From IMG/VR virus record IMGVR_UViG_3300035698_027961, positions 15,312 to 79,311 of that record: a stretch of DNA of 64,000 nt; one strand, written 5' to 3'. Each line of letters begins with the position of its first letter. Position 1 is the first letter of the stretch. Below the pieces are notes generated by a model. The model did not search any database, was not told where the DNA came from, and saw nothing but the letters and a program-made list of their open reading frames with translations. Source of the DNA: a virus. Shown one piece after another: positions 1-64,000 of the stretch. Made by a program: the position numbers and the translations under genes.

Positions 1-159
1 CCTGAGTACTCTTTGGTGTGCAGTCATATGAATCTTTGGATTATTGGTGACAATTTCTATGTAATCCTTTAGTGTTCCTGACCACTCAAGGCTCTTACTA
101 GCCTCAGCGTGATCGCTAAGCCTAGATAAAAAATTATCGAATTTACTTATTTGAGCCAT
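1..159 (-). CDS. prkA: PrkA/YeaG-family AAA+ serine protein kinase, N-terminus (runs off the left edge)
   Basis: Not in ORF track. Manual translation: MAQISKFDNFLSRLSDHAEASKSLEWSGTLKDYIEIVTNNPKIHMTAHQRVLR. The WxGTxxDYxExxxxNPxxxxxAHxRV pattern matches the Bacillus-type PrkA N-terminus as I recall it. GAGG RBS upstream. Confidence 0.75.
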   Translation of the reverse strand, partial: MAQISKFDNFLSRLSDHAEASKSLEWSGTLKDYIEIVTNNPKIHMTAHQRVLR

Positions 160-169
160 TAAAATAACC

Positions 170-460
170 TCACTTTTTATATGGATTTAACTTGTCACCG
201 TAGATATCATCCATGGCTCGCCTATCGCCAGACCGGACCTTCTCTACAGTTTTTCTAACTTCTTCTTTTGCGTCCATCATTATCTGGTCGCGGTCCTTGT
301 CAACAGTGCCGCTGACAGCAATTATCTTCTGATATAGTACTCCATTTTCACAAACGGTGCATTTTATTTTCTCTTTTTTTAATCTGACAAATTCAGGAAC
401 GCTGTAATGTCTGGATTGTATATCGTTGCATGATTCGCAACAGAATGTGTATTTAGGCAT
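170..460 (-). CDS. FmdB-like zinc-ribbon protein
   Basis: MPKYTFCCESC...CTVC (MPxYxF-CxxC...CxxC pattern). Start at 460 chosen from GGAG spacing; ORF track extends to 478. Confidence 0.65.
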   Translation of the reverse strand: MPKYTFCCESCNDIQSRHYSVPEFVRLKKEKIKCTVCENGVLYQKIIAVSGTVDKDRDQIMMDAKEEVRKTVEKVRSGDRRAMDDIYGDKLNPYKK

Positions 461-641
461 CATCGTCTCCGGACACAAATATTATCTTATCATTCTCAAT
501 GATTAACTTTCCAGATAAAGAGAGATCCCTTAGTATTTTCTTTTTAAACTTAGGGTCAGTAATTGAAACAGTAAGTTCTAAAGAGCCATCCTCTTCATTG
601 AAGAGGATGTTTTTAATCTTGCCTACATTATTTTTCTGCAT
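453..641 (-). CDS. hypothetical protein (62 aa)
   Basis: ORF overlapping both neighbours in operon-like packing; no recognisable motif. Confidence 0.6.
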   Translation of the reverse strand: MQKNNVGKIKNILFNEEDGSLELTVSITDPKFKKKILRDLSLSGKLIIENDKIIFVSGDDDA

Positions 642-942
642 TTTCTATATAATGCCTAATGGCCTTAATTATATGAGCATTGTCTGAATCAAGCATCCAA
701 AGAAATTCGCTCTTGTCCAAAATTTTAATAGCGCTAGAAATACCAATCAGAAAGTCTCTCTCGAAGAAGACGCACGGGGTAATGAATTGATTCACATGTT
801 CATTATTATTACTGCTGCTTTCTTCGTTTGCATATGCTAGCCTAATACAGCTCTTATTTATTGATACTACAACATACTTCTCTTCTCCGATTTCAATCAA
901 ATCATGGGTTTTAAGCTTGCTGATTTTTATTGTTTCTTCCAA
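628..942 (-). CDS. hypothetical protein (104 aa)
   Basis: TTG-start ORF on the same strand as all other genes. Confidence 0.55.
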   Translation of the reverse strand: MEETIKISKLKTHDLIEIGEEKYVVVSINKSCIRLAYANEESSSNNNEHVNQFITPCVFFERDFLIGISSAIKILDKSEFLWMLDSDNAHIIKAIRHYIENAEK

Positions 943-1110
943 TTTATATGGCCTTCGGTTGTGGGTTTATTAAAATTACTTAATTGCGAACACCTAATAT
1001 GTTAGACGCGTCCTACATGATACATCGTGCATCTCTATATAGTACCCGCACTTTCAAATAAGCTATAATTTTTATCACATTGGGTAATGAGATAATCACA
1101 GCAAAATATG

Positions 1111-1126
1111 CACCTATATATAGGTG
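1111..1126. promoter_or_regulatory. perfect 16-bp palindrome CACCTATATATAGGTG (terminator stem or protein-binding site)
   Basis: Read directly; lies 18 nt downstream of the dnaB stop and is followed by CATATTTT on the minus strand. Confidence 0.4.
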
Positions 1127-1144
1127 TCGAGCTCATCCGTAAAA

Positions 1145-2509
1145 TTAACAACCATTTTCGTCACCATTATCATCAACCCAATTATCTGGAATACTAATCA
1201 CCTTTGATTTCTCAAATTGCTTGAGTAGTTTAAACTCCCCTTTCGCACCATCTCTGTTCTTAACCACATGCAATGACATATCATCGATAAGGTGCTCGTC
1301 TTCTCGCTGCTCAATTAAAATAACAATGTTTGAGTTATCTCCAATCATCTTGCTTCGGCCAAGGTCATTTAAATCATTGCCGCCATTATTCTTGAGCGCC
1401 TTATTCTTAGCCTTCCTCTGGGCCGCTGTTAATACAGCCATATTCTTGCTTCGGCAAAATTCATGTAGGTCTGCGGCGGTATGCCCAACCTCTAGCCAGT
1501 CCTGTCCGAAGTCCCTATTCGGCTTCATAATTCCCAGGTAGTCGACTACCACTAAATCAGGCTCGAACTCTGATATGATGCTATCAAAGCGGGCTTCCAA
1601 ATCCAATGTGCGTGAGCCGCGAGGCATGTCGACAATATAAAAGTGCTTATCGTAATTTTTCTGAAATTCCAGAGAAGCCTGCCACCTAGTTCGTTCTTCA
1701 TCAGTTAAAAACCCCCTCATTAATGCTTTATGTCTTATGCTGGCAATGCAGGCATCGATTCTTTGCTCTAGCTGCTCCTTACTCATTTCCAACGTAAAAT
1801 AGATAACGTTCTTACCATTGGCGAAGTTTTGCTTATTCTTATTGTACGCTATATTGCCACCAAGCCAAGCATTGATTGCATAATTCATCATCAGCAGTGA
1901 CTTACCCGACGAGCTCTCTCCCGAGATAACCATCATCTCTGATTTTTTAATTCCAAACGTATATTCATCAAGCTCCGGATATCCAGATAGAACACCAGAT
2001 ATAATATCCGGGTTGTTGACTGTGAAGGTATAGTTATTTAATCTAGTATCAGCCGACTTGGTAAAGTCACCTTCAGCGAATACGGCCGACCTTCTCAGTC
2101 TCTCAATCTTGGATGTTGTCTTTAAGAGATTTGAGTTAAAGTCCTTTATGTCATCGTCATTATTTATCTCCTCTGCAGACTCGGCTAATTTCTTAGCCAG
2201 TCTTTTATTGAAGCGATTTCTAACCTGGTCGACGTAATAAAGTATCTCGTTCTCTTCGCACTCTACGTCTTCAACTATTCCTGCAAGCTGAACCATATCG
2301 ATGTCTTCCGCCAAGTCTTCCTGCAGAATCTTAAAGGAAGGTGGAGTCTTGTATCTTTCAAAATAATTAGTTATGGTTTCTAGCATCGGCTTGTAATCAT
2401 AGTCTATCGCTTCTTTGAGAAGCTTTCCATCGATTTCTCTGGATACCTTGTTGTATTCTACCGACCCTTTCATCATCCATGAGAGTATTTTGTTATCTGC
2501 AACTGACAT
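1145..2509 (-). CDS. dnaB: DnaB-like replicative helicase (SF4)
   Basis: Walker A GESSSGKS, YFTLEMS, Walker B LVVVDYLGIM, LTAAQ, VVKNRDG. Confidence 0.93.
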   Translation of the reverse strand: MSVADNKILSWMMKGSVEYNKVSREIDGKLLKEAIDYDYKPMLETITNYFERYKTPPSFKILQEDLAEDIDMVQLAGIVEDVECEENEILYYVDQVRNRFNKRLAKKLAESAEEINNDDDIKDFNSNLLKTTSKIERLRRSAVFAEGDFTKSADTRLNNYTFTVNNPDIISGVLSGYPELDEYTFGIKKSEMMVISGESSSGKSLLMMNYAINAWLGGNIAYNKNKQNFANGKNVIYFTLEMSKEQLEQRIDACIASIRHKALMRGFLTDEERTRWQASLEFQKNYDKHFYIVDMPRGSRTLDLEARFDSIISEFEPDLVVVDYLGIMKPNRDFGQDWLEVGHTAADLHEFCRSKNMAVLTAAQRKAKNKALKNNGGNDLNDLGRSKMIGDNSNIVILIEQREDEHLIDDMSLHVVKNRDGAKGEFKLLKQFEKSKVISIPDNWVDDNGDENGC

Positions 2510-3957
2510 TATTTTATCTCCAGTGTATATAGTCTCTGCCCGGCATCATAAATTTTAAACCATGAAAGCTCTTCGGCATATGCTCTTTCGCTTAATTTCC
2601 TAGAATCCATATTAGCACGGCACCTCAAACGATTATAGGTTTTATTAAAATCAGTCCACTTCCATCCGAGAGTGTCTCGCTGGTGAACAAATCCATAATT
2701 TTTCAAATGACATCCTGTTCCGTACCGAAGGTCTACCCAGTAGTTTACCCTCTTGGGGGCTAATTTTTTGATACAGTATTTTAGAAGTTTTGAAAATCCA
2801 CCAACTACCAAATGATCTAGCTTGGTACTAACTCGCTCTACCTTTAGGTCGTCTCCAATCATTTTGTATGAGAAAACCATAACCAGTTCGTTTTGATAAG
2901 TTAGGCCGATGTGCTTAGACTTGATTGTTCCCATCAGATGGGTTGACTCCAGGAAGTCATTGGCTTCTGACTGAGATAAGCTAACTATCTCTGTCTTTCT
3001 GGCGAATATTCTAGCCGAATGACCCAGGTGATTGTTTACCACCGATTTAACAATATTCATCTTATAATTAATTTGGTCTTCGGTAAATTGAAATATTCTT
3101 AGCCCTAAATCCTCATATTCCTTTCTCATTTCAAAATGATATTTAGCATCTGACTTGTGCGCTGATGAATGCCAGTATAGGCCATCAACATTTGCCGCTG
3201 AGTAGGGGGTTAGCTTAAAGTCCGGCCGATACTTTAAGTGCGGATATGACAAGCAATCAAATGCCTTATTATAGAGTGGAAGATCTATGGTCTGAGAGAA
3301 TATGTTTTCGATATTTGTTATTTTGGAAGAGTAATTTGCCACATACTCTAAAAACTGCTGCTCGGTATAGTTCGGATTTTTATAGATCCACCTATAGAGT
3401 ATGATATTCGATATTCCAATTTTGGATGCCCACTGGCACAAGCTTTTCTCACAAACAACTATCGTCTCAGAATTTTCATGATGAGCTTTGGAACCGAGAT
3501 AGGTTCTGCTGCTATACTTCTTAAGATTGGTGACTTCTCTTTTTCTCTTAACCGATTCAGAAAGATTAAAGTGTTTAACTTTATATTTTTTTAAAGAAAG
3601 CTTCTTAACTCTAGACTTATAAGCTGTAGACTTATCTTCATCTTCTTTGCGAAAATTAAATTTATATAAATAATCAAAGATTGTCCCTCTATTTACACCG
3701 CATGATTCTGCAATTTCTACCGCAGTTTTATTCTGCTCGATATACTGGTTATATAGCCAATTATAATTTGTATAATTTGCTTTGGACACTTTCTTGTTAT
3801 TTTTAGATAGTCCGAAGCGGCTCTTATACCTAGACAGGGTCGACTCACTATAGCCAAACTCTTCGGCTATTTTCTTTATAGTCTTATTTTTAGTGACGTA
3901 TTGTTCTTCAAGCCACTCCCTTACCCGGTATTTTTCTGAAGTCTTTTCCTGAGACAT
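2509..3957 (-). CDS. Hef-like/Vsr-type homing endonuclease-like protein with two N-terminal HTH repeats and a C-terminal Mom/GNAT-like domain
   Basis: Two WLxxQY..KTxxxIAE..G HTH repeats, (T/S)(N)LKKY repeats, RPDF...VDGLYWHS nuclease motif, and a C-terminal IFARK..A.DFL..HL.G..VVGGFSKLL..D.RYG.G..GF..IYDAG region. Confidence 0.7.
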   Translation of the reverse strand: MSQEKTSEKYRVREWLEEQYVTKNKTIKKIAEEFGYSESTLSRYKSRFGLSKNNKKVSKANYTNYNWLYNQYIEQNKTAVEIAESCGVNRGTIFDYLYKFNFRKEDEDKSTAYKSRVKKLSLKKYKVKHFNLSESVKRKREVTNLKKYSSRTYLGSKAHHENSETIVVCEKSLCQWASKIGISNIILYRWIYKNPNYTEQQFLEYVANYSSKITNIENIFSQTIDLPLYNKAFDCLSYPHLKYRPDFKLTPYSAANVDGLYWHSSAHKSDAKYHFEMRKEYEDLGLRIFQFTEDQINYKMNIVKSVVNNHLGHSARIFARKTEIVSLSQSEANDFLESTHLMGTIKSKHIGLTYQNELVMVFSYKMIGDDLKVERVSTKLDHLVVGGFSKLLKYCIKKLAPKRVNYWVDLRYGTGCHLKNYGFVHQRDTLGWKWTDFNKTYNRLRCRANMDSRKLSERAYAEELSWFKIYDAGQRLYTLEIK

Positions 3958-4582
3958 ATAGCACCTTTACATATTTTGAGAATAATGAATCTATTGCCCT
4001 GGAGAAATCACCAGAAAGCACAGTTGCTATGTCAACTGTGTTTGAGCACAATATAGTTGGAAGTCCATTCTGAAACCTCTCTCGAAGAATTCTTTCCATA
4101 GTCTGGCCAAACAGCTGCTCGGCCTTTTCTGATGGAAACACCCATCGCGAATCGAATTCATCTATACATATAAAGTCAAAATTAGTAATTTGTTCTAGGT
4201 ATTCGTAATTATTCTTTGAAACTTCATTAATAACATCTGACATATTAACGTACATTGCAGTGTGGCCATTAACTATGGCTACCTTTAATATACAGCATGC
4301 AGCATATGTCTTTCCTGTTCCGAGGTTTCCAACGAATGCCATGGAGGTTCCGTCTTCATACATAGCATTGACATTTGAAATTCTATCTGAAACATATTTG
4401 CCAAAGTTTGGATCGCCCTGAAAATTTTTAAATGGAAGGCTCCAGTAGCTCTGAGGAATATTGGCGCGGGAATAGCTTTTGTATCTAGCAAATTTGGCTC
4501 TACATTTATTACATCCATCTTCGCATTCGCAACTACTCTGAATCTTCCTCTCTATCAGATTCATCTTCTTCTCTGGAACCAT
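3908..4582 (-). CDS. DnaC/IstB-like AAA+ helicase loader
   Basis: N-terminal CxC..CxxC, Walker A GNLGTGKT, Walker B ICIDE, PTILCSN, C-terminal GKDFR; GAGGT RBS. Confidence 0.88.
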   Translation of the reverse strand: MVPEKKMNLIERKIQSSCECEDGCNKCRAKFARYKSYSRANIPQSYWSLPFKNFQGDPNFGKYVSDRISNVNAMYEDGTSMAFVGNLGTGKTYAACCILKVAIVNGHTAMYVNMSDVINEVSKNNYEYLEQITNFDFICIDEFDSRWVFPSEKAEQLFGQTMERILRERFQNGLPTILCSNTVDIATVLSGDFSRAIDSLFSKYVKVLYVSGKDFRKIPGKGVA

Positions 4583-5021
4583 AACTACCTCTATTTGGAT
4601 TTGGGTTTACTAGTGAGCTCATGCTCATTGAAAACGTTGTTTGGATACCATCATCATCGCCTATCAGCATATCAGATGGAATTATAGATCCATATGCTGA
4701 ATTGCTTTCTTCATCTCCGGACTCTGCATATGGCCTTTGTCTCACGAACATTGGCGTCGGCAAAGATGAAGAATCAGAATCATCCTCATCTTCGTAATCT
4801 TGGTAGTGTTTATTTATAATTGAGTCAATCAAAGATTCATCCTCTACATCTTCTATCAACTCTGCTGCAATTAAATTTGCCTTGTAAACGATAATCATCT
4901 TATCATTTTTGCTTACCACTATAAAGTCATCTTCAATATGCTCTATAACTCCCTTGAGCTCAAATGAGTCTCTGGCGATTATATGTACCATTCTTCCGCT
5001 AATTTTTAATTTATCATTCAT
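4533..5021 (-). CDS. Hfq/Sm-like domain protein with long acidic C-terminal tail
   Basis: N-terminal VHIIARDSFELKGVIEHIEDDFIVVSKNDKMIIVYKANL aligns by eye with Hfq Sm1/Sm2 (V.IYLVNG..L.G.I..FD...ILL......VYKHAI). Confidence 0.55.
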   Translation of the reverse strand: MNDKLKISGRMVHIIARDSFELKGVIEHIEDDFIVVSKNDKMIIVYKANLIAAELIEDVEDESLIDSIINKHYQDYEDEDDSDSSSLPTPMFVRQRPYAESGDEESNSAYGSIIPSDMLIGDDDGIQTTFSMSMSSLVNPNPNRGSYGSREEDESDREEDSE

Positions 5022-5620
5022 AATATTCCTACCTCTTTTGCCTTCTCAATTACCCTTGCTTCAACCGAATCTGTGCCGAGATCATACATCTCAGCATAGT
5101 TCTTTATCATTTTGATGTCATCCTCTCTTGAGAGCTGATGATTGTCAAATATCTCCTGAGCTTCTTCGTGGCACCAAGATATTAACTTGCTCATCTTGGT
5201 TTCTCCATTCTTTTTAGCCAGGTAACCATCATACATTCTTTCAAACTCTATGATCAGCGACTGAACGTGAAATAATCTAGTTCCGTTGACAGATTGCTGG
5301 CCGCTTCTAAACTTATAGTCAAAACACCAGTTTATATAATTATATATTTTAATGTTGATGTTTTTTCTAATCTCTGACTTTTCGTCCCTAGGTAAATCTG
5401 CATAATTATTCGGAGCAAAAGTTCTAAAGAGCTTGGCGAAATCCGCAGCCTCCTTTCCCAGCGTCGGACCCTTCTTCCCCTTTACCAACCTGAATCTAAC
5501 TCCATGCTTATCTTCATACCTCTTACAGAAATGAGCTAGAAGTGTAACATGTGTCCACTCAGATATGTCGGCCTGAACCCATTTATTTATGCTGCTGTAA
5601 AAAGCTTCCTGATCAATCAA
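5018..5620 (-). CDS. hypothetical protein in replication block (200 aa)
   Basis: ORF with 4-nt overlaps to both neighbours; no recognised motif. Confidence 0.7.
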   Translation of the reverse strand: MIDQEAFYSSINKWVQADISEWTHVTLLAHFCKRYEDKHGVRFRLVKGKKGPTLGKEAADFAKLFRTFAPNNYADLPRDEKSEIRKNINIKIYNYINWCFDYKFRSGQQSVNGTRLFHVQSLIIEFERMYDGYLAKKNGETKMSKLISWCHEEAQEIFDNHQLSREDDIKMIKNYAEMYDLGTDSVEARVIEKAKEVGIL

Positions 5621-6279
5621 TTATCACTCCCTGATTTGCTCCAGTCGATTGGACTCTTTAGTCTTTCATTGGCTATTTTAAAGTGGTCACATCCGAACCA
5701 TCCTTTATTCGCAGATAGCGGTGATGGGTGTGCTGCCTTTAAGACAATATGCTTATTGGCGTCGATTAGAATTGATTTCTTCTTAGCATGGTTTCCCCAG
5801 AACATAAATACTATGGGCTCATTACGCTTATTTAGCATAGAAATTAAGTGGTCAGTAAACCGCTCCCAGCCTTTATTTTGATGACTATTCGGCTTGCCAT
5901 CTCTAACTGACATAACTGTATTTAAAAGCAAGACGCCCTGCTTTGCCCACCCGATCAAGCTTGGGCAATCTGGAGTGCAGCCTAATGAGTTATTTATTTC
6001 TTTAAAAATATTTCTCAAGGATGGCGGAACCTTCTGGTCTTTATTTACAGCAAAGGCAAGCCCGTTAGCTTGCCCCTTACCATGATACGGATCTTGCCCT
6101 ATAATGACAACCTTGACATCATTGTAATCAGTTAGCTGCAATGAACGGAAAATATCGTACCGATCCGGATAAATCGTATTATTATCATACTCCTCAATCA
6201 GAAAAGACTCTAATTTTTCCATATAGTTTTTCTTGAACTCTGGGATTAGCAATGTATGCCAACGCTTTGCTAGTCTCAT
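5617..6279 (-). CDS. ung: uracil-DNA glycosylase, family 1
   Basis: GQDPYH, PPSLRNIFKE, GVLLLNT, FWG, HPSPLS. Confidence 0.97.
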   Translation of the reverse strand: MRLAKRWHTLLIPEFKKNYMEKLESFLIEEYDNNTIYPDRYDIFRSLQLTDYNDVKVVIIGQDPYHGKGQANGLAFAVNKDQKVPPSLRNIFKEINNSLGCTPDCPSLIGWAKQGVLLLNTVMSVRDGKPNSHQNKGWERFTDHLISMLNKRNEPIVFMFWGNHAKKKSILIDANKHIVLKAAHPSPLSANKGWFGCDHFKIANERLKSPIDWSKSGSDN

Positions 6280-6287
6280 AAATCCTC

Positions 6288-7727
6288 CTACTTGACTCTT
6301 TTTATGTTAAACTCCTTTTCGGAGCAGGCAGTTTTATATCTAACCTGACTGTGGTCTCGAAGATACTTACACTGGTCATAAAAGTCTATAATATAAGCAG
6401 AATCCTTGCCAGGGTAGCTTCTGATTACTCGACCTATTCTCTGCAGCATTTTGCCGGTAGACTTGCCGCCGCCCATATTGATTAGGGCGTCTAGAATTGG
6501 AATATCAACTCCAACATCAAATATGGTTGAAGCTAAAATTACATTAACTTCTCCATTTTTAATTTTAAACACTCCGATATCTCTATCTTTGGTGCTATCT
6601 TTACCCGATAGAAATGAATGCTCAATATTGGCATTTGATAGTTTTTCTGATATGATTTCGCCATGGTTGATATTTCTAAATAAAATCAAAACCTTAAGAT
6701 CTTTTTTAACAAAGTTTTTGCAAGCCTCAACTGCCATATTATTTCTTTCGTCATTGTTGATAATATACTTAGAATATACCTCGGGGTAGGTCTTTCCGAC
6801 ACCTCTGATTGGAGAAACGTCCTTGAATACAATATTGGGACGAACCAAGAACCCCTTCTTGATTAGCATACTGGCGCTAACATCAACTATCTTTTCTCCA
6901 GCGACAGCTTCCAGAAGGATATCATCACCGCTCTCTCTCCATGGAGTTCCGGAGAATAAGAAACGATTGTATGACTTTTTAGATTCCTTGTCTAAGAACT
7001 GAAACGTGTCAGAACCACCATACTGACACTCATCTAAGATAATTACATCGGCCTGTCTAACTAGATTTCTAATATCTTCTTTATTTTTAATTTTGCCAGC
7101 ACTGCAGTCAGTATCTTCAGCATACTTAGTCTCAAGTTTCTTATCAAATGCGGCTCCGGCAGTCCATATGGTCATGACATTGATTTGCTTAATGTTACAG
7201 TGACCGTCACCAATTATTCCGGCATCGATTCCAAAAGAATCTTTTAGCGTGCTAACCATCTGATGAAGTAAGTCGATGCTAACTACATAGATAATTGACT
7301 TAGTATTGTAATGAGCAACAAGTGATGCAATAACAAATGACTTGCCCGATCCGGTACACATCTTAACTATGCCAGAACCCGCAGCAATACACTTCTTAAT
7401 TGTATTTCTCTGATAATCTCTTTCGCTAAACTTAGAGTCAGATATCGGAGACATTGGCTTTCCATAGTTCGGCTTAGTTCTATTGTCCACTTTTCGATAT
7501 GCAATATTCTTTTCGGTAAATATTTCTTCTACCGCCGAGAGCATTCCTACGGGAAAGCATAGAGACTTAGACATCAGCCTTTGCTTTCCATCCCATCTAT
7601 TGGAAATTTTCATAAACCCGAAGCCTTGAACATCATAGCTTAGTCTTTCATCTATTAGCCGAAGAACATTCTGGTCTTCAAAATCTTCAATTCTGCATCT
7701 AGTAAAATCTATATAAATCGTGGCCAT
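6288..7727 (-). CDS. SF2 DNA helicase, UvsW-like
   Basis: RDYQ, CTGSGKS, DECQ, SGTP, GVDIP, QRIGRVIR. Confidence 0.88.
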   Translation of the reverse strand: MATIYIDFTRCRIEDFEDQNVLRLIDERLSYDVQGFGFMKISNRWDGKQRLMSKSLCFPVGMLSAVEEIFTEKNIAYRKVDNRTKPNYGKPMSPISDSKFSERDYQRNTIKKCIAAGSGIVKMCTGSGKSFVIASLVAHYNTKSIIYVVSIDLLHQMVSTLKDSFGIDAGIIGDGHCNIKQINVMTIWTAGAAFDKKLETKYAEDTDCSAGKIKNKEDIRNLVRQADVIILDECQYGGSDTFQFLDKESKKSYNRFLFSGTPWRESGDDILLEAVAGEKIVDVSASMLIKKGFLVRPNIVFKDVSPIRGVGKTYPEVYSKYIINNDERNNMAVEACKNFVKKDLKVLILFRNINHGEIISEKLSNANIEHSFLSGKDSTKDRDIGVFKIKNGEVNVILASTIFDVGVDIPILDALINMGGGKSTGKMLQRIGRVIRSYPGKDSAYIIDFYDQCKYLRDHSQVRYKTACSEKEFNIKRVK

Positions 7728-7734
7728 CTAAAAC

Positions 7735-7772
7735 ACCAATAGCTTTGCCAAGTAATTCGACAAAGCATTGGT
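7735..7772 (-). promoter_or_regulatory. 16-bp RNA hairpin between tubulin and helicase genes
   Basis: Minus-strand RNA ACCAAU-GCUUUGUCGA-AUUAC-UUGGCAAAGC-U-AUUGGU; two G-U pairs form only on the minus strand. Confidence 0.5.
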
Positions 7773-7821
7773 TTATAATACCATTTTTTAAAAGATTTGC
7801 TTATTTTTTCTGTGTGATAAG

Positions 7822-9249
7822 CTATCTTTTGCGTCTCTTATCGATAATCGAATCTCTCTTGGTTCCACCACCCTGCAGCCTATTAAATCCAGAATTCTTA
7901 CTCTTAATCTTTCGTTCAATTTCTTCCTTAACACTAGATACCTTATTCTCTTCTAGATCGAGAGTCATAGCTGATGCCCTGGACTTCTCCTTACCGGCAG
8001 CAATTTCAGTCTGAGCCTTGCTCTCTTTCTTTAGAGAATCGATTCTATCTTGAGGCAATCCAAGTCCGGCGAACCAGCTATAAATCTTGATACCCTCAAC
8101 AGATTCGTCAGAGTAAACACCCTGAAAAATGCTAGCTCCGTTAGTTTGCTCAGAAATAACACTGAACATATAGTCGATATTGATTGACGGCATCTCGCTT
8201 AATGCTTCCTCAGAGCCCAAGATGATGACTCCGCCAACTCTTGTCTGAGAGAGATCGAAACCTTCTGCCAACATGTTGCCGCTGAGACTATCAATAACTG
8301 CTTCGGCCAGTGATGTTTCTTCCATATAGTCTTCTACATCGACAACTCCGTAAACAGAGCAGTCTCCTGCGGAAATTATTCTACCAAAGTCACTCGGGTC
8401 AAGAGAGGTGAACTTAGAAGGCTTGGAGGTTAAAGAGTTGAACAGACTTATGGGTTCAACTATTGCCTCATTTGCCTTGGCCCAGAACTGAGACTGACTT
8501 AGGCGATTGTAAATCTGCTCAATTCTGGCATTATCTACGACGACCAAGCTGGAGATCATATCGCCCGTAGTCATTCTTGCCAGCCTAGACAAAGTTTCAA
8601 TGGAGTTCTTCTTAGACTGAGCATCCTCAGTGGCCTTAGGGAGAACATAGATAACCCCTACGGGCATTCCTGTGCGAAACATGATGTCTACCATAGTATC
8701 TACTGACGAGCTTCCGGAGCCGCCACCTCCGGAGATTGCTAGGAATAGCATATCATTACCGTCTGCAACCTTAGAAACAAAATCTTCTAAATCTTCTTCA
8801 TGGGATGCGAAAATCTCTCTTCCCAGGTCTAGAGACTTACCAGTACCGCCTAATGATCCGGTAAGTAAAAGCTTTTGGCTCGGAAGAACATCAATGAATT
8901 CTAGGTCTTGAGCTGAAGTATTGATGACACCAACATCATATCCAAGTCTATGAAACTCTTCCGCAATTCTAGAGCCAGCCTGACCAACCCCAAGAATGCC
9001 CATATTAATACTTACACTTCTCTTGCTTACAACTTCTGGCAAATAATCCTCCCGAACCTCTTGAGATTCCTGTTTCTTTTGTGCTAGCTTCGCCTTAAGA
9101 GCGGCTAACTTGTCTTCATCGACATTTACCTTTCTCTCATAGTCTTCGCCAAATGCTTCTGATAAAACTTTATTATCCATCTCTACCTCTTCTGGTGTTT
9201 TGGGTTTCTTTTTATAAACGTGTTCCGTTATTGTTATTTTTTCATTCAT
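7822..9249 (-). CDS. tubulin/FtsZ-superfamily GTPase
   Basis: GILGVGQAGSRIA (T1), INT..DL, GGTGKSLDLG (T3), GGGGSGSS (T4 signature), VVDN, LDPSDF (T7). Start 9249 from AGGAG RBS. Confidence 0.9.
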   Translation of the reverse strand: MNEKITITEHVYKKKPKTPEEVEMDNKVLSEAFGEDYERKVNVDEDKLAALKAKLAQKKQESQEVREDYLPEVVSKRSVSINMGILGVGQAGSRIAEEFHRLGYDVGVINTSAQDLEFIDVLPSQKLLLTGSLGGTGKSLDLGREIFASHEEDLEDFVSKVADGNDMLFLAISGGGGSGSSSVDTMVDIMFRTGMPVGVIYVLPKATEDAQSKKNSIETLSRLARMTTGDMISSLVVVDNARIEQIYNRLSQSQFWAKANEAIVEPISLFNSLTSKPSKFTSLDPSDFGRIISAGDCSVYGVVDVEDYMEETSLAEAVIDSLSGNMLAEGFDLSQTRVGGVIILGSEEALSEMPSINIDYMFSVISEQTNGASIFQGVYSDESVEGIKIYSWFAGLGLPQDRIDSLKKESKAQTEIAAGKEKSRASAMTLDLEENKVSSVKEEIERKIKSKNSGFNRLQGGGTKRDSIIDKRRKR

Positions 9250-9340
9250 CTTATCTCCTAAGCGGAGGCAACCCAAGATAGCGGGTGTCCCTGATTATAC
9301 TATTTAAATGCTAAATAATTAAAAAATATAGTTTGCTTTT

Positions 9341-10333
9341 TTAATTATTACCAATATATTTTTTGATTTGCGATAGTAGAGAATCTTCCGTAATAATGGC
9401 GGGACTAACCAGCTTATTTGATTTGGACCAAGAAGCAACTTCGCATAGAAATCTTGTACCTATTTCATTCATTGGTGCGGCGTTAGTTGTAATAATATCA
9501 CATCCAGATGCCTTAGCCTCATATAGGCTGAGCCCCAGGCCCTCCTGGCTCGATGGTGCGATAATACAACTAGACTCTCTATATATTTGACCCACTTCTT
9601 CTCTGGTTAAATCTTTTTCAATAATATTAACTTGAGGAATATTATATTTCGAGTCTAACGGGGATTTCTTAACTCCCGTTATATTTAGACTTATATCTGG
9701 ATATATAATTGCGGCCCGTGAGAAGGCACTTATAACAAGCCTGGTATTCTTGGATGAAAAGTTTGGATTCAGGCTTCCCTGGTGATAGAATACAATATTA
9801 TCAAGCTTCCTTCCCGGATAGAACAAATTGGAATCTGTGAATTTCCAGCTTACCCTTGATACGTTTCTAAGTCCTGCATTATTCAATGTTTCTTTGGTGA
9901 AATCAGTTACAGCCCAAATATCTTTGAATTTATTATAAAGATTTATTAACCTTGGGTTAACCCACTCTATCATCGGAACATCTATAACTGGTATTCCTAT
10001 TCCATCAATCCACTGAGATGATTCCATTAGAGTTTCTAATGATATCAATGCCTCCGCTTTATACTTGGATATTACCGACGCTATCTGCTGCTGATGATCC
10101 CTGCCGGAGTCAAAAATTGCGAAGCCATAGCCCTGAGAGTTGTGAGAGTGAAACTCTTTTCTGTAAATGCCATTTTCTTTTATGATTCTGCCTTTAGGTA
10201 TCAACCAAACCTGATGGCCCCTATCTTCTAATTCTTTCTTGAGAGTTAGGCCAAGATATAGAAGGCCCGAAGGATGATCATAAGTTTTAATCAGAAGTCT
10301 TTTTGGTAGATTTTGCAAGGTCCATCCTGTCAA
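9341..10333 (-). CDS. GT-B (GT4-like) glycosyltransferase
   Basis: PSSQEGLGLSLYEAKASGCDII (EX7E). Start position uncertain. Confidence 0.85.
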   Translation of the reverse strand: MTGWTLQNLPKRLLIKTYDHPSGLLYLGLTLKKELEDRGHQVWLIPKGRIIKENGIYRKEFHSHNSQGYGFAIFDSGRDHQQQIASVISKYKAEALISLETLMESSQWIDGIGIPVIDVPMIEWVNPRLINLYNKFKDIWAVTDFTKETLNNAGLRNVSRVSWKFTDSNLFYPGRKLDNIVFYHQGSLNPNFSSKNTRLVISAFSRAAIIYPDISLNITGVKKSPLDSKYNIPQVNIIEKDLTREEVGQIYRESSCIIAPSSQEGLGLSLYEAKASGCDIITTNAAPMNEIGTRFLCEVASWSKSNKLVSPAIITEDSLLSQIKKYIGNN

Positions 10334-11009
10334 TAGAGGCTTTTCTTATTTCTTTAATATTCTCTGCGTGCTTAAGCTGAATATCACTTCTCTGAGTTAG
10401 AGAACCGCCATTGGGAATAATTCGATAATAGTACATAACCTTGTGAATATATTCTATTGGGTATAGCTCACTGATTCTTAGCCAGTAATCATAATCTTCC
10501 GCTATCCAATACTTCTCATTGAATGGTCCAATTTTGTTAAAGACATCCCTTCTAATTGTTGTAGAGCCAGAGGCTACAAAGTTTTGGGACATAAGCCTTG
10601 AATGATTGATTATTATTTTTTGAGGATAGAACTGCGGCCTGACCCTTCCGTTTACCAATATCTTATAGTTTCCGCATACCATTCCAAGTTCTGGATTATT
10701 AATCATGGCATGAACAGAGCTGAATAATTTGTCTTGATTCATAATATCATCATCATCTAAAAAGCTAATCAAAGGTGCTGTGGTCATGGATATTCCATAG
10801 TTTCTAGCTCCACCAGGGCCCACATTTTCAGGCGTCTTGATGAAGTTAACCTGAGGATATCTTTTTTTCAAACCAGATATATCTGATGTTGAGCAATCAT
10901 CAACTACAGTAAGTTTGTAATCTTTATATGACTGATTTAGGCAACTATCAATAGCTTCGACTATATACGACTTGGGATTATAAGTCGGCATAATTATATC
11001 AACTTTCAT
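10287..11009 (-). CDS. GT2 glycosyltransferase
   Basis: IIMPTYN, VVDDCS, GARNYG, FLDDDD, EDYDYWLR. Confidence 0.93.
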   Translation of the reverse strand: MKVDIIMPTYNPKSYIVEAIDSCLNQSYKDYKLTVVDDCSTSDISGLKKRYPQVNFIKTPENVGPGGARNYGISMTTAPLISFLDDDDIMNQDKLFSSVHAMINNPELGMVCGNYKILVNGRVRPQFYPQKIIINHSRLMSQNFVASGSTTIRRDVFNKIGPFNEKYWIAEDYDYWLRISELYPIEYIHKVMYYYRIIPNGGSLTQRSDIQLKHAENIKEIRKASIDRMDLAKSTKKTSD

Positions 11010-11934
11010 ATTCTAAATACTTCCTCGCGTAATCTATTGGTGAGTTCTTAAGATTGTCTATAACGAATTGCCTTCCGTTGCTTGCAATCTTATCATAAAG
11101 AAGTGAGTCGCTCATTACTTCCTCTATGGCTTCGCAATAAGCATTTAAAGTTTTGGGAACTACTATCCCGTCGTGTCTATTAGATAGCTCTAAATTTATC
11201 TTGGGATGAATGATACACGGAATTTTAGCATAAAGCTGCTCAATTATGGTGCATCCCATTGTCTCGCTCAAGGATGTCGAGAAATAAATATGAGACTGCT
11301 TAGCAGAACGAATATGCTCAGAGTAATTATAAGGACTTGGGTAGCCTATAAATTTAAACTTAAACTGAGGAAGATTTTTTGCCACCAAGAGCGCAAAGTC
11401 TACATCCTTAACCATCTGCCTGGAATTACCCTTCCATAGAATGGTTCCATCATCATTGTGAACCGGCTCCCATAGATTTAAATTAGGAGCTATCCTGAGT
11501 AGGTCTATTTTATTATCGTCTATGCCATAGAGCCTGGCTATCTTTGATTTTAATTTATGATTTACCGTTAGTATTTTACTGAAAGCATCAATTTCAAGAT
11601 ATCTTGATTCTTCTTCTCGATTAACAGTATCTATCAGGTTTGGCCCGGATATTATCTTTATCGAATTATTAAACATTTTAATTATGTTTACAAACTCTAA
11701 TGAAATTCCGCTCCAATGATGTAGAACTTCTGATTTCTTAACAGAGGCTTTTATAGCTTTTGTATCTCGTAAATTCTTGACATTAGGATAAGTGCTTGGA
11801 ATTTTTGAAAAAACATTGACTTCGTAGCCGAGACCTCTGAGTGATTCCGCAAAGCTAACGAGAGAAACGCCGGGGCCATTAAAGTGGCATCCGGCGTTTC
11901 CATAATTAAAAGTTATTATGGTAACTGTTTTCAA
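10999..11934 (-). CDS. GT-B (GT4-like) glycosyltransferase
   Basis: STSLSETMGCTIIEQLYAKIPCI (EX7E). Confidence 0.8.
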   Translation of the reverse strand: MKTVTIITFNYGNAGCHFNGPGVSLVSFAESLRGLGYEVNVFSKIPSTYPNVKNLRDTKAIKASVKKSEVLHHWSGISLEFVNIIKMFNNSIKIISGPNLIDTVNREEESRYLEIDAFSKILTVNHKLKSKIARLYGIDDNKIDLLRIAPNLNLWEPVHNDDGTILWKGNSRQMVKDVDFALLVAKNLPQFKFKFIGYPSPYNYSEHIRSAKQSHIYFSTSLSETMGCTIIEQLYAKIPCIIHPKINLELSNRHDGIVVPKTLNAYCEAIEEVMSDSLLYDKIASNGRQFVIDNLKNSPIDYARKYLEYES

Positions 11935-11935
11935 C

Positions 11936-12253
11936 CTAAGAGTTCCTGTTAAATAAATCCTCTAGGGATTCTTTTCCCTTAAATCCAACCATTCTGTCTA
12001 CTTCCTTTCCGCCTCTAAAAACTATTAGGCATGGAATACTAGTTATTGAATATTGGGCCGAAATTGCTGGAAAATCAGATACATTTACCTTTCCAATACT
12101 AACCGCGCCATCATACTTCTCAGACATTCCGTCAAGAACGGGACCTAGAATCTTACATGGTCCGCACCAAGCGGCCCAAAAATCAACGACAACAGTCTTC
12201 TCATTTTGGATAAATTCGTTAAAGCTTTCGCTATTTAATTCTTCAACTGCCAT
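11936..12253 (-). CDS. trxA: thioredoxin
   Basis: VVDFWAAWCGPCK, SIP. Confidence 0.96.
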   Translation of the reverse strand: MAVEELNSESFNEFIQNEKTVVVDFWAAWCGPCKILGPVLDGMSEKYDGAVSIGKVNVSDFPAISAQYSITSIPCLIVFRGGKEVDRMVGFKGKESLEDLFNRNS

Positions 12254-12261
12254 AAAATCTC

Positions 12262-12477
12262 CTAGTGGACTTCGTAGTATGAATTAACGGACATATCTTC
12301 CATTATCATGACTAATACGCTATCCTGTTCATCTTTGCTCATTTTGACGAAATCTTCAAAAAGTTCTTTTGCATACTCTGAGGCCAGCGTTCTTATGTAG
12401 TTAGATTCACCACCACTTTTACTGTAAGCTTCCAGTATTCTTAAAGATTCCTCAAATGATCCTTTAGTTAGAAACAT
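12262..12477 (-). CDS. hypothetical protein (~71 aa)
   Basis: Start MFLTKG chosen because the longer ORF-track start lies inside the upstream small gene. Confidence 0.6.
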   Translation of the reverse strand: MFLTKGSFEESLRILEAYSKSGGESNYIRTLASEYAKELFEDFVKMSKDEQDSVLVMIMEDMSVNSYYEVH

Positions 12478-12622
12478 CTTTTTTATCCCCCGTATCCTCC
12501 TCTGTCTTTTTATCAGAGTCTTCAACAAGGTCATCTACGGTATATCTTTCTTCCTGTGAGGCTGTTTTGGCTCCGTCTTTCTTTACGAAAACCTTAACCT
12601 CTCCATCTTTCTTAAAACTCAT
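12464..12622 (-). CDS. small charged hypothetical protein (52 aa), missing from ORF track
   Basis: AGGAGG RBS, then MSFKKDGEVKVFVKKDGAKTASQEERYTVDDLVEDSDKKTEEDTGDKKDVSN*. Confidence 0.7.
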   Translation of the reverse strand: MSFKKDGEVKVFVKKDGAKTASQEERYTVDDLVEDSDKKTEEDTGDKKDVSN

Positions 12623-12691
12623 TAAGCCTCCTGGCACTATTTACAATAGTATATCCCAATATAAATATATTACCGCAAGGATTTGATTTTT

Positions 12692-14266
12692 TTAGATCAA
12701 TTTCAAGAACCTGAGGAACTTTAGAAGTAATGATTCCTTGGCGGTAGCAACCGGTTTATTTATATGATCGGAATCCTGGTCAGAAGTGTTATCCTCCGCG
12801 CCAGTCACCGAGTTTTCAAGGGCAGCCTCGTCCTTGGAATTTTGCAGAAAGTTCATTTTTTCTACTTCCAGTAAAATTAATCTAAGTGATTCGCGTAGTT
12901 TACTGATTTCGATATCTCTAGACTCATCTGAGGTTTCTTTTACATTTTTACCACCAGCCGAACCTAATTTTTCATTAAATGCCCGCACTAAATCTCTGCC
13001 TTTACTATAATCAATTGATCTTTTTATAGCTTTAGCGGGAGTAATCGTGTTTTTGTTCTTTCTAGGGCCATCTTCCGCTAAGGCAAACTCATCTATCGAC
13101 TGACTCTCTATAAGTCTTTTCTTAATGAGTATATCCCTACTTTTTTCACGTATCTTTATAAGTTTTTTAGATTCAGATTCAAGAAACTTAAGGTAAGCAT
13201 CGCCAGACATGCTCTGTGATAAATCTAGCCTCTCAGAAATATTTATTTTCTTCGGAGAGTCATCGGACGCATCTTCACAGGATAAGCTAAACCTATTTGC
13301 CTTAGCCCTCATGAATGTCTCTGCTGCCTTGCCCCTAAGGCCAGATTTGTAGTACTCGGCAGTCTCTCTCAGCCCATCATCAAAATTCTTTACAATATGG
13401 TATCCAAAAGATTCACTTGCCCAGCCGGTATCCGCCTGAGAGCATCTAACATCACCGGCCCGCTCTTTTCTGTAAAAAGGCTCCATACAACCTAACTTTT
13501 CGTGTAGCTCATTTACTGTAACTTTAATGCCGGAACCAACATTAAAGACCATATGTTTTAATGGCATTGAAAAAGTTGATGCCAAATAATTCGCCTCAAC
13601 TACGTTATCAACATGAGTGAAGTCACGGTATTGTTCACCATCCCCATGAATGATTGGCCTAATTTTTAATTTATTGCATTCTAAAAATGAAGATATTACC
13701 GAGGCATATGGTGAATCACCTCTCTGACGGTTGCCAAAAACATTAAAATACCTAAGACAAACAGTTTCATTCTTATAAATCTTGGAAAAAAGTTCGCAAA
13801 GTTCTTCGCCAAACTTCTTATGCATTGCGTAAGGAGACTTGGGGCTTAGAGGGGTGTCTTCCGGTGTTGGTAGAATCTGGGATCCTCCATAAACCGAAGA
13901 AGAGGATGAGAAGATAAATCTAGCACCGTGTTCTTTCGCAAGATTAAGAACATTAACCGTCCCCATAATATTTACATCTGATGTTTCAACAGGCTGCTCA
14001 ACCGAATAATACACTCCGGGAATTGCAGCAAGATGAAATACATAATCAGGCATAAAGCTATCAAAAACTTTCTGTAGTGATTTCATATCTCTGATATCAA
14101 CTTGTTCAAAGGAAAGGCGCGGATTATCACTATGCTGGTCTAAATTGGCTAGGTCTCCACGGCTTAGATTGTCAATCACACAGACTTCAAACCCCTTATA
14201 CATAAGTTTATCAACTAGGTGGCTTCCTATGAAGCCACATCCGCCAGTAACTATTGCTTTTTTCAT
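12692..14266 (-). CDS. NAD-dependent nucleotide-sugar epimerase/dehydratase (WbpP/GalE-like) with ~210-aa C-terminal extension
   Basis: TGGCGFIG, HLAA, SSSSVYG, SPYAMHK (YxxxK), RYFNVFG, GDGEQYRDF. Confidence 0.9.
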   Translation of the reverse strand: MKKAIVTGGCGFIGSHLVDKLMYKGFEVCVIDNLSRGDLANLDQHSDNPRLSFEQVDIRDMKSLQKVFDSFMPDYVFHLAAIPGVYYSVEQPVETSDVNIMGTVNVLNLAKEHGARFIFSSSSSVYGGSQILPTPEDTPLSPKSPYAMHKKFGEELCELFSKIYKNETVCLRYFNVFGNRQRGDSPYASVISSFLECNKLKIRPIIHGDGEQYRDFTHVDNVVEANYLASTFSMPLKHMVFNVGSGIKVTVNELHEKLGCMEPFYRKERAGDVRCSQADTGWASESFGYHIVKNFDDGLRETAEYYKSGLRGKAAETFMRAKANRFSLSCEDASDDSPKKINISERLDLSQSMSGDAYLKFLESESKKLIKIREKSRDILIKKRLIESQSIDEFALAEDGPRKNKNTITPAKAIKRSIDYSKGRDLVRAFNEKLGSAGGKNVKETSDESRDIEISKLRESLRLILLEVEKMNFLQNSKDEAALENSVTGAEDNTSDQDSDHINKPVATAKESLLLKFLRFLKLI

Positions 14267-15261
14267 TTAATTATCCTTTTTAGTGAGCCAATATCATTTA
14301 AATACATTTCTTTCAGAAGTTTCTTCCAGTCATAATTCGATGACCAACCAAGCTTATCGGAAGCCTTACTGGGATCGCCGCGTAAGAATAATACCTCGGA
14401 CGGCCTCATAAATCTAGAATCTTCCCTATATATATCTGAGAAATTTAATTCGGCCAGGCTACAGACGTACTCAAACATCTCTTTAATTGTAGCACCTGTT
14501 CCGGTAGAGATTAGATAATCATCAGGAGAATCTTGCTGAAGCATCATCCACATCGCTTTAACGAAATCCTTGGAGTGACCCTCATCCCTGAATGCTTCTA
14601 GATTTCCCATTCTTACTTCGGACTTAAGACCCAGCTTAACTGAGGCAACCCCCGATGTTATTTTCCTGGTTGCAAAGTCGTGCCCTCTTCTTGGGCTGGA
14701 ATGGTTGAATAACATTCCATTGCATGCAAAAATATCATAAGCTTCTCGATAGTTAATCACAGACCAGTATGCGGCAACCTTAGATACGCCATATGGTGAC
14801 CTGGGATGAAACGGTGAATCTTCCGTATATCCAGAGTTTGGACATCCGATACCTCCCCACATTTCGCTAGTGCTGGCCTGATAAAAACGAGTTGACGGAG
14901 AGAATTGGCGAATCAATTCTAGCTGATTAATGACAGCCTCAGAGTTAACCCTGAACGTTAATTGCGGCTCACAGAAAGACTGTCCGACATTTGACATTGC
15001 GGCCAAGTTATACCATTCATGTGGCTGATAATCATGCAGGACTCTTGAGATAAGTGTTGGGTCTAAAATATCACCATATATAATTTTAAAATTATCATTA
15101 GGTAATAGATGCAGAACGTTATCTATACATAGGTATGTACTCTTTCGCCTAGTTATTCCGATAACGGTATAGCCTTTGCTTAGCAAGAGTTCTGACAGAT
15201 ACGATCCATCCTGACCGGCGACTCCAGTAATTACCGCAGTTAGTCCCTTATGAGTTGTCAA
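14263..15261 (-). CDS. gmd: GDP-mannose 4,6-dehydratase
   Basis: ITGVAGQDGSYL, NLAAMS, YQASTSE, PRSPYGVSK, LFNH.SPRRG..F.TRKIT, RPSEV; AGGAG RBS before TTG. Confidence 0.92.
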   Translation of the reverse strand: MTTHKGLTAVITGVAGQDGSYLSELLLSKGYTVIGITRRKSTYLCIDNVLHLLPNDNFKIIYGDILDPTLISRVLHDYQPHEWYNLAAMSNVGQSFCEPQLTFRVNSEAVINQLELIRQFSPSTRFYQASTSEMWGGIGCPNSGYTEDSPFHPRSPYGVSKVAAYWSVINYREAYDIFACNGMLFNHSSPRRGHDFATRKITSGVASVKLGLKSEVRMGNLEAFRDEGHSKDFVKAMWMMLQQDSPDDYLISTGTGATIKEMFEYVCSLAELNFSDIYREDSRFMRPSEVLFLRGDPSKASDKLGWSSNYDWKKLLKEMYLNDIGSLKRIIK

Positions 15262-15469
15262 TTATATCTCCTGTGCGACGATCATAAAAATAAGCCAATA
15301 CGTCTTTCAAAACACTCCACACAAGGTGCGCGGCCTTTATCCATATTTGAAATTTTTTCCATGTTATATATTAGGTACCTTATCTCTTTTCCAATGGCCC
15401 CGAAAAAATCATATTTTATTTCTTTTGATATTTAAAATTTAACAATATAGCTTAGGAATCAGAAAATAA

Positions 15470-15856
15470 CTAATCCTCCAGTTCAAAGTATTCAACGGCA
15501 GCTTTTGAAAATTGACGTGCGGTCATATTAGAAATTTCCTCTAACCTGTCTATATTATAGAGTAGGTATTCTTTTTCCAGCTCGGTAAATATAGGAGAAT
15601 TTGAAATAAGATCAAGAGCCTTGCCTGGGTCTTTTTCTAGCAACTTAATTGAAGCAACCTTATTAATCCAGGCGTATGAAAAATCTTTATTTGAATCGTT
15701 ATTCGAATTAAAATTTTCATAAAATGCACTAGATTTGTAAGCATCCTTTAGCTTATCGACTCTATCATATATATCTGTTTCTTTACCTTCTGGCTCATCT
15801 TTAGAGAATCTAGAGGATTTTTTCTCAACTCTTTTTACAACGCCACCTTTACTCAT
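15470..15856 (-). CDS. hypothetical protein (128 aa)
   Basis: ORF; shares a short helical motif with the neighbouring ORF. Confidence 0.65.
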   Translation of the reverse strand: MSKGGVVKRVEKKSSRFSKDEPEGKETDIYDRVDKLKDAYKSSAFYENFNSNNDSNKDFSYAWINKVASIKLLEKDPGKALDLISNSPIFTELEKEYLLYNIDRLEEISNMTARQFSKAAVEYFELED

Positions 15857-15860
15857 TCGA

Positions 15861-16448
15861 TTATCCTAAGTTATCTTTGATTATTTTTTTAATTTGTTCT
15901 ATATTTTCAAACTTGGAAAATAAATAGCCATATTTTCCGAAATTGTTCATAGAAAATATAACGTTAGTCTTTGATTCTTCAGAGATTAATATGGATGACA
16001 TTATAGAAGAGAATGCTTCGGGTTCTTTTAAAGTACTTTCGCAACGATTACCAAGTGCGTTAAAGGGAAATGGAATACTAAGCTGTTTTTGGTCTTTCAT
16101 ACCAATCACTAATAACGTTGAATTTATTATATCTAATTTCGCTAAATCTGTGATATATTCGTTATTAATTATATCATTTAAATATTTTGCCATTTTAGAA
16201 CTAGATGATCCATCTTTATGAAGCTTAATTAAATTATTCTTAAAATCTTGCTTAAGGAGCCCAATTAGATGTTCCGTTAAGATATTCTTTTCGGTCTCAT
16301 TGAAAGTTGCCGTAGATAAAATCTCTTTTATAAAAGTTTCTTTATCTTTTTCATTTTTTACTAGCGCATCTTTGAACTCTCTGGCGCACGATGATGCCCG
16401 AAGCCTTCTTTTCCTCTCTTCGCTATCCAATTCAGTTAAAGTTGTCAT
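15861..16448 (-). CDS. hypothetical protein (195 aa)
   Basis: ORF in operon-like packing. Confidence 0.65.
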   Translation of the reverse strand: MTTLTELDSEERKRRLRASSCAREFKDALVKNEKDKETFIKEILSTATFNETEKNILTEHLIGLLKQDFKNNLIKLHKDGSSSSKMAKYLNDIINNEYITDLAKLDIINSTLLVIGMKDQKQLSIPFPFNALGNRCESTLKEPEAFSSIMSSILISEESKTNVIFSMNNFGKYGYLFSKFENIEQIKKIIKDNLG

Positions 16449-16452
16449 ATAC

Positions 16453-17253
16453 CTAATCCTTTCTAAATTTATTTCTTTCTTTAATAGCGGCCTTTAAGAC
16501 TCTTCTTGGTGTGCCCTTCTTCTTCATAAATTGCAACAAAGCATTTGTATCCTTCGGAAAACACGCCCCGCCATAACTAAGCTTGCCATCCGGCCCAGGG
16601 ACAGATACGTGATTTGAAGAGATCCACGAGTTATCAAGCATCATAGATAATACTTTATTGTAGTCCGCTCCGGTTTCTTCACAGAGGGTATAAAATTCAT
16701 TAAAAATTTGCACTTTAATAGCATAAAATGAATTAGCGAAAAGCTTCATCGACTCTGACTCTTCAGGGCTAGATGTCGAAATCTTAGCATTAGGAAATAA
16801 GTCTTTATACATGTGAACCATAACTTCTTCATCATCTGAATTAACAGAACCTATGACTATGTGCTTTTGGTTTCTAAAGTCTTCAACCGCAGTTCTTGCC
16901 GTTAGAAATTCTGGATTATGAACCATTCTAAGTCCATATTTTATAGCAAGGTCTCTGGTTGTCTCTGGCTCAACCGTGCTTTTAATAACAACAATTCCCT
17001 CATATGAGTTATTCTTAAGAATCTTACATGTATCATATATTGCTGACTTGTCAAACCCGACTTTATCAACGTATGGTGTCGGAAGGCATAAAAATACAAC
17101 ATCTGTGTTAATAACTCTATCGATACTTCCAATTCCATTGTACTTATCGTAAGCGTTCAAACTATATTTGCCATCAAAGGTCGGAAGCTTTTCGGACAGC
17201 ACCATTCTCATAGCCCCTCCGACAAATCCGAGGCCGATGATTCCTATGCGCAT
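16453..17253 (-). CDS. UDP-glucose/GDP-mannose dehydrogenase family, short form lacking the C-terminal domain
   Basis: IGIIGLGFVG, CLPTP, KSTV.P, NPEFL, K...N, YGGACFPKD. Start 17253 from AAGGA RBS. Confidence 0.9.
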   Translation of the reverse strand: MRIGIIGLGFVGGAMRMVLSEKLPTFDGKYSLNAYDKYNGIGSIDRVINTDVVFLCLPTPYVDKVGFDKSAIYDTCKILKNNSYEGIVVIKSTVEPETTRDLAIKYGLRMVHNPEFLTARTAVEDFRNQKHIVIGSVNSDDEEVMVHMYKDLFPNAKISTSSPEESESMKLFANSFYAIKVQIFNEFYTLCEETGADYNKVLSMMLDNSWISSNHVSVPGPDGKLSYGGACFPKDTNALLQFMKKKGTPRRVLKAAIKERNKFRKD

Positions 17254-17263
17254 ACTTAATCCT

Positions 17264-18199
17264 TTATTTGGTGTAGGCTGATTCAAACTCTTCCATTATA
17301 ATCCTTAGCTCGTCTTTCTTAACATGACGGTTGTCTGATTTATACGGTGAGTCGAAGTATTCTTTTACTATTTCATATGACGGCCAATAAAACAAACTTT
17401 TACCGGCGTCCTCTGATTCTCTATAGAATTCGTCAATGGCGGACCTTAGTATAGACTTTGATACACTATTTGCAGTAACGCAAGATTTATCTCTAAATGT
17501 GGCAACAAGCGGAACCGGAGATAGAGAAAATACAACATTTGCATTAGGACGATTCTTTTTTATCAAACTATATATATATTTTATGTTCTTTTTATTCTCT
17601 GAGAATGAGGCGACTTTAAAAGCATGAACCTTTGGGTTAAATTTTTCTTCGGGTATGGACCTCCAGAAGACAGCACCTGACTCTTTATTATACCACACTT
17701 CGCTAAGCCCAAGGGTTATAATAAACAGGTCAGTCTTATTAAAAACATCGAGAGTCGACTTCCTCAAAGCCTTGCTTCTGGATATCTTATTCTTGTCAGA
17801 TGCGTGCCAAGTCTCTTCTGAGAATTCTTTATTTTCATAGACCCACTCAAAAAGTTGGCGAATAGCAAAGGTGTTATTAACTCCGGCCCTGAAGTCTATT
17901 ATTTCTCCGGATGATCCACTTGATATAGAGTATCCTTTTTCGACTAAGTAGTTTGATATATTTTCGGCAAAACAGCTTCCGAATGCCAAAATCTTTGTAT
18001 CTTTGGATATGAAAGGCTCTTGTGGTAGCCATCCCTTTAGGATATACTTCTTAATGGCTTCGGGTTCTTTTAAATTTGCAAGGCTGGGGTTAAAATTACA
18101 ATTTTCTCCGCGATACCAGCTTTTATGAGCCTCTCCGGATATTCCGTCCTTAGTGTAGTATATTTTTCCGTTCTTTCTTTCGGTCTTGTCGTTGGACAT
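17264..18199 (-). CDS. GSCFA-domain protein
   Basis: FGSCFAENI, IITLGLSEVW, SLSPVPL, NSVSKS.LR, Y.PSYE, D.RHV. Confidence 0.88.
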   Translation of the reverse strand: MSNDKTERKNGKIYYTKDGISGEAHKSWYRGENCNFNPSLANLKEPEAIKKYILKGWLPQEPFISKDTKILAFGSCFAENISNYLVEKGYSISSGSSGEIIDFRAGVNNTFAIRQLFEWVYENKEFSEETWHASDKNKISRSKALRKSTLDVFNKTDLFIITLGLSEVWYNKESGAVFWRSIPEEKFNPKVHAFKVASFSENKKNIKYIYSLIKKNRPNANVVFSLSPVPLVATFRDKSCVTANSVSKSILRSAIDEFYRESEDAGKSLFYWPSYEIVKEYFDSPYKSDNRHVKKDELRIIMEEFESAYTK

Positions 18200-18715
18200 T
18201 TAGCCCTCCGGGTACACCAGGATAATGTTTTCCTCTTGGTATACAATACTACCACCAGGCTTTAATAACCTTAGTATGTATTTTTTATTTTTTTTAAAAA
18301 ATGCTGCATCGTCAATAATCAATGCGTCTATTGCTCTATTGGGCATTGCCGATAGGCCGTTTAGCTCTTTGTCTTCGGAAATCCTAAATATAAAAGACTT
18401 TGGGTGGCTAAGACTTATACTTAAAAGTAAGTCGATATCTTTATCTGCCACCATATATTGCACTTGTAATTTATCAGACAGGGCAGAAATATTCTTAAAA
18501 GACTTGGAAGATAAGTCTAAGACTACATCATAGTCTTTTAAATTATAAAACCACCAGGATTGCTCCATGATGGCCTCTGTAGACTTTGAATACTTTTCTA
18601 AACATAGAGTTTCTTCAGCTTTAATTCCAATTATATTTCTATAGATATGCGGGCATAATGCACATCGCTTTTCGCAAAAAATATTAGATCCGCAATGACT
18701 ACATAATAGATCCAT
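18200..18715 (-). CDS. Cys-rich N-terminus plus degenerate SAM-methyltransferase-like domain
   Basis: CSHC...C...CALC; VVLDL, IDALII, RLLKPGG; the glycine-rich motif I is absent. Confidence 0.45.
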   Translation of the reverse strand: MDLLCSHCGSNIFCEKRCALCPHIYRNIIGIKAEETLCLEKYSKSTEAIMEQSWWFYNLKDYDVVLDLSSKSFKNISALSDKLQVQYMVADKDIDLLLSISLSHPKSFIFRISEDKELNGLSAMPNRAIDALIIDDAAFFKKNKKYILRLLKPGGSIVYQEENIILVYPEG

Positions 18716-18914
18716 ATCCTTCTCCGAAAATTTTTCTAGATAATTTTAATAAATTTTTATTCCTCAAAAAGAATGATATAAATTTTTTGTCTTTAGATAA
18801 TTCTTCCCATCTCTTCAGCACATTCATGCTGGTCGCCTGGCCGTCGAAGGTCTTTCCGTCAAAGCTGCTTCCGCCTCCATGATTAAATTCAAAATCATTA
18901 ATTATTTTAGGCAT
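18699..18914 (-). CDS. hypothetical protein (~71 aa)
   Basis: Fills the gap between neighbours; start MPKII inferred. Confidence 0.55.
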   Translation of the reverse strand: MPKIINDFEFNHGGGSSFDGKTFDGQATSMNVLKRWEELSKDKKFISFFLRNKNLLKLSRKIFGEGYGSIM

Positions 18915-20094
18915 TCTCCAGGGCCCCTCTAATTCTATCTGCGGCCTTCTTCCATGAATTGTTCTCAATTAACTTAAGCCTATCGGACTTGCTAACTAAA
19001 TTATCTATGTCTGATAAAAACGTATTAAGTATGGATTCTTCACTGCAATCAAATATACGATAATCCATGTAGTCGTCAACTAAATCTTTTTTAATAAACG
19101 GACCATTAAATATCCCGATATCTACATTCTCATAGGGCCCGAGAGAATCGACTCCTAGGCCCTGAGAACCCCACTTTACAAACTTATCTTCTCCGCTAGG
19201 TATATATAGTTTGCATCCTGCCATCAAAGCTTCGATCCCGGTCAATCCACAACTTTCGACATGCGTTACACAGAATATATGGGAGCTATTCAGGCACTCG
19301 GCTATCTGAAAGATATTACATCCCAGTCCGTCTGCAATTCCATTTCTCTTATCGTATTCAGATTCCCACCATCTAAATGATAAATCATGAGTCCATTCTT
19401 TCAAATCAAAATTGAAGAATTCAAAACCTTTATTAAGTCTGACTAATTTAATCTTTCTGTCCGGAAATATCTCTGAAATTTTAAATATTGACTTTAGATA
19501 AACATCTGTTATATCAGCTCTGAAATCTTGAAGTGCTGCGTGGTCCATTACAATGTTTATCGAATCGTATTTCTTTGAAGATGGATCAAATATTTTATGG
19601 TCTGCGCACCAGCCCATGTATGTCGGTCGTATTGATTTATTTTTTGAATCATTTACTATGGCATCTAATGCTGCCTGGTTTGGAATTTTCCTAGCGACAA
19701 ACAGATAATCTTCGTTATATTTGTTTGGGCCAAAGTGGTCATGAATTGAGCATAGCTTTACGTCGCTATTAATCTTTTTTATAAAGCGAATATCAGCGTC
19801 ATTTAACTTTGCAAACCCTCTTTGAACTGTAGTGAGGCAATAGTCGACATCACTTTTATTCTCATCTAGATGGCTTAGCACTTTGGCGACCTGAGCCCTT
19901 CTTCGTTCTTTTGTTCCATAGTATTCTGATGATATATACTTAACCCACTCTTCGCTGTCAGCAAGATCCGATGAAGGAATAATGTCAAAGTGCCTTGATA
20001 GATATTTTGATAAGAAAAACGAACAGACATTAGCATGAGTATTGATGTTAATTTTCTTTTTTGGTTGCGGATATATTAAAAGCTTTTTCTTCAT
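18907..20094 (-). CDS. divergent GT-B glycosyltransferase
   Basis: HVESCGLTGIEALMAGCKL (EX7E). Confidence 0.7.
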   Translation of the reverse strand: MKKKLLIYPQPKKKININTHANVCSFFLSKYLSRHFDIIPSSDLADSEEWVKYISSEYYGTKERRRAQVAKVLSHLDENKSDVDYCLTTVQRGFAKLNDADIRFIKKINSDVKLCSIHDHFGPNKYNEDYLFVARKIPNQAALDAIVNDSKNKSIRPTYMGWCADHKIFDPSSKKYDSINIVMDHAALQDFRADITDVYLKSIFKISEIFPDRKIKLVRLNKGFEFFNFDLKEWTHDLSFRWWESEYDKRNGIADGLGCNIFQIAECLNSSHIFCVTHVESCGLTGIEALMAGCKLYIPSGEDKFVKWGSQGLGVDSLGPYENVDIGIFNGPFIKKDLVDDYMDYRIFDCSEESILNTFLSDIDNLVSKSDRLKLIENNSWKKAADRIRGALENA

Positions 20095-20095
20095 A

Positions 20096-20776
20096 TTATT
20101 CCTTGAAGTATCTATAATAACTAGTCTTACTAAAATATTTTTTAAGCTCTTGATAGTTTAAAATTGAATCGACCAAGGTTCTGCGGTCTAGCTTCTCAGA
20201 CCCTCGACCTGAGGTAGATGATACCCTGTATTCATTTAGATTTAAAAAATTAAATATATCTCTTGTGACAGCCTGCTTATCTAGAACTAAGTCTTCGTAT
20301 GATACTTTGATATTATCAAGTTTTTCAATAAACTGTAATGCAGATAGCTCATCACTTTCCCAATCTTTAAAAAACTTATGCAGTTTGGACTTATCAATAA
20401 ATATTGGTTTCGTATCGAGTCTGACTTTCGCTGCGTCCGACAGGGCGGCCCCGTTTTTCTCATAACATCCATATTTTCTAGCCATCTCTTTGGATAAAAA
20501 TACCTCTAATTTATTGTCTCTAGTTAGAAATATAACCTTTAGCTTCTGCTCTGGTCGGATTCTCTCATGAACCTTGGTTTTGGTTTTCAAAAGGAATCCG
20601 CAAGCTTTACCATTACACCCTGAGAAGCCCTGCTCGAAAGCCCATGAGTCACCATGAGATAGTATATCCGCAGTTTGTGAGTCCGAATTGCAACAGATAT
20701 CTGGATGAGAATTTAAAAGGTTCATCAGCATATGACTTCCGACTCTCTGTTGTGAAAGTATTACGAACTTAATCAA
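20096..20776 (-). CDS. PAPS-dependent sulfotransferase (Stf0-like)
   Basis: FVILSQQRVGSHML..LLNSHP (5'-PSB), LTRDN.L...LS (3'-PB), V.YEDL. Confidence 0.85.
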   Translation of the reverse strand: MIKFVILSQQRVGSHMLMNLLNSHPDICCNSDSQTADILSHGDSWAFEQGFSGCNGKACGFLLKTKTKVHERIRPEQKLKVIFLTRDNKLEVFLSKEMARKYGCYEKNGAALSDAAKVRLDTKPIFIDKSKLHKFFKDWESDELSALQFIEKLDNIKVSYEDLVLDKQAVTRDIFNFLNLNEYRVSSTSGRGSEKLDRRTLVDSILNYQELKKYFSKTSYYRYFKE

Positions 20777-21383
20777 CTTTTCTTACCATGTAGATTGTTT
20801 TAAATATTCGTTCAAATGCTAAGCCGTGAGAGTTAATTTTCTTTAAAAATTCATGTAATTCTTCCTCGGTATCCCTCCTGATGCCAAACCTAGAGATATC
20901 CATGATGACGCATCCATGGCTCTTAAATGATTCTAGTAGCTTATCGGTATTTTCATTATTATAGGTTGAGACGAAATTAAATGTTATTAACAAATCGTAC
21001 AGATTACTATTTGGAAATCTATCCAATAATAACTTAAACTTGCCTGCATTTTTGAATTTATTAGAAACCATTGACTTTAAATGCTCTGAATCATCCAACC
21101 TATCCTTTCTGACCTCAATACCTGTAACATTATTAAATCCCAAAGCCGATAGTGCAATAGGTATCTGGCCCATGCCGCATCCAGGTTCGCATATTGCAGC
21201 ATTCTTATCAAACTCCTCGCTAATGAATTTGATTATTTCTATTTCGGATTCCCCGAGAGCCATTCCTTGCGAAATTTTTGTAGAGTAGTAGTTATCGAAA
21301 GCTTCTCTAGTCTCACATATATGCTTGATCTGTTCGGTCATAATCTCATTTATCTTTTTAATTTTTTGCATCCCCATCACCAT
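20769..21383 (-). CDS. class I SAM-dependent methyltransferase
   Basis: ICEPGCGMG, VTGIE, YDLLI. Start could be 21377 or 21371. Confidence 0.8.
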   Translation of the reverse strand: MVMGMQKIKKINEIMTEQIKHICETREAFDNYYSTKISQGMALGESEIEIIKFISEEFDKNAAICEPGCGMGQIPIALSALGFNNVTGIEVRKDRLDDSEHLKSMVSNKFKNAGKFKLLLDRFPNSNLYDLLITFNFVSTYNNENTDKLLESFKSHGCVIMDISRFGIRRDTEEELHEFLKKINSHGLAFERIFKTIYMVRKVD

Positions 21384-22479
21384 TATCCATAAAGCTTAGA
21401 GCTTTAAATACTTCATCTGAAGTTACATATTTTAAACTAACACGAGAGCCATATGCTATCTTGCTTAATTTGTCAAAAATACTATTGATATTATCATCTA
21501 ATAGCGGAAATTTATATTCCCCATCAACCTCGTACTCTGAAGAAAGACTGTGCGAATATGTCTTGAAAAATAATGTGCCGTTAATGATGGGTGAGCCTGC
21601 GATCATATCATAAATAAACTTACCATGGTTTGATATATTTTCGGCTACAACGTCAGAGTAATTATCAATAGAGCTAGTCGGGTGCTTTAATCTTGAGTTC
21701 CAAATCGTAATCCTGTTCTTAACCATAACTTTGCTACCAAAATTTATAGCCATCGGATCCGAATTAATATAGTCGTAAGACCGCCATATTGAGGGGGTTA
21801 GGCATGAAAAAGGACTCCTTATGTGAGGATCGCATTTCTTACGACCAGCCGGAAAAGTAAAGTCGGCACTGCAGCCGGCCCTTCTTAGTATATCTAACTC
21901 ACCCTCCAGCTGACAAACTCTTCTATCTGAAGCATTGAGGCCCCACTTTCCATGAACGAAGTGCCATGTTTTAAAGTCCCTTCCGGTATTGTTCCTTAGA
22001 AATCTAAGGCACATATTCAAATAAAGCGAAAACCTCTTTTCATCATCGGTCATAGTTCCTGCGTTAATAAGTTCTCTTATCTTCGCATCCCTTGCCGGCT
22101 CCTCACTTCTGGTAAAATGCTCATGATGAATGTGCAGCTGAATGTCCATCTTTGTCTCTTCAGATATTTTCTTTAGAATTTTTCCAGAACTAATCGTGAT
22201 ATCATTTTCTACAAACCCAATGGAGTCATCTTCAAAGAAATGGCCAGAGCCATCATCTTCGTCTCTAGATATTACAGCAAAAGTTGGTCTAAAAAATAGA
22301 CTCATCTTTCTAGTATGTTTCTGAGAATTAGATTTCTCTATGAAAGAATCTATATGCCTTTCCTCAATAATTTTATTCGAGTCTAACGTTGTTGGTTCAA
22401 AATGATCTATATGAAAGCATAATATTTTCTTAATTCCTCTTGAATATAGTAAATCAGAAATTTCTTTATCCGTGTACAT
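21358..22479 (-). CDS. putative metal-dependent carbohydrate deacetylase-like protein (DHFEP family)
   Basis: IDHFEP, LHIHH, FVHGKWGL, GCSADFTFP, SH; Asp/His clusters resemble a NodB-like barrel. Confidence 0.5.
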   Translation of the reverse strand: MYTDKEISDLLYSRGIKKILCFHIDHFEPTTLDSNKIIEERHIDSFIEKSNSQKHTRKMSLFFRPTFAVISRDEDDGSGHFFEDDSIGFVENDITISSGKILKKISEETKMDIQLHIHHEHFTRSEEPARDAKIRELINAGTMTDDEKRFSLYLNMCLRFLRNNTGRDFKTWHFVHGKWGLNASDRRVCQLEGELDILRRAGCSADFTFPAGRKKCDPHIRSPFSCLTPSIWRSYDYINSDPMAINFGSKVMVKNRITIWNSRLKHPTSSIDNYSDVVAENISNHGKFIYDMIAGSPIINGTLFFKTYSHSLSSEYEVDGEYKFPLLDDNINSIFDKLSKIAYGSRVSLKYVTSDEVFKALSFMDNGDGDAKN

Positions 22480-23516
22480 TATATTATTCCGTTTATACTT
22501 CTTAGCAGAGAGCCGAAATCATGGTTAATTTCTACTCTACTCTCTGACTTTATCAGTGACGCTGACTTTTCAACCCACTCATCTACATCATATATATCAC
22601 TACAAACAGAGCTATCAGGATATAGTTCGCTCCATCCGCAATTATTAGAAACTAAAATATTTGAACCTGCCATAATTGCCTCCTTAATAACGTTCGGAGA
22701 GGCGTCGTAATATGATGTGCAAATAACTAATTTTGAATTTTGAATTATTTTAATAACTTCAGTTTGATTCATCAGGTTATACTTTTTGCAGTTACTAACT
22801 CCTGCAAAAATATTGCTCCCTTCACCTATAACTACTTTTTTATTGCTTTTGAACGATTTATTTGACATCAATTTTAAAGCCAACTTTGAATTTTTAACTG
22901 GCCTATTTAGATTAGAGCATATGAACGCTATGTCTATTTCCCTATCTGAGAATTTTTTCCCAATTTCTATTTTATGATTAAATGCCATAGATGTATCTAT
23001 CGGTTGCTTAATTTTTTTATTTTTCCCGTAGTTCTTAATTAGTATTTTTGATGCCTGATGGCTATTGGGAATTACTAAGTCTGCCTTTTTAACACAGGAT
23101 GCCTCGGGAGCAAAAAATAAAGGTTCCATTCTTGATTCTGTATAGCTGACGGATGATATATTTCTAGATGATAATTCAGACATCTGTGGCGAACCTGTTA
23201 CTAGATAAACATTTTTTACCCCAGGAAACATAGGCCCTGAAATAACCGGGGCAGCATAGTTTTTTGACAAAATTATATCAGGAGTACCCTTCAGATACTT
23301 TTCAATTATCTTTACAGCCATCTGTTTACTGTCTCTATCGCCAATTCTAAAAACTCCACCTATGTTGTCTATATCTACAACCACGTCTTTGTTTTCAAAG
23401 AAAATACAGGCAACGGTGTGGCCGTGAAATCTTAGATACTTTACTAAAGCATAAGAGTTTGTAGCTGCGCCACCATAATAAGGATACTGAGTGCTAGTAA
23501 TTAATATTTTAGACAT
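22479..23516 (-). CDS. GT-B (GT4-like) glycosyltransferase
   Basis: KILI...YP..GGA, PNS, PVKN, SYYDASPNVIKEA; TAATG coupling to the upstream gene. Confidence 0.85.
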   Translation of the reverse strand: MSKILITSTQYPYYGGAATNSYALVKYLRFHGHTVACIFFENKDVVVDIDNIGGVFRIGDRDSKQMAVKIIEKYLKGTPDIILSKNYAAPVISGPMFPGVKNVYLVTGSPQMSELSSRNISSVSYTESRMEPLFFAPEASCVKKADLVIPNSHQASKILIKNYGKNKKIKQPIDTSMAFNHKIEIGKKFSDREIDIAFICSNLNRPVKNSKLALKLMSNKSFKSNKKVVIGEGSNIFAGVSNCKKYNLMNQTEVIKIIQNSKLVICTSYYDASPNVIKEAIMAGSNILVSNNCGWSELYPDSSVCSDIYDVDEWVEKSASLIKSESRVEINHDFGSLLRSINGII

Positions 23517-24400
23517 TATATTTTTATAAACTCGATAAAAGCTCGACTTCTTAATTCCCATGACCAATTCTGTTCTATTTGGTCTCGAAGATAAATTCCA
23601 TTTTTAGAAACCTGCTCACTGGTGGTTGAAATGATGGTCTTTTTTAATGCAGCTTCTGTTGAGACGATTGCTATGTCTTTATTCCTATTAATTAGCTGAG
23701 GAACATTTCCAACATTGGTTGATATAATGTTTCTACCACATGATGCCGCTTCAAGAATTGGATTTGGTGTTCCCTCGGAAGTGCTAAAGCAAATTAATGT
23801 GCCTATCGAGTTATAAAATTTATTCATTTCTTGACGGCCGTATCCACTCTTATGAGTCGCAATCTTAAGTGTTGATTTAACATCTTTTAATGCAAATATT
23901 TTTTCAATTACATCAAATCTCTTCACATCCCTATCACGATTTCCAACCCAACCAAAAACACTAGCATACTCTGATGGATCGCTGATGGGCTTAAAAAAAT
24001 CTGATTCGACGCCAAAGGGAGTATTAAATATTTTTATACCAAGGCTAGCGCATGGCTGCTTAAACTCATTATACAAATAATTACTCGAAGTACTTATTGC
24101 GTCATATATAATAAAAGACTTAGCCATCTTATCAGCCTTCGGTCTTCCGACATGGCTTGATACGGTAGTAATTAACCTATAGGATCTCTTGCCTCTGGGA
24201 TCTAGATACTTATTTATAATTCCATATATTGGCCAGTTTAGAAGATAAACTATGTCGAACCCGTCTAGATCGGACCTTGACTTAATCTCTTTAAAGTGAG
24301 TTATTTTGCTTGTATGTTCAGGAAGGTACTTAACCAGTGCATTTGCCCTGCTTGATAATGCCCAATTATAACTATCAACTACATAGAGTACATTTTTCAT
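23516..24400 (-). CDS. GT-B (GT4-like) glycosyltransferase
   Basis: PFGV, GWVG, STSEGTPNPILEAASCG..IISTNVG; ATGA coupling. Confidence 0.88.
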   Translation of the reverse strand: MKNVLYVVDSYNWALSSRANALVKYLPEHTSKITHFKEIKSRSDLDGFDIVYLLNWPIYGIINKYLDPRGKRSYRLITTVSSHVGRPKADKMAKSFIIYDAISTSSNYLYNEFKQPCASLGIKIFNTPFGVESDFFKPISDPSEYASVFGWVGNRDRDVKRFDVIEKIFALKDVKSTLKIATHKSGYGRQEMNKFYNSIGTLICFSTSEGTPNPILEAASCGRNIISTNVGNVPQLINRNKDIAIVSTEAALKKTIISTTSEQVSKNGIYLRDQIEQNWSWELRSRAFIEFIKI

Positions 24401-25317
24401 ACGGCATCGCCAAGAACTGACTCCCACGATGATATAAAATCCTTGATGTGAAAATGCTTAATAGCTATTTCGCGAGCTGAGTTGCCAAAATCATTTCTCA
24501 TCATAGATGAGCCAAGAAGTCTCTTTATTTCCAGAACTATTTCTTTATCATCATTTGATAAAATAGCGTTCTTTTTATGAGCAAAGTACTTAGATATTTC
24601 GTAATTATTTGTAGATACAATTGGCATTCCGCACATAGCTGCTTCGGCTCGACTTCTCGGCATGGCGGAAGAGTGAGTTGGATTAAAATATACACTGTAA
24701 GAGTTATATATTCTTATCAGCTGTTCAAAATCTTCAGCCTGTCTATCTACTTTATATAGATCCAGGTTGCCATGCCCAACTACGTCAGCTATCTGAAGTT
24801 TGGAAGAAACCCTATCCCATAGCGGAAATCCCATAACATGAGATCTTGACCTGAAAGCATTTGCTACTGTAAGAATTCTTTTATTTTTTTCCAAATTTAA
24901 ATTACAAAATTCTTCAGGATCATATCCATGAACTATATAATAGTGCCTTTTATCTGGAAACTTTTTGCTGTAGTTAGTCATAACATCGAGAGAGTTCCAC
25001 ACAACATGCCGACAGTAGCTAGGTATGTCAAATGGGGTGGTGGTTTGAACTACCGCTATAGGAACTGCACCTTTCTTAACGAAGTATGAAACTCTTTCAC
25101 GCTGAACTGGAGATCTGACAATAACTACATCAAAATTTTCATCTCTTAGGCTTGCCTCATCGGATAATGTTATATTTTCATTAAGAGGTCGGTGTTTTTC
25201 GTTCCAGCTTGGAATCTTTTTATTTGCACCAACCAAGCATATATCATGATTTATTTTGGCAAATTCTCTCTGATGCCCCTGATGAACATACCAGTCTAAA
25301 ATCTTAAGTCTTGTCAT
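24397..25317 (-). CDS. GT-B (GT4-like) glycosyltransferase
   Basis: VHGYD, YFNPT..S.MPRS..EAAMCGMPIVS. Confidence 0.85.
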   Translation of the reverse strand: MTRLKILDWYVHQGHQREFAKINHDICLVGANKKIPSWNEKHRPLNENITLSDEASLRDENFDVVIVRSPVQRERVSYFVKKGAVPIAVVQTTTPFDIPSYCRHVVWNSLDVMTNYSKKFPDKRHYYIVHGYDPEEFCNLNLEKNKRILTVANAFRSRSHVMGFPLWDRVSSKLQIADVVGHGNLDLYKVDRQAEDFEQLIRIYNSYSVYFNPTHSSAMPRSRAEAAMCGMPIVSTNNYEISKYFAHKKNAILSNDDKEIVLEIKRLLGSSMMRNDFGNSAREIAIKHFHIKDFISSWESVLGDAV

Positions 25318-26408
25318 ATTTTTATAATCTCCATCTCTATAAGTTTTGATACATTTTCAACGCTCATAGAATTTGCAATTTCGGAACATAAAGTACCTTT
25401 ATCTTTATATTTTTTATGATTGATATATACATCTTTTAGTAATTCGGACAAGTGCAACTCGCTTGGATATGCCCACCTCTGATAATTTCCATATAGGTGG
25501 GACCACTCCATATCTGATACGGGGCCCAGGTTATGATTTATAATGTGGGCAGAATTATTATCCAGGTATTCCGTAACGCCGCCATACTTGGTTGTCACAA
25601 TCTGCTTACCCATTCTCATAGCGTCATGAATGGGCATGCCCCAGCCCTCACCATGATGCGGGGCAACATAGCAGTCTCCAGTATTATGAAGCATCTTAAT
25701 AAATCTGCTGGAAATAACCTTGCTTGAAAGATATATGGGTGGATAGTATTTTAAATTAAGCTCTCTCTTTAAATTTATGATATCTGGCCTTATCAAGTCT
25801 TCTGTGTGCCCGGCTATATTTAGAGGGTTTACTTTTAATATTAAGATAACATCGTCTTTTTTAGAAAAAGCTTTATAGTACGAGCGAAGTAGGGTCTTCC
25901 AATTCTTTCTATTCTGCCATTGAAATATTGAATAAAATTTATAAGTCTCATCGCTAACTACGTAATCTCTTGAAAAGCCTGACGGAATTTGAATTTTCTC
26001 TTTAGCTGTCCAGTCGTTACATGGCGTTGGAATTACTTTAATCTCACCCCTGTACTTTGAAGCTATGCAGGCTTCTTTAACTAATTCGCATGGAACCCAC
26101 AATTCGTCGACCTGATTAATACTATGAGACCACGACCTAGGAAGCCTGTCAGCTTCCCAATAAAAGTAGCCAACCTTATAAGAATTACTCTTATGCCTGT
26201 TATATGGTGGGCAGTGAAGATAAAAGTCTATTTCAGTTTTTCCCTCATAATTATTTAGCTTAGATATGACCGAATTTTTGTCACTTACGGGTGATAGTTG
26301 AAATTTTGTATTTACGCTCGAAATAGCAAAAGCTTTTGCAAAGTTAGCAACAGCGTTGCCATAACCCGTATGAGAGCTTAATGGGCCAAAAAATCTAACC
26401 GCCTTCAT
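25314..26408 (-). CDS. GT-B (GT4-like) glycosyltransferase
   Basis: TGYG, YWE.D.LP..W, RKN, HGEGWGMPIHDAM; AGGAGG RBS. Confidence 0.9.
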   Translation of the reverse strand: MKAVRFFGPLSSHTGYGNAVANFAKAFAISSVNTKFQLSPVSDKNSVISKLNNYEGKTEIDFYLHCPPYNRHKSNSYKVGYFYWEADRLPRSWSHSINQVDELWVPCELVKEACIASKYRGEIKVIPTPCNDWTAKEKIQIPSGFSRDYVVSDETYKFYSIFQWQNRKNWKTLLRSYYKAFSKKDDVILILKVNPLNIAGHTEDLIRPDIINLKRELNLKYYPPIYLSSKVISSRFIKMLHNTGDCYVAPHHGEGWGMPIHDAMRMGKQIVTTKYGGVTEYLDNNSAHIINHNLGPVSDMEWSHLYGNYQRWAYPSELHLSELLKDVYINHKKYKDKGTLCSEIANSMSVENVSKLIEMEIIKI

Positions 26409-26417
26409 TGCCACCTC

Positions 26418-27941
26418 CTATACATATTCGCCTTGCAATATATCTATACTTTTATCGACCTGTGTATATCGTGTCCCTACGGATTCGAGAATGTCAATAA
26501 AGCTTTTCTGTATTGTTTTTATATCGTGATTCCCTGCAACATAATTTCTTGCCGACATAATAACATCCAGCCTATCTATGTTTTTCAATATTAATTCAGC
26601 ATCCACTTTGGCATCCCCAGATATTGCGAAACATGTTTTGCCATCAGTGAGTATGTCCGGAATGGCGCCGACCATATTTGAAAAGACTGGAACCCCAGAA
26701 GACATAGCTTCCAATATTGATATGGGTGTCCCCTCCATATTAGATGCTAAAACGAAGGCATCAAAAGATGGAACATATTCGTGAACATTATTTTTATGCC
26801 CTAGAATTTTAAAGTTACTTAGATCTTTTGCTAAAATCTTTAGCGATTTTCTTTCGGGTCCATCACCTATAACCACTATGGTATCGTTTTTTAAAACTTT
26901 AGCTAAGTCTATAAGATACTCTATATTCTTTTCTTTAGATAGCCTGGCCACCGTTCCTATAACACTCCCATTGAAATTTGATAAGTAATTATTTTTTACA
27001 TCAGACGGATAAAATAAATCAGAATCTATTGGTATTGGCAACACAGATCTCTTGAATTCCCCACTTATGTTGGCGGCTAATGATTTGGATACCACAATCA
27101 TATGTTCAAGCTCTTCTCTCGATGTTACCTTTGATAAAGAGCCTGACCATTCAAAATCGCTGTGATAAATCTCCATCAGGTAACTTGATATTTTGCCCTC
27201 TTTCTTAAGAGCAATCATCCTTCTATAAATATCCTCACTGTTATAATACAGAACTATATCATAGTCATTGGATATCATGTGACCTGGCAAATGCACCGGG
27301 GACTTTAATAGTACGTGAGATACATTATCCTGCGTGATTAAATTCTGAAGATTGTTTTGCCTGAGATAGACAATCACGAAGTCAATCGAGTTAGTTTCGG
27401 AAATTAAGTTCTTAATATATATCTCTGCTCCGCCACAAATTTGATACGGAACAATAAAGCAGACTTTTCTTTTAAACTTTTCTGATGCCACGATATCTAA
27501 TACATGGGCGTTTTTAGCTATTTGTGGTTCAGACTCCTTACTTAATATGGCTTTTTTTATTTTTTCAGCCACGTCTTCTTCTTGAGATATAATAATTCTT
27601 CCTATCTCTACGCTTCCGTATATATTCCTGTCTCTAGATATTCTAATTATACACTGCCCGTAATTCTTTTTGACATTCATACTTGCAGAAAAATTGGCCA
27701 AACTTGTGCCAAAATTAATTTCTTGGCTTAATATGATATCATTTTGCCCACTAAGAATCTCTAATAATATCTTGCCATTACCGGATCTCTTTTTGCCCAT
27801 GATTTTGATCATATGCTGGCCTGATTTCAAATTAATATCATGATAAAAGCTAGAGGACTTTAGCGCAAGAATACTGTTGCCTCTAATTTCAAAACTTTTA
27901 CCAATCCATTTTTTTGCATCTATAGAGTCAAATACTTTCAT
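26418..27941 (-). CDS. GT4 glycosyltransferase with N-terminal beta-rich accessory domain
   Basis: GGAE, GTVARLSKEKN, IGDGPER, SNMEGTPISILEAMSSGVPV; ~150 extra N-terminal residues. Confidence 0.92.
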   Translation of the reverse strand: MKVFDSIDAKKWIGKSFEIRGNSILALKSSSFYHDINLKSGQHMIKIMGKKRSGNGKILLEILSGQNDIILSQEINFGTSLANFSASMNVKKNYGQCIIRISRDRNIYGSVEIGRIIISQEEDVAEKIKKAILSKESEPQIAKNAHVLDIVASEKFKRKVCFIVPYQICGGAEIYIKNLISETNSIDFVIVYLRQNNLQNLITQDNVSHVLLKSPVHLPGHMISNDYDIVLYYNSEDIYRRMIALKKEGKISSYLMEIYHSDFEWSGSLSKVTSREELEHMIVVSKSLAANISGEFKRSVLPIPIDSDLFYPSDVKNNYLSNFNGSVIGTVARLSKEKNIEYLIDLAKVLKNDTIVVIGDGPERKSLKILAKDLSNFKILGHKNNVHEYVPSFDAFVLASNMEGTPISILEAMSSGVPVFSNMVGAIPDILTDGKTCFAISGDAKVDAELILKNIDRLDVIMSARNYVAGNHDIKTIQKSFIDILESVGTRYTQVDKSIDILQGEYV

Positions 27942-29023
27942 GATAATTCCAGTATCTTTCTTGCGGCGTTTTCCCAGGTAAATTCATTGACCGTTTTGTC
28001 CGCAGAGTCTCTAAAGTTTTCAAATAGGTCTTTGCTTTTATATGCGGAAAGCATAAGCTCTGCAAGATGATCTTGCTTAGGGATAAATGTTTTTGCACCC
28101 TCACTGGGAATCCAATACTGGTATCTTGCGTCTGCCTCTATTTCAGAAACATCACATAGTAAAGAATTTGAATCATTAAGAAAGTCTAATTGGCCTGTAC
28201 ACCTTGGCGCTATAACTAGCTTCTTTGCGGCCAGTGCTTCCAGCATTGGCATACCGAAGCCTTCTGATGATGAAGCGCTGACTAGAGCGTCACAGGCATT
28301 GTATAAGGGTGTCATACTCGGAAGCCTATCACGAACTACCTCTACAGACGGGAGGCCTCCTGGCCTGCCCATATGCCTCTTCTGGGCAGAGATAATTATA
28401 TCCCTAACATTAACCTCGAATTGATATTTTCGCTTGCTGGGTTCAAGCTTGGTCTTAAGAACTAGGCAGGTATCGTCCTGGTCTGAAAATGCAGAGTAAT
28501 AAGCGTTAAGAACTACGTCGATATTTTTTCTATAATGAGGTATCGATATATTTAAGAATTTAAATCTACGCCCTGAGCTCAGCCTATACTCAGAATTATC
28601 TTTAAAATCCTCAATATTAATTCCATGTGGAACTACTATGCATTTTTCCTCAGGCCATCCGGCCTTGGTAAAGACTTCCTTGGAGAAGTTACTTGACGGA
28701 AGAACGAAGTCTACAAATCGGTGACTACCTTTCCAGTGCTCGGGAAGTATGTCGGTCTCATAGTTATAAATAGCCATCTTATTCTTGGATGACTTTCTAA
28801 ATCTAGATTCAAAATTTCTAGGAAGTGTATAACAAATATCTATGTCTGGGTTACTAAGCTCTTTATCTAGTCTAACCATAAGTTCTTTTGGAATTAATGA
28901 AGTTCCATTGGTTGATTTTAAATACAAATTATGATTTAGCCTTCTAAACTGAAGCAATATATTTCTCATGACAACCGACCATGAGTGGTCAGTCCCCAGC
29001 ATAGTACAAGATCTTATATTCAT
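27938..29023 (-). CDS. GT-B (GT4-like) glycosyltransferase
   Basis: YET..LP..W, VPHG, RKN, SSEGFGMPMLEALAA. Confidence 0.9.
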   Translation of the reverse strand: MNIRSCTMLGTDHSWSVVMRNILLQFRRLNHNLYLKSTNGTSLIPKELMVRLDKELSNPDIDICYTLPRNFESRFRKSSKNKMAIYNYETDILPEHWKGSHRFVDFVLPSSNFSKEVFTKAGWPEEKCIVVPHGINIEDFKDNSEYRLSSGRRFKFLNISIPHYRKNIDVVLNAYYSAFSDQDDTCLVLKTKLEPSKRKYQFEVNVRDIIISAQKRHMGRPGGLPSVEVVRDRLPSMTPLYNACDALVSASSSEGFGMPMLEALAAKKLVIAPRCTGQLDFLNDSNSLLCDVSEIEADARYQYWIPSEGAKTFIPKQDHLAELMLSAYKSKDLFENFRDSADKTVNEFTWENAARKILELS

Positions 29024-29042
29024 CAGGTCCACCTTAAGACAA

Positions 29043-29050
29043 ATAATACC
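29043..29050 (-). promoter_or_regulatory. putative promoter -10 element GGTATTAT at the head of the glycosylation cluster
   Basis: GGTA-N-TAT-like octamers also occur at 12667-12674, 7775-7782 and 1039-1046, with AGTATAAT at 9294-9301; all intergenic and on the minus strand. Confidence 0.45.
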
Positions 29051-29087
29051 TTGGCGGCCTAAAAAACTCTAAAGTACTTTAGTACTT

Positions 29088-32000
29088 TTATGGAAATTTA
29101 AGCTCACAGTCGAATGGCCCCTCTACTAGAGTTCCGGTAGCGGTGTTTCCAACTATGAAATAGCACTCATCTTCTGTTATTGGCTGCGTATCAAAGCAGG
29201 TACCAATTCCCACTCTTGATAGCTCATTAATTGATATCTTGATGTCCTGATTCTTGAATCCTGACTTCTTGAGGTAAATTCCAAAGTTTAAAACAGTTCT
29301 ATTTACTTCGGATAACGCATCGAATAATATATTCTTTGTATTTAGAGTTACAATGCCCGTAGAAGAATCAATATTCATTCCAACCTTGTAAACAACCCCA
29401 GTTGTCTCATCTAGATACTCTATAGTTAATAAGACGTTGGGCTCAAAAGTAAATTCAGAATCTGCGGTCTCATCAGGTTCGATTACAAGACCCTTTATGA
29501 AGCCGGGAAGATGTCCGCTTCTTGATATTAGATAAGCGCTCATCGAAGTTATATCGATGTCGATTAATCCACCAACTGAAACTGCGCCAGGGGTAAATGA
29601 CTTGATTAGCGATAAATCCTGCTCCAACGGAAGGTTAAATATTCTTCCGATGTTATCGGCATTTAGAATGCTGATTGGAATGATGTTAAATATATCACTT
29701 ATAACACCGCTAGTTTGAGATGTTAGGCTTAAATTTGCAGATAATATTGAAGTTCTTCTCGGAAGCTTATATGGAAGAGTTATAGTTGCCCTATCTGTCT
29801 CGTTGGTTAGGCTATCTCTTCCGACGGTCATAGAGGTGGTTGCAACCACTGACTGATAATCAGAATTAACAATAACTTCCATTAGGCTGGAGACGAATGA
29901 TAGACCTGGCGTTGGAGAGTTTGATTGAGATACTTCATAACTAAATGAGGCAGTTCCGGTTCCTGGGTGCATATCGGGATTGGAACCGATGCGAACAAAC
30001 TGCCCAAATCTATCAATTGAAACTTCAGAAAGCTTGCCCGGTATAATATAATATGCTGAAACTACATCATTTATTCTTCTAAGTCTAAAGAGAACTTCGT
30101 CTCCGGTAAGATCTGGAGCATCTATTTCGTAATCAAAGTTGCTTATAATTACAGAAAGATTATTCCTTATAACTCCAGAGTAGAATAATTTTGTGCCAAG
30201 GCTTCCTACGTTCTTCCATCCTAGCTTTAAGGTGGCGGTACTTCCATCCATATTTGTAATTATTACACTTCCAAATGCTTCAACTCTTCCATTAACTAGA
30301 CTAGAAGAGTCCCAAACAACCCTAGAGGCTTTAAAATCTAATATAAAATCTCCGGAAAATGACTGAATGTCTACAGGGCCATCCAATCTTCCGAATCTAT
30401 CACCCGAAGCCGAAGATGTTGCAAGATCTAATATTGCAGGCTCATTAAGACCAACTGCATTAGTTATAGTTGTTATTGCATTATCATTAAAAGGATTTAG
30501 GGCCCAAGATGAAAATGAGGTGTAAGAGAAGTCAATGAAGTTTTCAGAGATAGATTCAATTGCGCTAGCTGCAATTTGAGAATTTTGGAATTCAGTATAG
30601 CCATCGGAATAGCCATCTACTGCGGCGTCTACAAATAAGCTACATATAGCTTTTGAAAACTTTATCCTTCCCTTGGATATGTCGGTATCAAAACCCACAT
30701 CCTGGCAGCCAACGAGGGTTCCATCAGAGAACCTCATTGCATTAAAACCGGCGGCGGTCTGGCAAGAACCGTCTACCGACTTAATGAATGTGTTATATAA
30801 GTCTACCGAACAATCTTCTATTGATCCTGGCGGAAGCGGTATTGTGATATTCACATACTCGAAATCTCCGTGGTGCGGAACTCCAGGTGCGGATAGTATA
30901 TCGCCAGACGGAAGATATAGGTCTCCTGGTAGATATGATTGATTCTTATAAACTGGAGAACAATCTATTCCAGGAAGACATTCCGGCTCGACACATTCGC
31001 ATGGCTCAGATGACTTCTCTTCAACAAAGCTAGTCTCGACCATTCTTCTTAGGTCACAGACATCTACGAATCTTTGATCAAAAGCTGAGTCAACGAAGTC
31101 TATTCTATATTCAAATGGTGAATAAGGTATTCTAATTAGATTTAAGTTATCTGCATATAAGTTCACTTGGCTTGAACTAGTGACTACAACATTAAATCCA
31201 GATGAACCAATAAAGCTAACTGAATCTCCGTTGAGCGCAGTTACCGTTACAGAGACATTAGTTCCGCCAGGAGATACACTTCTTGAGGATATAACATAAT
31301 CTCCGGCATCCAATGATGGAGCAGGTATGGATATAATATCATCTATCTGAATTGCCAATGATTCTTTTAGATCTGATGTTACAAATGCTATTTGAGAAGT
31401 TGCCGCAATAGAAGAGCCGGAGGACAGAGTATCCTCAAATATTATAGGATTATTATCTTCTTCAAATATATTCTCTAGATTTAGCCTTATAGCTCTTATT
31501 TCTTTGGGTATTGAGAAGTTTACATATCCGTCAATTGCGTCCTCTAGAAGCTCTATGTCGGTACCATCGACAGTCCCGTCATTATTAAGATCGGACTTAA
31601 TGAAGTCTATAATCGATAGCTCTCCTCCGAAGATGGATGCCTGAGTTACCGTAGAGTTAATTGTATTTCCAACCAAATCCAAAAGCCTTGACAAATCGGA
31701 TACAGTGAGTTTATCATCTGAATTTAAATCTCCAGCTTTAAAGTTAAAGCATTCGACGCTTGCTATTCTATAGAATGCGTTGCAGTTACATCCCGTATCT
31801 GGTATAATAATTCTATTGACCAGGTTTGAAGATAGCAATGATTGACCCGGATTTAAAATTAAAATCGAGCTAACTTCTGCAAGTCCTGGCTTGTCCATTG
31901 TGCCGGTTATTGGCTGCGCATCTCTGACATTCTTATCGGATACCTTGGCCAAGATAATCGGAGGATAATCTCTAGATAATACGGATAATTCTTCTGCTGT

Positions 32001-33623
32001 TACTACCGAGAAATATGGGGCATCAACTATTCTGGTATATACAAAGTTGTTTGTTCTGGGGTGTGTTCCGGGGTCTGTAAACTTTTGAACCTGATTCATA
32101 ACTAGATAGTTAGTGGAACCTTCAGATACATTTCTAAGTGGTATATTTCTTCTATATAGTGGCGCTCTAGTTTCTCCTATAAATGTTTCAGTTTTTTCTA
32201 ATGTTACGGCTACGCCGTTTGATGTATACGCAGTTCCATTAGTAACCTCAAGATCGTCAGAATAAACTATATGCCATAGTGAAGAATTGGAATCATTAAC
32301 GAATCTCTTAGTGGCCGGATCATACTGAAAGAATTTTGACTCTTGCTTTAGGAATCTTTCAGTGACAGTTAGCGGTACGCCATCTTCTGACTTTTTAAAT
32401 ACCTTGTCAAATCCTAGGTCTATAACGATTGTTCCGGTTCTATTGTCTCCCCTTCTGCTGACAGAAAATGCATAGAATCTTCCGGGAACTAATGAAGGCT
32501 CTATGTTTGGGTTAGCAAGAAGTGTCCCTGCGAAATTAAAGCTAACAACTTGTGATGTCTCGTTTAGCTTGAATCCAAGAATTTCCAAATCGTTTTGTCC
32601 GACAGATACTTCTGCCAATGGAGTTATTTCTGGATCGAAGTCTATCATATCATTGGGTACAAAATTTGTAGAACAGTTGATTTCAGTCTGAAGCTCATAA
32701 ACTGATAAGACAAGATCTCCTGAGAAATCTAGCTGCTGATCTAGTGGTAAAGACAGGTCTCTCTCAACTGCCATTAGAATGTCTATGCGCTGAAGGTTAT
32801 TAGACTTTGATAAAAACTTTTGTCCGTAAGAAATAGATGACGCCCCACCTTTTTCAAATTTTATTTTTGACTTACCTTCTGTCTCAAGATACAAGTCTCC
32901 TATAGAGTCTGATGCGCCTAGCGCTAACTCAATCTCATCTCTAATCGTTCTAAGAGGGCTTGAGGTTACGAAGTTAATTAAATCTAAATTGGGGGACTCA
33001 TCCTGGTATGTATTTCTGGAGTATGAAAAAGCCTTTAGAGGTTCGGCTTCCGTGATAACAATCTTTCCGCCATCGGATATTAAATTGAGATTATCTGCAG
33101 AAGATAAGGTCTCGGTTCTTCCGGATCCGCCAGAAAAATTATTGGTAAATATACCAATGACTCTTTGGTAGTAATACTTGGATAGTTTAGTTTTATTATC
33201 TAAGAATTCCATAAACTCTATAACTAATTCGGAATTAGAAGAATCACCACTGTAAGCTTTTCCAAGTATCATAATTTTAGGATGCCTTCTTCCCAAAATA
33301 CTAACATTGGATGTCGTGACTTCAATTCTATTTCCAAACTCGGGGTCTGATGGCTGAACATCAGCTCTGATTACCTTGCCATCATAATTTCCGCTATTTA
33401 TATCAAAAATAGAAGGGTTTGAAGATAATGGAGAGCTTGTATCTAGCAGAACTCTCATTGATAGTGGATTATCTTTTACGACACCACTTCCATGAAAATC
33501 TATAGCTAAGTTAGAAACTATAGAATTATTATGTATTTGCTCTGTATCTAGGTCCGACTCAGTAACCCTCTGGCCATCATAAATATTAACTTTCTTAGTT
33601 ACAAGTCGTTGTTTTTTAAGCAT
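29088..33623 (-). CDS. large virion/tail-associated protein with dockerin-like duplicated Ca-binding motif
   Basis: N-terminal YDGQRVTESDL..EQ motif typical of baseplate/tail appendage proteins; GDLNSDDKLTVSDL...SDLNNDGTVDGTDI; last gene of the baseplate block. Confidence 0.7.
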   Translation of the reverse strand: MLKKQRLVTKKVNIYDGQRVTESDLDTEQIHNNSIVSNLAIDFHGSGVVKDNPLSMRVLLDTSSPLSSNPSIFDINSGNYDGKVIRADVQPSDPEFGNRIEVTTSNVSILGRRHPKIMILGKAYSGDSSNSELVIEFMEFLDNKTKLSKYYYQRVIGIFTNNFSGGSGRTETLSSADNLNLISDGGKIVITEAEPLKAFSYSRNTYQDESPNLDLINFVTSSPLRTIRDEIELALGASDSIGDLYLETEGKSKIKFEKGGASSISYGQKFLSKSNNLQRIDILMAVERDLSLPLDQQLDFSGDLVLSVYELQTEINCSTNFVPNDMIDFDPEITPLAEVSVGQNDLEILGFKLNETSQVVSFNFAGTLLANPNIEPSLVPGRFYAFSVSRRGDNRTGTIVIDLGFDKVFKKSEDGVPLTVTERFLKQESKFFQYDPATKRFVNDSNSSLWHIVYSDDLEVTNGTAYTSNGVAVTLEKTETFIGETRAPLYRRNIPLRNVSEGSTNYLVMNQVQKFTDPGTHPRTNNFVYTRIVDAPYFSVVTAEELSVLSRDYPPIILAKVSDKNVRDAQPITGTMDKPGLAEVSSILILNPGQSLLSSNLVNRIIIPDTGCNCNAFYRIASVECFNFKAGDLNSDDKLTVSDLSRLLDLVGNTINSTVTQASIFGGELSIIDFIKSDLNNDGTVDGTDIELLEDAIDGYVNFSIPKEIRAIRLNLENIFEEDNNPIIFEDTLSSGSSIAATSQIAFVTSDLKESLAIQIDDIISIPAPSLDAGDYVISSRSVSPGGTNVSVTVTALNGDSVSFIGSSGFNVVVTSSSQVNLYADNLNLIRIPYSPFEYRIDFVDSAFDQRFVDVCDLRRMVETSFVEEKSSEPCECVEPECLPGIDCSPVYKNQSYLPGDLYLPSGDILSAPGVPHHGDFEYVNITIPLPPGSIEDCSVDLYNTFIKSVDGSCQTAAGFNAMRFSDGTLVGCQDVGFDTDISKGRIKFSKAICSLFVDAAVDGYSDGYTEFQNSQIAASAIESISENFIDFSYTSFSSWALNPFNDNAITTITNAVGLNEPAILDLATSSASGDRFGRLDGPVDIQSFSGDFILDFKASRVVWDSSSLVNGRVEAFGSVIITNMDGSTATLKLGWKNVGSLGTKLFYSGVIRNNLSVIISNFDYEIDAPDLTGDEVLFRLRRINDVVSAYYIIPGKLSEVSIDRFGQFVRIGSNPDMHPGTGTASFSYEVSQSNSPTPGLSFVSSLMEVIVNSDYQSVVATTSMTVGRDSLTNETDRATITLPYKLPRRTSILSANLSLTSQTSGVISDIFNIIPISILNADNIGRIFNLPLEQDLSLIKSFTPGAVSVGGLIDIDITSMSAYLISRSGHLPGFIKGLVIEPDETADSEFTFEPNVLLTIEYLDETTGVVYKVGMNIDSSTGIVTLNTKNILFDALSEVNRTVLNFGIYLKKSGFKNQDIKISINELSRVGIGTCFDTQPITEDECYFIVGNTATGTLVEGPFDCELKFP

Positions 33624-33674
33624 TTAAAGCTCCGTACTTTTCTTTTAAAATTAATAGACGATATGCCTGATGCT

Positions 33675-36600
33675 TTAGCACTTTGGCTTTTTAAATCTAA
33701 CTAAGGCATTGGTATGTGCAGGCTTAAGTCTATTAACTAAGTCTACAATCAAATCTTCAATAGCGCCATCATCTACTCCAATTACTCTGTCAAAATTATC
33801 GTAAACTTCTACATCAAAGTTATATATACCGCTAACTGGGTCAATAACGGTAGCAAAGTTATCTACAACATTTAGGCTTGCATCAAAATCAAGAATAAAT
33901 GTGGTGGCGTCGTCAAGTATGACTGGAACTGCAGAGCTAAGATTCGAAGAGTATCCGAGATCAACATAATCACCATTTGACGCCCTGAACACATCCCTAA
34001 TTACTCTGCTAAATCTTAAGTTATCTATTCTAGATCTGCAGTTATTATACCCCATCGTATCAGAGCCTATGGCGATTAATTTCAAATCATTGCTAAGTGG
34101 GATATTGAACTTTCTGGTTCTAATCTGGCCTGGCCTGGATATATACTGGCCATATACAAATCCTGTACCATAAACGATTCCAGTTCCGTACTTAATAAAT
34201 CCACCCTCTTGGCCGTCAACAAACATTCTCATCGAGTCATTATCGGTTCCGGTTCTGTAAGTACACATTATTCTGTGCCATGTATTCTTTTTCCAGTCTA
34301 CATCAACTGAAATAACATTATCTATGCCACCAGCAGTTATTGAAAAGACAATATTATTATCTTCAGTTTTAAATATCGAAACCCTATCTTTGCTGGAGCC
34401 TAGCGGTATGTAGGTTACAATAACATCTACATTATTTTTGGGTAGAGATTCCGCCAACTTAATGACCTTTCCATCAGCAGAAAGAACACTATGGGAGCCG
34501 AAGTTTTTCAGACTTCCGGTTCCGCCCTCAAGCCTTCCTGATAGTTTACTTCTTGATATTTCATCAAATAATATAGTTCCTCTTTCAACCTCTGAATAAA
34601 ATTCTCTATACTCTGAGGATGAGCTAACTAGAGTGACACTTATAATTTCAGAGGCTGCGTTTGGAAGGACGATGGTATTAGAGTCTCTAGATATAACTCT
34701 CTCTCTTGATGCGGAAGATATATCAACATAATACCTTCTCTCACGATCCACAAATGTATCAACTGTTGGGCTGATCCACAATTCTATGGTTCCCTGTGGG
34801 CTTCTGAACTTTCCGTCATTATTAAGATATACTAAGCCACGACCAGTAGAAAAGTTTCCAGATAGTCCAAATTTAGAGTTAACACTCTTATCACTTCTTG
34901 GAAATTCATTAACGTTCTGATAAAAGTTAGCTGTATTGAATATAGGTCCTCCATCAGCCATATGAGTCTCGACATAAGCCCTATTAGAGTCATCCGGAGA
35001 GTATCCGAAGTTCATCATGGCTCTGAAAAACTCTTCATAGTTATTAACAAGCGGCAGCAGCGTATCCTTCTCCCTTCTGTTAAGGCCGAAAGATTCGTTT
35101 AGCTGCGTGTCTAGAAATCTTAGCCTTCTGAGTCTTCTTGACTGTAAATCGAAAGGACTATCAAATGGTATTAGGGCTAAGGTTTTACTGTCTGCGCAAT
35201 ATGGTGTGGACAAGTTAAAATCATCAGTTACGCTTCTAGTTCCCGATGTTTCTAGCTCAGCAACTCTGGTGTCAGATGACATTTCTGATATAATTCTGAA
35301 TTGGTCAATAATTCCGCCGAAATTATTCATCCTTTTGTAATCCGACCCTATCTGAATCTTATCGCCAAGGCTATTGAGAGTTATATTTAAATAAGATGGG
35401 TACTCCACAGTGTAATATCCTGGTGGAATTTCAAATGGACTCTCAGAGTCAGAACCGGATACCGATAGAATAAAGTGACCGTTCTTATAATCATAGACTT
35501 CAGCACTTTCTCCTCCGTTATTGGGAGTGCTAATTGGGTCAGTCTCTATAATCTTAATCATTCCCGATTCTGAGTAATCGTTATCAATAGTTAGCAATGA
35601 CCCATATACTTCATCAACCCTTATGAAGAACTTAGAGCCATCAATTTGGCCATTCTTGGATATCAGAAAGGTTTCAAAATTTGAACCATCGGTAGTCTCA
35701 CCGGTTATGGTTATTGTACTGGAGGCTTCGGTGTATCCGTCATATCCATCAAAGTCGCAGAAGTCTACGTTATCAGAGTCAAAGACTACCGATAGTTTTC
35801 TTCCGAGGTTCTGTTTTATTAGTTGACCAGATTCTGAAGTTAGCTTGTTATATCCAAGCTCTGATTCGAGTGGAAAGTTAAAATCTATCAGGTATCGATC
35901 TCCAGAAATAATTGGCTCGGATGATTCTATAATTGTGTTCTCCATAACGATTCTTCTTATGGAGACATCTTTTAATGATATCGGCTCCTTACCTCTAGTT
36001 CTGATCACACTCATTTCATTAAATATATCAGATTTCTGAGATACGTATGATGATGTAGTTAATCCTAATGTAAATTTGCAATTTTCAATATTAAGACCGA
36101 ATGTCTTTATGCTAACTTCTGCATCCGACAGAAGTACGGTTTGAAAATAATTGCAGTCTTCATCTCTTCCGATAAATTCTATAACCCTTGTATCAATATT
36201 GTACCTGAACTTTGGATTAGTAGCATTAAATCCTGATACGACGCTGTACTCTCCATCGACAACCTGATAGCCTACTCCGGCCATCTCCTCCTTGGCTCCA
36301 TCCTGAGCTTTCCTGAATATTGCAAACTTGACATTCCTCAAATCAGTCAAAATCTTATTGCTTAGTCCGGCAGTAGGTGGTAATTCAAATTCTATATCAC
36401 TTGTAGATACCTGGAATGTAATTAGACTAAGGTTATCTCCAGAACCAAAGGTAACCTGGTTAGAATCGATAACACTTCTTATTATATATTCCTGTCCTAT
36501 TAGGGAGCCTGCAATAGTTGAGTTTTTAATTATAACAGAGCGGCCAATCATATCCTGGCTGAATATCGGCTGTGGTGACTGAAAGATAGAGCTTCCTGCG

Positions 36601-39600
36601 GAAACAACGCCCATAGTGTAGCTTTTGCAAAAGTCTATATTGTTGGTAAAAAAGTCGTAAAGAACCTCTCTTGATACATCTCTAAATTTATCATTAAGCT
36701 TAACGGGTACTTTGCCACCGAACTTAAAGATATTGGGTGCCTCTTGGCCATCGATGAATAGATGCATCTCATCCTTCTCATCGACACTATTAAACTTCCA
36801 GCTGGCCGCAATATGATGTACCTCTCCCGCTACAAAATTCTTAATATTGGTCGCTAAGTTGTATACCGACATATCCTTACCATTGGAGCGTGATGCATCA
36901 ACTATTCTAAAATTCAAGAAACCTTTTCCATCCTTAAAGATAGAGAATCTTTGCTCATCATTATTCTTGGAGTCAACCAGGTACCTTATCTTATCTGAAC
37001 ATAGAAGCATCTCATCGATACCCATATCTAAGCTATATCCATCGTAGGCATCATAAGCGTCGTAAGCGTCCAGATATCCATCAAGACCGTCGATATTAAA
37101 CTCAAATTCAACCTTAGAGTCTGTAGAAATTATAACATCCGAAGACTCTAGCTTTGAGTTAGAAAACTCTTCGTAAAAATCTCCGTAGATCAGGTCTATA
37201 TCTATAATATTGCCCGAGTTAAAAAGGTAGAATTCTGAAGGGTCTACTGTTTCGCTATCTAGCAGCGTAACTCCAACCATTGGGTTGCTGCTAGGAACTA
37301 CGAAGTCAGAAATCATAAACTCAAAAGCGATAAGCTGATCGACATAAATACTCACTCTATTATCTTCAGTATTGCAAACCATTCTATACTCATGAAAACC
37401 TGAATCATTCCAATTATACGGTACGGTTCCAAGTATCTCATTTATTTCGGAATCAATTAAGCATATCAGATGGCTTCCTCCACTATCGAATGCTAATTGA
37501 AGTTTAGCATTAATAACTTTATTTGAAATTACGATGGGGGATATTCCGGTTAGATTTCCCGAGTAAATGCCTGTAAATGAACCAGAAGACATGCCGATGA
37601 TATTATCACCAACATCTATAACCCTCATTGATATTGTATAATCAAAGTTATCGGAAGATATTATGTCGGCAACTAATCTTGATTGTCCGCCTAGGCACTC
37701 AAGACCTTCGGTTGATGGGCCGGCTCTATATATACCATCCTGAGTTGATGTATCAAAATCTCCATCCTTATTCCATGACTCAACGCTCGTATATCTTCCG
37801 CCAACAATTACATTTATAAGTTCTGATTCAGAATCTTCTATTTTTGACCAGCCGCCTTCCTCAAGTAATCCATTACCGCAGAACTTAAACTTAGCTCTTT
37901 TGGAGCTATCAGGCGAGCAAAGATCGGAATCTTCTCTAGACCTAACGACTGATGAAAATTCTCCGTCTGTTGTTATGACTCCGGAAAATTTATGATAAGA
38001 AGGTACCGTCTCGTAAAGGATATTGTAATTATCTTGAGATATTTCAACATCAAACGGTGTAATAGCAGACTTATTAGACTTAGTTTTAAAAACCCACTGT
38101 CCTGCTTGGCGCTCTGAATTAATTGAGCAAAGATCGTCAAACCAGACAAATATGCCTTCGCTATCAAATAGGTTGTTTGGCTGGCCAATAACTTCTACAC
38201 TTGAGTCATTTTTGCTTATCGAGAATGTAGAGCTGTCAGGATTGAATGACTCCGGACCTATGTATACATCCTTATTAGAAAATCTATTAGTCACAGTTCC
38301 GTAAAATTGAGATAAGTTGATATCGGATATATAGTTGCCATCAAGATTGCCAACTATAAATCCTGACAGGCTTTCTGAATCTATGTCTAGATCGATTTGA
38401 AAGTTGCACAAGTAAAATAGGTCAGTATAGAATAGCTTGCCACTATACTTATTTATACTGAAATAGACTTGATTGGTTTTAATATTCTTTTGAATATAAA
38501 GTTCGGTATCATGTCCCCAGTTAACTAGGTGGAACTTCTTAAACCCAAAAAATTGGCTTGACTTTGAATGATCAAACTTAGTTAATACCTCGACGTTCTT
38601 AAACATCATTCTTAGGTATCCCAAAGGCATACTGCTATTTATTTCTTCTGAATTTAAATTTCTAAGAGCCTGATTATTTTCGGCAAACTTTTTAACTAAA
38701 ACTCCCGTAAATAAATCTGGTATCGAATCAGTAATCAAATCCGTGTTATTATAAAATCCAATAACTTGGTATAGTGATCCATTCTGATCTGATATCATAA
38801 AGATACTTGGCGAGTTGTCAATAATGTTGACTGCTGATTTAAAATCAGATAAGTCGAACCCGGAGACCATATCTATTCTGATAGATAAATCATTAAATCC
38901 CGAAAGATTATCTACCGATGAAACAACTTCGCACTTGCAGCTTCTTAGAGAGTAAGGGCCGGAAAAATTATCTATTTCATCTCCACTTATCTGGTCTACC
39001 TGAAGGTCAAAGTTTGGCACCTCGGTCAAGTTAAGGTTAAACCCGCCGACCTTATAGGTGTCCGCAAATAATACGGAGCCTGAACTATATCTAGTTACAG
39101 GATTAAACAGCTGGAATGGCCATGGGCCATCTACAATGTTTGATGGGCCATGAATACCTACCGTGAAGAATACTTCGTCTGGAGTCTCATCCTCACATAA
39201 TACGGACTTATAATTCTCATAGTATTCAATTCTTCTCAGGTCATTAATCTGGGCGCCAAAAGACTCAGACTTCAAGATGGCCCTAAAGCTCATGTCCTGA
39301 TTTCTGCCAAGATTGCCCTTTTCTTTGTATAGTGCGAATATTCCAGAGTCAAGACCGCCATCCTGTGTTGAGTCAGACTTATAATTTGATATTCTAATTC
39401 CAACCCCAGTTGCGTCGGTAGACCCAACGGTAATCGGAGAAGGAAGTAATGACCAGTTGTTGTTAAAATCAAAAGGATCAGAATTTTGAATTAAGTTGTC
39501 TTTATCTATGCCTATTTTGTCAATTTGAAAAGTGAGCTCTGCATCGTTACTTATTCCTGACCACTCCGGCCTAATCCACATATCTATAGTCCCCTGGTCT

Positions 39601-42600
39601 AGAGATATTGAAGAGACCGATGGAATCTCAACAGAAGTTTCACTATTAAAAATTAGTCCTTCGTCATGCCTTCCCTCTCCGAATGTTAAGTTTCCAAAAG
39701 ACTTTGGCTTTCCGGTAGTTAGGTAGTCGCGACCAAGTATCCAGTTTCCAAAAACAAGTTCGTCTATCTCGGGTTCTATCTTGGTAAATGATTTTACTAA
39801 CTCTTTAATGGCCGGAACCGTTGGACCCTTTGGAAATGTCTGAAGTACTCCAGATATGGCACTTCTATATAGCTCACGATCCGTTGAGACACCGAAGTTT
39901 CTAAAAAATGGAATATTTGTTAATGTTCCAAAGTTTGTGAGAAGCGCATCTCTTAGTGCCCCGTATCTGTAAGATACGTAATAGTTATCGCCTTCGGAGA
40001 TTGCACCGCTAATACTCCAATCAATTTCATTATCACCGTACTCATACCAGACAACAATTTCATCCGCTAGATACGAGTAGCTAGCGAAGATAAATCCATC
40101 CTTGTAGTCAATTGCAAGTTTGGTACCAATCTGTGGTATAAAGCTATTTAGGTATACTATCTCGATTGTATCACCGGCATCAACATTGGAGTCTCCGGGG
40201 ATAATTATTGATATTCCGCTGGGAGTTATAGTTGCCGTTGGCTTGACTACGATATCAATTAGTCCAACTTCTGGCTCAAGTACGGTGACATTATTTATCG
40301 CCGGAGTTATAACTTCAATAGTGGATAATATAGGATTAGAGTTAGATATCTCAAATACATTACCAAGTGAGTCTCTGACAAAGTCGCTTCCATCGGTATC
40401 GACCAGAGAGTAATCCAGCGTTCCCGAGGCAATAGATATGGTTGCCGTACCTAGTGACTGTATCACGAATACCGACTCTACTTCGGAAACTTTTACTAAA
40501 TTCAACCTATCGTCAAATAATGTCTCACCTGTTTCGGTAGATATTGCCCCCACAAATTGTGTAGCGCTAGAGTCATAAATCTCAATTGATAAGTTTGGTC
40601 CAGAAACCGAAGTTCTTTTGGCCCTTCTTTTCTTTAGATCTATTATGTTATTTTGAAAAGATATAGAGCTGGGGTCATAGATATTTTTACCACCATTCTT
40701 TGCGGTGACTGATAGAGAAAGATCTGATGACTCGGGATTTCTATTTGATTCCGAGCTAGAATTTAAATCAGAGCCAAGCAAGTCCTGAATCTGATATATT
40801 CCAGATATTGACAGAATCTTGCTCGGAAGAGCTATTGTATAGTTCTCAAGAACTTCGCATGTTGGAGTGATAATTCCATCAATAGATACGAGAATATCAT
40901 CTGATGCGAATATAAGGCTCTCATCTAAGTCTTGAATCGTGATTGAGTTTGAGCTAGTACTAACTAAATTATATGTTAAAACTGTATCCTCAGGCCTGTC
41001 GGTTGCTTTTATCTTCTTGTAAACACCCGAAGAAGTTATGATATTTTTAAATCTAGTATTTAAATCTCCATAGCTATAACTGGCGTTTCCGAGTTCTGTA
41101 TTCTGAAGCTTAGAAACCGAAGCATAAACAACTCCGTTAGGATAGTCCACAGCGTAATCACCAACTATTCTTAGTCTAGATAAGTTTTTATAAAATTCCG
41201 TACCTTTGTTATCAAGAAGAGCTCTAGATATTCTACTTTCATCTGTGCTTACAAATCCTTGAAAGCTTGTTGGTCTAAAGTACTTCTCTCTTTGAAATAG
41301 AGATGTGTTCACAAATGATATTGACTTATTAGATAAGTTTCCGATACCATCTAGAGTCTTATTTAATACCTGCTGGTTATCTAGCTTAATAACCATGCCC
41401 TTAGTACCTATAGTCACTCTAGAGTTTACCGATGGTATCTCTGAGTTCGCAAATATAGCTGCAGATGTAATTATATTATTTGAGTCCGGAGTTCCAAAGA
41501 ATCTGATATTGCTATCTTCAACGAAAACATCCTCGCCAATAACCTGCTCCCTAAAAAAGTAGTCTTGTGAGTTCTGGTCTATAATCTCCGCTGGAATTCC
41601 TGGAGAGAATATAATGCTGTTAATAGAGGCATTCGAAATAATCCTAGTTTCAAAGCAAGGTATTATGAATTCTCCTATAACTTTTAGCCTCTCCTCTTCG
41701 GATCTAGAAAAATTAGCTTCCTCGAAGTCTATATTCTTTACCTCCGGAGAGCGATCTCCTGAGAAAGCTATCTCTGTCTTTGTGTGAAATAGCGGCTGAT
41801 AAACCTCTCCAGTTGTTTGGTTTAATATTCTAAATACATCAGTTATGGGAGAGTTGATAGTTGATAGTCTAAAAGACTGCGATAGCCTATTCTCAACAAG
41901 CTCCGGCATAACTTCTATATGATTCTTTGCCAAGTAGTCAACACCTTCGGCAAAAACTTCATCATACTCTATAACAATCTTAGCTTCGCTGCCTAACAGA
42001 TCTCTACCTGGAGCCGGAACTATATCCTGATTATAAATTGTATAGTCTAAATTTTCAATAAACTCCCTTCTGTGAAAGTAGGAGGCAACAAAACTTTGTC
42101 TATCAGTTCCTTTTGCCGGCTCTGAAGATCCAAATAGAAATACTTCACCAGTCTGATAGTTAACTGAAAACTGACCTGGTTTTGAAGGAAGACTATTGGC
42201 ATTAAAGACCAATTCAAACTTAAATTCGTTGGGTATTAGGCTCTCATCATTTGAATATCTAATCTTTACGCCGTTAAGCTTTGGAACTGAATTGTCAGAG
42301 TTAACTATAGGAGCATTTTTCAAGAAGAAATTAGTCGTATTAGTCGGAACTGATTCTCTTGTAACCATATCCACCCTGCTTACGCTAACCCTATCCTCAA
42401 GAATAAATCTTCCGGAGTTTTTATATAGATACGAAACTACTAGGGTATCTTCAACTGATGGCCTCGGCAGATTTCCAAATTCAGATAGTAGAAATTGATT
42501 ATTATCAAGACTCTGAAATTCAAAAGCAAAATCCTGATCGTAAAAGTTGCTCTTTAAAGAGTACTTAAACTTTTCGATGTTATATTCTACGCCTATATCC

Positions 42601-43418
42601 CCATCACAATCTTCTATCTCATTGCTCTTGATTAGTCTAACCGAAAGGAGTTTGATTACATTTGAATTCCTAAGGGTAACCAAATACCCATCGAAAGAGT
42701 TTTCTTCTGTTTCAAGTGTTGAACTAATAATCTCATCGACAATCTCTACCTGCTGAAGAGAGATTGGGTAGTATGGTATCTGGCTTATTCTTGGGCTGAT
42801 AGAAGAAATAGTGTAGTCTAAAATATCACCACGAGGTATGGATCCGCTTGAAAGCCTAGACACCCTAGTAATATCAAAAGCATTTTCATTTGCTAGTCTA
42901 TCTGTTGATCCGCGAGTTCTTGTCCTTAGTTCGTCAATAACTTCTTCGGAAATATAATTATTACTTAGGGCCTGGCCAATTGATTTTTGTGCAGTATATA
43001 ATTCTTCAGCCTGGGCAGATAGTATATCTTTTATTGTTGTATTTTCCAACTCAAACAGGCTAGGGACTGACTCGAACATTCTGTCTCTAAACGGGTTTAT
43101 GTTATCAATTCCAACGAAGAATAGCTCCCTGGTCGCGGAGTCAAATGGAATCGTATTTCCGACTAAAGAAGAAAAAGGAACATCTCCGGTATCAAGCATA
43201 TTAACTAGGTAATAGTTTCCGGAAACCTGCGGCCGAGTCTTTATTATGGCGACTGCTCCGTCAACCTTAACCCCTATAATTTCAAGATTAGATACTGATC
43301 CATTTAAAGAATCAATTCTAAAATTCAATGAAGTTATTTTCTCTGATAATTGATCACTAAAGGTAATCTTTAGCTCAGAAGTTGACGGTATTGAGAATGC
43401 GACTGGTCTTAATAGCAT
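33675..43418 (-). CDS. giant baseplate wedge protein (P2 gpI/T4 gp7 position) with LamG/ConA-like domains
   Basis: Follows baseplate J; ELYR..I.G..Q.F.KGPT...IKELV and terminal RLKPAHT wedge motifs; GTI(D/E).WI.P, WH.I..T/S, F(V/I)DGQE, IGSD, ID..R LamG motifs. Confidence 0.75.
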   Translation of the reverse strand: MLLRPVAFSIPSTSELKITFSDQLSEKITSLNFRIDSLNGSVSNLEIIGVKVDGAVAIIKTRPQVSGNYYLVNMLDTGDVPFSSLVGNTIPFDSATRELFFVGIDNINPFRDRMFESVPSLFELENTTIKDILSAQAEELYTAQKSIGQALSNNYISEEVIDELRTRTRGSTDRLANENAFDITRVSRLSSGSIPRGDILDYTISSISPRISQIPYYPISLQQVEIVDEIISSTLETEENSFDGYLVTLRNSNVIKLLSVRLIKSNEIEDCDGDIGVEYNIEKFKYSLKSNFYDQDFAFEFQSLDNNQFLLSEFGNLPRPSVEDTLVVSYLYKNSGRFILEDRVSVSRVDMVTRESVPTNTTNFFLKNAPIVNSDNSVPKLNGVKIRYSNDESLIPNEFKFELVFNANSLPSKPGQFSVNYQTGEVFLFGSSEPAKGTDRQSFVASYFHRREFIENLDYTIYNQDIVPAPGRDLLGSEAKIVIEYDEVFAEGVDYLAKNHIEVMPELVENRLSQSFRLSTINSPITDVFRILNQTTGEVYQPLFHTKTEIAFSGDRSPEVKNIDFEEANFSRSEEERLKVIGEFIIPCFETRIISNASINSIIFSPGIPAEIIDQNSQDYFFREQVIGEDVFVEDSNIRFFGTPDSNNIITSAAIFANSEIPSVNSRVTIGTKGMVIKLDNQQVLNKTLDGIGNLSNKSISFVNTSLFQREKYFRPTSFQGFVSTDESRISRALLDNKGTEFYKNLSRLRIVGDYAVDYPNGVVYASVSKLQNTELGNASYSYGDLNTRFKNIITSSGVYKKIKATDRPEDTVLTYNLVSTSSNSITIQDLDESLIFASDDILVSIDGIITPTCEVLENYTIALPSKILSISGIYQIQDLLGSDLNSSSESNRNPESSDLSLSVTAKNGGKNIYDPSSISFQNNIIDLKKRRAKRTSVSGPNLSIEIYDSSATQFVGAISTETGETLFDDRLNLVKVSEVESVFVIQSLGTATISIASGTLDYSLVDTDGSDFVRDSLGNVFEISNSNPILSTIEVITPAINNVTVLEPEVGLIDIVVKPTATITPSGISIIIPGDSNVDAGDTIEIVYLNSFIPQIGTKLAIDYKDGFIFASYSYLADEIVVWYEYGDNEIDWSISGAISEGDNYYVSYRYGALRDALLTNFGTLTNIPFFRNFGVSTDRELYRSAISGVLQTFPKGPTVPAIKELVKSFTKIEPEIDELVFGNWILGRDYLTTGKPKSFGNLTFGEGRHDEGLIFNSETSVEIPSVSSISLDQGTIDMWIRPEWSGISNDAELTFQIDKIGIDKDNLIQNSDPFDFNNNWSLLPSPITVGSTDATGVGIRISNYKSDSTQDGGLDSGIFALYKEKGNLGRNQDMSFRAILKSESFGAQINDLRRIEYYENYKSVLCEDETPDEVFFTVGIHGPSNIVDGPWPFQLFNPVTRYSSGSVLFADTYKVGGFNLNLTEVPNFDLQVDQISGDEIDNFSGPYSLRSCKCEVVSSVDNLSGFNDLSIRIDMVSGFDLSDFKSAVNIIDNSPSIFMISDQNGSLYQVIGFYNNTDLITDSIPDLFTGVLVKKFAENNQALRNLNSEEINSSMPLGYLRMMFKNVEVLTKFDHSKSSQFFGFKKFHLVNWGHDTELYIQKNIKTNQVYFSINKYSGKLFYTDLFYLCNFQIDLDIDSESLSGFIVGNLDGNYISDINLSQFYGTVTNRFSNKDVYIGPESFNPDSSTFSISKNDSSVEVIGQPNNLFDSEGIFVWFDDLCSINSERQAGQWVFKTKSNKSAITPFDVEISQDNYNILYETVPSYHKFSGVITTDGEFSSVVRSREDSDLCSPDSSKRAKFKFCGNGLLEEGGWSKIEDSESELINVIVGGRYTSVESWNKDGDFDTSTQDGIYRAGPSTEGLECLGGQSRLVADIISSDNFDYTISMRVIDVGDNIIGMSSGSFTGIYSGNLTGISPIVISNKVINAKLQLAFDSGGSHLICLIDSEINEILGTVPYNWNDSGFHEYRMVCNTEDNRVSIYVDQLIAFEFMISDFVVPSSNPMVGVTLLDSETVDPSEFYLFNSGNIIDIDLIYGDFYEEFSNSKLESSDVIISTDSKVEFEFNIDGLDGYLDAYDAYDAYDGYSLDMGIDEMLLCSDKIRYLVDSKNNDEQRFSIFKDGKGFLNFRIVDASRSNGKDMSVYNLATNIKNFVAGEVHHIAASWKFNSVDEKDEMHLFIDGQEAPNIFKFGGKVPVKLNDKFRDVSREVLYDFFTNNIDFCKSYTMGVVSAGSSIFQSPQPIFSQDMIGRSVIIKNSTIAGSLIGQEYIIRSVIDSNQVTFGSGDNLSLITFQVSTSDIEFELPPTAGLSNKILTDLRNVKFAIFRKAQDGAKEEMAGVGYQVVDGEYSVVSGFNATNPKFRYNIDTRVIEFIGRDEDCNYFQTVLLSDAEVSIKTFGLNIENCKFTLGLTTSSYVSQKSDIFNEMSVIRTRGKEPISLKDVSIRRIVMENTIIESSEPIISGDRYLIDFNFPLESELGYNKLTSESGQLIKQNLGRKLSVVFDSDNVDFCDFDGYDGYTEASSTITITGETTDGSNFETFLISKNGQIDGSKFFIRVDEVYGSLLTIDNDYSESGMIKIIETDPISTPNNGGESAEVYDYKNGHFILSVSGSDSESPFEIPPGYYTVEYPSYLNITLNSLGDKIQIGSDYKRMNNFGGIIDQFRIISEMSSDTRVAELETSGTRSVTDDFNLSTPYCADSKTLALIPFDSPFDLQSRRLRRLRFLDTQLNESFGLNRREKDTLLPLVNNYEEFFRAMMNFGYSPDDSNRAYVETHMADGGPIFNTANFYQNVNEFPRSDKSVNSKFGLSGNFSTGRGLVYLNNDGKFRSPQGTIELWISPTVDTFVDRERRYYVDISSASRERVISRDSNTIVLPNAASEIISVTLVSSSSEYREFYSEVERGTILFDEISRSKLSGRLEGGTGSLKNFGSHSVLSADGKVIKLAESLPKNNVDVIVTYIPLGSSKDRVSIFKTEDNNIVFSITAGGIDNVISVDVDWKKNTWHRIMCTYRTGTDNDSMRMFVDGQEGGFIKYGTGIVYGTGFVYGQYISRPGQIRTRKFNIPLSNDLKLIAIGSDTMGYNNCRSRIDNLRFSRVIRDVFRASNGDYVDLGYSSNLSSAVPVILDDATTFILDFDASLNVVDNFATVIDPVSGIYNFDVEVYDNFDRVIGVDDGAIEDLIVDLVNRLKPAHTNALVRFKKPKC
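37035..37091 (-). repeat. in-frame tripeptide repeat D(G/A)Y within the giant wedge protein
   Basis: Encodes DGLDGYLDAYDAYDAYDGY with varied synonymous codons. Confidence 0.8.
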
Positions 43419-43426
43419 GTTTAACC

Positions 43427-46400
43427 TTATGTAATCCTAAAATCTTTTCTTGAAACGGGAGTTATTAGAATTTCTCCAGCTATAATAGACTGATTGTCAA
43501 GAGCTTTAATCGAACTTCTTCTTCCGGGCTTTCCCGACTCATTGAATAGTGACAAATTAAATGAATCTACACCAGGAACTGAAGTTGCTGCATTTATAAT
43601 ATCAGAGTAATCTATTGTACTACCTAGTGTCCCACTATTTAAAAGATTTGCTATTGCGTTTGATACATTCTGAACCATACTGGATGTTTCAGCTATAGCA
43701 TCTTGGTTTATAATAACCTCTCCGCCTGCATCAACTTCCAATAGTGGACATTCTTTTACCAGAACATCTGCAGTAATAGATCTGACATTCTCCAGGTTAG
43801 CTGTTACATCCTGAATTAGCCGATTTATATTGTACCTAATTGTTAATCTTTCACCCTCTACTGGTGCTGAGAACTTATAATTCGCAAAGTACGAATCACC
43901 GACACCGGGTTGATTCTGAGAGAGTACGGATATGGTACCCAGGAGCGAACCGCCAGGACTTCTAAATCCGGATGATACCGATATGCTCGATACTCTGGCA
44001 AAGACCTTATTGGTTATAACCCTTCCGCTTGATTGAAAGAAGAGATCCTCAAAGTCATTGTTGTTGTAAATCAAGACGTTTACAACTAGTCTTTCACCGG
44101 GAGTATAAGATAGACTTGAGTTTGCGGAGGTTGGCGGAATCACAAAACTTGCTCTATTGACCAATGCGTCTTCCGCTACAAAACCGAATGCATACCTTGA
44201 ATTATTAACTTTCTGGCCCAAGAGATCAAATGTTTTAGATGAATCTAGTGATTCTATTGAATCAACCCTTGCTATCCCGATGTTATTTGGAATTGAGGAT
44301 AATGATAACTCTCCTGCAATTGCAGAAGCCAAATTAAAAGTTCTTCCATTAATTGAGTTACCTGCGGTTATTTGCAAGCTCATTCTTGTTAACGTTTCTC
44401 CGGAAGCCCTAATCTTTCCAGCTCTGGTTGAACCTGAAATATTTACCGATAATCTAGACGGACCAAACCTCATTATACTGAGCGGGTCGCCCGCAATATC
44501 GTACTCAAAAAATAACGGCTGATTTGAAGAGCTTATCGTAGATAGTGATGAATTTAAAAGTTTATTTGTTCCATCAGATCCACTAATCGGAAGAGATGAT
44601 AGTGATATTGAAGATACAATATTATTTATCTCTGCAACGTAATCTATAAATACTTCATCTTGCGTTAGAAATAAATCTCTGACATCTTGAAGTATACCTA
44701 TAGACTGAAGAAAGTTTTCGGATGGTAGATTGATAATATTATTTGAAAAAGAGCCATCAGATTGCTGAATATTATAAATTTCAAACTTATTATATTTGAC
44801 TATAATATCGGATAAGTTATCAACCGGTGAGTCGGATGGCAAAGTAATAACCCTGTTTGAAAATGAACCATCAAATCTTAGTGTATTGTACAGTTCTAGT
44901 CCATCAGAAGTTTTTATTGATATTATATTATCAATAACGGGCTGGGAAGATGGTATTGTAACCCTAAAAACACTTAAACCATTCTCAACAACCTGGGATA
45001 CGGCACCGGACGTAGATACTATAGAATGAGCTGATATTACACGGCTAATATCATTTTCAACCACAATTCTATACTCTAGATCGTCCTCAGTTCTTTCAAC
45101 TACCGATGACTCGCTAGCGATAAAGGCTGATGTTCCCCAATCAACTGAGTCACCAACCTCTGAGTCTAGTGCCTGTGAAGCATTGAATTCACCGTTGTAA
45201 TCTATATACTTATCGTAGAATAGCCTCCATGTGTAATCTACGCTTAGCACGTCGGAGGGGGATGGAAGAGTTTTTCCAGATATTACTATCTCGCCCTTCA
45301 AATTTAGGCCAGTCTCTGGGTCTATATTTTGAGACTGAATGGTATATATTTCTCCAGTTGAAAAATTTCTAACCCTACTCACTGTTAGGGCTGGAGAGTG
45401 GCTCAGCTGAATAACTCTTCTATCTGAAGACAAAACCTTTGAGTTCTCGGAGGAAATAAATATATCCTGATAAACATTTAGTATTTCATCTATGTTTGAA
45501 AAGCGAAGAGCATCTATCGAATTTATTGATTTTTTAATTATGTTCTCAGCGCTAACCTCTTTTTCGCCAGAAATAAATCTAATCTTATCAAATCCAAACG
45601 GACTTCCTCCCGTCTCAGGGTTTAAGTCCTTTAGAAGCTGATAGTTTCCATATAGATTACCGTCTGCATCAGTAAAAGCTTCAGCTAGTATTCCGGACGA
45701 AGTTCCGGTTATAGATATAACTGAATCTGCAGGCTGCGCAGGTAGAATACCCTGCCTAAATGCTCTCAGCCTTCTTTCTTCGGAGGTTAAAGTTCTATCT
45801 AGGGTTCCCTGCCCTAGAATGTAATCATTTCTATCGTCAGTCGGGTTTCCGGTTCCAGACTTATCTGTATAGATATATGACTCTACAAATTCTTCCAGCT
45901 GGGTTCCTAATATATAGAGATCAACTTTACCACCAGTTCCCGAATTTAAAATTCTAAAACTGCCATCATTAACCTGAATCGTCTCGGTTCCATCGCGAAG
46001 CATTAGCGTGTTACCGGGTGTAATAACTATAGCATCATTTACACCACTAACTGATAAGCCCGCATTTCTATATCCAAATTCAGTTCCAGTATTTGAGCCG
46101 CTAAATACTGAAAAAACTCTGGACCTAAATACGGCATCGCTTTCTTGGTTAGCTCCGCCATTGAAAGATGTTATGTTTGTAATGTTCATCGCGTCTTCAA
46201 GGTTGCTATCAATTATTTGATAGCTTGCTATATTTCCGGATGTGCCAGGAATATTAGATGAAACTGGAATTTCTATAGCAAAGTTATCCGTGATTCCAAC
46301 AACATTAAGCGCTGAACTAATTCTGTTGGCTGTGGCAGAAAACTTACCTCTTTCTGCTGCCGACATAACAAAATTTCCTATGGTCTTGAAATTTAAACCA

Positions 46401-46738
46401 TTTCTGGCGGATACCACTGTACCAGCGGGAATTTGAATATCTTCTATTATCTGATTTGTGCTAAATACGACTATACCATTAGAAGGTGTTCCTGGGGATT
46501 TGACTATTCCAAAATTTCTAGCCCACCGGTCTAAATCTTTTCCTGTCGCGGAATCGGGTGATTGTTTTTCCGCGACCAAAGCAACCGAGGTATGAAGCCG
46601 CTCAAGCTGGTCGGCCTGCATATCAATAAATAAATCCCGTGAAACAGTTCCGGGCTTGGTATCCAGGTTGGGCTGGGTCAACCTAAGCCTTTCAAGCATA
46701 GAATTAACAATTTCGCTAAATGATCTAAATATTGCCAA
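43427..46738 (-). CDS. baseplate J / gp6-like wedge protein
   Basis: DTKPGTVSRDLFID, ATG.DLD..A.NFGI, IPAGTVV, GG.NQESD..FR.R, GGKVDLYI. Confidence 0.9.
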   Translation of the reverse strand: MAIFRSFSEIVNSMLERLRLTQPNLDTKPGTVSRDLFIDMQADQLERLHTSVALVAEKQSPDSATGKDLDRWARNFGIVKSPGTPSNGIVVFSTNQIIEDIQIPAGTVVSARNGLNFKTIGNFVMSAAERGKFSATANRISSALNVVGITDNFAIEIPVSSNIPGTSGNIASYQIIDSNLEDAMNITNITSFNGGANQESDAVFRSRVFSVFSGSNTGTEFGYRNAGLSVSGVNDAIVITPGNTLMLRDGTETIQVNDGSFRILNSGTGGKVDLYILGTQLEEFVESYIYTDKSGTGNPTDDRNDYILGQGTLDRTLTSEERRLRAFRQGILPAQPADSVISITGTSSGILAEAFTDADGNLYGNYQLLKDLNPETGGSPFGFDKIRFISGEKEVSAENIIKKSINSIDALRFSNIDEILNVYQDIFISSENSKVLSSDRRVIQLSHSPALTVSRVRNFSTGEIYTIQSQNIDPETGLNLKGEIVISGKTLPSPSDVLSVDYTWRLFYDKYIDYNGEFNASQALDSEVGDSVDWGTSAFIASESSVVERTEDDLEYRIVVENDISRVISAHSIVSTSGAVSQVVENGLSVFRVTIPSSQPVIDNIISIKTSDGLELYNTLRFDGSFSNRVITLPSDSPVDNLSDIIVKYNKFEIYNIQQSDGSFSNNIINLPSENFLQSIGILQDVRDLFLTQDEVFIDYVAEINNIVSSISLSSLPISGSDGTNKLLNSSLSTISSSNQPLFFEYDIAGDPLSIMRFGPSRLSVNISGSTRAGKIRASGETLTRMSLQITAGNSINGRTFNLASAIAGELSLSSIPNNIGIARVDSIESLDSSKTFDLLGQKVNNSRYAFGFVAEDALVNRASFVIPPTSANSSLSYTPGERLVVNVLIYNNNDFEDLFFQSSGRVITNKVFARVSSISVSSGFRSPGGSLLGTISVLSQNQPGVGDSYFANYKFSAPVEGERLTIRYNINRLIQDVTANLENVRSITADVLVKECPLLEVDAGGEVIINQDAIAETSSMVQNVSNAIANLLNSGTLGSTIDYSDIINAATSVPGVDSFNLSLFNESGKPGRRSSIKALDNQSIIAGEILITPVSRKDFRIT

Positions 46739-46748
46739 AGTAAAAATC

Positions 46749-47180
46749 CTATACTAAACGAACTGTTATTGATTCGGTAATAGTTGTTATTGCGCCAGTC
46801 TGTATACTTATAAATATACTGTAAAGTCTTGGGTCTGTGATGTCTCGCTCAACTGATAGTCCTAGTATAGATAGTATTCTCTCACCTGGGGATAAGAATT
46901 GACGCCTACCCTGGGAAGACTGAAGGGCAATAAGCTTTCGAAGAGCTTCCCTTGCGGAAGACTCAAGATCTATCTCTAGAAGATTCTGATCTGCTACAGA
47001 ACCTATAGTCAGAGAGCCCACATCGCTTCCATACCTAGGATGATACTTGTTTTCACCTAGGGCGGTGAGCATAATCTTAACTATGTCTTGTCTTAGCTTT
47101 TGGTTATCTACAACGATATCAACCAAGCCATCTTGGCTTAGCTTTATGTCGCCATTTTCTATTTTTAAATCAAAAGACAT
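46749..47180 (-). CDS. gp25/GpW-like baseplate wedge protein
   Basis: DL....GD, KL.QDI.K..LT..G....HP.YGS; directly upstream of baseplate J. Confidence 0.85.
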   Translation of the reverse strand: MSFDLKIENGDIKLSQDGLVDIVVDNQKLRQDIVKIMLTALGENKYHPRYGSDVGSLTIGSVADQNLLEIDLESSAREALRKLIALQSSQGRRQFLSPGERILSILGLSVERDITDPRLYSIFISIQTGAITTITESITVRLV

Positions 47181-47225
47181 GGCTTTGGCTCACCTCATAC
47201 TATTTTACTAAAATAATAGAATGAG

Positions 47226-49109
47226 CTAGGTTAAAGGTTCTTCATTTTTAAGATCGGAGATAAATAAATTATAACCATCTATAATTAATTGAGTGAGCTC
47301 TTCAATAGCCTCTGCTGCATCTTTCTTTGTAGCATCGGCAGGTAGCAAGCCTGAAAACTCTCCAGACTTTATTTTTTCAAACTGCTCTTTTGATAGCAGG
47401 CCCAAAAGGCTGTTCTCTGATATTGTGAATAGCGCTAGAGAAAATACTGCGACATCAATAGTACCTATACCAATATCAACACCAAGTACTGTATTTATAG
47501 ATTGAGCTAGGCCATCTATCTGAATGCCGGATAGGCTCTCTCTTGAAACCTTAAGCTGTCTTTCTTGTTCAATTAATCTTTTTCTCGGAACATCTATTAT
47601 GTTTACCAGGCCGCCCATCATATGAGAATTTTTTATTCCAGAATTTCTCTGTGTCTGAGACTGAAGATCTAAAGCTTCAGAGTTATCTGCAAGTAAAAAC
47701 ATAATAGAATCTTCAATTAGCCTCTGTTCATTAATTGAGGATTCTTTAATATCATTAACCTTACCTTTGCTCAGGTTACTAAGGTTGAGCACCCTTTGCT
47801 CCCGATTATCCATCGGGCTACTTAAACTTTCATTTTCTTGCTCATAGCTAATTTTAGTCTTATATATTTGATCATTTTGAACAAACTTCTTTTTAGTCTT
47901 CTCTAACTCATCGATAATATTGTCTATGTCATTATACATCTTATAGGCCAAACCCTTAATGGCGCTTCTTAGTCTAAGAATAAATAATGATTCCAGTACC
48001 CCATAGCTATCAGTGTTTATTTCAGTGCTAACATCGGAAGTTCCGACCAGCTCTCGAAATACCCCTCTTCTTCCGGCGGAAGAGTCTTCAAATATAGTAT
48101 CTGTTCCGCTAACTTTGTCTAGACGAATTCTGATGACCGACTCTAATAGTGTGGGCTTGACTTCGTTATTATTAACCTTTCTAACCCTAGGGTTAGAAAA
48201 TGGTGGTGCCACCATTTTGCTTGGCTCATTAATTGCGGAAGCTATTTCTATATCCTGTATTGGCGGAATAAGTAAATATGAAAACTTCCAGAGATCGTCC
48301 TCTATTGCGTCTATCTTGGCACTAAAGCCGCTCGCATCAATCTGGCTAAATATTAGATCGACAAAATCTTTATCTATTATAGTTCCTGTTACTGGGTTTA
48401 TGTAGCCAGTCTCTTCTTCGTTTAAAGTTATGATCTCAACTTCAATAGTTAGTGGGCTTCCATCTGTATTTAGAACTATATCGTTTTCTTCATCATATGG
48501 CAGCCCTAATAGGGTCGCCCTCTGAAAGTTTGACAGAACTCTGATATTTCTACCAAGCAATGCAATATTATCTTCCTGTATATTATAAATGTTGGTATCT
48601 ATCACTATCCTTCTAGAGTCTTTCTTAACCTTTCTCTCTCTAAGAATAGTTCTCTCCACTTCAGCAAAGGTGGCCTTATATGGAAGTCCAGTCACTGGGT
48701 CTACCACCGTCATCTCTGTAGATTTTCTAATCTCATTATCTTGAGAATTTTTTGCAAACTCCGATGTACCAACTGATGGCATTCCAAGCATTCTCATGAA
48801 TGTATTTTCATATGGCTCTATATTGGCAAACTCATTGGCAACATCGACTGAAAATCTATTTTCAACATCCCTATCGATAAAAAAGGTCACCGGAAGGTAG
48901 CTCGATCTCATATTTCTAATTGTCTTAGTTATATCGACAAATTGTTTTATAACATCAGATGTTGATGCGTCTAGCTTATATGCCTCGGCCAAGGTCTTTT
49001 CGTTTAAAAACCTATTAGCATCGTCACCCTCTGACGGCTCCTGATCGCCAAAGACATCGTTAAGTCTGGCTTGAGCCTGAGCAATTTTTGTATTAAGGCT
49101 TTTTGGCAT
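47226..49109 (-). CDS. hypothetical probable virion protein (627 aa)
   Basis: Located inside the baseplate gene block; no motif recognised. Confidence 0.6.
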   Translation of the reverse strand: MPKSLNTKIAQAQARLNDVFGDQEPSEGDDANRFLNEKTLAEAYKLDASTSDVIKQFVDITKTIRNMRSSYLPVTFFIDRDVENRFSVDVANEFANIEPYENTFMRMLGMPSVGTSEFAKNSQDNEIRKSTEMTVVDPVTGLPYKATFAEVERTILRERKVKKDSRRIVIDTNIYNIQEDNIALLGRNIRVLSNFQRATLLGLPYDEENDIVLNTDGSPLTIEVEIITLNEEETGYINPVTGTIIDKDFVDLIFSQIDASGFSAKIDAIEDDLWKFSYLLIPPIQDIEIASAINEPSKMVAPPFSNPRVRKVNNNEVKPTLLESVIRIRLDKVSGTDTIFEDSSAGRRGVFRELVGTSDVSTEINTDSYGVLESLFILRLRSAIKGLAYKMYNDIDNIIDELEKTKKKFVQNDQIYKTKISYEQENESLSSPMDNREQRVLNLSNLSKGKVNDIKESSINEQRLIEDSIMFLLADNSEALDLQSQTQRNSGIKNSHMMGGLVNIIDVPRKRLIEQERQLKVSRESLSGIQIDGLAQSINTVLGVDIGIGTIDVAVFSLALFTISENSLLGLLSKEQFEKIKSGEFSGLLPADATKKDAAEAIEELTQLIIDGYNLFISDLKNEEPLT

Positions 49110-52100
49110 TAGTTCTCCATTGACGAACCGAACACCTGAGGATCGGTAACAGGTAGCGATGATACATCATTATTAGTTAGTATTTTCGCAGAACCCTGCT
49201 GGCCACCTACAAAGAATATGCTGATAATTCTATCGATCTTTTGAAGAGCGCCAAATGGAGTTACTGCCGGGGTTCCGGATGGAAGCATATCATCAACGCA
49301 GTCTATCCTGCTATTGTCTAGGTTGGAATTCAGGCCTGCGAATGTAATAGCCTGAATAGTTCTGTCGCATACCTTTGCCCGAAGCCTGACCTCGCCTAGA
49401 CCATTTGATTTTACCCTAGCGAAATAAGAAGTTCCATTTTTATTGAAAGAATTTCCTAACGAATCTAATATAATTTCTGCTGACCCCGTCTGGTCTGAAA
49501 TTATGGTAAGTTCTATTTTGCTCGAAAAATCTCCAAACAAGAATTCATCAAAATTATCTCTCAGTATAACTTCTATAGTTGCTTCGCTACCCAGCGGTAT
49601 CTCTGCACTGTCACCTATACCAGCCGCAAACTCTCTAGCTCCCGTGAATGCCGGACCGGACTCTTCGAAGCCCTCTAGGGCCTCCTCACCTGTATCTATC
49701 GGCGGAGCATCAGATCTTGGTGTCAGATCGTCATCCCCCAGGACCTTAAATGATGAGTTTAGGCTTGAGACAGCGTATTTACAGATATTATCAGCTGCGT
49801 CTTCAAAGCATTCAGTTGCTGTTTTAACATTTTTCTGAAGAGTATCTATATCTATCTCTTTTAATGAGCTTATGCCAATTTGAGAACTTCTTCTAACTTC
49901 AGAAACCTGCTCGCGGATACTATTTATGAAGGTGCTTAAACATTCCTGTGACCCATCCACTATATCTGTTATATCCTCAATATTATTCCCCTCAAATGGA
50001 AAGCTATTTATCGAAGCCGTGGAGCAAAACTGCTCTAGTTGCTCCGAAGCCTGCCTCATGTCAAAGAAGTATAGCTGAGGAAAATCAAATATCTTTATGG
50101 TATCTCCGTTGTCGTCTCCGTCTACATCTCCATCACCATTAGTATCTATTTCAGCCTCTTCTCTTGAAAACTTCATCTTTGGAGCTGAAGGCATATTTGC
50201 AATTTCAGCAATAATTTCAGAAACACTGCCGTCTGAGCCAAACTTGATTCCATTGTCCTTTACGAAATAAACATTAAAGTTATCATCCATCATAACCATC
50301 ATTGGTATGTTATCAAATGTTCTTGACACCACTTCTGTTCCGCTCTGCAATGGAACGCCAGTAGTTGGGTCAGTGGTTATAATTGGAATATTTAGATCAA
50401 CGACCAACGACTTAACACTGGCCGTATTCCCAGTTATATTAAGAAAGCTCTTTCCATCTATAGGGCTGAATATATTTCCATTTTCTGTAATAACTAATTG
50501 ATTATTGGTTTGCTCAAAGAAGAACAATGGCGCATCAATTGTTTGGTTCGGATCGATATTTTTTTCATTCAACGCGGTGCTTTTCGCTCTATTGTTAAAA
50601 TTAAATTTTACCTGCCTTGATTTTCTACCAGGCTTAGTGCTCTTGGTAAATGTAGGGGCCATGGTTATATTAAAATTAACGCCATTGCTTCCAGATGCCG
50701 TTGAGCGAAGCGAATCTTCGTCGATACTTAATGAATCTAGAAATCCAGATACGCCTAAGATTGCGGCAATATTTCCGGGGTTAGCCTCAGTTGCGCCCCT
50801 AGTCGAACCGTCATTTGAAACTATATAATCCTGAGCTACTGGCAACAAAGTTGAAAAATCAATATCATCATTTTCTGGAGATACTATTCCGGCAACAATT
50901 CCGGCTAGCATGGTTCCGTCGACTCCACAGTCTGACTGCCCATCTCCGGGGTTTACGGAGCATGGAAACCTAAAGGTTAGCTGAAGCAGCTGCAAGAATA
51001 TCGATATAATCGAAGCGACCGGCTCAAAAACCTGAAGGTCTGCGTCTATATCAAATAAGTACTCGGACAGCCTTTCTTCGAGCGATTTCAGAGCAGCAAA
51101 ATTTATCGGCTTTTTGCCCGCAACATTTATTGCTCTAATTATCTCATTGATTCCTGTAACAGTAAATAATACCTTATCAACTATGCATTGTATTAGCTCT
51201 AAAAGATGAAGAATTAGCTGCAAAAACATAACTGGTATAGAGAGCTGAGGAAGAATTAATATTAAATCATAAAGACACTGAAATAGCCTAACAACGGCTC
51301 TGGCAATTTTAATTGGATTGAGGAGCGAGCAGATTACATCAATAATACAGAAGATAACCTGTACTGGAGTCATAAGGACTCTGAATCCATTTAACGATAC
51401 CTTTAGCTCAGCAAGCAAGTGAAATGACAGGTCGCAAAAGGATCTAATCAGATCCTTGGGAACATTTGCCTTGTCTAGAATAACGCTGATAAACCTTAGT
51501 GGGTTATCGGAAAGCCTATCAGTTATCTTGGATATATCTGGAACCTTATCTTTTAGATTTCCAATTAACAGGCCTGTCTCTATTTTCTCCAGCTCTGCAA
51601 CATAACTTCTATTTAGCTGGTCTCCGGCCCTAAGTCTATCTGAGTTTTCATCAGATGCGCATATTGTTAGGCAGTTATTTTCAGATACTATAATACCATT
51701 TAAGCCATCAGGTGCCTCTATAATGGCTTTATATACGCCATTTGAGACTTCATCAACTTTAGATGGTCTAACCTCTAAATCATTAATCTTAATAATAAAC
51801 TCTTTCTCTCCGCCCTCGACTACAACTTCGTATTTTTTACCAGATTCTAGCTCAATCTTTCTTCCTGAAGAGATAATTATAGGCTCTGTGCCAATCTCGT
51901 TAATTGAAACAACCTGAGAGACGTTGTATTTAATTGTAGCAAGCTTTCTAATTGAGGAATTTAGAAATAGAAGTGTTGAATTTAGTGAATTACTATGAAG
52001 ATATCTTCCTGGTGGGAATATTGTTCCAATGGGAATCTTTAAAAAGTTTTTAGCTAAGGCGTTAATTCCGGTAGTTTCCATTACCGAAATTAGAAGATCT

Positions 52101-55100
52101 TCTTTGCCGTCATTTATTGTGATGTTGCTGGTCGATCTTATTGCAACTGGCGAAAAGGTTCCGTACTCTAGCTCGAAGGCACTTGGTTTAAAAACTAGGC
52201 CATTTCTAGTAGATACCGGAAATAGCGAATCTATTAGATTATCTGAATCGCCAATAATTCCGGAGTTAAAGTCAAGCCTCTCTATAAAATCAGAAATATT
52301 GGAAGTTAGTGCCTCTGGCTCTATAGGCTCATCGAGTAAAAATGATTTATCATCCAGAAGATTTAGCGAGTCTTTTATTATAGCAGTTATCTGGCCGGTA
52401 TATTCTTCGCTAGAATAATTACGTCCAAAAATTCTCTCTCGTTTAAATGTGGTTATATCCAGAAAGCCCTTCTGCCGGGAGGAAACATTATCAAACACAA
52501 ATAATATTTCATTTCTTCCAACCATTTCTGGTTTTGAGGCAAGCTTATTCATAATAGATTTGCCAGCAAATCTTATATCGTATCTCTTATCTAGCCTCTT
52601 TTCTTCGATGCCGGAAACAATTACTGCAAGCCTTGGTATAGAGCCTCTAGTTGATATTTCACCAACTCTATCTATAGGCTCAGAAAACACCCCGGATAGG
52701 CCCTGCCTGTCACTAGGAGGAAATGTAGAAACCCTACTTCCTGAAATTTCAGCAGCTAATCCTAAAACATTTGACGGAGGTATAAATGCGTAATTATTGT
52801 CATCCCCAATCTCAATAAAATCATAATTACTTTCATCTTCTTCAAAAGTAATTGTCCTGTTCTGACCAAGCAGCTCTGATATCCTTCTATTTGTAAATAC
52901 CAAATAGGCTCTTCCTATGCCTTCCAACCTAGAAAAGTTATATCCGGAATACTTTCGACCTGGGAAATTTATGGTTGCATTTTTAGCGCTTAATAGTTCT
53001 CCTCCGAAGTCTCCATTTGGTGACTTTTCGAAAGTATATTCTATATCCATGGCGAGCAACAAATCTGTTGGCAAGCTTGGGGCAGAAACCGAAGCTATTC
53101 TATCAGGAAAGCAAAAGTCCTGCATAACCTTCAGGTCTTCTTCCGTATTTGATAATGCTAAATACGCATAAACATTTCTCTTGCCCGTAAATATTCTAGT
53201 GGATGATTTCAGTCTTAGTCTGGCACTGCGCCCGTCCTTGAATAATGGGACTCCGTAGATAGAAGGGCCACTAAAGTCCCTTGGTTTAATTTCGGATCCT
53301 CTAAACTTAACTAAGCTGGGTACTCTTGGCGACGGTGATACATCTGGTGACGATATTGATATCGGGAAAATCTGAGAAATAAGATTAGAATTGAAACCCT
53401 CAATAATAATCTCCCAGCCTCCTGTTGATAGTCCAATTTGAGACATCTGACCTATAACAAAATCAATAGTTATTTCTTCATTACTTCTTATGATTGCAGG
53501 GCCGACATCTCTTCTTAATGGCAAGGTAATAATCAATCCGGAGTCATTTTCTAAAATTACCTTAACTGCGGAATCAAAGTTATCACCACTGATTGATATA
53601 AGAGTTCTATCATCTAGGACTATAGCTGTAACATCATTAAACCCCTCCGGCGTAACTGCAACCACAGATGGTGCAGGAGCGGAGAGTCTAATTATTGGGC
53701 CTGATACACGCACCACCTGACCAACAGTGTCACGAGCGTATACAGCGTAACCTATAGAGCCACTAACTGCGCTTATATCTATGCCGCTAAAGTTGTCAGG
53801 TGAAAATTCAGCAATAAGTAAGTCTCCGGATTCCGTTAGCAATGCCTTAGGCCACATGGAAGGCACGGAATCATATATCTTTGGATAAACTGAAGATAAA
53901 ATCTCTATTGCTGCGGATGAAGATATATTAAAGTACTTTCTATTGTTTCGCTCAGTAGTTCTTCCTAATGACGAAGACATAACAACTTCGGGCCTATTCA
54001 TCTCTCCAAAGTATATTGCGGAGTTTATATTTCCTATATACGGAAACTCATTGCCTGTATTTTGTTTTGAAAAATACTTAGGTATCGAATTATAAAGAAC
54101 AAGTGATTCGCTTGATGATGGGGAGCTGGCCTCATTGATATATGGAGTTCTCATAAATCCACTTTGAATTGGATTTGTTAGAACCGGAACCGTAAATATT
54201 TCTAGGTTATCACTATATGTATCGATTGGCCTGCGCGGCAAAATCTGGGAGGATGGTGATAGGTTATTTATTACAGGTGATAAATAAATTTCCATCTGTT
54301 CATTGGTGTCAGATTCTAAGGCTACTACTAACGGCTTTCCGGGAGAGAACTCCTCCTCCTGCTCCCCTGATAAGGTTAATGAGGGTGGCATTTTGAATTC
54401 GCCTACATCTATCTTCAACCTACTTAAAGTTGAATTAATCATAACCTCTAAAAATATTTCAGAGTCGTTAGTTATAATATCAGCTTTATCTCCAGAAAGG
54501 TCTCTGCCAGATAGATCAGGCATCTTGATATATATTCTGCCATCAAGAATGGTATAGTACCCTCCCAGAACCGGGGAGCTCCTTCTAGAAAGAAGGTCTC
54601 TACTTGAGATATTTATAACCGGAAAGAATTCTAAGGCTAGATCGACTATGCTGGCCCGCTGGGGATCGATTTCCGGGCTAGGGGTACCCAAAGATATAGA
54701 CCTTCTAATCTCATCAGCCATACTCTTTAGCTCAGAAAATCTTCTTCCCGATATACCAACGGCATCCGAAAGTGCATCATTATTGCTTAATATATTACCT
54801 AATGCTGAAGAGAATGACTCAGCAGGTATGTATCTGAAATCAACCAGCCTTATTAAGTCGGAATTCATCAAGCCGTCTTTTACTGAACTAGAATCTTCAC
54901 CTTTAAATACAGAGAAATATATAAAAGGAGATCTTATTTTAGAATCTTCATTTTTAATCTTAATATTTCTCTTTGCTATATCAAATAAAGAGCCACTAAT
55001 TAGCCTTCTTGCATTATTAAGATCTGCAATATTATTTTGAAAAGACCTTCCCGATAGTGAGTTAGTACCTTTTGCCAATATTCTGGATATGCTGTCAGAT

Positions 55101-55300
55101 GGTTTAAACTTAAGACCTGTTCCGAAGCTTATAACTGCACCACCAGCCATAGGTAGTATTTGATAATCCCTAGGAAACTCTATCTTAATCTTAGTGTCAA
55201 ATTTAGAAGCAATAATACCACCGGGCTCACAGCTTAAATCTACTGGAGCCTGACACGCCTCTTCTTTTTGTGGCTCTATTACTGATGAAACTATTGACAT
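49109..55300 (-). CDS. large probable virion protein (2063 aa) with Ig/IPT-like segments, a Cys-rich hydrophobic helical region and an EF-hand-like loop
   Basis: P.V.AVTP..ISISGDNF..A..V IPT-like pattern; long apolar stretch PVQVIFCIIDVICSLL...; DTNGDGDVD. Confidence 0.6.
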   Translation of the reverse strand: MSIVSSVIEPQKEEACQAPVDLSCEPGGIIASKFDTKIKIEFPRDYQILPMAGGAVISFGTGLKFKPSDSISRILAKGTNSLSGRSFQNNIADLNNARRLISGSLFDIAKRNIKIKNEDSKIRSPFIYFSVFKGEDSSSVKDGLMNSDLIRLVDFRYIPAESFSSALGNILSNNDALSDAVGISGRRFSELKSMADEIRRSISLGTPSPEIDPQRASIVDLALEFFPVINISSRDLLSRRSSPVLGGYYTILDGRIYIKMPDLSGRDLSGDKADIITNDSEIFLEVMINSTLSRLKIDVGEFKMPPSLTLSGEQEEEFSPGKPLVVALESDTNEQMEIYLSPVINNLSPSSQILPRRPIDTYSDNLEIFTVPVLTNPIQSGFMRTPYINEASSPSSSESLVLYNSIPKYFSKQNTGNEFPYIGNINSAIYFGEMNRPEVVMSSSLGRTTERNNRKYFNISSSAAIEILSSVYPKIYDSVPSMWPKALLTESGDLLIAEFSPDNFSGIDISAVSGSIGYAVYARDTVGQVVRVSGPIIRLSAPAPSVVAVTPEGFNDVTAIVLDDRTLISISGDNFDSAVKVILENDSGLIITLPLRRDVGPAIIRSNEEITIDFVIGQMSQIGLSTGGWEIIIEGFNSNLISQIFPISISSPDVSPSPRVPSLVKFRGSEIKPRDFSGPSIYGVPLFKDGRSARLRLKSSTRIFTGKRNVYAYLALSNTEEDLKVMQDFCFPDRIASVSAPSLPTDLLLAMDIEYTFEKSPNGDFGGELLSAKNATINFPGRKYSGYNFSRLEGIGRAYLVFTNRRISELLGQNRTITFEEDESNYDFIEIGDDNNYAFIPPSNVLGLAAEISGSRVSTFPPSDRQGLSGVFSEPIDRVGEISTRGSIPRLAVIVSGIEEKRLDKRYDIRFAGKSIMNKLASKPEMVGRNEILFVFDNVSSRQKGFLDITTFKRERIFGRNYSSEEYTGQITAIIKDSLNLLDDKSFLLDEPIEPEALTSNISDFIERLDFNSGIIGDSDNLIDSLFPVSTRNGLVFKPSAFELEYGTFSPVAIRSTSNITINDGKEDLLISVMETTGINALAKNFLKIPIGTIFPPGRYLHSNSLNSTLLFLNSSIRKLATIKYNVSQVVSINEIGTEPIIISSGRKIELESGKKYEVVVEGGEKEFIIKINDLEVRPSKVDEVSNGVYKAIIEAPDGLNGIIVSENNCLTICASDENSDRLRAGDQLNRSYVAELEKIETGLLIGNLKDKVPDISKITDRLSDNPLRFISVILDKANVPKDLIRSFCDLSFHLLAELKVSLNGFRVLMTPVQVIFCIIDVICSLLNPIKIARAVVRLFQCLYDLILILPQLSIPVMFLQLILHLLELIQCIVDKVLFTVTGINEIIRAINVAGKKPINFAALKSLEERLSEYLFDIDADLQVFEPVASIISIFLQLLQLTFRFPCSVNPGDGQSDCGVDGTMLAGIVAGIVSPENDDIDFSTLLPVAQDYIVSNDGSTRGATEANPGNIAAILGVSGFLDSLSIDEDSLRSTASGSNGVNFNITMAPTFTKSTKPGRKSRQVKFNFNNRAKSTALNEKNIDPNQTIDAPLFFFEQTNNQLVITENGNIFSPIDGKSFLNITGNTASVKSLVVDLNIPIITTDPTTGVPLQSGTEVVSRTFDNIPMMVMMDDNFNVYFVKDNGIKFGSDGSVSEIIAEIANMPSAPKMKFSREEAEIDTNGDGDVDGDDNGDTIKIFDFPQLYFFDMRQASEQLEQFCSTASINSFPFEGNNIEDITDIVDGSQECLSTFINSIREQVSEVRRSSQIGISSLKEIDIDTLQKNVKTATECFEDAADNICKYAVSSLNSSFKVLGDDDLTPRSDAPPIDTGEEALEGFEESGPAFTGAREFAAGIGDSAEIPLGSEATIEVILRDNFDEFLFGDFSSKIELTIISDQTGSAEIILDSLGNSFNKNGTSYFARVKSNGLGEVRLRAKVCDRTIQAITFAGLNSNLDNSRIDCVDDMLPSGTPAVTPFGALQKIDRIISIFFVGGQQGSAKILTNNDVSSLPVTDPQVFGSSMEN

Positions 55301-57645
55301 TAACTATTCCTTGTTGGTGGTTTGATAACCGACATAGCACCCTTGGGGTCTACTATTTTTACCTGAACACCTTTTAATGTTACATCACTAGAGGAGCTCT
55401 CTATTAATATAGGGCCGTCATTTCTAAATATCATTGGTGCGGCTTTCTTCATTCCGGCTATAACTATACCGTTTTCGCTAATAGAAATAATGAAATCTGA
55501 TTCTGAGCCCGGATTTAAATTTTGATTAGAATCATCTTCTCTATTATACTGTGTCGCCGTAAAACCCTTGTCAGTTACATTAACCCTTAACTCAAACCTT
55601 CCCTTATTCATAACTGGCTGCTCCGTATCCTGACCCTCATAAGAACCTCCAAGGTTCAACAGAAAGTCACCATCAGTCTGGCCAATAAAACTTCTGCCGT
55701 TTCGGTCCTTACCCATCCAGGCAACTACAGATCCTTCCGTGTCAAGCGTTATACTCTTTTGATCGTAATTATCTTTACCAACTGATGTCTCAACCGAGCC
55801 CTCTATATTAGCGTGAATGCTCCTGCCACCTACCGGCCTGGCCTCCTCATCACCGGCATTAATATCCGCAGCTACCTCATCACCATTAACTCTAGAGCTA
55901 AAAGCATTAGAATATGGCGGGTTTAATTCCTCATCAGTGTATAACCTTCCTGCGACAAGCGTTCCAATTCCGTTTCCGTCCTCTCCGCCACCAGGATATA
56001 CTGCAGGATTTCCGGGCTCTACCGCAATAACGCTCATATAACTTGGAAAATCAGAACCGCCATTCTCAAAAAATGAAGATAGCTCTTTACCTTCATTTAC
56101 GCCCAGGGAGCTTGGGATTGGAACTTCAAAGGGCCTAGATACCGCCATTCCCTCAGGAAAGCCATCCGGACTAGCGAATCTTTCAGGTATATTGACTAAT
56201 CTGATGGTGTTTGCAATTAATCTTTCAGCAGTGGCATACATATTATGGTGCTTTGTTGAATTTACTCTAACCTCATTTACTACGCCATCGGTATCAGTTG
56301 GAAAGTATGGGGATTCACCATCGACCGCATATCTTATACCCGTCTTTCTATAAGTGTAGCCCTGAGATCCCTTGCCCGGAAATACAGCCTGGCCCGTCTC
56401 ATCTCTTAGCGTTACCGGTATTTGCTCTATAACTGAGGAGTTAAGATATGAAACTTCTACGTTATCTTGATTGCCAATATAATTTGCGTTTGAAACAAAA
56501 GGTATATTACCGGTATCACTAGATGAAGGTATGTTAATCTTAAGAAGGCCTTCTTTGTCTAGGTCAAATACGAAGTTAGACTTAGACTCACTTAAGTCGG
56601 AACTTTTGGTATTTGTAGAAAGCTGAAAATGATATCCAACACCCCTCCTGGATATTCTTCTGGCTCTATCATAGTTTATATCGATATCGCTTCTTGGAAC
56701 TCTATTTCCATCACTATATGATAAAGGTCGGTAGTTGATGTCTAAAACATTGCCATTTATATCAACTAAGTTTCCGCCAATTACTTCAATTAGTTCATGT
56801 TCAGCTAAATGTAGGGTGTTTCCCTGCTCCCTATTTCTTCTGAAGGTTTCTGAATTATCGTACATTCCTATGGAGCCGTCGACTCTTTGGGCTTCATCAT
56901 CAAAGCCTGTGAACATCGAATCGGATGAGAACTCATTAATTACCATTCTATATTCAGATATTTCAGGATTTCTCTTTCTTGAGCGGTAGCTTCTTTTCAT
57001 TGGAATTTCTGATAAGAAAAAACCTTTTGATTTCGCATTCTTGGCATAATCGGGATCTGCAAATAGCGGAATCTCAGATATATCTGGAGATGGATATAGG
57101 TTTCTAATCGCCCCAGACATTCTTCTTACCGGGCCGGATACGACCCTGCCGGCACTAGAGTACTGAATTATATCTGACGAGGTATTTAGCATTGAAGTTC
57201 TTCCATCAATCTTTTTGATGTAAGTTCCGCCACCATTAACCCCCTTAATGGATATGTCTCCAGTTCCGAGTAAAGATATTTCAGCGCCCCGATCACCTCG
57301 AAGATATAAGTCCCCCTCTTTTACATTAGGATATGGAATAGTTCCGCTGGGTGTATCAGTAGGTTTCCTTCTAAGAAAGAAGTTTGAATATAGATTATTT
57401 TTAGGTATCAGACCCGAGATAACAGTAACTTCTCTGCCACGAACTGACGTAAATAAAGCGAGAACTCTAGTTCCTACGTTGATTCCACAAAAAATTCCAA
57501 AGTTTCCATTTCCCGCAAAATGAGGAATAGGAACATCATTAATAGTTGAATCGCTATTGGCATCAATAGGGCTTATTGAGCAGGTTCCAGAGTTATGATC
57601 AATTCTAGATATTATTGCTTCAAATATTTGGTCTGATGGAAACAT
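55300..57645 (-). CDS. putative baseplate central spike (gpV/gp5-like)
   Basis: N-terminal OB-fold-like segment (AIISRID...DVPIP...G.RVL), EGD.YL, beta-repeat C-terminus; directly after the hub gene. Confidence 0.6.
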   Translation of the reverse strand: MFPSDQIFEAIISRIDHNSGTCSISPIDANSDSTINDVPIPHFAGNGNFGIFCGINVGTRVLALFTSVRGREVTVISGLIPKNNLYSNFFLRRKPTDTPSGTIPYPNVKEGDLYLRGDRGAEISLLGTGDISIKGVNGGGTYIKKIDGRTSMLNTSSDIIQYSSAGRVVSGPVRRMSGAIRNLYPSPDISEIPLFADPDYAKNAKSKGFFLSEIPMKRSYRSRKRNPEISEYRMVINEFSSDSMFTGFDDEAQRVDGSIGMYDNSETFRRNREQGNTLHLAEHELIEVIGGNLVDINGNVLDINYRPLSYSDGNRVPRSDIDINYDRARRISRRGVGYHFQLSTNTKSSDLSESKSNFVFDLDKEGLLKINIPSSSDTGNIPFVSNANYIGNQDNVEVSYLNSSVIEQIPVTLRDETGQAVFPGKGSQGYTYRKTGIRYAVDGESPYFPTDTDGVVNEVRVNSTKHHNMYATAERLIANTIRLVNIPERFASPDGFPEGMAVSRPFEVPIPSSLGVNEGKELSSFFENGGSDFPSYMSVIAVEPGNPAVYPGGGEDGNGIGTLVAGRLYTDEELNPPYSNAFSSRVNGDEVAADINAGDEEARPVGGRSIHANIEGSVETSVGKDNYDQKSITLDTEGSVVAWMGKDRNGRSFIGQTDGDFLLNLGGSYEGQDTEQPVMNKGRFELRVNVTDKGFTATQYNREDDSNQNLNPGSESDFIISISENGIVIAGMKKAAPMIFRNDGPILIESSSSDVTLKGVQVKIVDPKGAMSVIKPPTRNS

Positions 57646-60600
57646 TTACCTAGCCTTAACCTTAGTCTTTATTGCTCTATCTATATCTAAAATACCAATC
57701 TCAATAACATTTGATACATTAAATGTTGTCAAGCCCACAACTCTTGTGACATTATTCTGATTTCTTATGTCAAGCCAAGTTCTTTGCTTGGGTCCGCCCT
57801 TTGGAAAAATCGCCTCGTAGTCATCAAAATTAACTTCTTTTCCATCTATAAATTGACTGGTAGGTATATTTGGATTCATAGTTTGAATTTCACTATAAGT
57901 GTCTTTATTGTCTAGAAATACAATCTGCTCAGCTATCTTATCCGATGGAATAGAAATTACCGGAAGCCCGTTAGGCAGAATCATCGGTCTAGTTGTTTTT
58001 GTTGTGCCCGCCGGCTTTCCGAGCCCTCTTACAACCGATGATACTGTGTCGGCAATATCATCGGTTGTAGATGTAGGATTCGTCTGAGATAGTGATACTG
58101 GATTCTGCATTAGGTCTTTGATCGTTTTAATATTCTCCCTAACTCTCTCTTCATCCTCAGTATTCCTTCCCTTTACAAAGCCACGAATAAGAACAACTCT
58201 ATTGCCTATTAATATAGAGCTCAAATCCGCCATCATATTGGTGAATCTTACGGCGTTATTTTTATGATCCAGAAGAACCGCTAAATTATCTTGAGTTATT
58301 CTCTGCTGAGGAAAAACGATAGCGCTATCAGGCTGAAGCGTTCTGTAGCTATCGTCTCCTCGGGAGTTTCGATAGGTAGTAAATGTACCAGTAACAGGCT
58401 CCTTGATATATTGCTGACCAATTATATCTAGAGGGCTGGGTAGATAAACTCCAGGTGGATGACCAAACTCTAAAGTTAGGCTGGTTGAAAAAGCCTGCCC
58501 AAATGTAAAGCTATGAGAGACGCTTCTAACGTAATAGAGTAGCTGCTTGGACTCTACGTAGACAACATCGCCTGGTTCATAATACTCGTTTCCAATAACA
58601 TCTATAGAAGCTTGATTAATTTTTAGTCTCTGTAGCTGCAATTCTAGAATTGCCCAAGGCTTTGACTGCTGCTCTGCATCGTTAGAGAATGGAAGGTTTT
58701 TTGATCCAGGGTACTTGTATCCATACTGCCTCCAAAGATCAAAGTCTGTAGCTCCTGCCCAAAAATATCTATCATTAAAGGCCTGATTGAGACCATTTCC
58801 AATTATTGGTGCGTCACCCACAACATCGACCCTGACTGCATCCGGAGGCTCTTCGGTAAATGTGCATGAAATTATATCTTCATCCCTGATAATGTATCTT
58901 CTTCCGGATCCTGGCCCCGTCATATTTCGTCCATCATCGGCGATAAGATGGTCAAATAAAGTTCCCTTGGTGGCGTCACCTGTGAAAATATCTGAAATTG
59001 TCTTCACGGTGTTGCTGGTTCTATTGAGAACATCGATAACCGAATCAAGCCCTCTGTTGAAATCCTCAATAGCCTGGCTGCCTCCAGCTTGAGGAATTGA
59101 CTCCGCAGTAAACTCTCCTGCTAAGATACTCTCTACTTCCTCAAGCTCTTGTTCTTTTTCAAGATTTCTTTGTAAAACCACGACCAAACGATCTCTATTG
59201 GAGAGGGTCTGTTCTAGCTTTTTAAGATAGTTATTTGCCTTAGTTATGTTATCAGATTCCCTAGTGGAACTTGTTGAGTTGTTATTAAAGATGAAATCAG
59301 AGTCTTGAAATTTGCCGTTATCAGTCACGAGATCTGACGCAGGGTCGATACCAGAGATCTTAATAAAGCTCTCTCTTAATTCATTAAGATTTGCAGCTTT
59401 TGCAATTTTTAAAGCATTTTCTCCGGAAGCTTTAGAGGCCGCGTTTAAAACGTTAGATACTAGTCCTTTTGACTCCTGAAATAAAGGATCAAAAACGCCG
59501 AGCAACGTTGTAGTGTCGCCGTTTAAAATTTGTCCGCGCTTGCCCAAACCCGCCTCCAAGTTAAGTCCGGAGCCGACAACTTGGTCGATCGTGTTAATTA
59601 GGCGATTGCCGATACCAATTTGCGAATTTCCATCCCTCAAAGCTAGGGATGCGTCCGGTCGGCCCTGCCTGACGCCAAAAAATCTTAAACTTTCTTTGCC
59701 TTTTCCGGAACCAGCTAGTAGTATATCTCTACCTACTACAATACTGAAATTCGGTATCAGCGTCTTGTCAGGGTAGCTGTTAAGAAGTAAGGCTAACAAG
59801 ACAATTCTGATGTTAAGGCTGTGTATCTCCCTTGTTAGACTATCAGTTCTACTTGAAAAGATCTCTGTCAAGAAAGCAGGTACAATCTTCTTGTCAGACT
59901 CCTGATTGATCTCGAATAGTCTTTGTAGGATTGATAAGGGAGTCTTATTCCACTGAGGCGGTCTAAACTCCAGGTGACCTTCTGTATTACAGAATATCTC
60001 TAAATTTGTATAATTTGCTGCTGCTTGGCATTTATCATATATTGATATGAAATCGCCCTTAAATATTTTGAAGTCATTATCACGAAGCTTAAATATGAAG
60101 GGCCTGATGTCGGTCTGCTCATCATATTGATCGGAAACTATAAATAAGTTCTGATCTCTGTTAAGCCTAACATCTTCAATTTTCCTTTGAGCTCCAACAA
60201 TTGTCATAGCCCTGGTTATCTCATGATCCGCTGAATAATTTCCTGTAATTGGTAAATCCTTACCTCGTCCAAATAGATTAAAGTTTTGGGTAACTAGGTC
60301 AACAGAAGAAACTGCCCCTGATCCTTCCAGTGTCTTAACCTGATCGAATATACCATCATTGACCGATCTTCTTTCTTCCCTTAGGGAGTTAAGTAAAATA
60401 CCGCTTCCTGGAGCCTCTGAACTGCCCAGTCTTCTGATTAGAGCATCGAGTTGTGCTCTGCGATTTTGAAGCTTCTCAATGTTTCCATTAAGATTATTTC
60501 TCAGGATATTTGTGTTAGCCGTCTGAAATAATGTTTCCTTGCTCATTGTAATTAACCGGTATGGCTTAAAGTTTCCAATATGAATATTTTGTCTTCTAAT

Positions 60601-62472
60601 TACATCTAGAACGGCAGATAGTGGGTCATCCGCACTCATAGATGAGGCACTCTCTCCGCGGCCAATATTGTGTGCCATATAGGCTTGGTCAATAAATGTC
60701 TGAACGTTGTAAGGCTGCCCAACTATAAGAATACTTAGAATATTGGCTATGTCTAGGTTATTTAAAACGTCTTCAGCTACTGTCAGTCCATATGTCTGAT
60801 TATGAATTTTTTGAGTAACCTGCGTTTCGCTATAGGGATCGGTAATTGTTATTCCAGCGGTTGCGGCAACAATTCCCTGCTTCCATCTGTACACCAACCC
60901 TTGTGGATGTTGTAAAACCTTAGTACCAGAAAGAGAACCGCTTCTATTATACTGGCCCTGAAAAAGATTATTTTCTGTTGCAATCTGACCATTCAGAATT
61001 CCGGAATCATAAAATAACAAACCACTTTTAATTAGTTGCTTATTTTCATCAAGCAGTTCTGGGCCACCTGCAGAGAGTACAATTCCGGCATCGTCAGTCC
61101 TCACCTCATATGGGGTTAGTGGGTCTTCTAGTATGCCCTGAGGGTCTTGTAGGGCCGGCTCAATCATAAATCTTGACCACTGAAGCCATCCCATATTATC
61201 AGTGCAGCTAACTCTCATGGTCCATGATCCATTGTTCCAGGTTTCAGAAGTTCTGGTAACAAAGCCTCCAAACACATGCTTCATTCCAAAAGAGCTATCA
61301 GAAAACTGCCGTAAGTTTTTATAGGTATCGAAATCTACTTGGCTGTTTGTATATAGAATTCTTTCTGCCTCAAGAATTGACTCGTCAACTGATAAAAAAT
61401 CGCGGTCAAATATATTCTCAGATTCTGTAAAATTTTGAGCTGTTTTATTTCCACGAATATAATAGTGAACTGCGTCACCAGCATTAATTATTGGTTTACC
61501 CAGATAAAATATTCTCATTCTATCTCGAATGTAATCTACATCAATAGACCTATCTAGTCTTCCAAGCCCAGGGATACCAATTCCAGTTCCCAGCAGCTCA
61601 AGCCCTGCCCCAACCGCGCTTCGAGTGTCAATAGGGGGACTCCCCTCATTTGATAGCTCATTTAGCAAACCTAGAGTTCCAAATAATGCTTCCTTTATAG
61701 CAATCTCAATGTCACTCTCTGTTATATTCATAATTCTATAAGGATCTTCAAGTGTAAGCTCAGCACTACCAGGATCTATATTTAGATTACAACTGGTGTT
61801 AAAACTAGAGAACATTCCTATTTCGATAACTCCGGTTCCAGGTCCGGTCTCATAATTATCTACATTATTTGGGTCGACTATCCATGTAGTAAATGGAAGC
61901 TCTGAGGCAAAAGCATTTCTCTCCATGAGAAGTAGTATTCCCTCTTTAATCTTATCATAAGAGGCGTCACGAAGAGAGTTAGAGAATGTGGTTATAATGG
62001 AGGAAAGTTGGTTTCGGCTTTGATCGAAATCATCTATATCTAGAAATCTAGCATTAGAAATAAGATCTGCCAGCAAAGATAAATTTATCTCCGATGTTTT
62101 AGAATAAAATTCTTCATTCTTAGTTAAGCTTTCATAAGCTCTAACTTGAGCAACCTTATATGAGAATAAAGCTTTGGTTGACCTAAGCAGCATCTTTTCA
62201 GTTCGATCCATCCACTGAAGATCGTTGACATGCTTAAATGTAGAAAATGCTTTCTTTTTAATTAAAACAGACGCTCTTGGAGTTAGGGTTGATATATTTC
62301 TTTCATTAGGCGTTATTGATAAAGCTCTATCTTCACCGAGCCTGAGAGATACACCCTCTCCGAATAGATTGCTTTCATCGGGAGTGTACCTAATAGGCTT
62401 TTTACCATTTGCAGCCTCAGATAGCAAATTTTTAATATTTGCGCTAACAGTATTGGCTAACTTTTTATTCAT
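57646..62472 (-). CDS. baseplate hub protein (gp27/GpD-like), enlarged
   Basis: LEIFCN..GHLEFRPPQWN, QYG, ASIDVIGNEYYEPGDVVY...YYV.SVSHSF.FG..T.L.L..G. Confidence 0.72.
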   Translation of the reverse strand: MNKKLANTVSANIKNLLSEAANGKKPIRYTPDESNLFGEGVSLRLGEDRALSITPNERNISTLTPRASVLIKKKAFSTFKHVNDLQWMDRTEKMLLRSTKALFSYKVAQVRAYESLTKNEEFYSKTSEINLSLLADLISNARFLDIDDFDQSRNQLSSIITTFSNSLRDASYDKIKEGILLLMERNAFASELPFTTWIVDPNNVDNYETGPGTGVIEIGMFSSFNTSCNLNIDPGSAELTLEDPYRIMNITESDIEIAIKEALFGTLGLLNELSNEGSPPIDTRSAVGAGLELLGTGIGIPGLGRLDRSIDVDYIRDRMRIFYLGKPIINAGDAVHYYIRGNKTAQNFTESENIFDRDFLSVDESILEAERILYTNSQVDFDTYKNLRQFSDSSFGMKHVFGGFVTRTSETWNNGSWTMRVSCTDNMGWLQWSRFMIEPALQDPQGILEDPLTPYEVRTDDAGIVLSAGGPELLDENKQLIKSGLLFYDSGILNGQIATENNLFQGQYNRSGSLSGTKVLQHPQGLVYRWKQGIVAATAGITITDPYSETQVTQKIHNQTYGLTVAEDVLNNLDIANILSILIVGQPYNVQTFIDQAYMAHNIGRGESASSMSADDPLSAVLDVIRRQNIHIGNFKPYRLITMSKETLFQTANTNILRNNLNGNIEKLQNRRAQLDALIRRLGSSEAPGSGILLNSLREERRSVNDGIFDQVKTLEGSGAVSSVDLVTQNFNLFGRGKDLPITGNYSADHEITRAMTIVGAQRKIEDVRLNRDQNLFIVSDQYDEQTDIRPFIFKLRDNDFKIFKGDFISIYDKCQAAANYTNLEIFCNTEGHLEFRPPQWNKTPLSILQRLFEINQESDKKIVPAFLTEIFSSRTDSLTREIHSLNIRIVLLALLLNSYPDKTLIPNFSIVVGRDILLAGSGKGKESLRFFGVRQGRPDASLALRDGNSQIGIGNRLINTIDQVVGSGLNLEAGLGKRGQILNGDTTTLLGVFDPLFQESKGLVSNVLNAASKASGENALKIAKAANLNELRESFIKISGIDPASDLVTDNGKFQDSDFIFNNNSTSSTRESDNITKANNYLKKLEQTLSNRDRLVVVLQRNLEKEQELEEVESILAGEFTAESIPQAGGSQAIEDFNRGLDSVIDVLNRTSNTVKTISDIFTGDATKGTLFDHLIADDGRNMTGPGSGRRYIIRDEDIISCTFTEEPPDAVRVDVVGDAPIIGNGLNQAFNDRYFWAGATDFDLWRQYGYKYPGSKNLPFSNDAEQQSKPWAILELQLQRLKINQASIDVIGNEYYEPGDVVYVESKQLLYYVRSVSHSFTFGQAFSTSLTLEFGHPPGVYLPSPLDIIGQQYIKEPVTGTFTTYRNSRGDDSYRTLQPDSAIVFPQQRITQDNLAVLLDHKNNAVRFTNMMADLSSILIGNRVVLIRGFVKGRNTEDEERVRENIKTIKDLMQNPVSLSQTNPTSTTDDIADTVSSVVRGLGKPAGTTKTTRPMILPNGLPVISIPSDKIAEQIVFLDNKDTYSEIQTMNPNIPTSQFIDGKEVNFDDYEAIFPKGGPKQRTWLDIRNQNNVTRVVGLTTFNVSNVIEIGILDIDRAIKTKVKAR

Positions 62473-62474
62473 TA

Positions 62475-63419
62475 CTAACGACCTTTAATTGACAAATTTC
62501 TACTGATACTAACTCTATTGATATCGTTATTTGCTGATTCCTGCGTTTCTGTGAAAGTAGATCTAACTCTTCCAATTAATGTATTTTGAGTATTTACAGT
62601 TCCCCTGGATTCAGTAGAATTTGATTCAAAAGTTAACTCATCCAACCTTTGTCCCTCTTCCGGCATAGATGCGACAACAGGCTCTCCAGATGAATTTCTA
62701 GCCTTTCTGTGCCATGGCATAAAGTTATTTCTCTGCCCAGACCTTTTAATGACATTAAACGAAAAGTTGTATTCGAAAATGCCTGGTGAGTTTGCGCTTT
62801 CATTAACGGAAAATCCTTTAAAATATCCAGTAAATTTTTCACCCTGAAAATATAAAATTACACTAACTGCGAATGCGCCGGTTGATGGTATTAGCTCGAC
62901 AGACCTCGGGTCATCAGGATTGGCGCCCTTAATGGCATTGGTTATTGACTCAACCGAAGAGTTAACTCCATTTATAATCTGGCCCAATCCTCCGCCGGGA
63001 AACTGACCGCCGGTGAAAATTTCATCTATAAGCGATACTGCACCGCTTAGCGTATTGGCCGAAGAAGAATCGGAAAGAGACCTTCTGGCAGCTTCATCTA
63101 GCGCTACAGCTCTTTCAAGAAGTAAATTATTAAATTGAGTTATTTCATTTCTATATACAGATCTTAAAACATTTATAGCCTCAATACCTCCGGAACCTGT
63201 CGTGCCGCTAACCTGAATATCAGATAGATTCTCTCCCCAGTATTGAATAACGTATCCACCCTTAGTTAACGTATCATTAATAATCTTACTTTCTTGAATG
63301 CTAAAAGTTAATGGATTTATGTAGAATGGAACTACAGCTCTTCCAACTAAATCTGAGCGGCCTAGCGACTCTAAATTAAGAGGAACTAAAAACTTCATAG
63401 ATTGTCTTTGTAATACCAT
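62475..63419 (-). CDS. putative tail-tube initiator (gp48/54-like)
   Basis: FYINP...K.I....TKGGY.IQYWGE.L..I.VSGTTG and F.GYF..F.V.ES...P..F.Y...F; lies between tape measure and hub. Confidence 0.65.
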   Translation of the reverse strand: MVLQRQSMKFLVPLNLESLGRSDLVGRAVVPFYINPLTFSIQESKIINDTLTKGGYVIQYWGENLSDIQVSGTTGSGGIEAINVLRSVYRNEITQFNNLLLERAVALDEAARRSLSDSSSANTLSGAVSLIDEIFTGGQFPGGGLGQIINGVNSSVESITNAIKGANPDDPRSVELIPSTGAFAVSVILYFQGEKFTGYFKGFSVNESANSPGIFEYNFSFNVIKRSGQRNNFMPWHRKARNSSGEPVVASMPEEGQRLDELTFESNSTESRGTVNTQNTLIGRVRSTFTETQESANNDINRVSISRNLSIKGR

Positions 63420-63420
63420 T

Positions 63421-63999
63421 TTAAACCCTTTCATTTATAAGCTTTTTAATGCTTCCGATTAAATCAGATGAGGTGCTAATGAAACGGATCATTAACTCTT
63501 CAGAACCTGAAGATAGGCCCACACCAGTTTTGGATAATGCTTCAGCGACCGCAGAACCGAAAATCTTTGGGTCCATATTGGATAAAGTTTCGCTCATCCC
63601 CGACAAACTTGAAGATATGGTTGTTGAAACTTTATCCATTCCAGCGTTAAAATCAACCATTGGCCCATCAGGAACTTGACTATTGGCAGCAGCTATTGCG
63701 GGAGTCGCAGCGCTCAAAGCTCCAGATTGAACTCTAGATAGGGCGTCAGATAAAGTTGTTCCGCTAGCATTTGCGCTAGCAACAATTTGTGTATTTAAAA
63801 GTTGAAGCTCGCCAAGTGCAGCTGCAGTATGTGCTTCAATTTTTGCTTGATATCCTAGTGTTTCATTCTGCAACTTTCCTGCTTCCTGAAGATCTTTTCC
63901 TAGAGATTCGGCCAGCTCCATGTCTCCGCTTTTCATGGCTGTGTCTATCTGAGAAAGTAAATCTAGAGTTCTATCTTGGGCACCGGCATCTTGAATACC
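63421..63999 (-). CDS. C-terminal end of a probable tape-measure protein (partial)
   Basis: Frame is open to the right edge (GIQDAGAQDRTLDLLSQIDTAMKSGD...); Ala/Ser/Leu-rich helical composition; position before tube initiator and hub. Confidence 0.55.
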   Translation of the reverse strand, partial: GIQDAGAQDRTLDLLSQIDTAMKSGDMELAESLGKDLQEAGKLQNETLGYQAKIEAHTAAALGELQLLNTQIVASANASGTTLSDALSRVQSGALSAATPAIAAANSQVPDGPMVDFNAGMDKVSTTISSSLSGMSETLSNMDPKIFGSAVAEALSKTGVGLSSGSEELMIRFISTSSDLIGSIKKLINERV

Positions 64000-64000
64000 A

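What the first reader, a model, noticed from the sequence alone, without database searches (positions are those of the whole stretch)
7822..9249. Atypical phage tubulin with long N- and C-terminal extensions
Seen: a full GTPase core (T4 loop GGGGSGSS rather than GGGTG[ST]G), a ~78-aa charged N-terminal arm with a coiled-coil-like LAALKAKLAQKKQE, and a ~75-aa C-terminal tail ending IIDKRRKR. Known: PhuZ of nucleus-forming phages is shorter and ends in an acidic tail; TubZ tails are basic and bind DNA adaptors. No chimallin-like gene is recognisable here. Inference: a distinct phage cytoskeletal lineage for DNA or capsid positioning, or for interfering with host FtsZ.
Basis: partly seen in the sequence, partly recalled or inferred. 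Interest (0 to 1): 0.7.

Follow-up and report, generated by a model that had tools for sequence, protein, structure and literature searches.

The report
Huge-phage TubZ-like tubulin tied to glycosyltransferase
This gene encodes an intact tubulin-family filament protein from an undescribed branch found only in very large uncultured phages that lack a phage nucleus, and in many close relatives it is fused to the neighbouring sugar-transferring enzyme, hinting at a cytoskeleton that organises glycan decoration rather than centring a nucleus.

Summary
Window 7822-9249 (minus strand) encodes a 475-aa tubulin/FtsZ-superfamily GTPase (Pfam Tubulin + TubZ-like_C) with T4 loop GGGGSGSS, an intact T7 (SLDPSDF), an 82-aa N-terminal arm and a basic C-terminal tail.

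The clade is single-copy and syntenic in 330-480 kb uncultured phages. These lack detectable chimallin, multisubunit RNAP, integrase and ParB. No TubR gene or tubC repeats are adjacent.

The main new point concerns the gene's position. It always sits between a glycan-biosynthesis cluster and the replication module.
- In the close (saline/marine) subclade, a GT4 glycosyltransferase lies directly upstream.
- That GT4 is fused to the tubulin in 49 of 119 closest homologues, with at least 8-10 fused/split switches.
- Fused forms retain a GAGGA + ATG at the junction.

Both arms are conserved clade-wide, so the N-arm predates the fusion. Function is inferred: a GTP-driven filament whose arms dock partners, probably including the GT4. 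Binding and polymerisation are untested.

First readers of this scan noted the same family on other genomes. New variant of a known kind; interest moderate to high.

The parts
7822..9249 (-). Tubulin-family gene (475 aa plus stop); member of a phage-restricted TubZ-like clade
   Evidence: ORF. Pfam PF00091 at residues 85-248 and PF22453 at 271-406. AF2 model pLDDT 88.9. Fold closest to TubZ.
9004..9249 (-). N-terminal arm (residues 1-82): acidic motif ENxxLxxAF-type, then a KLAALKAKLAQKK helix, then a linker. It has no counterpart in solved tubulin-family structures.
   Evidence: 82 aa against 4-24 aa in references. Conserved architecture across the clade down to ~32% identity. Structural alignments start at residue ~74. 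Helices at 19-32 and 45-66.
8707..8730 (-). T4 signature loop GGGGSGSS (residues 174-181). The close subclade has GGGG[ST]GSS; the wider clade has the canonical GGGTGSG.
8386..8406 (-). T7-equivalent loop SLDPSDF (D284, D287), invariant in the close family; near-identical to Bt TubZ YDPSDL
7825..8052 (-). C-terminal region (residues 400-475): H11-like helix at 400-428, then a tail with conserved K-x-S-G-F-N-R-L-Q and terminal S-I-I-D-K-R-R-K-R
9250..9340 (-). AT-rich spacer between GT4 and tubulin, with TATAAT (9299-9294) and AGGAG (9259-9255) 5 nt before the ATG. The alternative TTG start is at 9276.
   Evidence: Sequence read. The spacer is reproduced without change in a second assembly.
9341..10333 (-). 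GT4-family (GT-B fold, retaining type) glycosyltransferase with an invariant E-x7-E motif. It is the gene fused to the tubulin in many close relatives.
   Evidence: Pfam PF00534/PF13692. Alignment A3. Model pLDDT 88.9. Fold matches chlorovirus GT, BshA, MshA, PimA, WbnH, PglA. Fusion and adjacency.
7742..7766 (-). Terminator-like hairpin just after the tubulin stop codon
   Evidence: Consensus scan only; function not shown.

Best explanation
The gene encodes a polymerising, GTP-hydrolysing TubZ-like tubulin. It belongs to a previously uncharacterised, phage-restricted clade that is a single-copy, syntenic gene of a lineage of 330-480 kb uncultured phages without a chimallin nucleus.

Shown: family membership, intact nucleotide-binding and T7 residues, TubZ-type fold with the H11 helix, clade separation from PhuZ, plasmid TubZ and FtsZ, conserved arms, and conserved position between the glycan cluster and the replication module.

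Inferred mechanism: subunits assemble head to tail into dynamic filaments in the infected cell. The 80-aa N-arm projects from the filament surface as a flexible docking arm. In the saline/marine subclade it carries or recruits the adjacent GT4 glycosyltransferase. The link is covalent where the GT4 stop codon is lost, and translationally coupled or separate elsewhere, as in this window. The conserved basic C-terminal peptide (SGFNRLQ...IIDKRRKR) binds a second partner: cargo, nucleic acid, membrane or the neighbouring subunit.

The filament would then act as a scaffold or positioning device that spatially organises the phage's glycan-decoration machinery, and perhaps virion assembly or DNA. 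It would not act as a nucleus-centring spindle or a TubZRC partition motor.
For: Identity:
- Pfam Tubulin + TubZ-like_C above cut-offs.
- Best solved-structure sequence match is RepX/TubZ 4ei7, E 7e-16.
- Foldseek top hits are TubZ.
- T1 GQAGS, T4, T6 DN and T7 DPSD are conserved.

Clade:
- 162 clusters (50% identity) at E<=1e-30.
- 69 viral loci on contigs up to 481 kb.
- Trees give a separate clade with SH-aLRT 96-98.
- Only 2 hits in 185,579 species genomes, both on short MAG contigs.
- One copy in each of 5 complete relatives.
- Inteins inserted in the T4 motif of distant members argue that the gene matters.

Not nucleus type: no chimallin (phiKZ control 1.8e-232) and no RNAP beta-like subunit.

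GT coupling:
- GT4 is directly upstream in all 17 close-clade loci and fused in 10 of them.
- 49 of 119 closest homologues are fused, with at least 8-10 state changes on the tree.
- Fused forms keep GAGGA + ATG at the junction.
- The GT4 orthologue is present only next to the tubulin in close-clade genomes and absent from two complete distant-clade genomes.
- The GT4 keeps E-x7-E and a GT4 fold.
- The synteny glycan cluster / tubulin / replication module holds across both clades.

Arms are conserved clade-wide.
Against: - Polymerisation, GTPase activity and any binding are untested.
- The N-arm predates the GT4, so it did not evolve as a GT linker.
- The distant clade has no adjacent GT4; its upstream neighbour is an epimerase.
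- Frequent fused/split switching with a retained internal start could mean the fusion is near-neutral read-through between translationally coupled genes.
- In this window the two genes are separated by a 91-nt spacer with its own promoter-like and RBS signals, which is the loosest coupling seen.
- Adjacency to the replication module equally suits a DNA-positioning role.
- Trees used the quick search, deep nodes are unresolved, and no CetZ or eukaryotic tubulin sequences were included.
Confidence: 0.45

Rival explanations
1. PhuZ-like positioning spindle without a nucleus. The filament positions replicating phage DNA, the replisome or capsids in the cell. The glycosyltransferase adjacency and fusion is incidental gene order.
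For: The gene directly precedes the conserved replication module (UvsW-like helicase, unknown 200-aa protein, DnaC-like, DnaB-like) in nearly all loci. All characterised phage tubulins position DNA, compartments or capsids (papers read). The basic tail (+10 over the last 30 aa) could bind nucleic acid. The arms predate the GT4. Fused forms keep an internal start that can yield free tubulin.
Against: No adaptor or centromere has been identified. Fusion to a 38-kDa enzyme is maintained across about 40% of close homologues. The GT4 orthologue occurs only beside the tubulin. The gene is also the last gene of the glycan cluster in every locus.
Confidence: 0.3
2. Type III (TubZRC-like) partition motor that segregates a plasmid-like prophage or pseudolysogenic genome, as in Clostridium phage c-st.
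For: The closest solved relatives are plasmid-partition TubZ/RepX. No integrase or ParB is found in five complete relatives, so an extrachromosomal carrier state would need another partition system. IMG/VR labels two relatives 'provirus'.
Against: No TubR-like small winged-helix gene is adjacent in the window or relatives. No iterated tubC-like repeats lie within 4000-12500. The clade is separate from plasmid and c-st TubZ in the trees. Genomes of 330-480 kb with terminal repeats look like lytic huge phages.
Confidence: 0.1
3. Host-takeover factor that co-assembles with or antagonises host FtsZ, or remodels the envelope, to block division or enlarge the cell for very large virions.
For: It is in the same superfamily as FtsZ. 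In many relatives the next gene is a peptidoglycan hydrolase: Amidase_2 + PG_binding in 8 close loci and GH25 in 19 distant loci. The C-terminal F/L motif followed by a basic run resembles the layout of the FtsZ C-terminal peptide (my own knowledge, not tested).
Against: It has only ~20% identity to FtsZ. The TIGR00065 score is 50.7 against a cut-off of 295. FtsZ is structurally the most distant of the compared families. The host is unknown. This window has no PG hydrolase next to the gene.
Confidence: 0.07

Closest known systems
Plasmid TubZ / RepX (Bacillus pBtoxis TubZ, pXO1 RepX; type III partition)
   Different: About 18-21% identity. It forms a separate clade. There is no TubR gene and no tubC repeats. 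It has an extra 80-aa N-arm and a different conserved tail motif. It is phage-borne and coupled to a glycosyltransferase.
PhuZ of chimallin (nucleus-forming) jumbo phages
   Same: A phage-encoded tubulin in a very large phage. It shares the T-to-S change in the signature motif (GGGSGS in 201phi2-1).
   Different: PhuZ is ~326 aa with an acidic or neutral tail. It is sister to the whole TubZ-like assembly and does not contain this clade. The PHROG 'tubulin PhuZ' hit is weak, E 6e-5. BFVD PhuZ matches are E~1e-13, against 3.6e-51 for this clade's own member. Relatives have no chimallin and no msRNAP.
TubZ of Clostridium phage c-st and gp138 of Bacillus phage G
   Same: Phage-encoded TubZ-like proteins. 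Phage G gp138 is the only hit among 50,697 cultured-phage records (25% identity).
   Different: Short N-termini (4-5 aa) and different tails. They group with plasmid TubZ, not with this clade. c-st has TubR, tubC and TubY (literature).
FtsZ / CetZ
   Same: Same superfamily fold and GTPase motifs. JGI auto-annotations call family members 'FtsZ' or 'CetZ'.

Membership tests
Tubulin/FtsZ superfamily | GTPase domain with T1-T6 nucleotide-binding loops, including the glycine-rich signature motif | tested here: met
   PF00091 E 7e-12, 46.4 bits against a cut-off of 33. T1 GVGQAGS, T4 GGGGSGSS (variant: T to S and final G to S), T6 VVDN.
Tubulin/FtsZ superfamily | T7 loop with acidic residues that complete the active site of the next subunit | tested here: met
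   SLDPSDF; D284 and D287 are invariant in the close family, and D284 is invariant in the 68-sequence alignment.
Tubulin/FtsZ superfamily | GTP-dependent polymerisation | not testable with these tools
   Needs purified protein.
TubZ (type III partition, TubZRC) | TubZ-type C-terminal domain and long H11 helix; closest fold | tested here: met
TubZ (type III partition, TubZRC) | Adjacent TubR DNA-binding adaptor gene | tested here: not met
   The upstream gene is a GT4 and the downstream gene a helicase. Small flanking ORFs in relatives give DUF1653, DUF6897, weak Hfq-like hits or nothing. Plasmid TubZ references do have a ~110-aa upstream ORF.
TubZ (type III partition, TubZRC) | Iterated centromere repeats (tubC) near the operon | tested here: not met
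   Only two-copy, chance-level repeats within 4000-12500.
TubZ (type III partition, TubZRC) | Phylogenetic grouping with characterised TubZ | tested here: inconclusive
   It lies within the same TubZ-like assembly (support 96), but in a different subclade from pBtoxis, pXO1 and c-st TubZ. Deep nodes are open.
PhuZ (Chimalliviridae spindle) | Groups with PhuZ in phylogeny or profile | tested here: not met
   PhuZ is a separate clade with support 100, outside the 41-row assembly that holds the window's protein. phrog_4733 gives only E 6e-5.
PhuZ (Chimalliviridae spindle) | Co-occurrence with chimallin and a multisubunit RNAP | tested here: not met
   phrog_4795 is absent from 4 complete relatives, with phiKZ control E 1.8e-232, and from this contig. 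PF00562 is absent, with a positive control. HMM sensitivity limits apply.
PhuZ (Chimalliviridae spindle) | Short acidic C-terminal tail | tested here: not met
   The tail's net charge is +7 over the last 25 aa, against 0 to -4 in PhuZ.
FtsZ | Meets the FtsZ equivalog model and groups with FtsZ | tested here: not met
   TIGR00065 scores 50.7 bits against a cut-off of 295.2. The FtsZ clade (support 99) excludes it.
CetZ | Groups with archaeal CetZ | tested here: inconclusive
GT4 retaining glycosyltransferases (the partner gene) | GT-B fold with an E-x7-E motif | tested here: met
   PF00534. E264...E272 are invariant. Fold matches BshA, MshA, PimA, WbnH. Activity and acceptor are not testable here.

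The most novel reading that the evidence does not exclude
A viral tubulin filament that carries a glycosyltransferase, either as a fusion or as a docked partner. This would be cytoskeleton-guided glycosylation inside phage-infected bacteria: a viral counterpart of FtsZ/MreB-guided wall synthases, in a widespread lineage of huge phages that use tubulin without a phage nucleus.
Probability: 0.3. Interest if true: 0.8.

Novelty: new variant of a known kind. Interest (0 to 1): 0.62.

Why it matters
In the literature I could read, phage tubulins are known essentially as PhuZ, which centres the chimallin nucleus and traffics capsids, and as c-st TubZ, which partitions a plasmid prophage. A study of marine jumbo phages even reported tubulin as unique to the phiKZ-like group.

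This clade shows that a different, large and conserved tubulin lineage is a standard gene of chimallin-less phages of 330-480 kb from saline, marine and other habitats. The repeated fusion to a GT4 enzyme gives a concrete, testable hypothesis for a new kind of cargo for a bacterial-type cytoskeleton. The conserved arms, and the inteins lodged in the signature motif, give handles for biochemistry.

Tried and rejected
- The search for related loci with the single protein found nothing because its patterns were too specific. The alignment query worked.
- Complex prediction of GT4 + tubulin returned 'no answer' (score 0.00). It is not used as evidence either way.
- No RNA holder was listed among the sequencing runs, so there is no statement on expression.
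- The N-arm helix as a membrane-targeting amphipathic helix: the hydrophobic moment is low (0.15), so this was not pursued.
- GT4 as a MurG-like or catalytically dead adaptor domain: rejected, because the fold is GT4 with an intact E-x7-E motif.
- Nesting in PhuZ or FtsZ: rejected.
- In the tree, one outgroup row ('actino_3') was a wrong-frame ORF from my simple ORF picker and should be ignored.
- PhuZ was not among the top 50 structural rows. This says only that it ranks lower.
- Literature searches for this clade or for a GT-tubulin fusion found nothing. The library is incomplete, so prior description elsewhere is not excluded.

Full report
**1. The observation**

The minus strand holds an ORF from 9276 (TTG) or 9249 (ATG) to the stop at 7822-7824. 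The ATG at 9249 is preceded by AGGAG (9259-9255, 5 nt upstream) and a TATAAT (9299-9294), within a 91-nt AT-rich spacer after the upstream gene. Homologues begin at the equivalent residue. The product is therefore the 475-aa protein P0001.

Pfam finds the Tubulin/FtsZ GTPase domain (residues 85-248, E 7e-12) and the TubZ-like C-terminal domain (271-406, E 8e-7), both above their curated cut-offs.

- GGGGSGSS at residues 174-181.
- A charged N-terminal arm of 82 aa before strand S1, containing LAALKAKLAQKKQE.
- A 76-aa C-terminal region ending IIDKRRKR, with net charge +10 over the last 30 residues.

Two public assemblies from other runs reproduce the region with a few substitutions and no indels, including the spacer between the two genes. 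The gene and its separation from the upstream gene are therefore not assembly artefacts.

**2. What kind of genome**

The window lies in a 79-kb linear IMG/VR viral contig, which is a fragment. All genes are on one strand, in this order:
- A baseplate and tail-fibre block with giant ORFs (Baseplate_J; a ConA-like lectin domain).
- A ~20-kb block of glycosyltransferases and sugar-nucleotide enzymes.
- The tubulin.
- A replication block: UvsW-like helicase, UDG, an unknown 200-aa protein, a DnaC/IstB-like ATPase, an HTH protein and a DnaB-like helicase.

The DNA occurs in salt-lake metagenomes.

**3. The family**

The word-indexed search found 276 homologues. The best 120 are 60-73% identical over the full length, on contigs up to 422 kb. 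The exhaustive HMMER search found 1486 representative clusters at E<=1e-3 and 162 at E<=1e-30.

In IMG/VR, 69 loci encode relatives, on contigs up to 481 kb. Five essentially complete relatives (332-481 kb, CheckV 99-100%, two with terminal repeats) each have exactly one tubulin.

Only two hits appeared in 185,579 prokaryotic species genomes, both on short MAG contigs that are probably mis-binned phage DNA. Among 50,697 cultured-phage records, only Bacillus phage G gp138 matches, at 25% identity. The family is thus large, effectively phage-restricted and uncultured.

**4. Classification**

By sequence, the best solved relative is RepX/TubZ (4ei7, E 7e-16), followed by archaeal FtsZ.

- CetZ 35-37.
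- c-st TubZ 33-34.
- FtsZ 30-33.
- PhuZ is not among the top 50.

In the viral structure library the only close match is an 'uncultured Caudovirales' protein from the same clade (E 3.6e-51), while PhuZ models reach about 1e-13. The FtsZ equivalog model scores 50.7 bits against a cut-off of 295.

Two maximum-likelihood trees (LG+C20, quick search) agree. In the better-rooted one:
- Bacterial plus archaeal FtsZ form a clade (support 99).
- PhuZ (support 100) is sister to a TubZ-like assembly (support 96).
- Within that assembly, the window's clade (18 rows, support 96) is separate from the group holding pBtoxis TubZ, pXO1 RepX, two other plasmid TubZs, c-st TubZ and phage G gp138.

One search, with 87 rows, gives the same picture (clade of 45 rows, support 98).

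Caveats:
- Deep nodes are unresolved.
- References sit on long branches.
- No CetZ or eukaryotic tubulin sequences were included.
- One outgroup row was mis-extracted and should be ignored.

**5. Motifs and arms**

- T1 is GVGQAGS, with the Q typical of TubZ, CetZ and tubulin.
- The T4 signature has S in place of T. This also occurs in 201phi2-1 PhuZ and in distant clade members.
- T4 also has S in place of the final G. That change is specific to the close subclade; the wider clade has the canonical GGGTGSG.
- T7 is SLDPSDF, close to Bt TubZ's YDPSDL, with D284 and D287 conserved.

The protein therefore has what it needs to bind GTP and to activate hydrolysis in a polymer. That is an inference from homology, not a measurement.

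The N-arm has no counterpart in any solved structure, because structural alignments start at residue ~74. It is 73-82 aa long throughout the clade, against 4-24 aa in the references.

Both arms keep their architecture down to ~32% identity:
- N-arm: an acidic N-terminal motif followed by a D-x-x-K-L-A-x-L-K-A-K-L helix.
- C-terminus: the H11 helix, then K-x-S-x-F-x-K-L, then (I/V)(I/V)-D-[KR]-R-[KR] at the very end.

They are therefore ancestral functional elements. The N-arm helix is not strongly amphipathic.

**6. Not a nucleus spindle, not a recognisable TubZRC**

The chimallin profile (phrog_4795) finds nothing in four complete relatives, while phiKZ scores 1.8e-232. It also finds nothing in this contig. 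An RNAP beta-like subunit is likewise absent, with a positive phiKZ control.

No TubR-like gene flanks the tubulin here or in relatives, and no iterated repeats lie nearby. No tyrosine integrase or ParB is found in five complete relatives.

**7. The link to a glycosyltransferase**

In my ORF-cluster map of 69 loci, the tubulin always sits at the 3' end of the glycan cluster and 5' of the replication module. In the distant (38-47% identity) clade the upstream neighbour is an NAD-dependent epimerase/dehydratase.

In the close clade (>=61% identity), the upstream neighbour is always one particular GT4 glycosyltransferase. It forms a single ORF of 800-831 aa with the tubulin in 10 loci, overlaps or abuts it in 6, and is separated by a spacer only in this window. 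Pfam confirms the GT1 + Tubulin architecture.

Among the 119 closest homologues, 49 are fused and 70 split. The tree needs at least 8-10 switches, and the window lies in an all-split subclade of 24 rows. Some 'split' calls may be truncated or mis-called genes.

Fused genes keep a GAGGA 5-8 nt before an in-frame ATG exactly at the junction, encoded within Y-Y-E-D-F-x-M. A fused gene could therefore produce both the fusion and free tubulin.

The GT4 keeps an invariant E-x7-E motif. It folds as a GT-B GT4 enzyme closest to a chlorovirus GT, BshA, MshA, PimA, WbnH and PglA. Its orthologue occurs only beside the tubulin in close-clade genomes and is absent from two complete distant-clade genomes.

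So the GT4 arrived next to a tubulin that already had its N-arm, and it has since been joined to that arm many times. A complex prediction gave no answer, so binding remains untested.

**8. Interpretation**

The identity (a new phage-restricted TubZ-like clade, polymerisation-competent by its motifs) is well supported.

For the role, I favour a filament whose arms dock partners, including the GT4, so that glycan decoration is spatially organised (0.45). The main rival is a DNA, replisome or capsid positioning role with incidental GT adjacency (0.30). Next come a c-st-like partition role (0.10) and interference with host division or the envelope (0.07). The last is hinted at only by peptidoglycan hydrolase genes next to the tubulin in many relatives.

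**9. Novelty**

I found no description of this clade or of a GT-tubulin fusion in the papers I could search. Huge-phage surveys mention 'tubulin homologues (PhuZ)' only in the context of the nucleus.

First-reader notes of this scan flagged the same family on several other genomes, including its overlap with the last glycosyltransferase gene. Those notes were unchecked, and I tested the coupling here on independent loci.

It is a new variant of a known kind of protein.

Noticed in passing
Distant family members P0143, P0153, P0155, P0182, P0184, P0198, P0236, P0250 (not in the window): Inteins with LAGLIDADG homing endonucleases are inserted in the tubulin signature motif. In P0153 the N-extein ends ...GGGG, the intein starts with C, and the C-extein resumes TGSG. 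Intein-bearing tubulins appear unusual and mark the T4 loop as an essential site.
   Followed up: partly
window 9341-29032 (-): A ~20-kb block of about ten glycosyltransferases (GT1/GT4, GT2), GDP-mannose dehydratase/epimerase-type enzymes and a thioredoxin (11936-12253), lying between the tail-fibre genes and the tubulin. An earlier first-reader note (e1-6067490) describes it.
   Followed up: partly
window 29088-62472 (-): A run of giant ORFs (1511, 3247, 1103, 627, 2063, 781 and 1608 aa). The 1103-aa ORF has Baseplate_J, and the 3247-aa ORF has a ConA-like lectin domain near its C-terminus. The rest have no Pfam match. These are presumably baseplate and fibre proteins, and candidate glycosylation targets.
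   Followed up: partly
window 5018-5620 (-): A 200-aa protein with no Pfam or NCBIfam match is conserved in 54 of the fetched loci, always between the UvsW-like helicase and the DnaC-like ATPase. It is a candidate origin-binding or replication-initiation protein, or an adaptor.
   Followed up: partly
window 4533-5021 (-); relatives L003:15431-15847, L015:15442-15927: A small protein with an Sm/Hfq-like N-terminal half (weak Hfq hit, E 1e-3, in a relative) and a long acidic tail, conserved in the replication block.
   Followed up: partly
L003:11352-12284 and 7 other close loci; L015:12418-13266 and 18 other distant loci: In many relatives, peptidoglycan hydrolases (Amidase_2 + PG_binding_1, or GH25 muramidase) lie immediately or closely downstream of the tubulin. 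This is not the case in this window.
   Followed up: partly
L087 (Actinomycetota MAG contig, 16.6 kb) and L088 (Pacearchaeota MAG contig, 8.3 kb): Two MAGs from unrelated phyla carry this phage tubulin (61-70% identity) on short contigs. These are probably phage contigs mis-binned into the MAGs.
   Followed up: no
whole contig G000 (79,311 bp): CheckV completeness is given as 3%, although syntenic complete relatives are 330-480 kb, which would make this fragment about 17-24% of a genome. IMG/VR also labels two complete relatives of 332 and 481 kb as 'provirus', with no integrase found.
   Followed up: partly
window 12692-14266 (-): The epimerase/dehydratase here is 524 aa. The enzyme domain ends near residue 256, and a ~260-aa charged C-terminal extension has no family match. 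Relatives' epimerases are ~320 aa.
   Followed up: no

Follow-up and report, generated by a model that had tools for sequence, protein, structure and literature searches.

A gene cluster of about 20 kb in a jumbo phage encodes a long-resident, clade-wide and entirely soluble glycan assembly line. It occupies positions 9341-29032 of the window, the 64,000-nucleotide stretch analysed here (positions 15,312 to 79,311 of IMG/VR record IMGVR_UViG_3300035698_027961), with every gene on the minus strand. The carrier is an uncultured salt-lake phage. Families were called with Pfam at curated cut-offs, and weaker items were taken from Atlas feature search scores or a sub-threshold Pfam match.

29088-43418, minus: 1511-aa and 3247-aa acidic giant proteins, candidate acceptors, downstream of a gp6/J-like baseplate gene (position and one domain)
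29033-29087, minus: spacer from the 1511-aa gene to GT-A, with a weak AT-rich hairpin and T-run, then a -10-like element (sequence inspection)
27938-29032, minus: GT-A, 364-aa GT-B/GT4 glycosyltransferase, first of four invariant ones (Pfam)
26418-27941, minus: gene GT-B, 507 aa, predicted CBM-like jelly-roll (residues 1-121), linker and retaining-type GT4 catalytic fold (Pfam 8.8e-25, AF2 models)
25314-26414, minus: GT-C, 366-aa GT-B-type glycosyltransferase, invariant in the clade (Pfam)
24397-25317, minus: GT-D, 306-aa GT-B-type glycosyltransferase, invariant in the clade (Pfam)
23516-24427, minus: GT-E, GT-B-type glycosyltransferase (Pfam above cut-off)
22479-23567, minus: GT-F, GT-B-type glycosyltransferase (Pfam above cut-off)
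21358-22479, minus: 373-aa polysaccharide-deacetylase-like ORF, a lead (Atlas 0.95 to polysaccharide deacetylase clusters)
20769-21383, minus: weak SAM-methyltransferase-like ORF (Pfam below cut-off, E 0.0024)
20096-20776, minus: Sulfotransfer_3, PAPS-type sulfotransferase (Pfam 3.6e-9)
18907-20094, minus: 395-aa probable ninth GT-B-type (GT4-like) transferase (Atlas 0.98 to GT4 clusters)
18200-18968, minus: 171-aa and overlapping 89-aa ORFs (no family match)
17264-18199, minus: GSCFA-family protein (PF08885, 7.8e-43)
16453-17286, minus: short UDP-sugar 6-dehydrogenase, 277 aa (Pfam above cut-off)
15470-16448, minus: 195-aa and 128-aa ORFs (no family match)
14263-15261, minus: Gmd, GDP-mannose 4,6-dehydratase (Pfam 1.2e-102, TIGR01472 3e-100)
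12692-14266, minus: WbgU/GalE-like UDP-hexose (or HexNAc) 4-epimerase, residues 1-310, with C-terminal extension (Pfam 2e-58)
12262-12534, minus: 90-aa ORF (no family match)
11936-12253, minus: thioredoxin (Pfam Thioredoxin 9e-27)
10999-11934, minus: GT-G, GT-B-type, in the conserved 3′ transferase trio (Pfam above cut-off)
10287-11009, minus: GT2, same trio (Pfam 1.2e-28)
9341-10333, minus: GT-H, GT-B-type, same trio (Pfam above cut-off)
7822-9276, minus: TubZ/PhuZ-like tubulin, linked to the cluster (Pfam Tubulin 7.3e-12, TubZ-like_C 7.8e-7)

A first-pass annotation had described a phage-encoded, soluble and complex pathway starting right after the last structural gene. ORF positions and profile matches agree with the gene content and coordinates it gave, and the pathway is old in the clade. 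The cluster begins 55 nt after the 1511-aa ORF, which is itself preceded by the 3247-aa ORF and by gp6/J-like and gp25-like baseplate genes. The single GT2, Gmd, epimerase, nucleotide-sugar dehydrogenase, sulfotransferase and GSCFA protein named there all passed curated Pfam cut-offs. Eight of its nine GT-B-type transferases did so too; the ninth is a GT4-like lead (Glycos_transf_1 at only 14.4 bits, below the cut-off) with an orthologue of 46% identity in the related contig L023. Its one or two methyltransferases came down to a single sub-threshold ORF, and its deacetylase-like protein to an Atlas lead with no Pfam, NCBIfam or PDB sequence match. In a Kyte-Doolittle scan for membrane helices (19-residue window) no cluster ORF reached a mean of 1.6, and therefore its statement that no membrane protein is present holds for the window. 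The thioredoxin, the five small family-less ORFs and a 210-residue epimerase extension were absent from that annotation.

Glycosyltransferases, sugar-nucleotide and tailoring enzymes

GT-A matched phrog_2170 (6.6e-30) and has orthologues with 51-61% identity in 14 contigs and 535 metagenome homologues on contigs of up to 420 kb, and no close relative among 185,579 prokaryote species genomes. Among solved structures, the nearest to it is chlorovirus B736L (3oy2), a weak similarity (E 1.2e-6) to an enzyme whose own acceptor is unknown. By tblastn, GT-A and GT-C matched Streptomyces, Flavobacterium, Rhodococcus and Microcystis phages. Structure comparison of the predicted models of gene GT-B (AF2, pLDDT 81 and 85) places its catalytic part near HepE, PimB', BshA and PglA, with WbnH, WaaG and MshA as further solved neighbours. 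The modelled N-domain resembles CBM4, CBM16, CBM36 and a porphyran-binding CBM (Z 12.5-13.2, with 112-124 residues aligned at an rmsd of 2.1-2.7); its one highest-scoring match was a Vip3 toxin domain (Z 13.5). The nearest named relatives of GT2 are TuaG, EpsD, PglI and WcaA, all matched below cut-off. All transferases have a basic computed pI (7.6-9.5), and that of the N-terminal halves of the GT-B-type proteins is 8.9-9.5.

Gmd shares 60-69% identity with phage relatives versus at most 51% with the best cellular genomes. The epimerase extension has no known family, and relatives carry the epimerase alone. The short dehydrogenase retains its NAD domain and its central domain, cysteine motif GGxCFPKD included, lacks the C-terminal UDP-binding domain, and recurs at 262-285 aa in relatives. 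Relatives also have a clear methyltransferase, and their sulfotransferases, two to three in number, belong to other Pfam families. The GSCFA protein would be a tailoring enzyme, perhaps an acyltransferase or an esterase. The 89-aa frame may be a remnant, because its match to a protein that measures 285-294 aa in relatives covers only about 55 residues at the C-terminus; four metagenome runs showed no indel variants at 18200-18968, and it is therefore not an assembly slip. A 208-nt spacer separates the 195-aa and 128-aa ORFs from Gmd, and loose contig ends mark strain breakpoints at 15336-16359 and, in the thioredoxin region, at 12153/12187. The thioredoxin, in the same place in related contigs L039 and L046, and the 90-aa ORF are probably passengers.

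To judge by these families, three enzymes (Gmd, the 4-epimerase, the short dehydrogenase) would divert host GDP-mannose and UDP-sugars into donors, presumably a 6-deoxyhexose, an epimerised hexose or HexNAc, and a uronic acid. Nine or ten transferases would then make one linkage apiece, GT-A to GT-D being common to every relative, while gene GT-B might grip the growing chain through its CBM-like domain. Decoration of the chain would fall to the sulfotransferase, the methyltransferase, the GSCFA protein and the deacetylase-like protein. The product, formed in the cytoplasm, would be an acidic hetero-oligosaccharide that differs from strain to strain.

Conservation in related jumbo phages

About 20 related IMG/VR jumbo-phage contigs carry the fibre-like giants, GT-A to GT-D and a hypervariable middle, followed 3′ by the dehydrogenase, epimerase, Gmd, GT-G, GT2, GT-H and tubulin. 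The order of the giants is invariant, their arrangement with GT-A to GT-D is identical in at least 10 distinct contigs (33-61% identity), and the 3′ block extends to tubulin in about 15. Among relatives the middle is swapped, bringing in DegT, a WbpB-like oxidoreductase, acetyltransferases, an amidotransferase, GlmS, PMM, a cupin and other sulfotransferases; GT-E and GT-F occur in about half of them. Decaying capture of a host locus, an origin raised earlier against the annotation's own reading, is ruled out, with about 20 relatives keeping the block. GT-H and tubulin form one reading frame in 8 of about 15 related contigs, placing at least GT-H in the cytoplasm; in the window a 64-nt spacer splits them, with TAGTATAAT, AGGAG and an ATG at about 9249.

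No priming transferase (Bac_transf, WecA-type) or Wzx was found in G000, the 94%-complete relative G001 or G002, where positive controls worked; nor was a polymerase found in G001 or a multipass protein in the glycan clusters of G001 and G002. In G001, Glycos_transf_1 genes occur at this locus and nowhere else. Inside the cluster of four relatives, a membrane protein of about 130 aa has four helices, a size and topology seen in small lipid-sugar flippases; it matched no Pfam or NCBIfam family and is not encoded in the window.

The same searches bear on DNA hypermodification, in which the transferases would glycosylate modified phage bases and so block host nucleases. Phages do glycosylate their DNA, at times with more than one sugar (10.1101/2023.12.21.572611; PMC13326640). 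However, no hydroxymethylase of the thymidylate-synthase family was present in G000, G001 or G002, again with working positive controls; the Tet_JBP search matched nothing, its positive control included, and carries no weight. Sulfation, methylation, a deacetylase-like enzyme and ten transferases go far beyond known DNA glycan systems, and a CBM-like domain would be unexpected in a DNA-directed enzyme. We consider this explanation highly unlikely.

Promoter-like element upstream of GT-A

The spacer hairpin fell short of the criteria of the terminator scan. The -10-like element AGGTATTAT lies at 29050-29042, 10 nt upstream of the GTG start of GT-A; the window contains GGTATTAT 8 times, where 2.9 occurrences would be expected, and TGGTATAAT, TGGTAAAAT or TACAAT lies 6-9 nt upstream of the GT-A ATG in 7 of 11 lineages. 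Since it has its own element, the cluster is not simply the end of the tail/structural operon, and since an element of the same kind precedes the helicase and cyclase genes, late co-expression with virion genes is not implied.

Candidate acceptors of the glycan

We tentatively favour, at somewhat less than even confidence, a chain built on virion proteins. The glycan would be assembled directly on them, before or during particle assembly and with no lipid carrier involved; the likeliest acceptors would be the very acidic giants encoded just upstream (pI about 4.5). These may be fibre-like or distal baseplate proteins, judging from their position and one lectin-type domain (Laminin_G_3 in the 3247-aa protein, 3.7e-10); neither matched a PHROG or PDB sequence. 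Gene content and solubility, the order kept in relatives, the lack of Bac_transf, WecA-type and Wzx proteins, the confinement of G001's Glycos_transf_1 genes to the locus, a phage-side GT-A closest to a chlorovirus structure, and the GT-H-tubulin fusion are consistent with virion acceptors, as are precedents in PMC9614988 and mycobacteriophages. The swapped middle is the pattern expected of a surface-exposed glycan, and basic transferases would complement acidic giants. Counting against it, the giants showed neither a Ser/Thr-rich nor a repeated stretch that could serve as acceptor.

The first-pass annotation had moved from the lack of membrane parts to virion proteins, a step we find unsupported, as soluble transferases could use a host primer, flippase and ligase. 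Soluble GT4 and GT2 enzymes normally act on host lipid-linked acceptors, and those of O-antigen, capsule and teichoic acid pathways likewise have no membrane helices, so their absence here decides nothing. The host envelope is only slightly less probable a destination than virion proteins: transferases at the inner face of the host membrane would extend a lipid-linked primer (undecaprenyl-PP-GlcNAc) or wall polymer, and a host flippase or ABC exporter and ligase would place the sulfated glycan on the cell surface. Peripheral membrane enzymes of GT-B type are usually basic, as all GT-B-type proteins here are. The named relatives of GT2, though below cut-off, act on undecaprenyl-linked chains, and PglA, WbnH, WaaG and PimB' stand among the structural neighbours of gene GT-B. 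Replication-module genes have the same kind of -10-like element, which suggests that the cluster is expressed independently of the virion operon, and the four-helix protein is flippase-sized. In Bacillus phage G, which has the same module order, unrelated genes occupy the cluster's position, so baseplate adjacency may only mark a module boundary. The basic enzymes, four-helix protein, -10-like element and phage G boundary all speak against the step to virion proteins, and a hypervariable middle is also expected if enzymes must match differing host strains. Published readings of similar cyanophage and pelagimyophage clusters favour host surface change (PMC7824862 section 3.4.10; PMC7029224). 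However, the surface-conversion cassettes known so far make do with one to three genes rather than twenty, G001 at 94% completeness encodes no primer transferase, flippase or polymerase, the four-helix protein lacks a family and is missing from the window, GT-A has no close cellular relative, and the last transferase is tethered to cytoplasmic tubulin in many relatives.

Fairly unlikely is another soluble product acting in the infected cell or lysate, neither on particle nor envelope: a free or secreted oligo- or polysaccharide, a glycosylated small molecule, or a glycosylated non-virion phage protein such as tubulin. BshA and MshA, neighbours of gene GT-B, use small soluble acceptors, GT-H is fused or coupled to tubulin across the clade, no carrier of any kind was identified, and the CBM-like domain fits a polymer of any destination. 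An internal metabolite would nevertheless hardly call for ten different transferases or for a serotype-like variable middle; an export system is absent, and we know of no phage precedent.

Comparison with known glycosylation clusters

GT-rich clusters adjoining tail fibres were already known from pelagimyophages and cyanophages; new here are the CBM-like domain predicted on gene GT-B, the cluster's own -10-like element, the basic pI of all transferases and, in many relatives, the fusion of GT-H to tubulin. The host recognition cluster of pelagimyophages and cyanomyophages and the cyanophage 'LPS' clusters (PMC7029224; PMC7824862 section 3.4.10; PMC12801897) likewise belong to large aquatic myophages. 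They combine, over tens of kilobases of hypervariable region, tail-fibre genes with many transferases, epimerases/dehydratases and a UDP-glucose dehydrogenase, and in both systems the acceptor is putative. In contrast, the present lineage is nearest among cultured phages to Bacillus phage G (baseplate protein, 30% identity) rather than T4-like, is GT4- rather than GT8-dominated, and has a fixed four-transferase head block and a fixed tail block up to the tubulin gene. It also carries sulfotransferases, a GT4 with a CBM-like domain and a dehydrogenase that is truncated.

Bacterial Wzx/Wzy- or ABC-dependent O-antigen and capsule loci share GT4, GT2, Gmd, a WbgU-like epimerase, Ugd, tailoring enzymes and conserved flanks around a swapped centre, whereas the phage cluster has no priming transferase, flippase, polymerase, chain-length regulator or exporter and sits between the tail and replication modules.

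The annotation's comparison with giant-virus fibrils is fair as an analogy, although the host recognition cluster is the nearer precedent. Megavirinae fibril and chlorovirus capsid glycosylation also rely on soluble systems that the viruses themselves encode, in clade-specific clusters that range from 6 to more than 30 genes, with sugar-nucleotide pathways, many transferases, methyltransferases and sulfate-related genes (PMC9614988). These viruses, which fall in a different realm, have eukaryotic hosts, and their glycans were shown chemically on fibrils or capsid, whereas the present system is known from genes alone. Some mycobacteriophages are reported to be tailed phages whose own soluble transferases, encoded next to structural genes, attach glycans to capsid and tail proteins (Freeman et al. 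2023, as summarised in PMC12619734). No mycobacteriophage homologue of GT-A or GT-C was found by tblastn. Glycosylating mycobacteriophages are not known to carry more than a few transferases, or any sugar-nucleotide or sulfation genes.

If the chain is built on virion proteins, these jumbo phages would resemble chloroviruses, Megavirinae and some mycobacteriophages in bearing glycans on capsids, fibrils or tails. If it is placed on the host envelope instead, it would mask receptors against superinfecting rival phages or spare progeny from cell debris.

Genomic setting and enzyme content of the cluster

The window is the final 64 kb of a 79,311-bp viral contig lacking terminal repeats, and every long ORF in it lies on the minus strand. 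Transcription proceeds from virion genes, including those for a gp25-like protein and a gp6/J-like baseplate wedge protein (phrog_6, 1.5e-43), through two giant proteins to the glycan cluster (29032 down to 9341), and then to tubulin, helicases, a DnaC-like loader and DnaB. The first-pass annotation placed the start of the cluster right after the last structural gene, in agreement with the gap of 55 nt found between it and the gene for the 1511-residue giant protein, itself downstream of the gp6/J-like baseplate gene. The two giant proteins, of 3247 and 1511 residues, are acidic (pI ~4.5), and we call them fibre-like from their position and from a concanavalin-like lectin domain in the larger one. 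Neither had a match in a PHROG family search, and for the 1511-aa protein a PDB sequence search gave no solved relative and a peptide-pattern search for relatives found nothing. Tracts rich in Ser/Thr, as possible acceptor sites, were seen in neither.

The phage is uncultured, and the public runs containing it are salt-lake metagenomes of DNA only, amounting to four data sets. Its baseplate J protein has Bacillus phage G as best cultured relative (30% identity), and no match to the cluster as a whole was returned by megablast among 50,697 phage records.

Family calls were made with Pfam cut-offs, and weaker leads were taken from an Atlas feature search. Eight GT-B/GT4 glycosyltransferase (GT) genes, named GT-A to GT-H in gene order, and one GT2 gene between GT-G and GT-H passed the cut-offs, while the ninth GT-B gene of the first-pass annotation is a lead only. 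Gmd (1.2e-102), a WbgU/GalE-like 4-epimerase, a nucleotide-sugar dehydrogenase, a sulfotransferase (Sulfotransfer_3) and a GSCFA protein, all listed before, were clear by family search. As for the remaining entries, the methyltransferase is a weak match and the deacetylase-like protein is an Atlas lead only. A thioredoxin, several family-less small ORFs and a long C-terminal extension of the epimerase had been missing from that list.

Features of the cluster in the window
18907-20094, minus strand: candidate ninth GT-B gene, a lead (Pfam 14.4 bits, Atlas 0.98)
16453-17286, minus strand: UDP-sugar dehydrogenase, 277 aa
12692-13324, minus strand: C-terminal extension of the epimerase, 210 residues
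18699-18968: 89-aa frame that overlaps the 395-aa GT4-like ORF at its end

The UDP-sugar dehydrogenase is without its entire C-terminal UDP-binding domain. A decaying gene was considered and rejected, as the short form (262-285 aa), in each case without that domain, recurs in at least 7 related contigs and the window protein retains the GGxCFPKD catalytic cysteine motif; since it is kept in this way, the short enzyme may act with a partner or on another substrate. For the epimerase extension neither a family nor a solved relative was found, and PDB sequence searches with the 373-aa ORF, the 395-aa ORF and this extension found nothing. In related phages the epimerase stands alone, and one of them, G002, has a 209-aa sulfotransferase at the position matching the extension. 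The similarity of the 89-aa frame to a 285-294-aa protein of the relatives is confined to the final ~55 residues of that protein, and the frame may be left over from a gene since replaced. Many GT-A orthologues carry the precomputed annotation 'GT4-conflict' (PF20706), which our Pfam scan did not report and of which a literature search found no mention.

Conservation of the cluster in related phages

Searching with tubulin and GT-A reached about 20 IMG/VR contigs from one jumbo-phage clade, among them G001 (316,664 bp, judged 94% complete) and G002 (223 kb). All region-spanning contigs have, in this order, homologues of the 3247-aa and 1511-aa proteins, GT-A, GT-B, GT-C and GT-D, with 33-61% identity, so that the synteny with baseplate-linked genes proposed earlier as a check is kept, the giants being followed by GT-A to GT-D. 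GT-E and GT-F often come next. The other end consists of the short dehydrogenase, epimerase, Gmd, in some cases a cupin, GT-G, GT2, GT-H and tubulin, and its GT-G-to-tubulin stretch is present in nearly all of ~15 contigs, some of which are without dehydrogenase and epimerase. The head and tail blocks are constant and the middle is swapped, giving clusters of 18-39 kb across relatives. For example, the middle of the ~39-kb cluster in G001 holds a WbpB-like oxidoreductase, a DegT aminotransferase, two hexapeptide acetyltransferases, an asparagine-synthase-type amidotransferase, a phosphomannomutase, a methyltransferase, two sulfotransferases and unrelated cargo; that of G002 holds a cupin, two sulfotransferases, DUF6395 and a second GT2, and GlmS is found in the middle of other relatives. 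Every Glycos_transf_1 gene of G001 lies inside this single glycan locus.

The unrelated cargo interrupts the G001 cluster at 256564-259950, 246679-250047 and 246220-246678, and comprises a 1128-aa PARP-NUDIX protein, a 1122-aa PcfJ-like protein, a 710-aa multi-HTH protein and a small MotA/ExbB-like membrane protein. The same cargo has coordinates 1565-4951 on contig L012, and 11680-15048 and 11221-11679 on contig L011.

A large protein collection contained 535 GT-A homologues, the best 120 of which are all at least 50% identical and come from contigs of up to 420 kb, and no close relative of GT-A was present among 185,579 prokaryote species genomes. Gmd has 60-69% identity among the phage relatives, compared to at most 51% to the best cellular genomes. 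Judged by these sequence comparisons, the cluster is old, clade-wide and phage-resident. A decaying or recently captured host locus was considered and rejected, given the clade-wide synteny, the lack of close cellular kin of GT-A and the phage-distinct Gmd.

Contigs from the four salt-lake runs span the whole cluster at ~99% identity with zero insertions or deletions, so the odd reading frames are not assembly errors. They diverge from the window at 12153-12187, 15336-16359 and 18297-18300, around the thioredoxin and small unknown ORFs, and the enzyme genes are ~99% identical between samples. These break sites look like strain-level replacement points within the cluster.

A carbohydrate-binding-like domain in GT-B and a GT-H-tubulin unit

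An AlphaFold model of GT-B from 11 orthologues (pLDDT 81) consists of an N-terminal beta-sandwich, a linker and a GT4 fold, the catalytic part resembling HepE, PimB', BshA and PglA by model comparison. Modelled alone (pLDDT 85), the N-domain aligned with CBM4, CBM16, CBM36 and a porphyran-binding CBM at Z 12.5-13.2 and rmsd 2.1-2.7 over 112-124 of 127 residues, and its single best structural row was a Vip3 toxin domain (Z 13.5). The modelled CBM-like fold fits a GT-B that would grip the glycan chain during extension, although a shared fold by itself proves no function. All GT-B-fold transferases are basic (pI 7.6-9.5; N-halves 8.9-9.5), and the sugar-nucleotide enzymes are neutral, compared to pI ~4.5 for the giant virion proteins. 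The basic charge fits membrane-associated enzymes acting on lipid-PP acceptors and docking on very acidic proteins equally well.

In 8 of ~15 related contigs, GT-H and a TubZ/PhuZ-like tubulin are joined in a single frame of 800-831 aa; in the remaining contigs the two genes overlap or abut. The window differs: GT-H and tubulin (7822-10333) are kept apart by a 64-nt spacer containing TAGTATAAT, AGGAG and ATG, that is, a -10-like element, a Shine-Dalgarno sequence and a start codon of its own.

GT-H-tubulin fusions in related contigs and genomes
L037, 8969-11464
L040, 8978-11383
L042, 6500-8902
L043, 8984-11389
L044 and L045, fusion present
G001, 236212-238635
G002, 141964-144438

Promoter-like elements

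A scan for sigma-70 promoter and terminator consensus over the cluster gave chance-level counts (75 against 71.6 and 7 against 12), after which the promoter reading was based on the few true intergenic spacers. The 55-nt spacer 5′ of GT-A contains AGGTATTAT. The octamer GGTATTAT, which is also found upstream of the helicase gene and of a cyclase gene outside the window, occurs with T/A/G-G before it in three of those few spacers, and was counted 8 times in the window against 2.9 expected.

Sites of GGTATTAT in intergenic spacers
7775-7782
29043-29050
~18 nt upstream of the cyclase gene (-4398 to -4325 in window numbering)

In 7 of 11 lineages, TGGTATAAT, TGGTAAAAT, TACAAT or a similar sequence lies 6-9 nt 5′ of the GT-A start, and AAATAGTAT, tried as a second promoter motif, was not enriched. 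GGTATTAT is probably the -10 element of one phage promoter class. We infer that it is a host sigma-70-type extended -10, which would imply early or middle expression. Read from its -10-like element, the cluster would be a separate transcription unit, and with an element of its own the argument that it shares an operon with the tail genes falls away.

Membrane parts, donor supply and the acceptor of the glycan

Soluble GTs and sugar-pathway genes are clustered in this virus, and no ORF of the window cluster has a membrane-spanning hydrophobic stretch, in keeping with the earlier claim that no multi-pass membrane protein is visible. Parts of a Gtr/Oac-type cassette, namely a GtrA flippase, a membrane-anchored GtrB and a periplasmic GT-C or acyltransferase, were likewise not seen, the window cluster having no membrane protein and the GT2 being a soluble protein of 240 aa. 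No priming transferase of the Bac_transf or WecA type was matched in the related genomes G000, G001 (94% complete) and G002, by searches whose controls were positive in 9 and 12 of 14 genomes. Nor was a Wzx-type flippase in the same three, with positive controls, by a model search that covered the Polysacc_synt family. APS kinase was absent from G000-G002, which indicates PAPS from the host, and NTP_transferase was found in G001 only far from the glycan cluster. The phage therefore appears, from its gene content, to rely on host PAPS and host sugar activation.

According to the enzyme families, host GDP-mannose and UDP-sugars would be converted to 6-deoxyhexose, epimerised and uronic acid donors, and nine or ten transferases would then add one linkage each. 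The chain would be sulfated, methylated and perhaps acylated or deacetylated, and the product would be an acidic heteroglycan that differs among related phages.

The gene content described in the first-pass annotation was confirmed. Of its interpretation, a soluble, conserved and modular set of glycan enzymes stands; the further step, that the acceptor is virion proteins, is plausible at somewhat less than an even chance. In favour of virion proteins are the size and self-sufficiency of the pathway, GT families specific to phages, the link to tubulin, the precedent of giant viruses and the absence of a membrane part from a relative that is nearly complete. Against them stand the cluster's own putative -10 element, the basic GTs, a predicted membrane protein of the relatives, the layout of phage G, and giant proteins that have no recognisable acceptor tract. 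The complete scheme, a self-contained cytoplasmic protein glycosylation of giant-virus scale, in which a sulfated, methylated and strain-variable heteroglycan is built carrier-free on the giant tail-fibre-like proteins and the last GT is carried on or tethered to tubulin filaments of the phage, we consider less likely than not as a whole.

The predicted membrane protein has ~130 residues and four predicted helices; in four relatives it is encoded within the glycan cluster, between cupin and GT-G/GT2. It belongs to no Pfam or NCBIfam family and has no counterpart in the window. Its size and topology are like those of small lipid-sugar flippases of the GtrA, ArnE or SMR type.

Predicted four-helix protein in related contigs
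L042, 4461-4853
L043, 7892-8293
L044, 6984-7376
L045, 4284-4688

Lipid-linked pathways ordinarily use soluble GT4 and GT2 enzymes, which also counts against the virion proteins, and the four-helix protein is a lead for a glycan that modifies the host envelope via the carrier, flippase and ligase of the host. The gene for the four-helix protein is missing from the window, and we hold modification of the host envelope to be a tentative but serious possibility. Another soluble or non-virion product is rather improbable. DNA hypermodification, the alternative named in the first-pass annotation, is most improbable: the proposed check for base-hydroxymethylating enzymes, run on G000-G002 with positive controls, detected no hydroxymethylase of the thymidylate-synthase family (PF00303), which leaves this alternative weak. 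TET/JBP dioxygenase (PF12851) had no match in the three genomes, but its control matched nowhere either, so that this negative carries no weight.

Relation to known glycan loci and significance

The feature is real and widespread, and its pattern is already known. The nearest published pattern is the host recognition cluster (HRC) of pelagimyophages and cyanomyophages, a hypervariable region of ~34-45 kb with tail-fibre genes and many GT/LPS-type genes, read as modification of the host O-chain (PMC7029224); here, too, many GT and sugar-nucleotide genes are contiguous with fibre-like and baseplate genes. The cyanophage 'LPS' clusters that PMC7824862 (section 3.4.10) takes up in connection with jumbo phages come near as well, as does a cyanophage carrying 13 GTs (PMC12801897). 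Among systems in which a virion glycan has been proven, the fibril clusters of Megavirinae and the capsid glycosylation of chloroviruses come closest (PMC9614988). GT-A matched chlorovirus B736L (E 1.2e-6), the acceptor of B736L itself not being established (PMC9614988). Virion glycosylation of mycobacteriophages appears as a cited result in PMC12619734, and no mycobacteriophage homologues of GT-A or GT-C were matched. In comparison to HRC-type and virion-glycan systems, our locus probably belongs to another phage lineage. It is further set apart by the constant head block of four GTs, the GT4 with its CBM-like domain, several sulfotransferases, the shortened dehydrogenase and a tail block that closes with the GT-tubulin unit. 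Unlike Wzx/Wzy or ABC-dependent loci, it is without a priming transferase or Wzx-type flippase, as searched in G000-G002. Bacillus phage G has the same baseplate-to-replication layout, but unrelated small genes occupy the place of the glycan cluster; this position may simply be a module boundary that collects cargo.

Large aquatic phages repeatedly spend 20-40 kb, about one tenth of their genome, on glycan synthesis near host-recognition genes, and to our knowledge the product or acceptor of such loci has been measured in no case. The present clade is widespread, and the architecture of its cluster is unusually clean, with a fixed four-GT head, a swappable centre and a fixed tail. A glycan coat on the virion would place tailed phages beside giant viruses as autonomous glycosylators, with a bearing on adsorption, the stability of particles in brine and phage serotypes. 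Should the glycan reach the host surface instead, no phage-driven surface conversion known so far would be as elaborate. In both cases, the GT-A to GT-D block and the CBM-bearing GT4 are concrete proteins for expression and assay.
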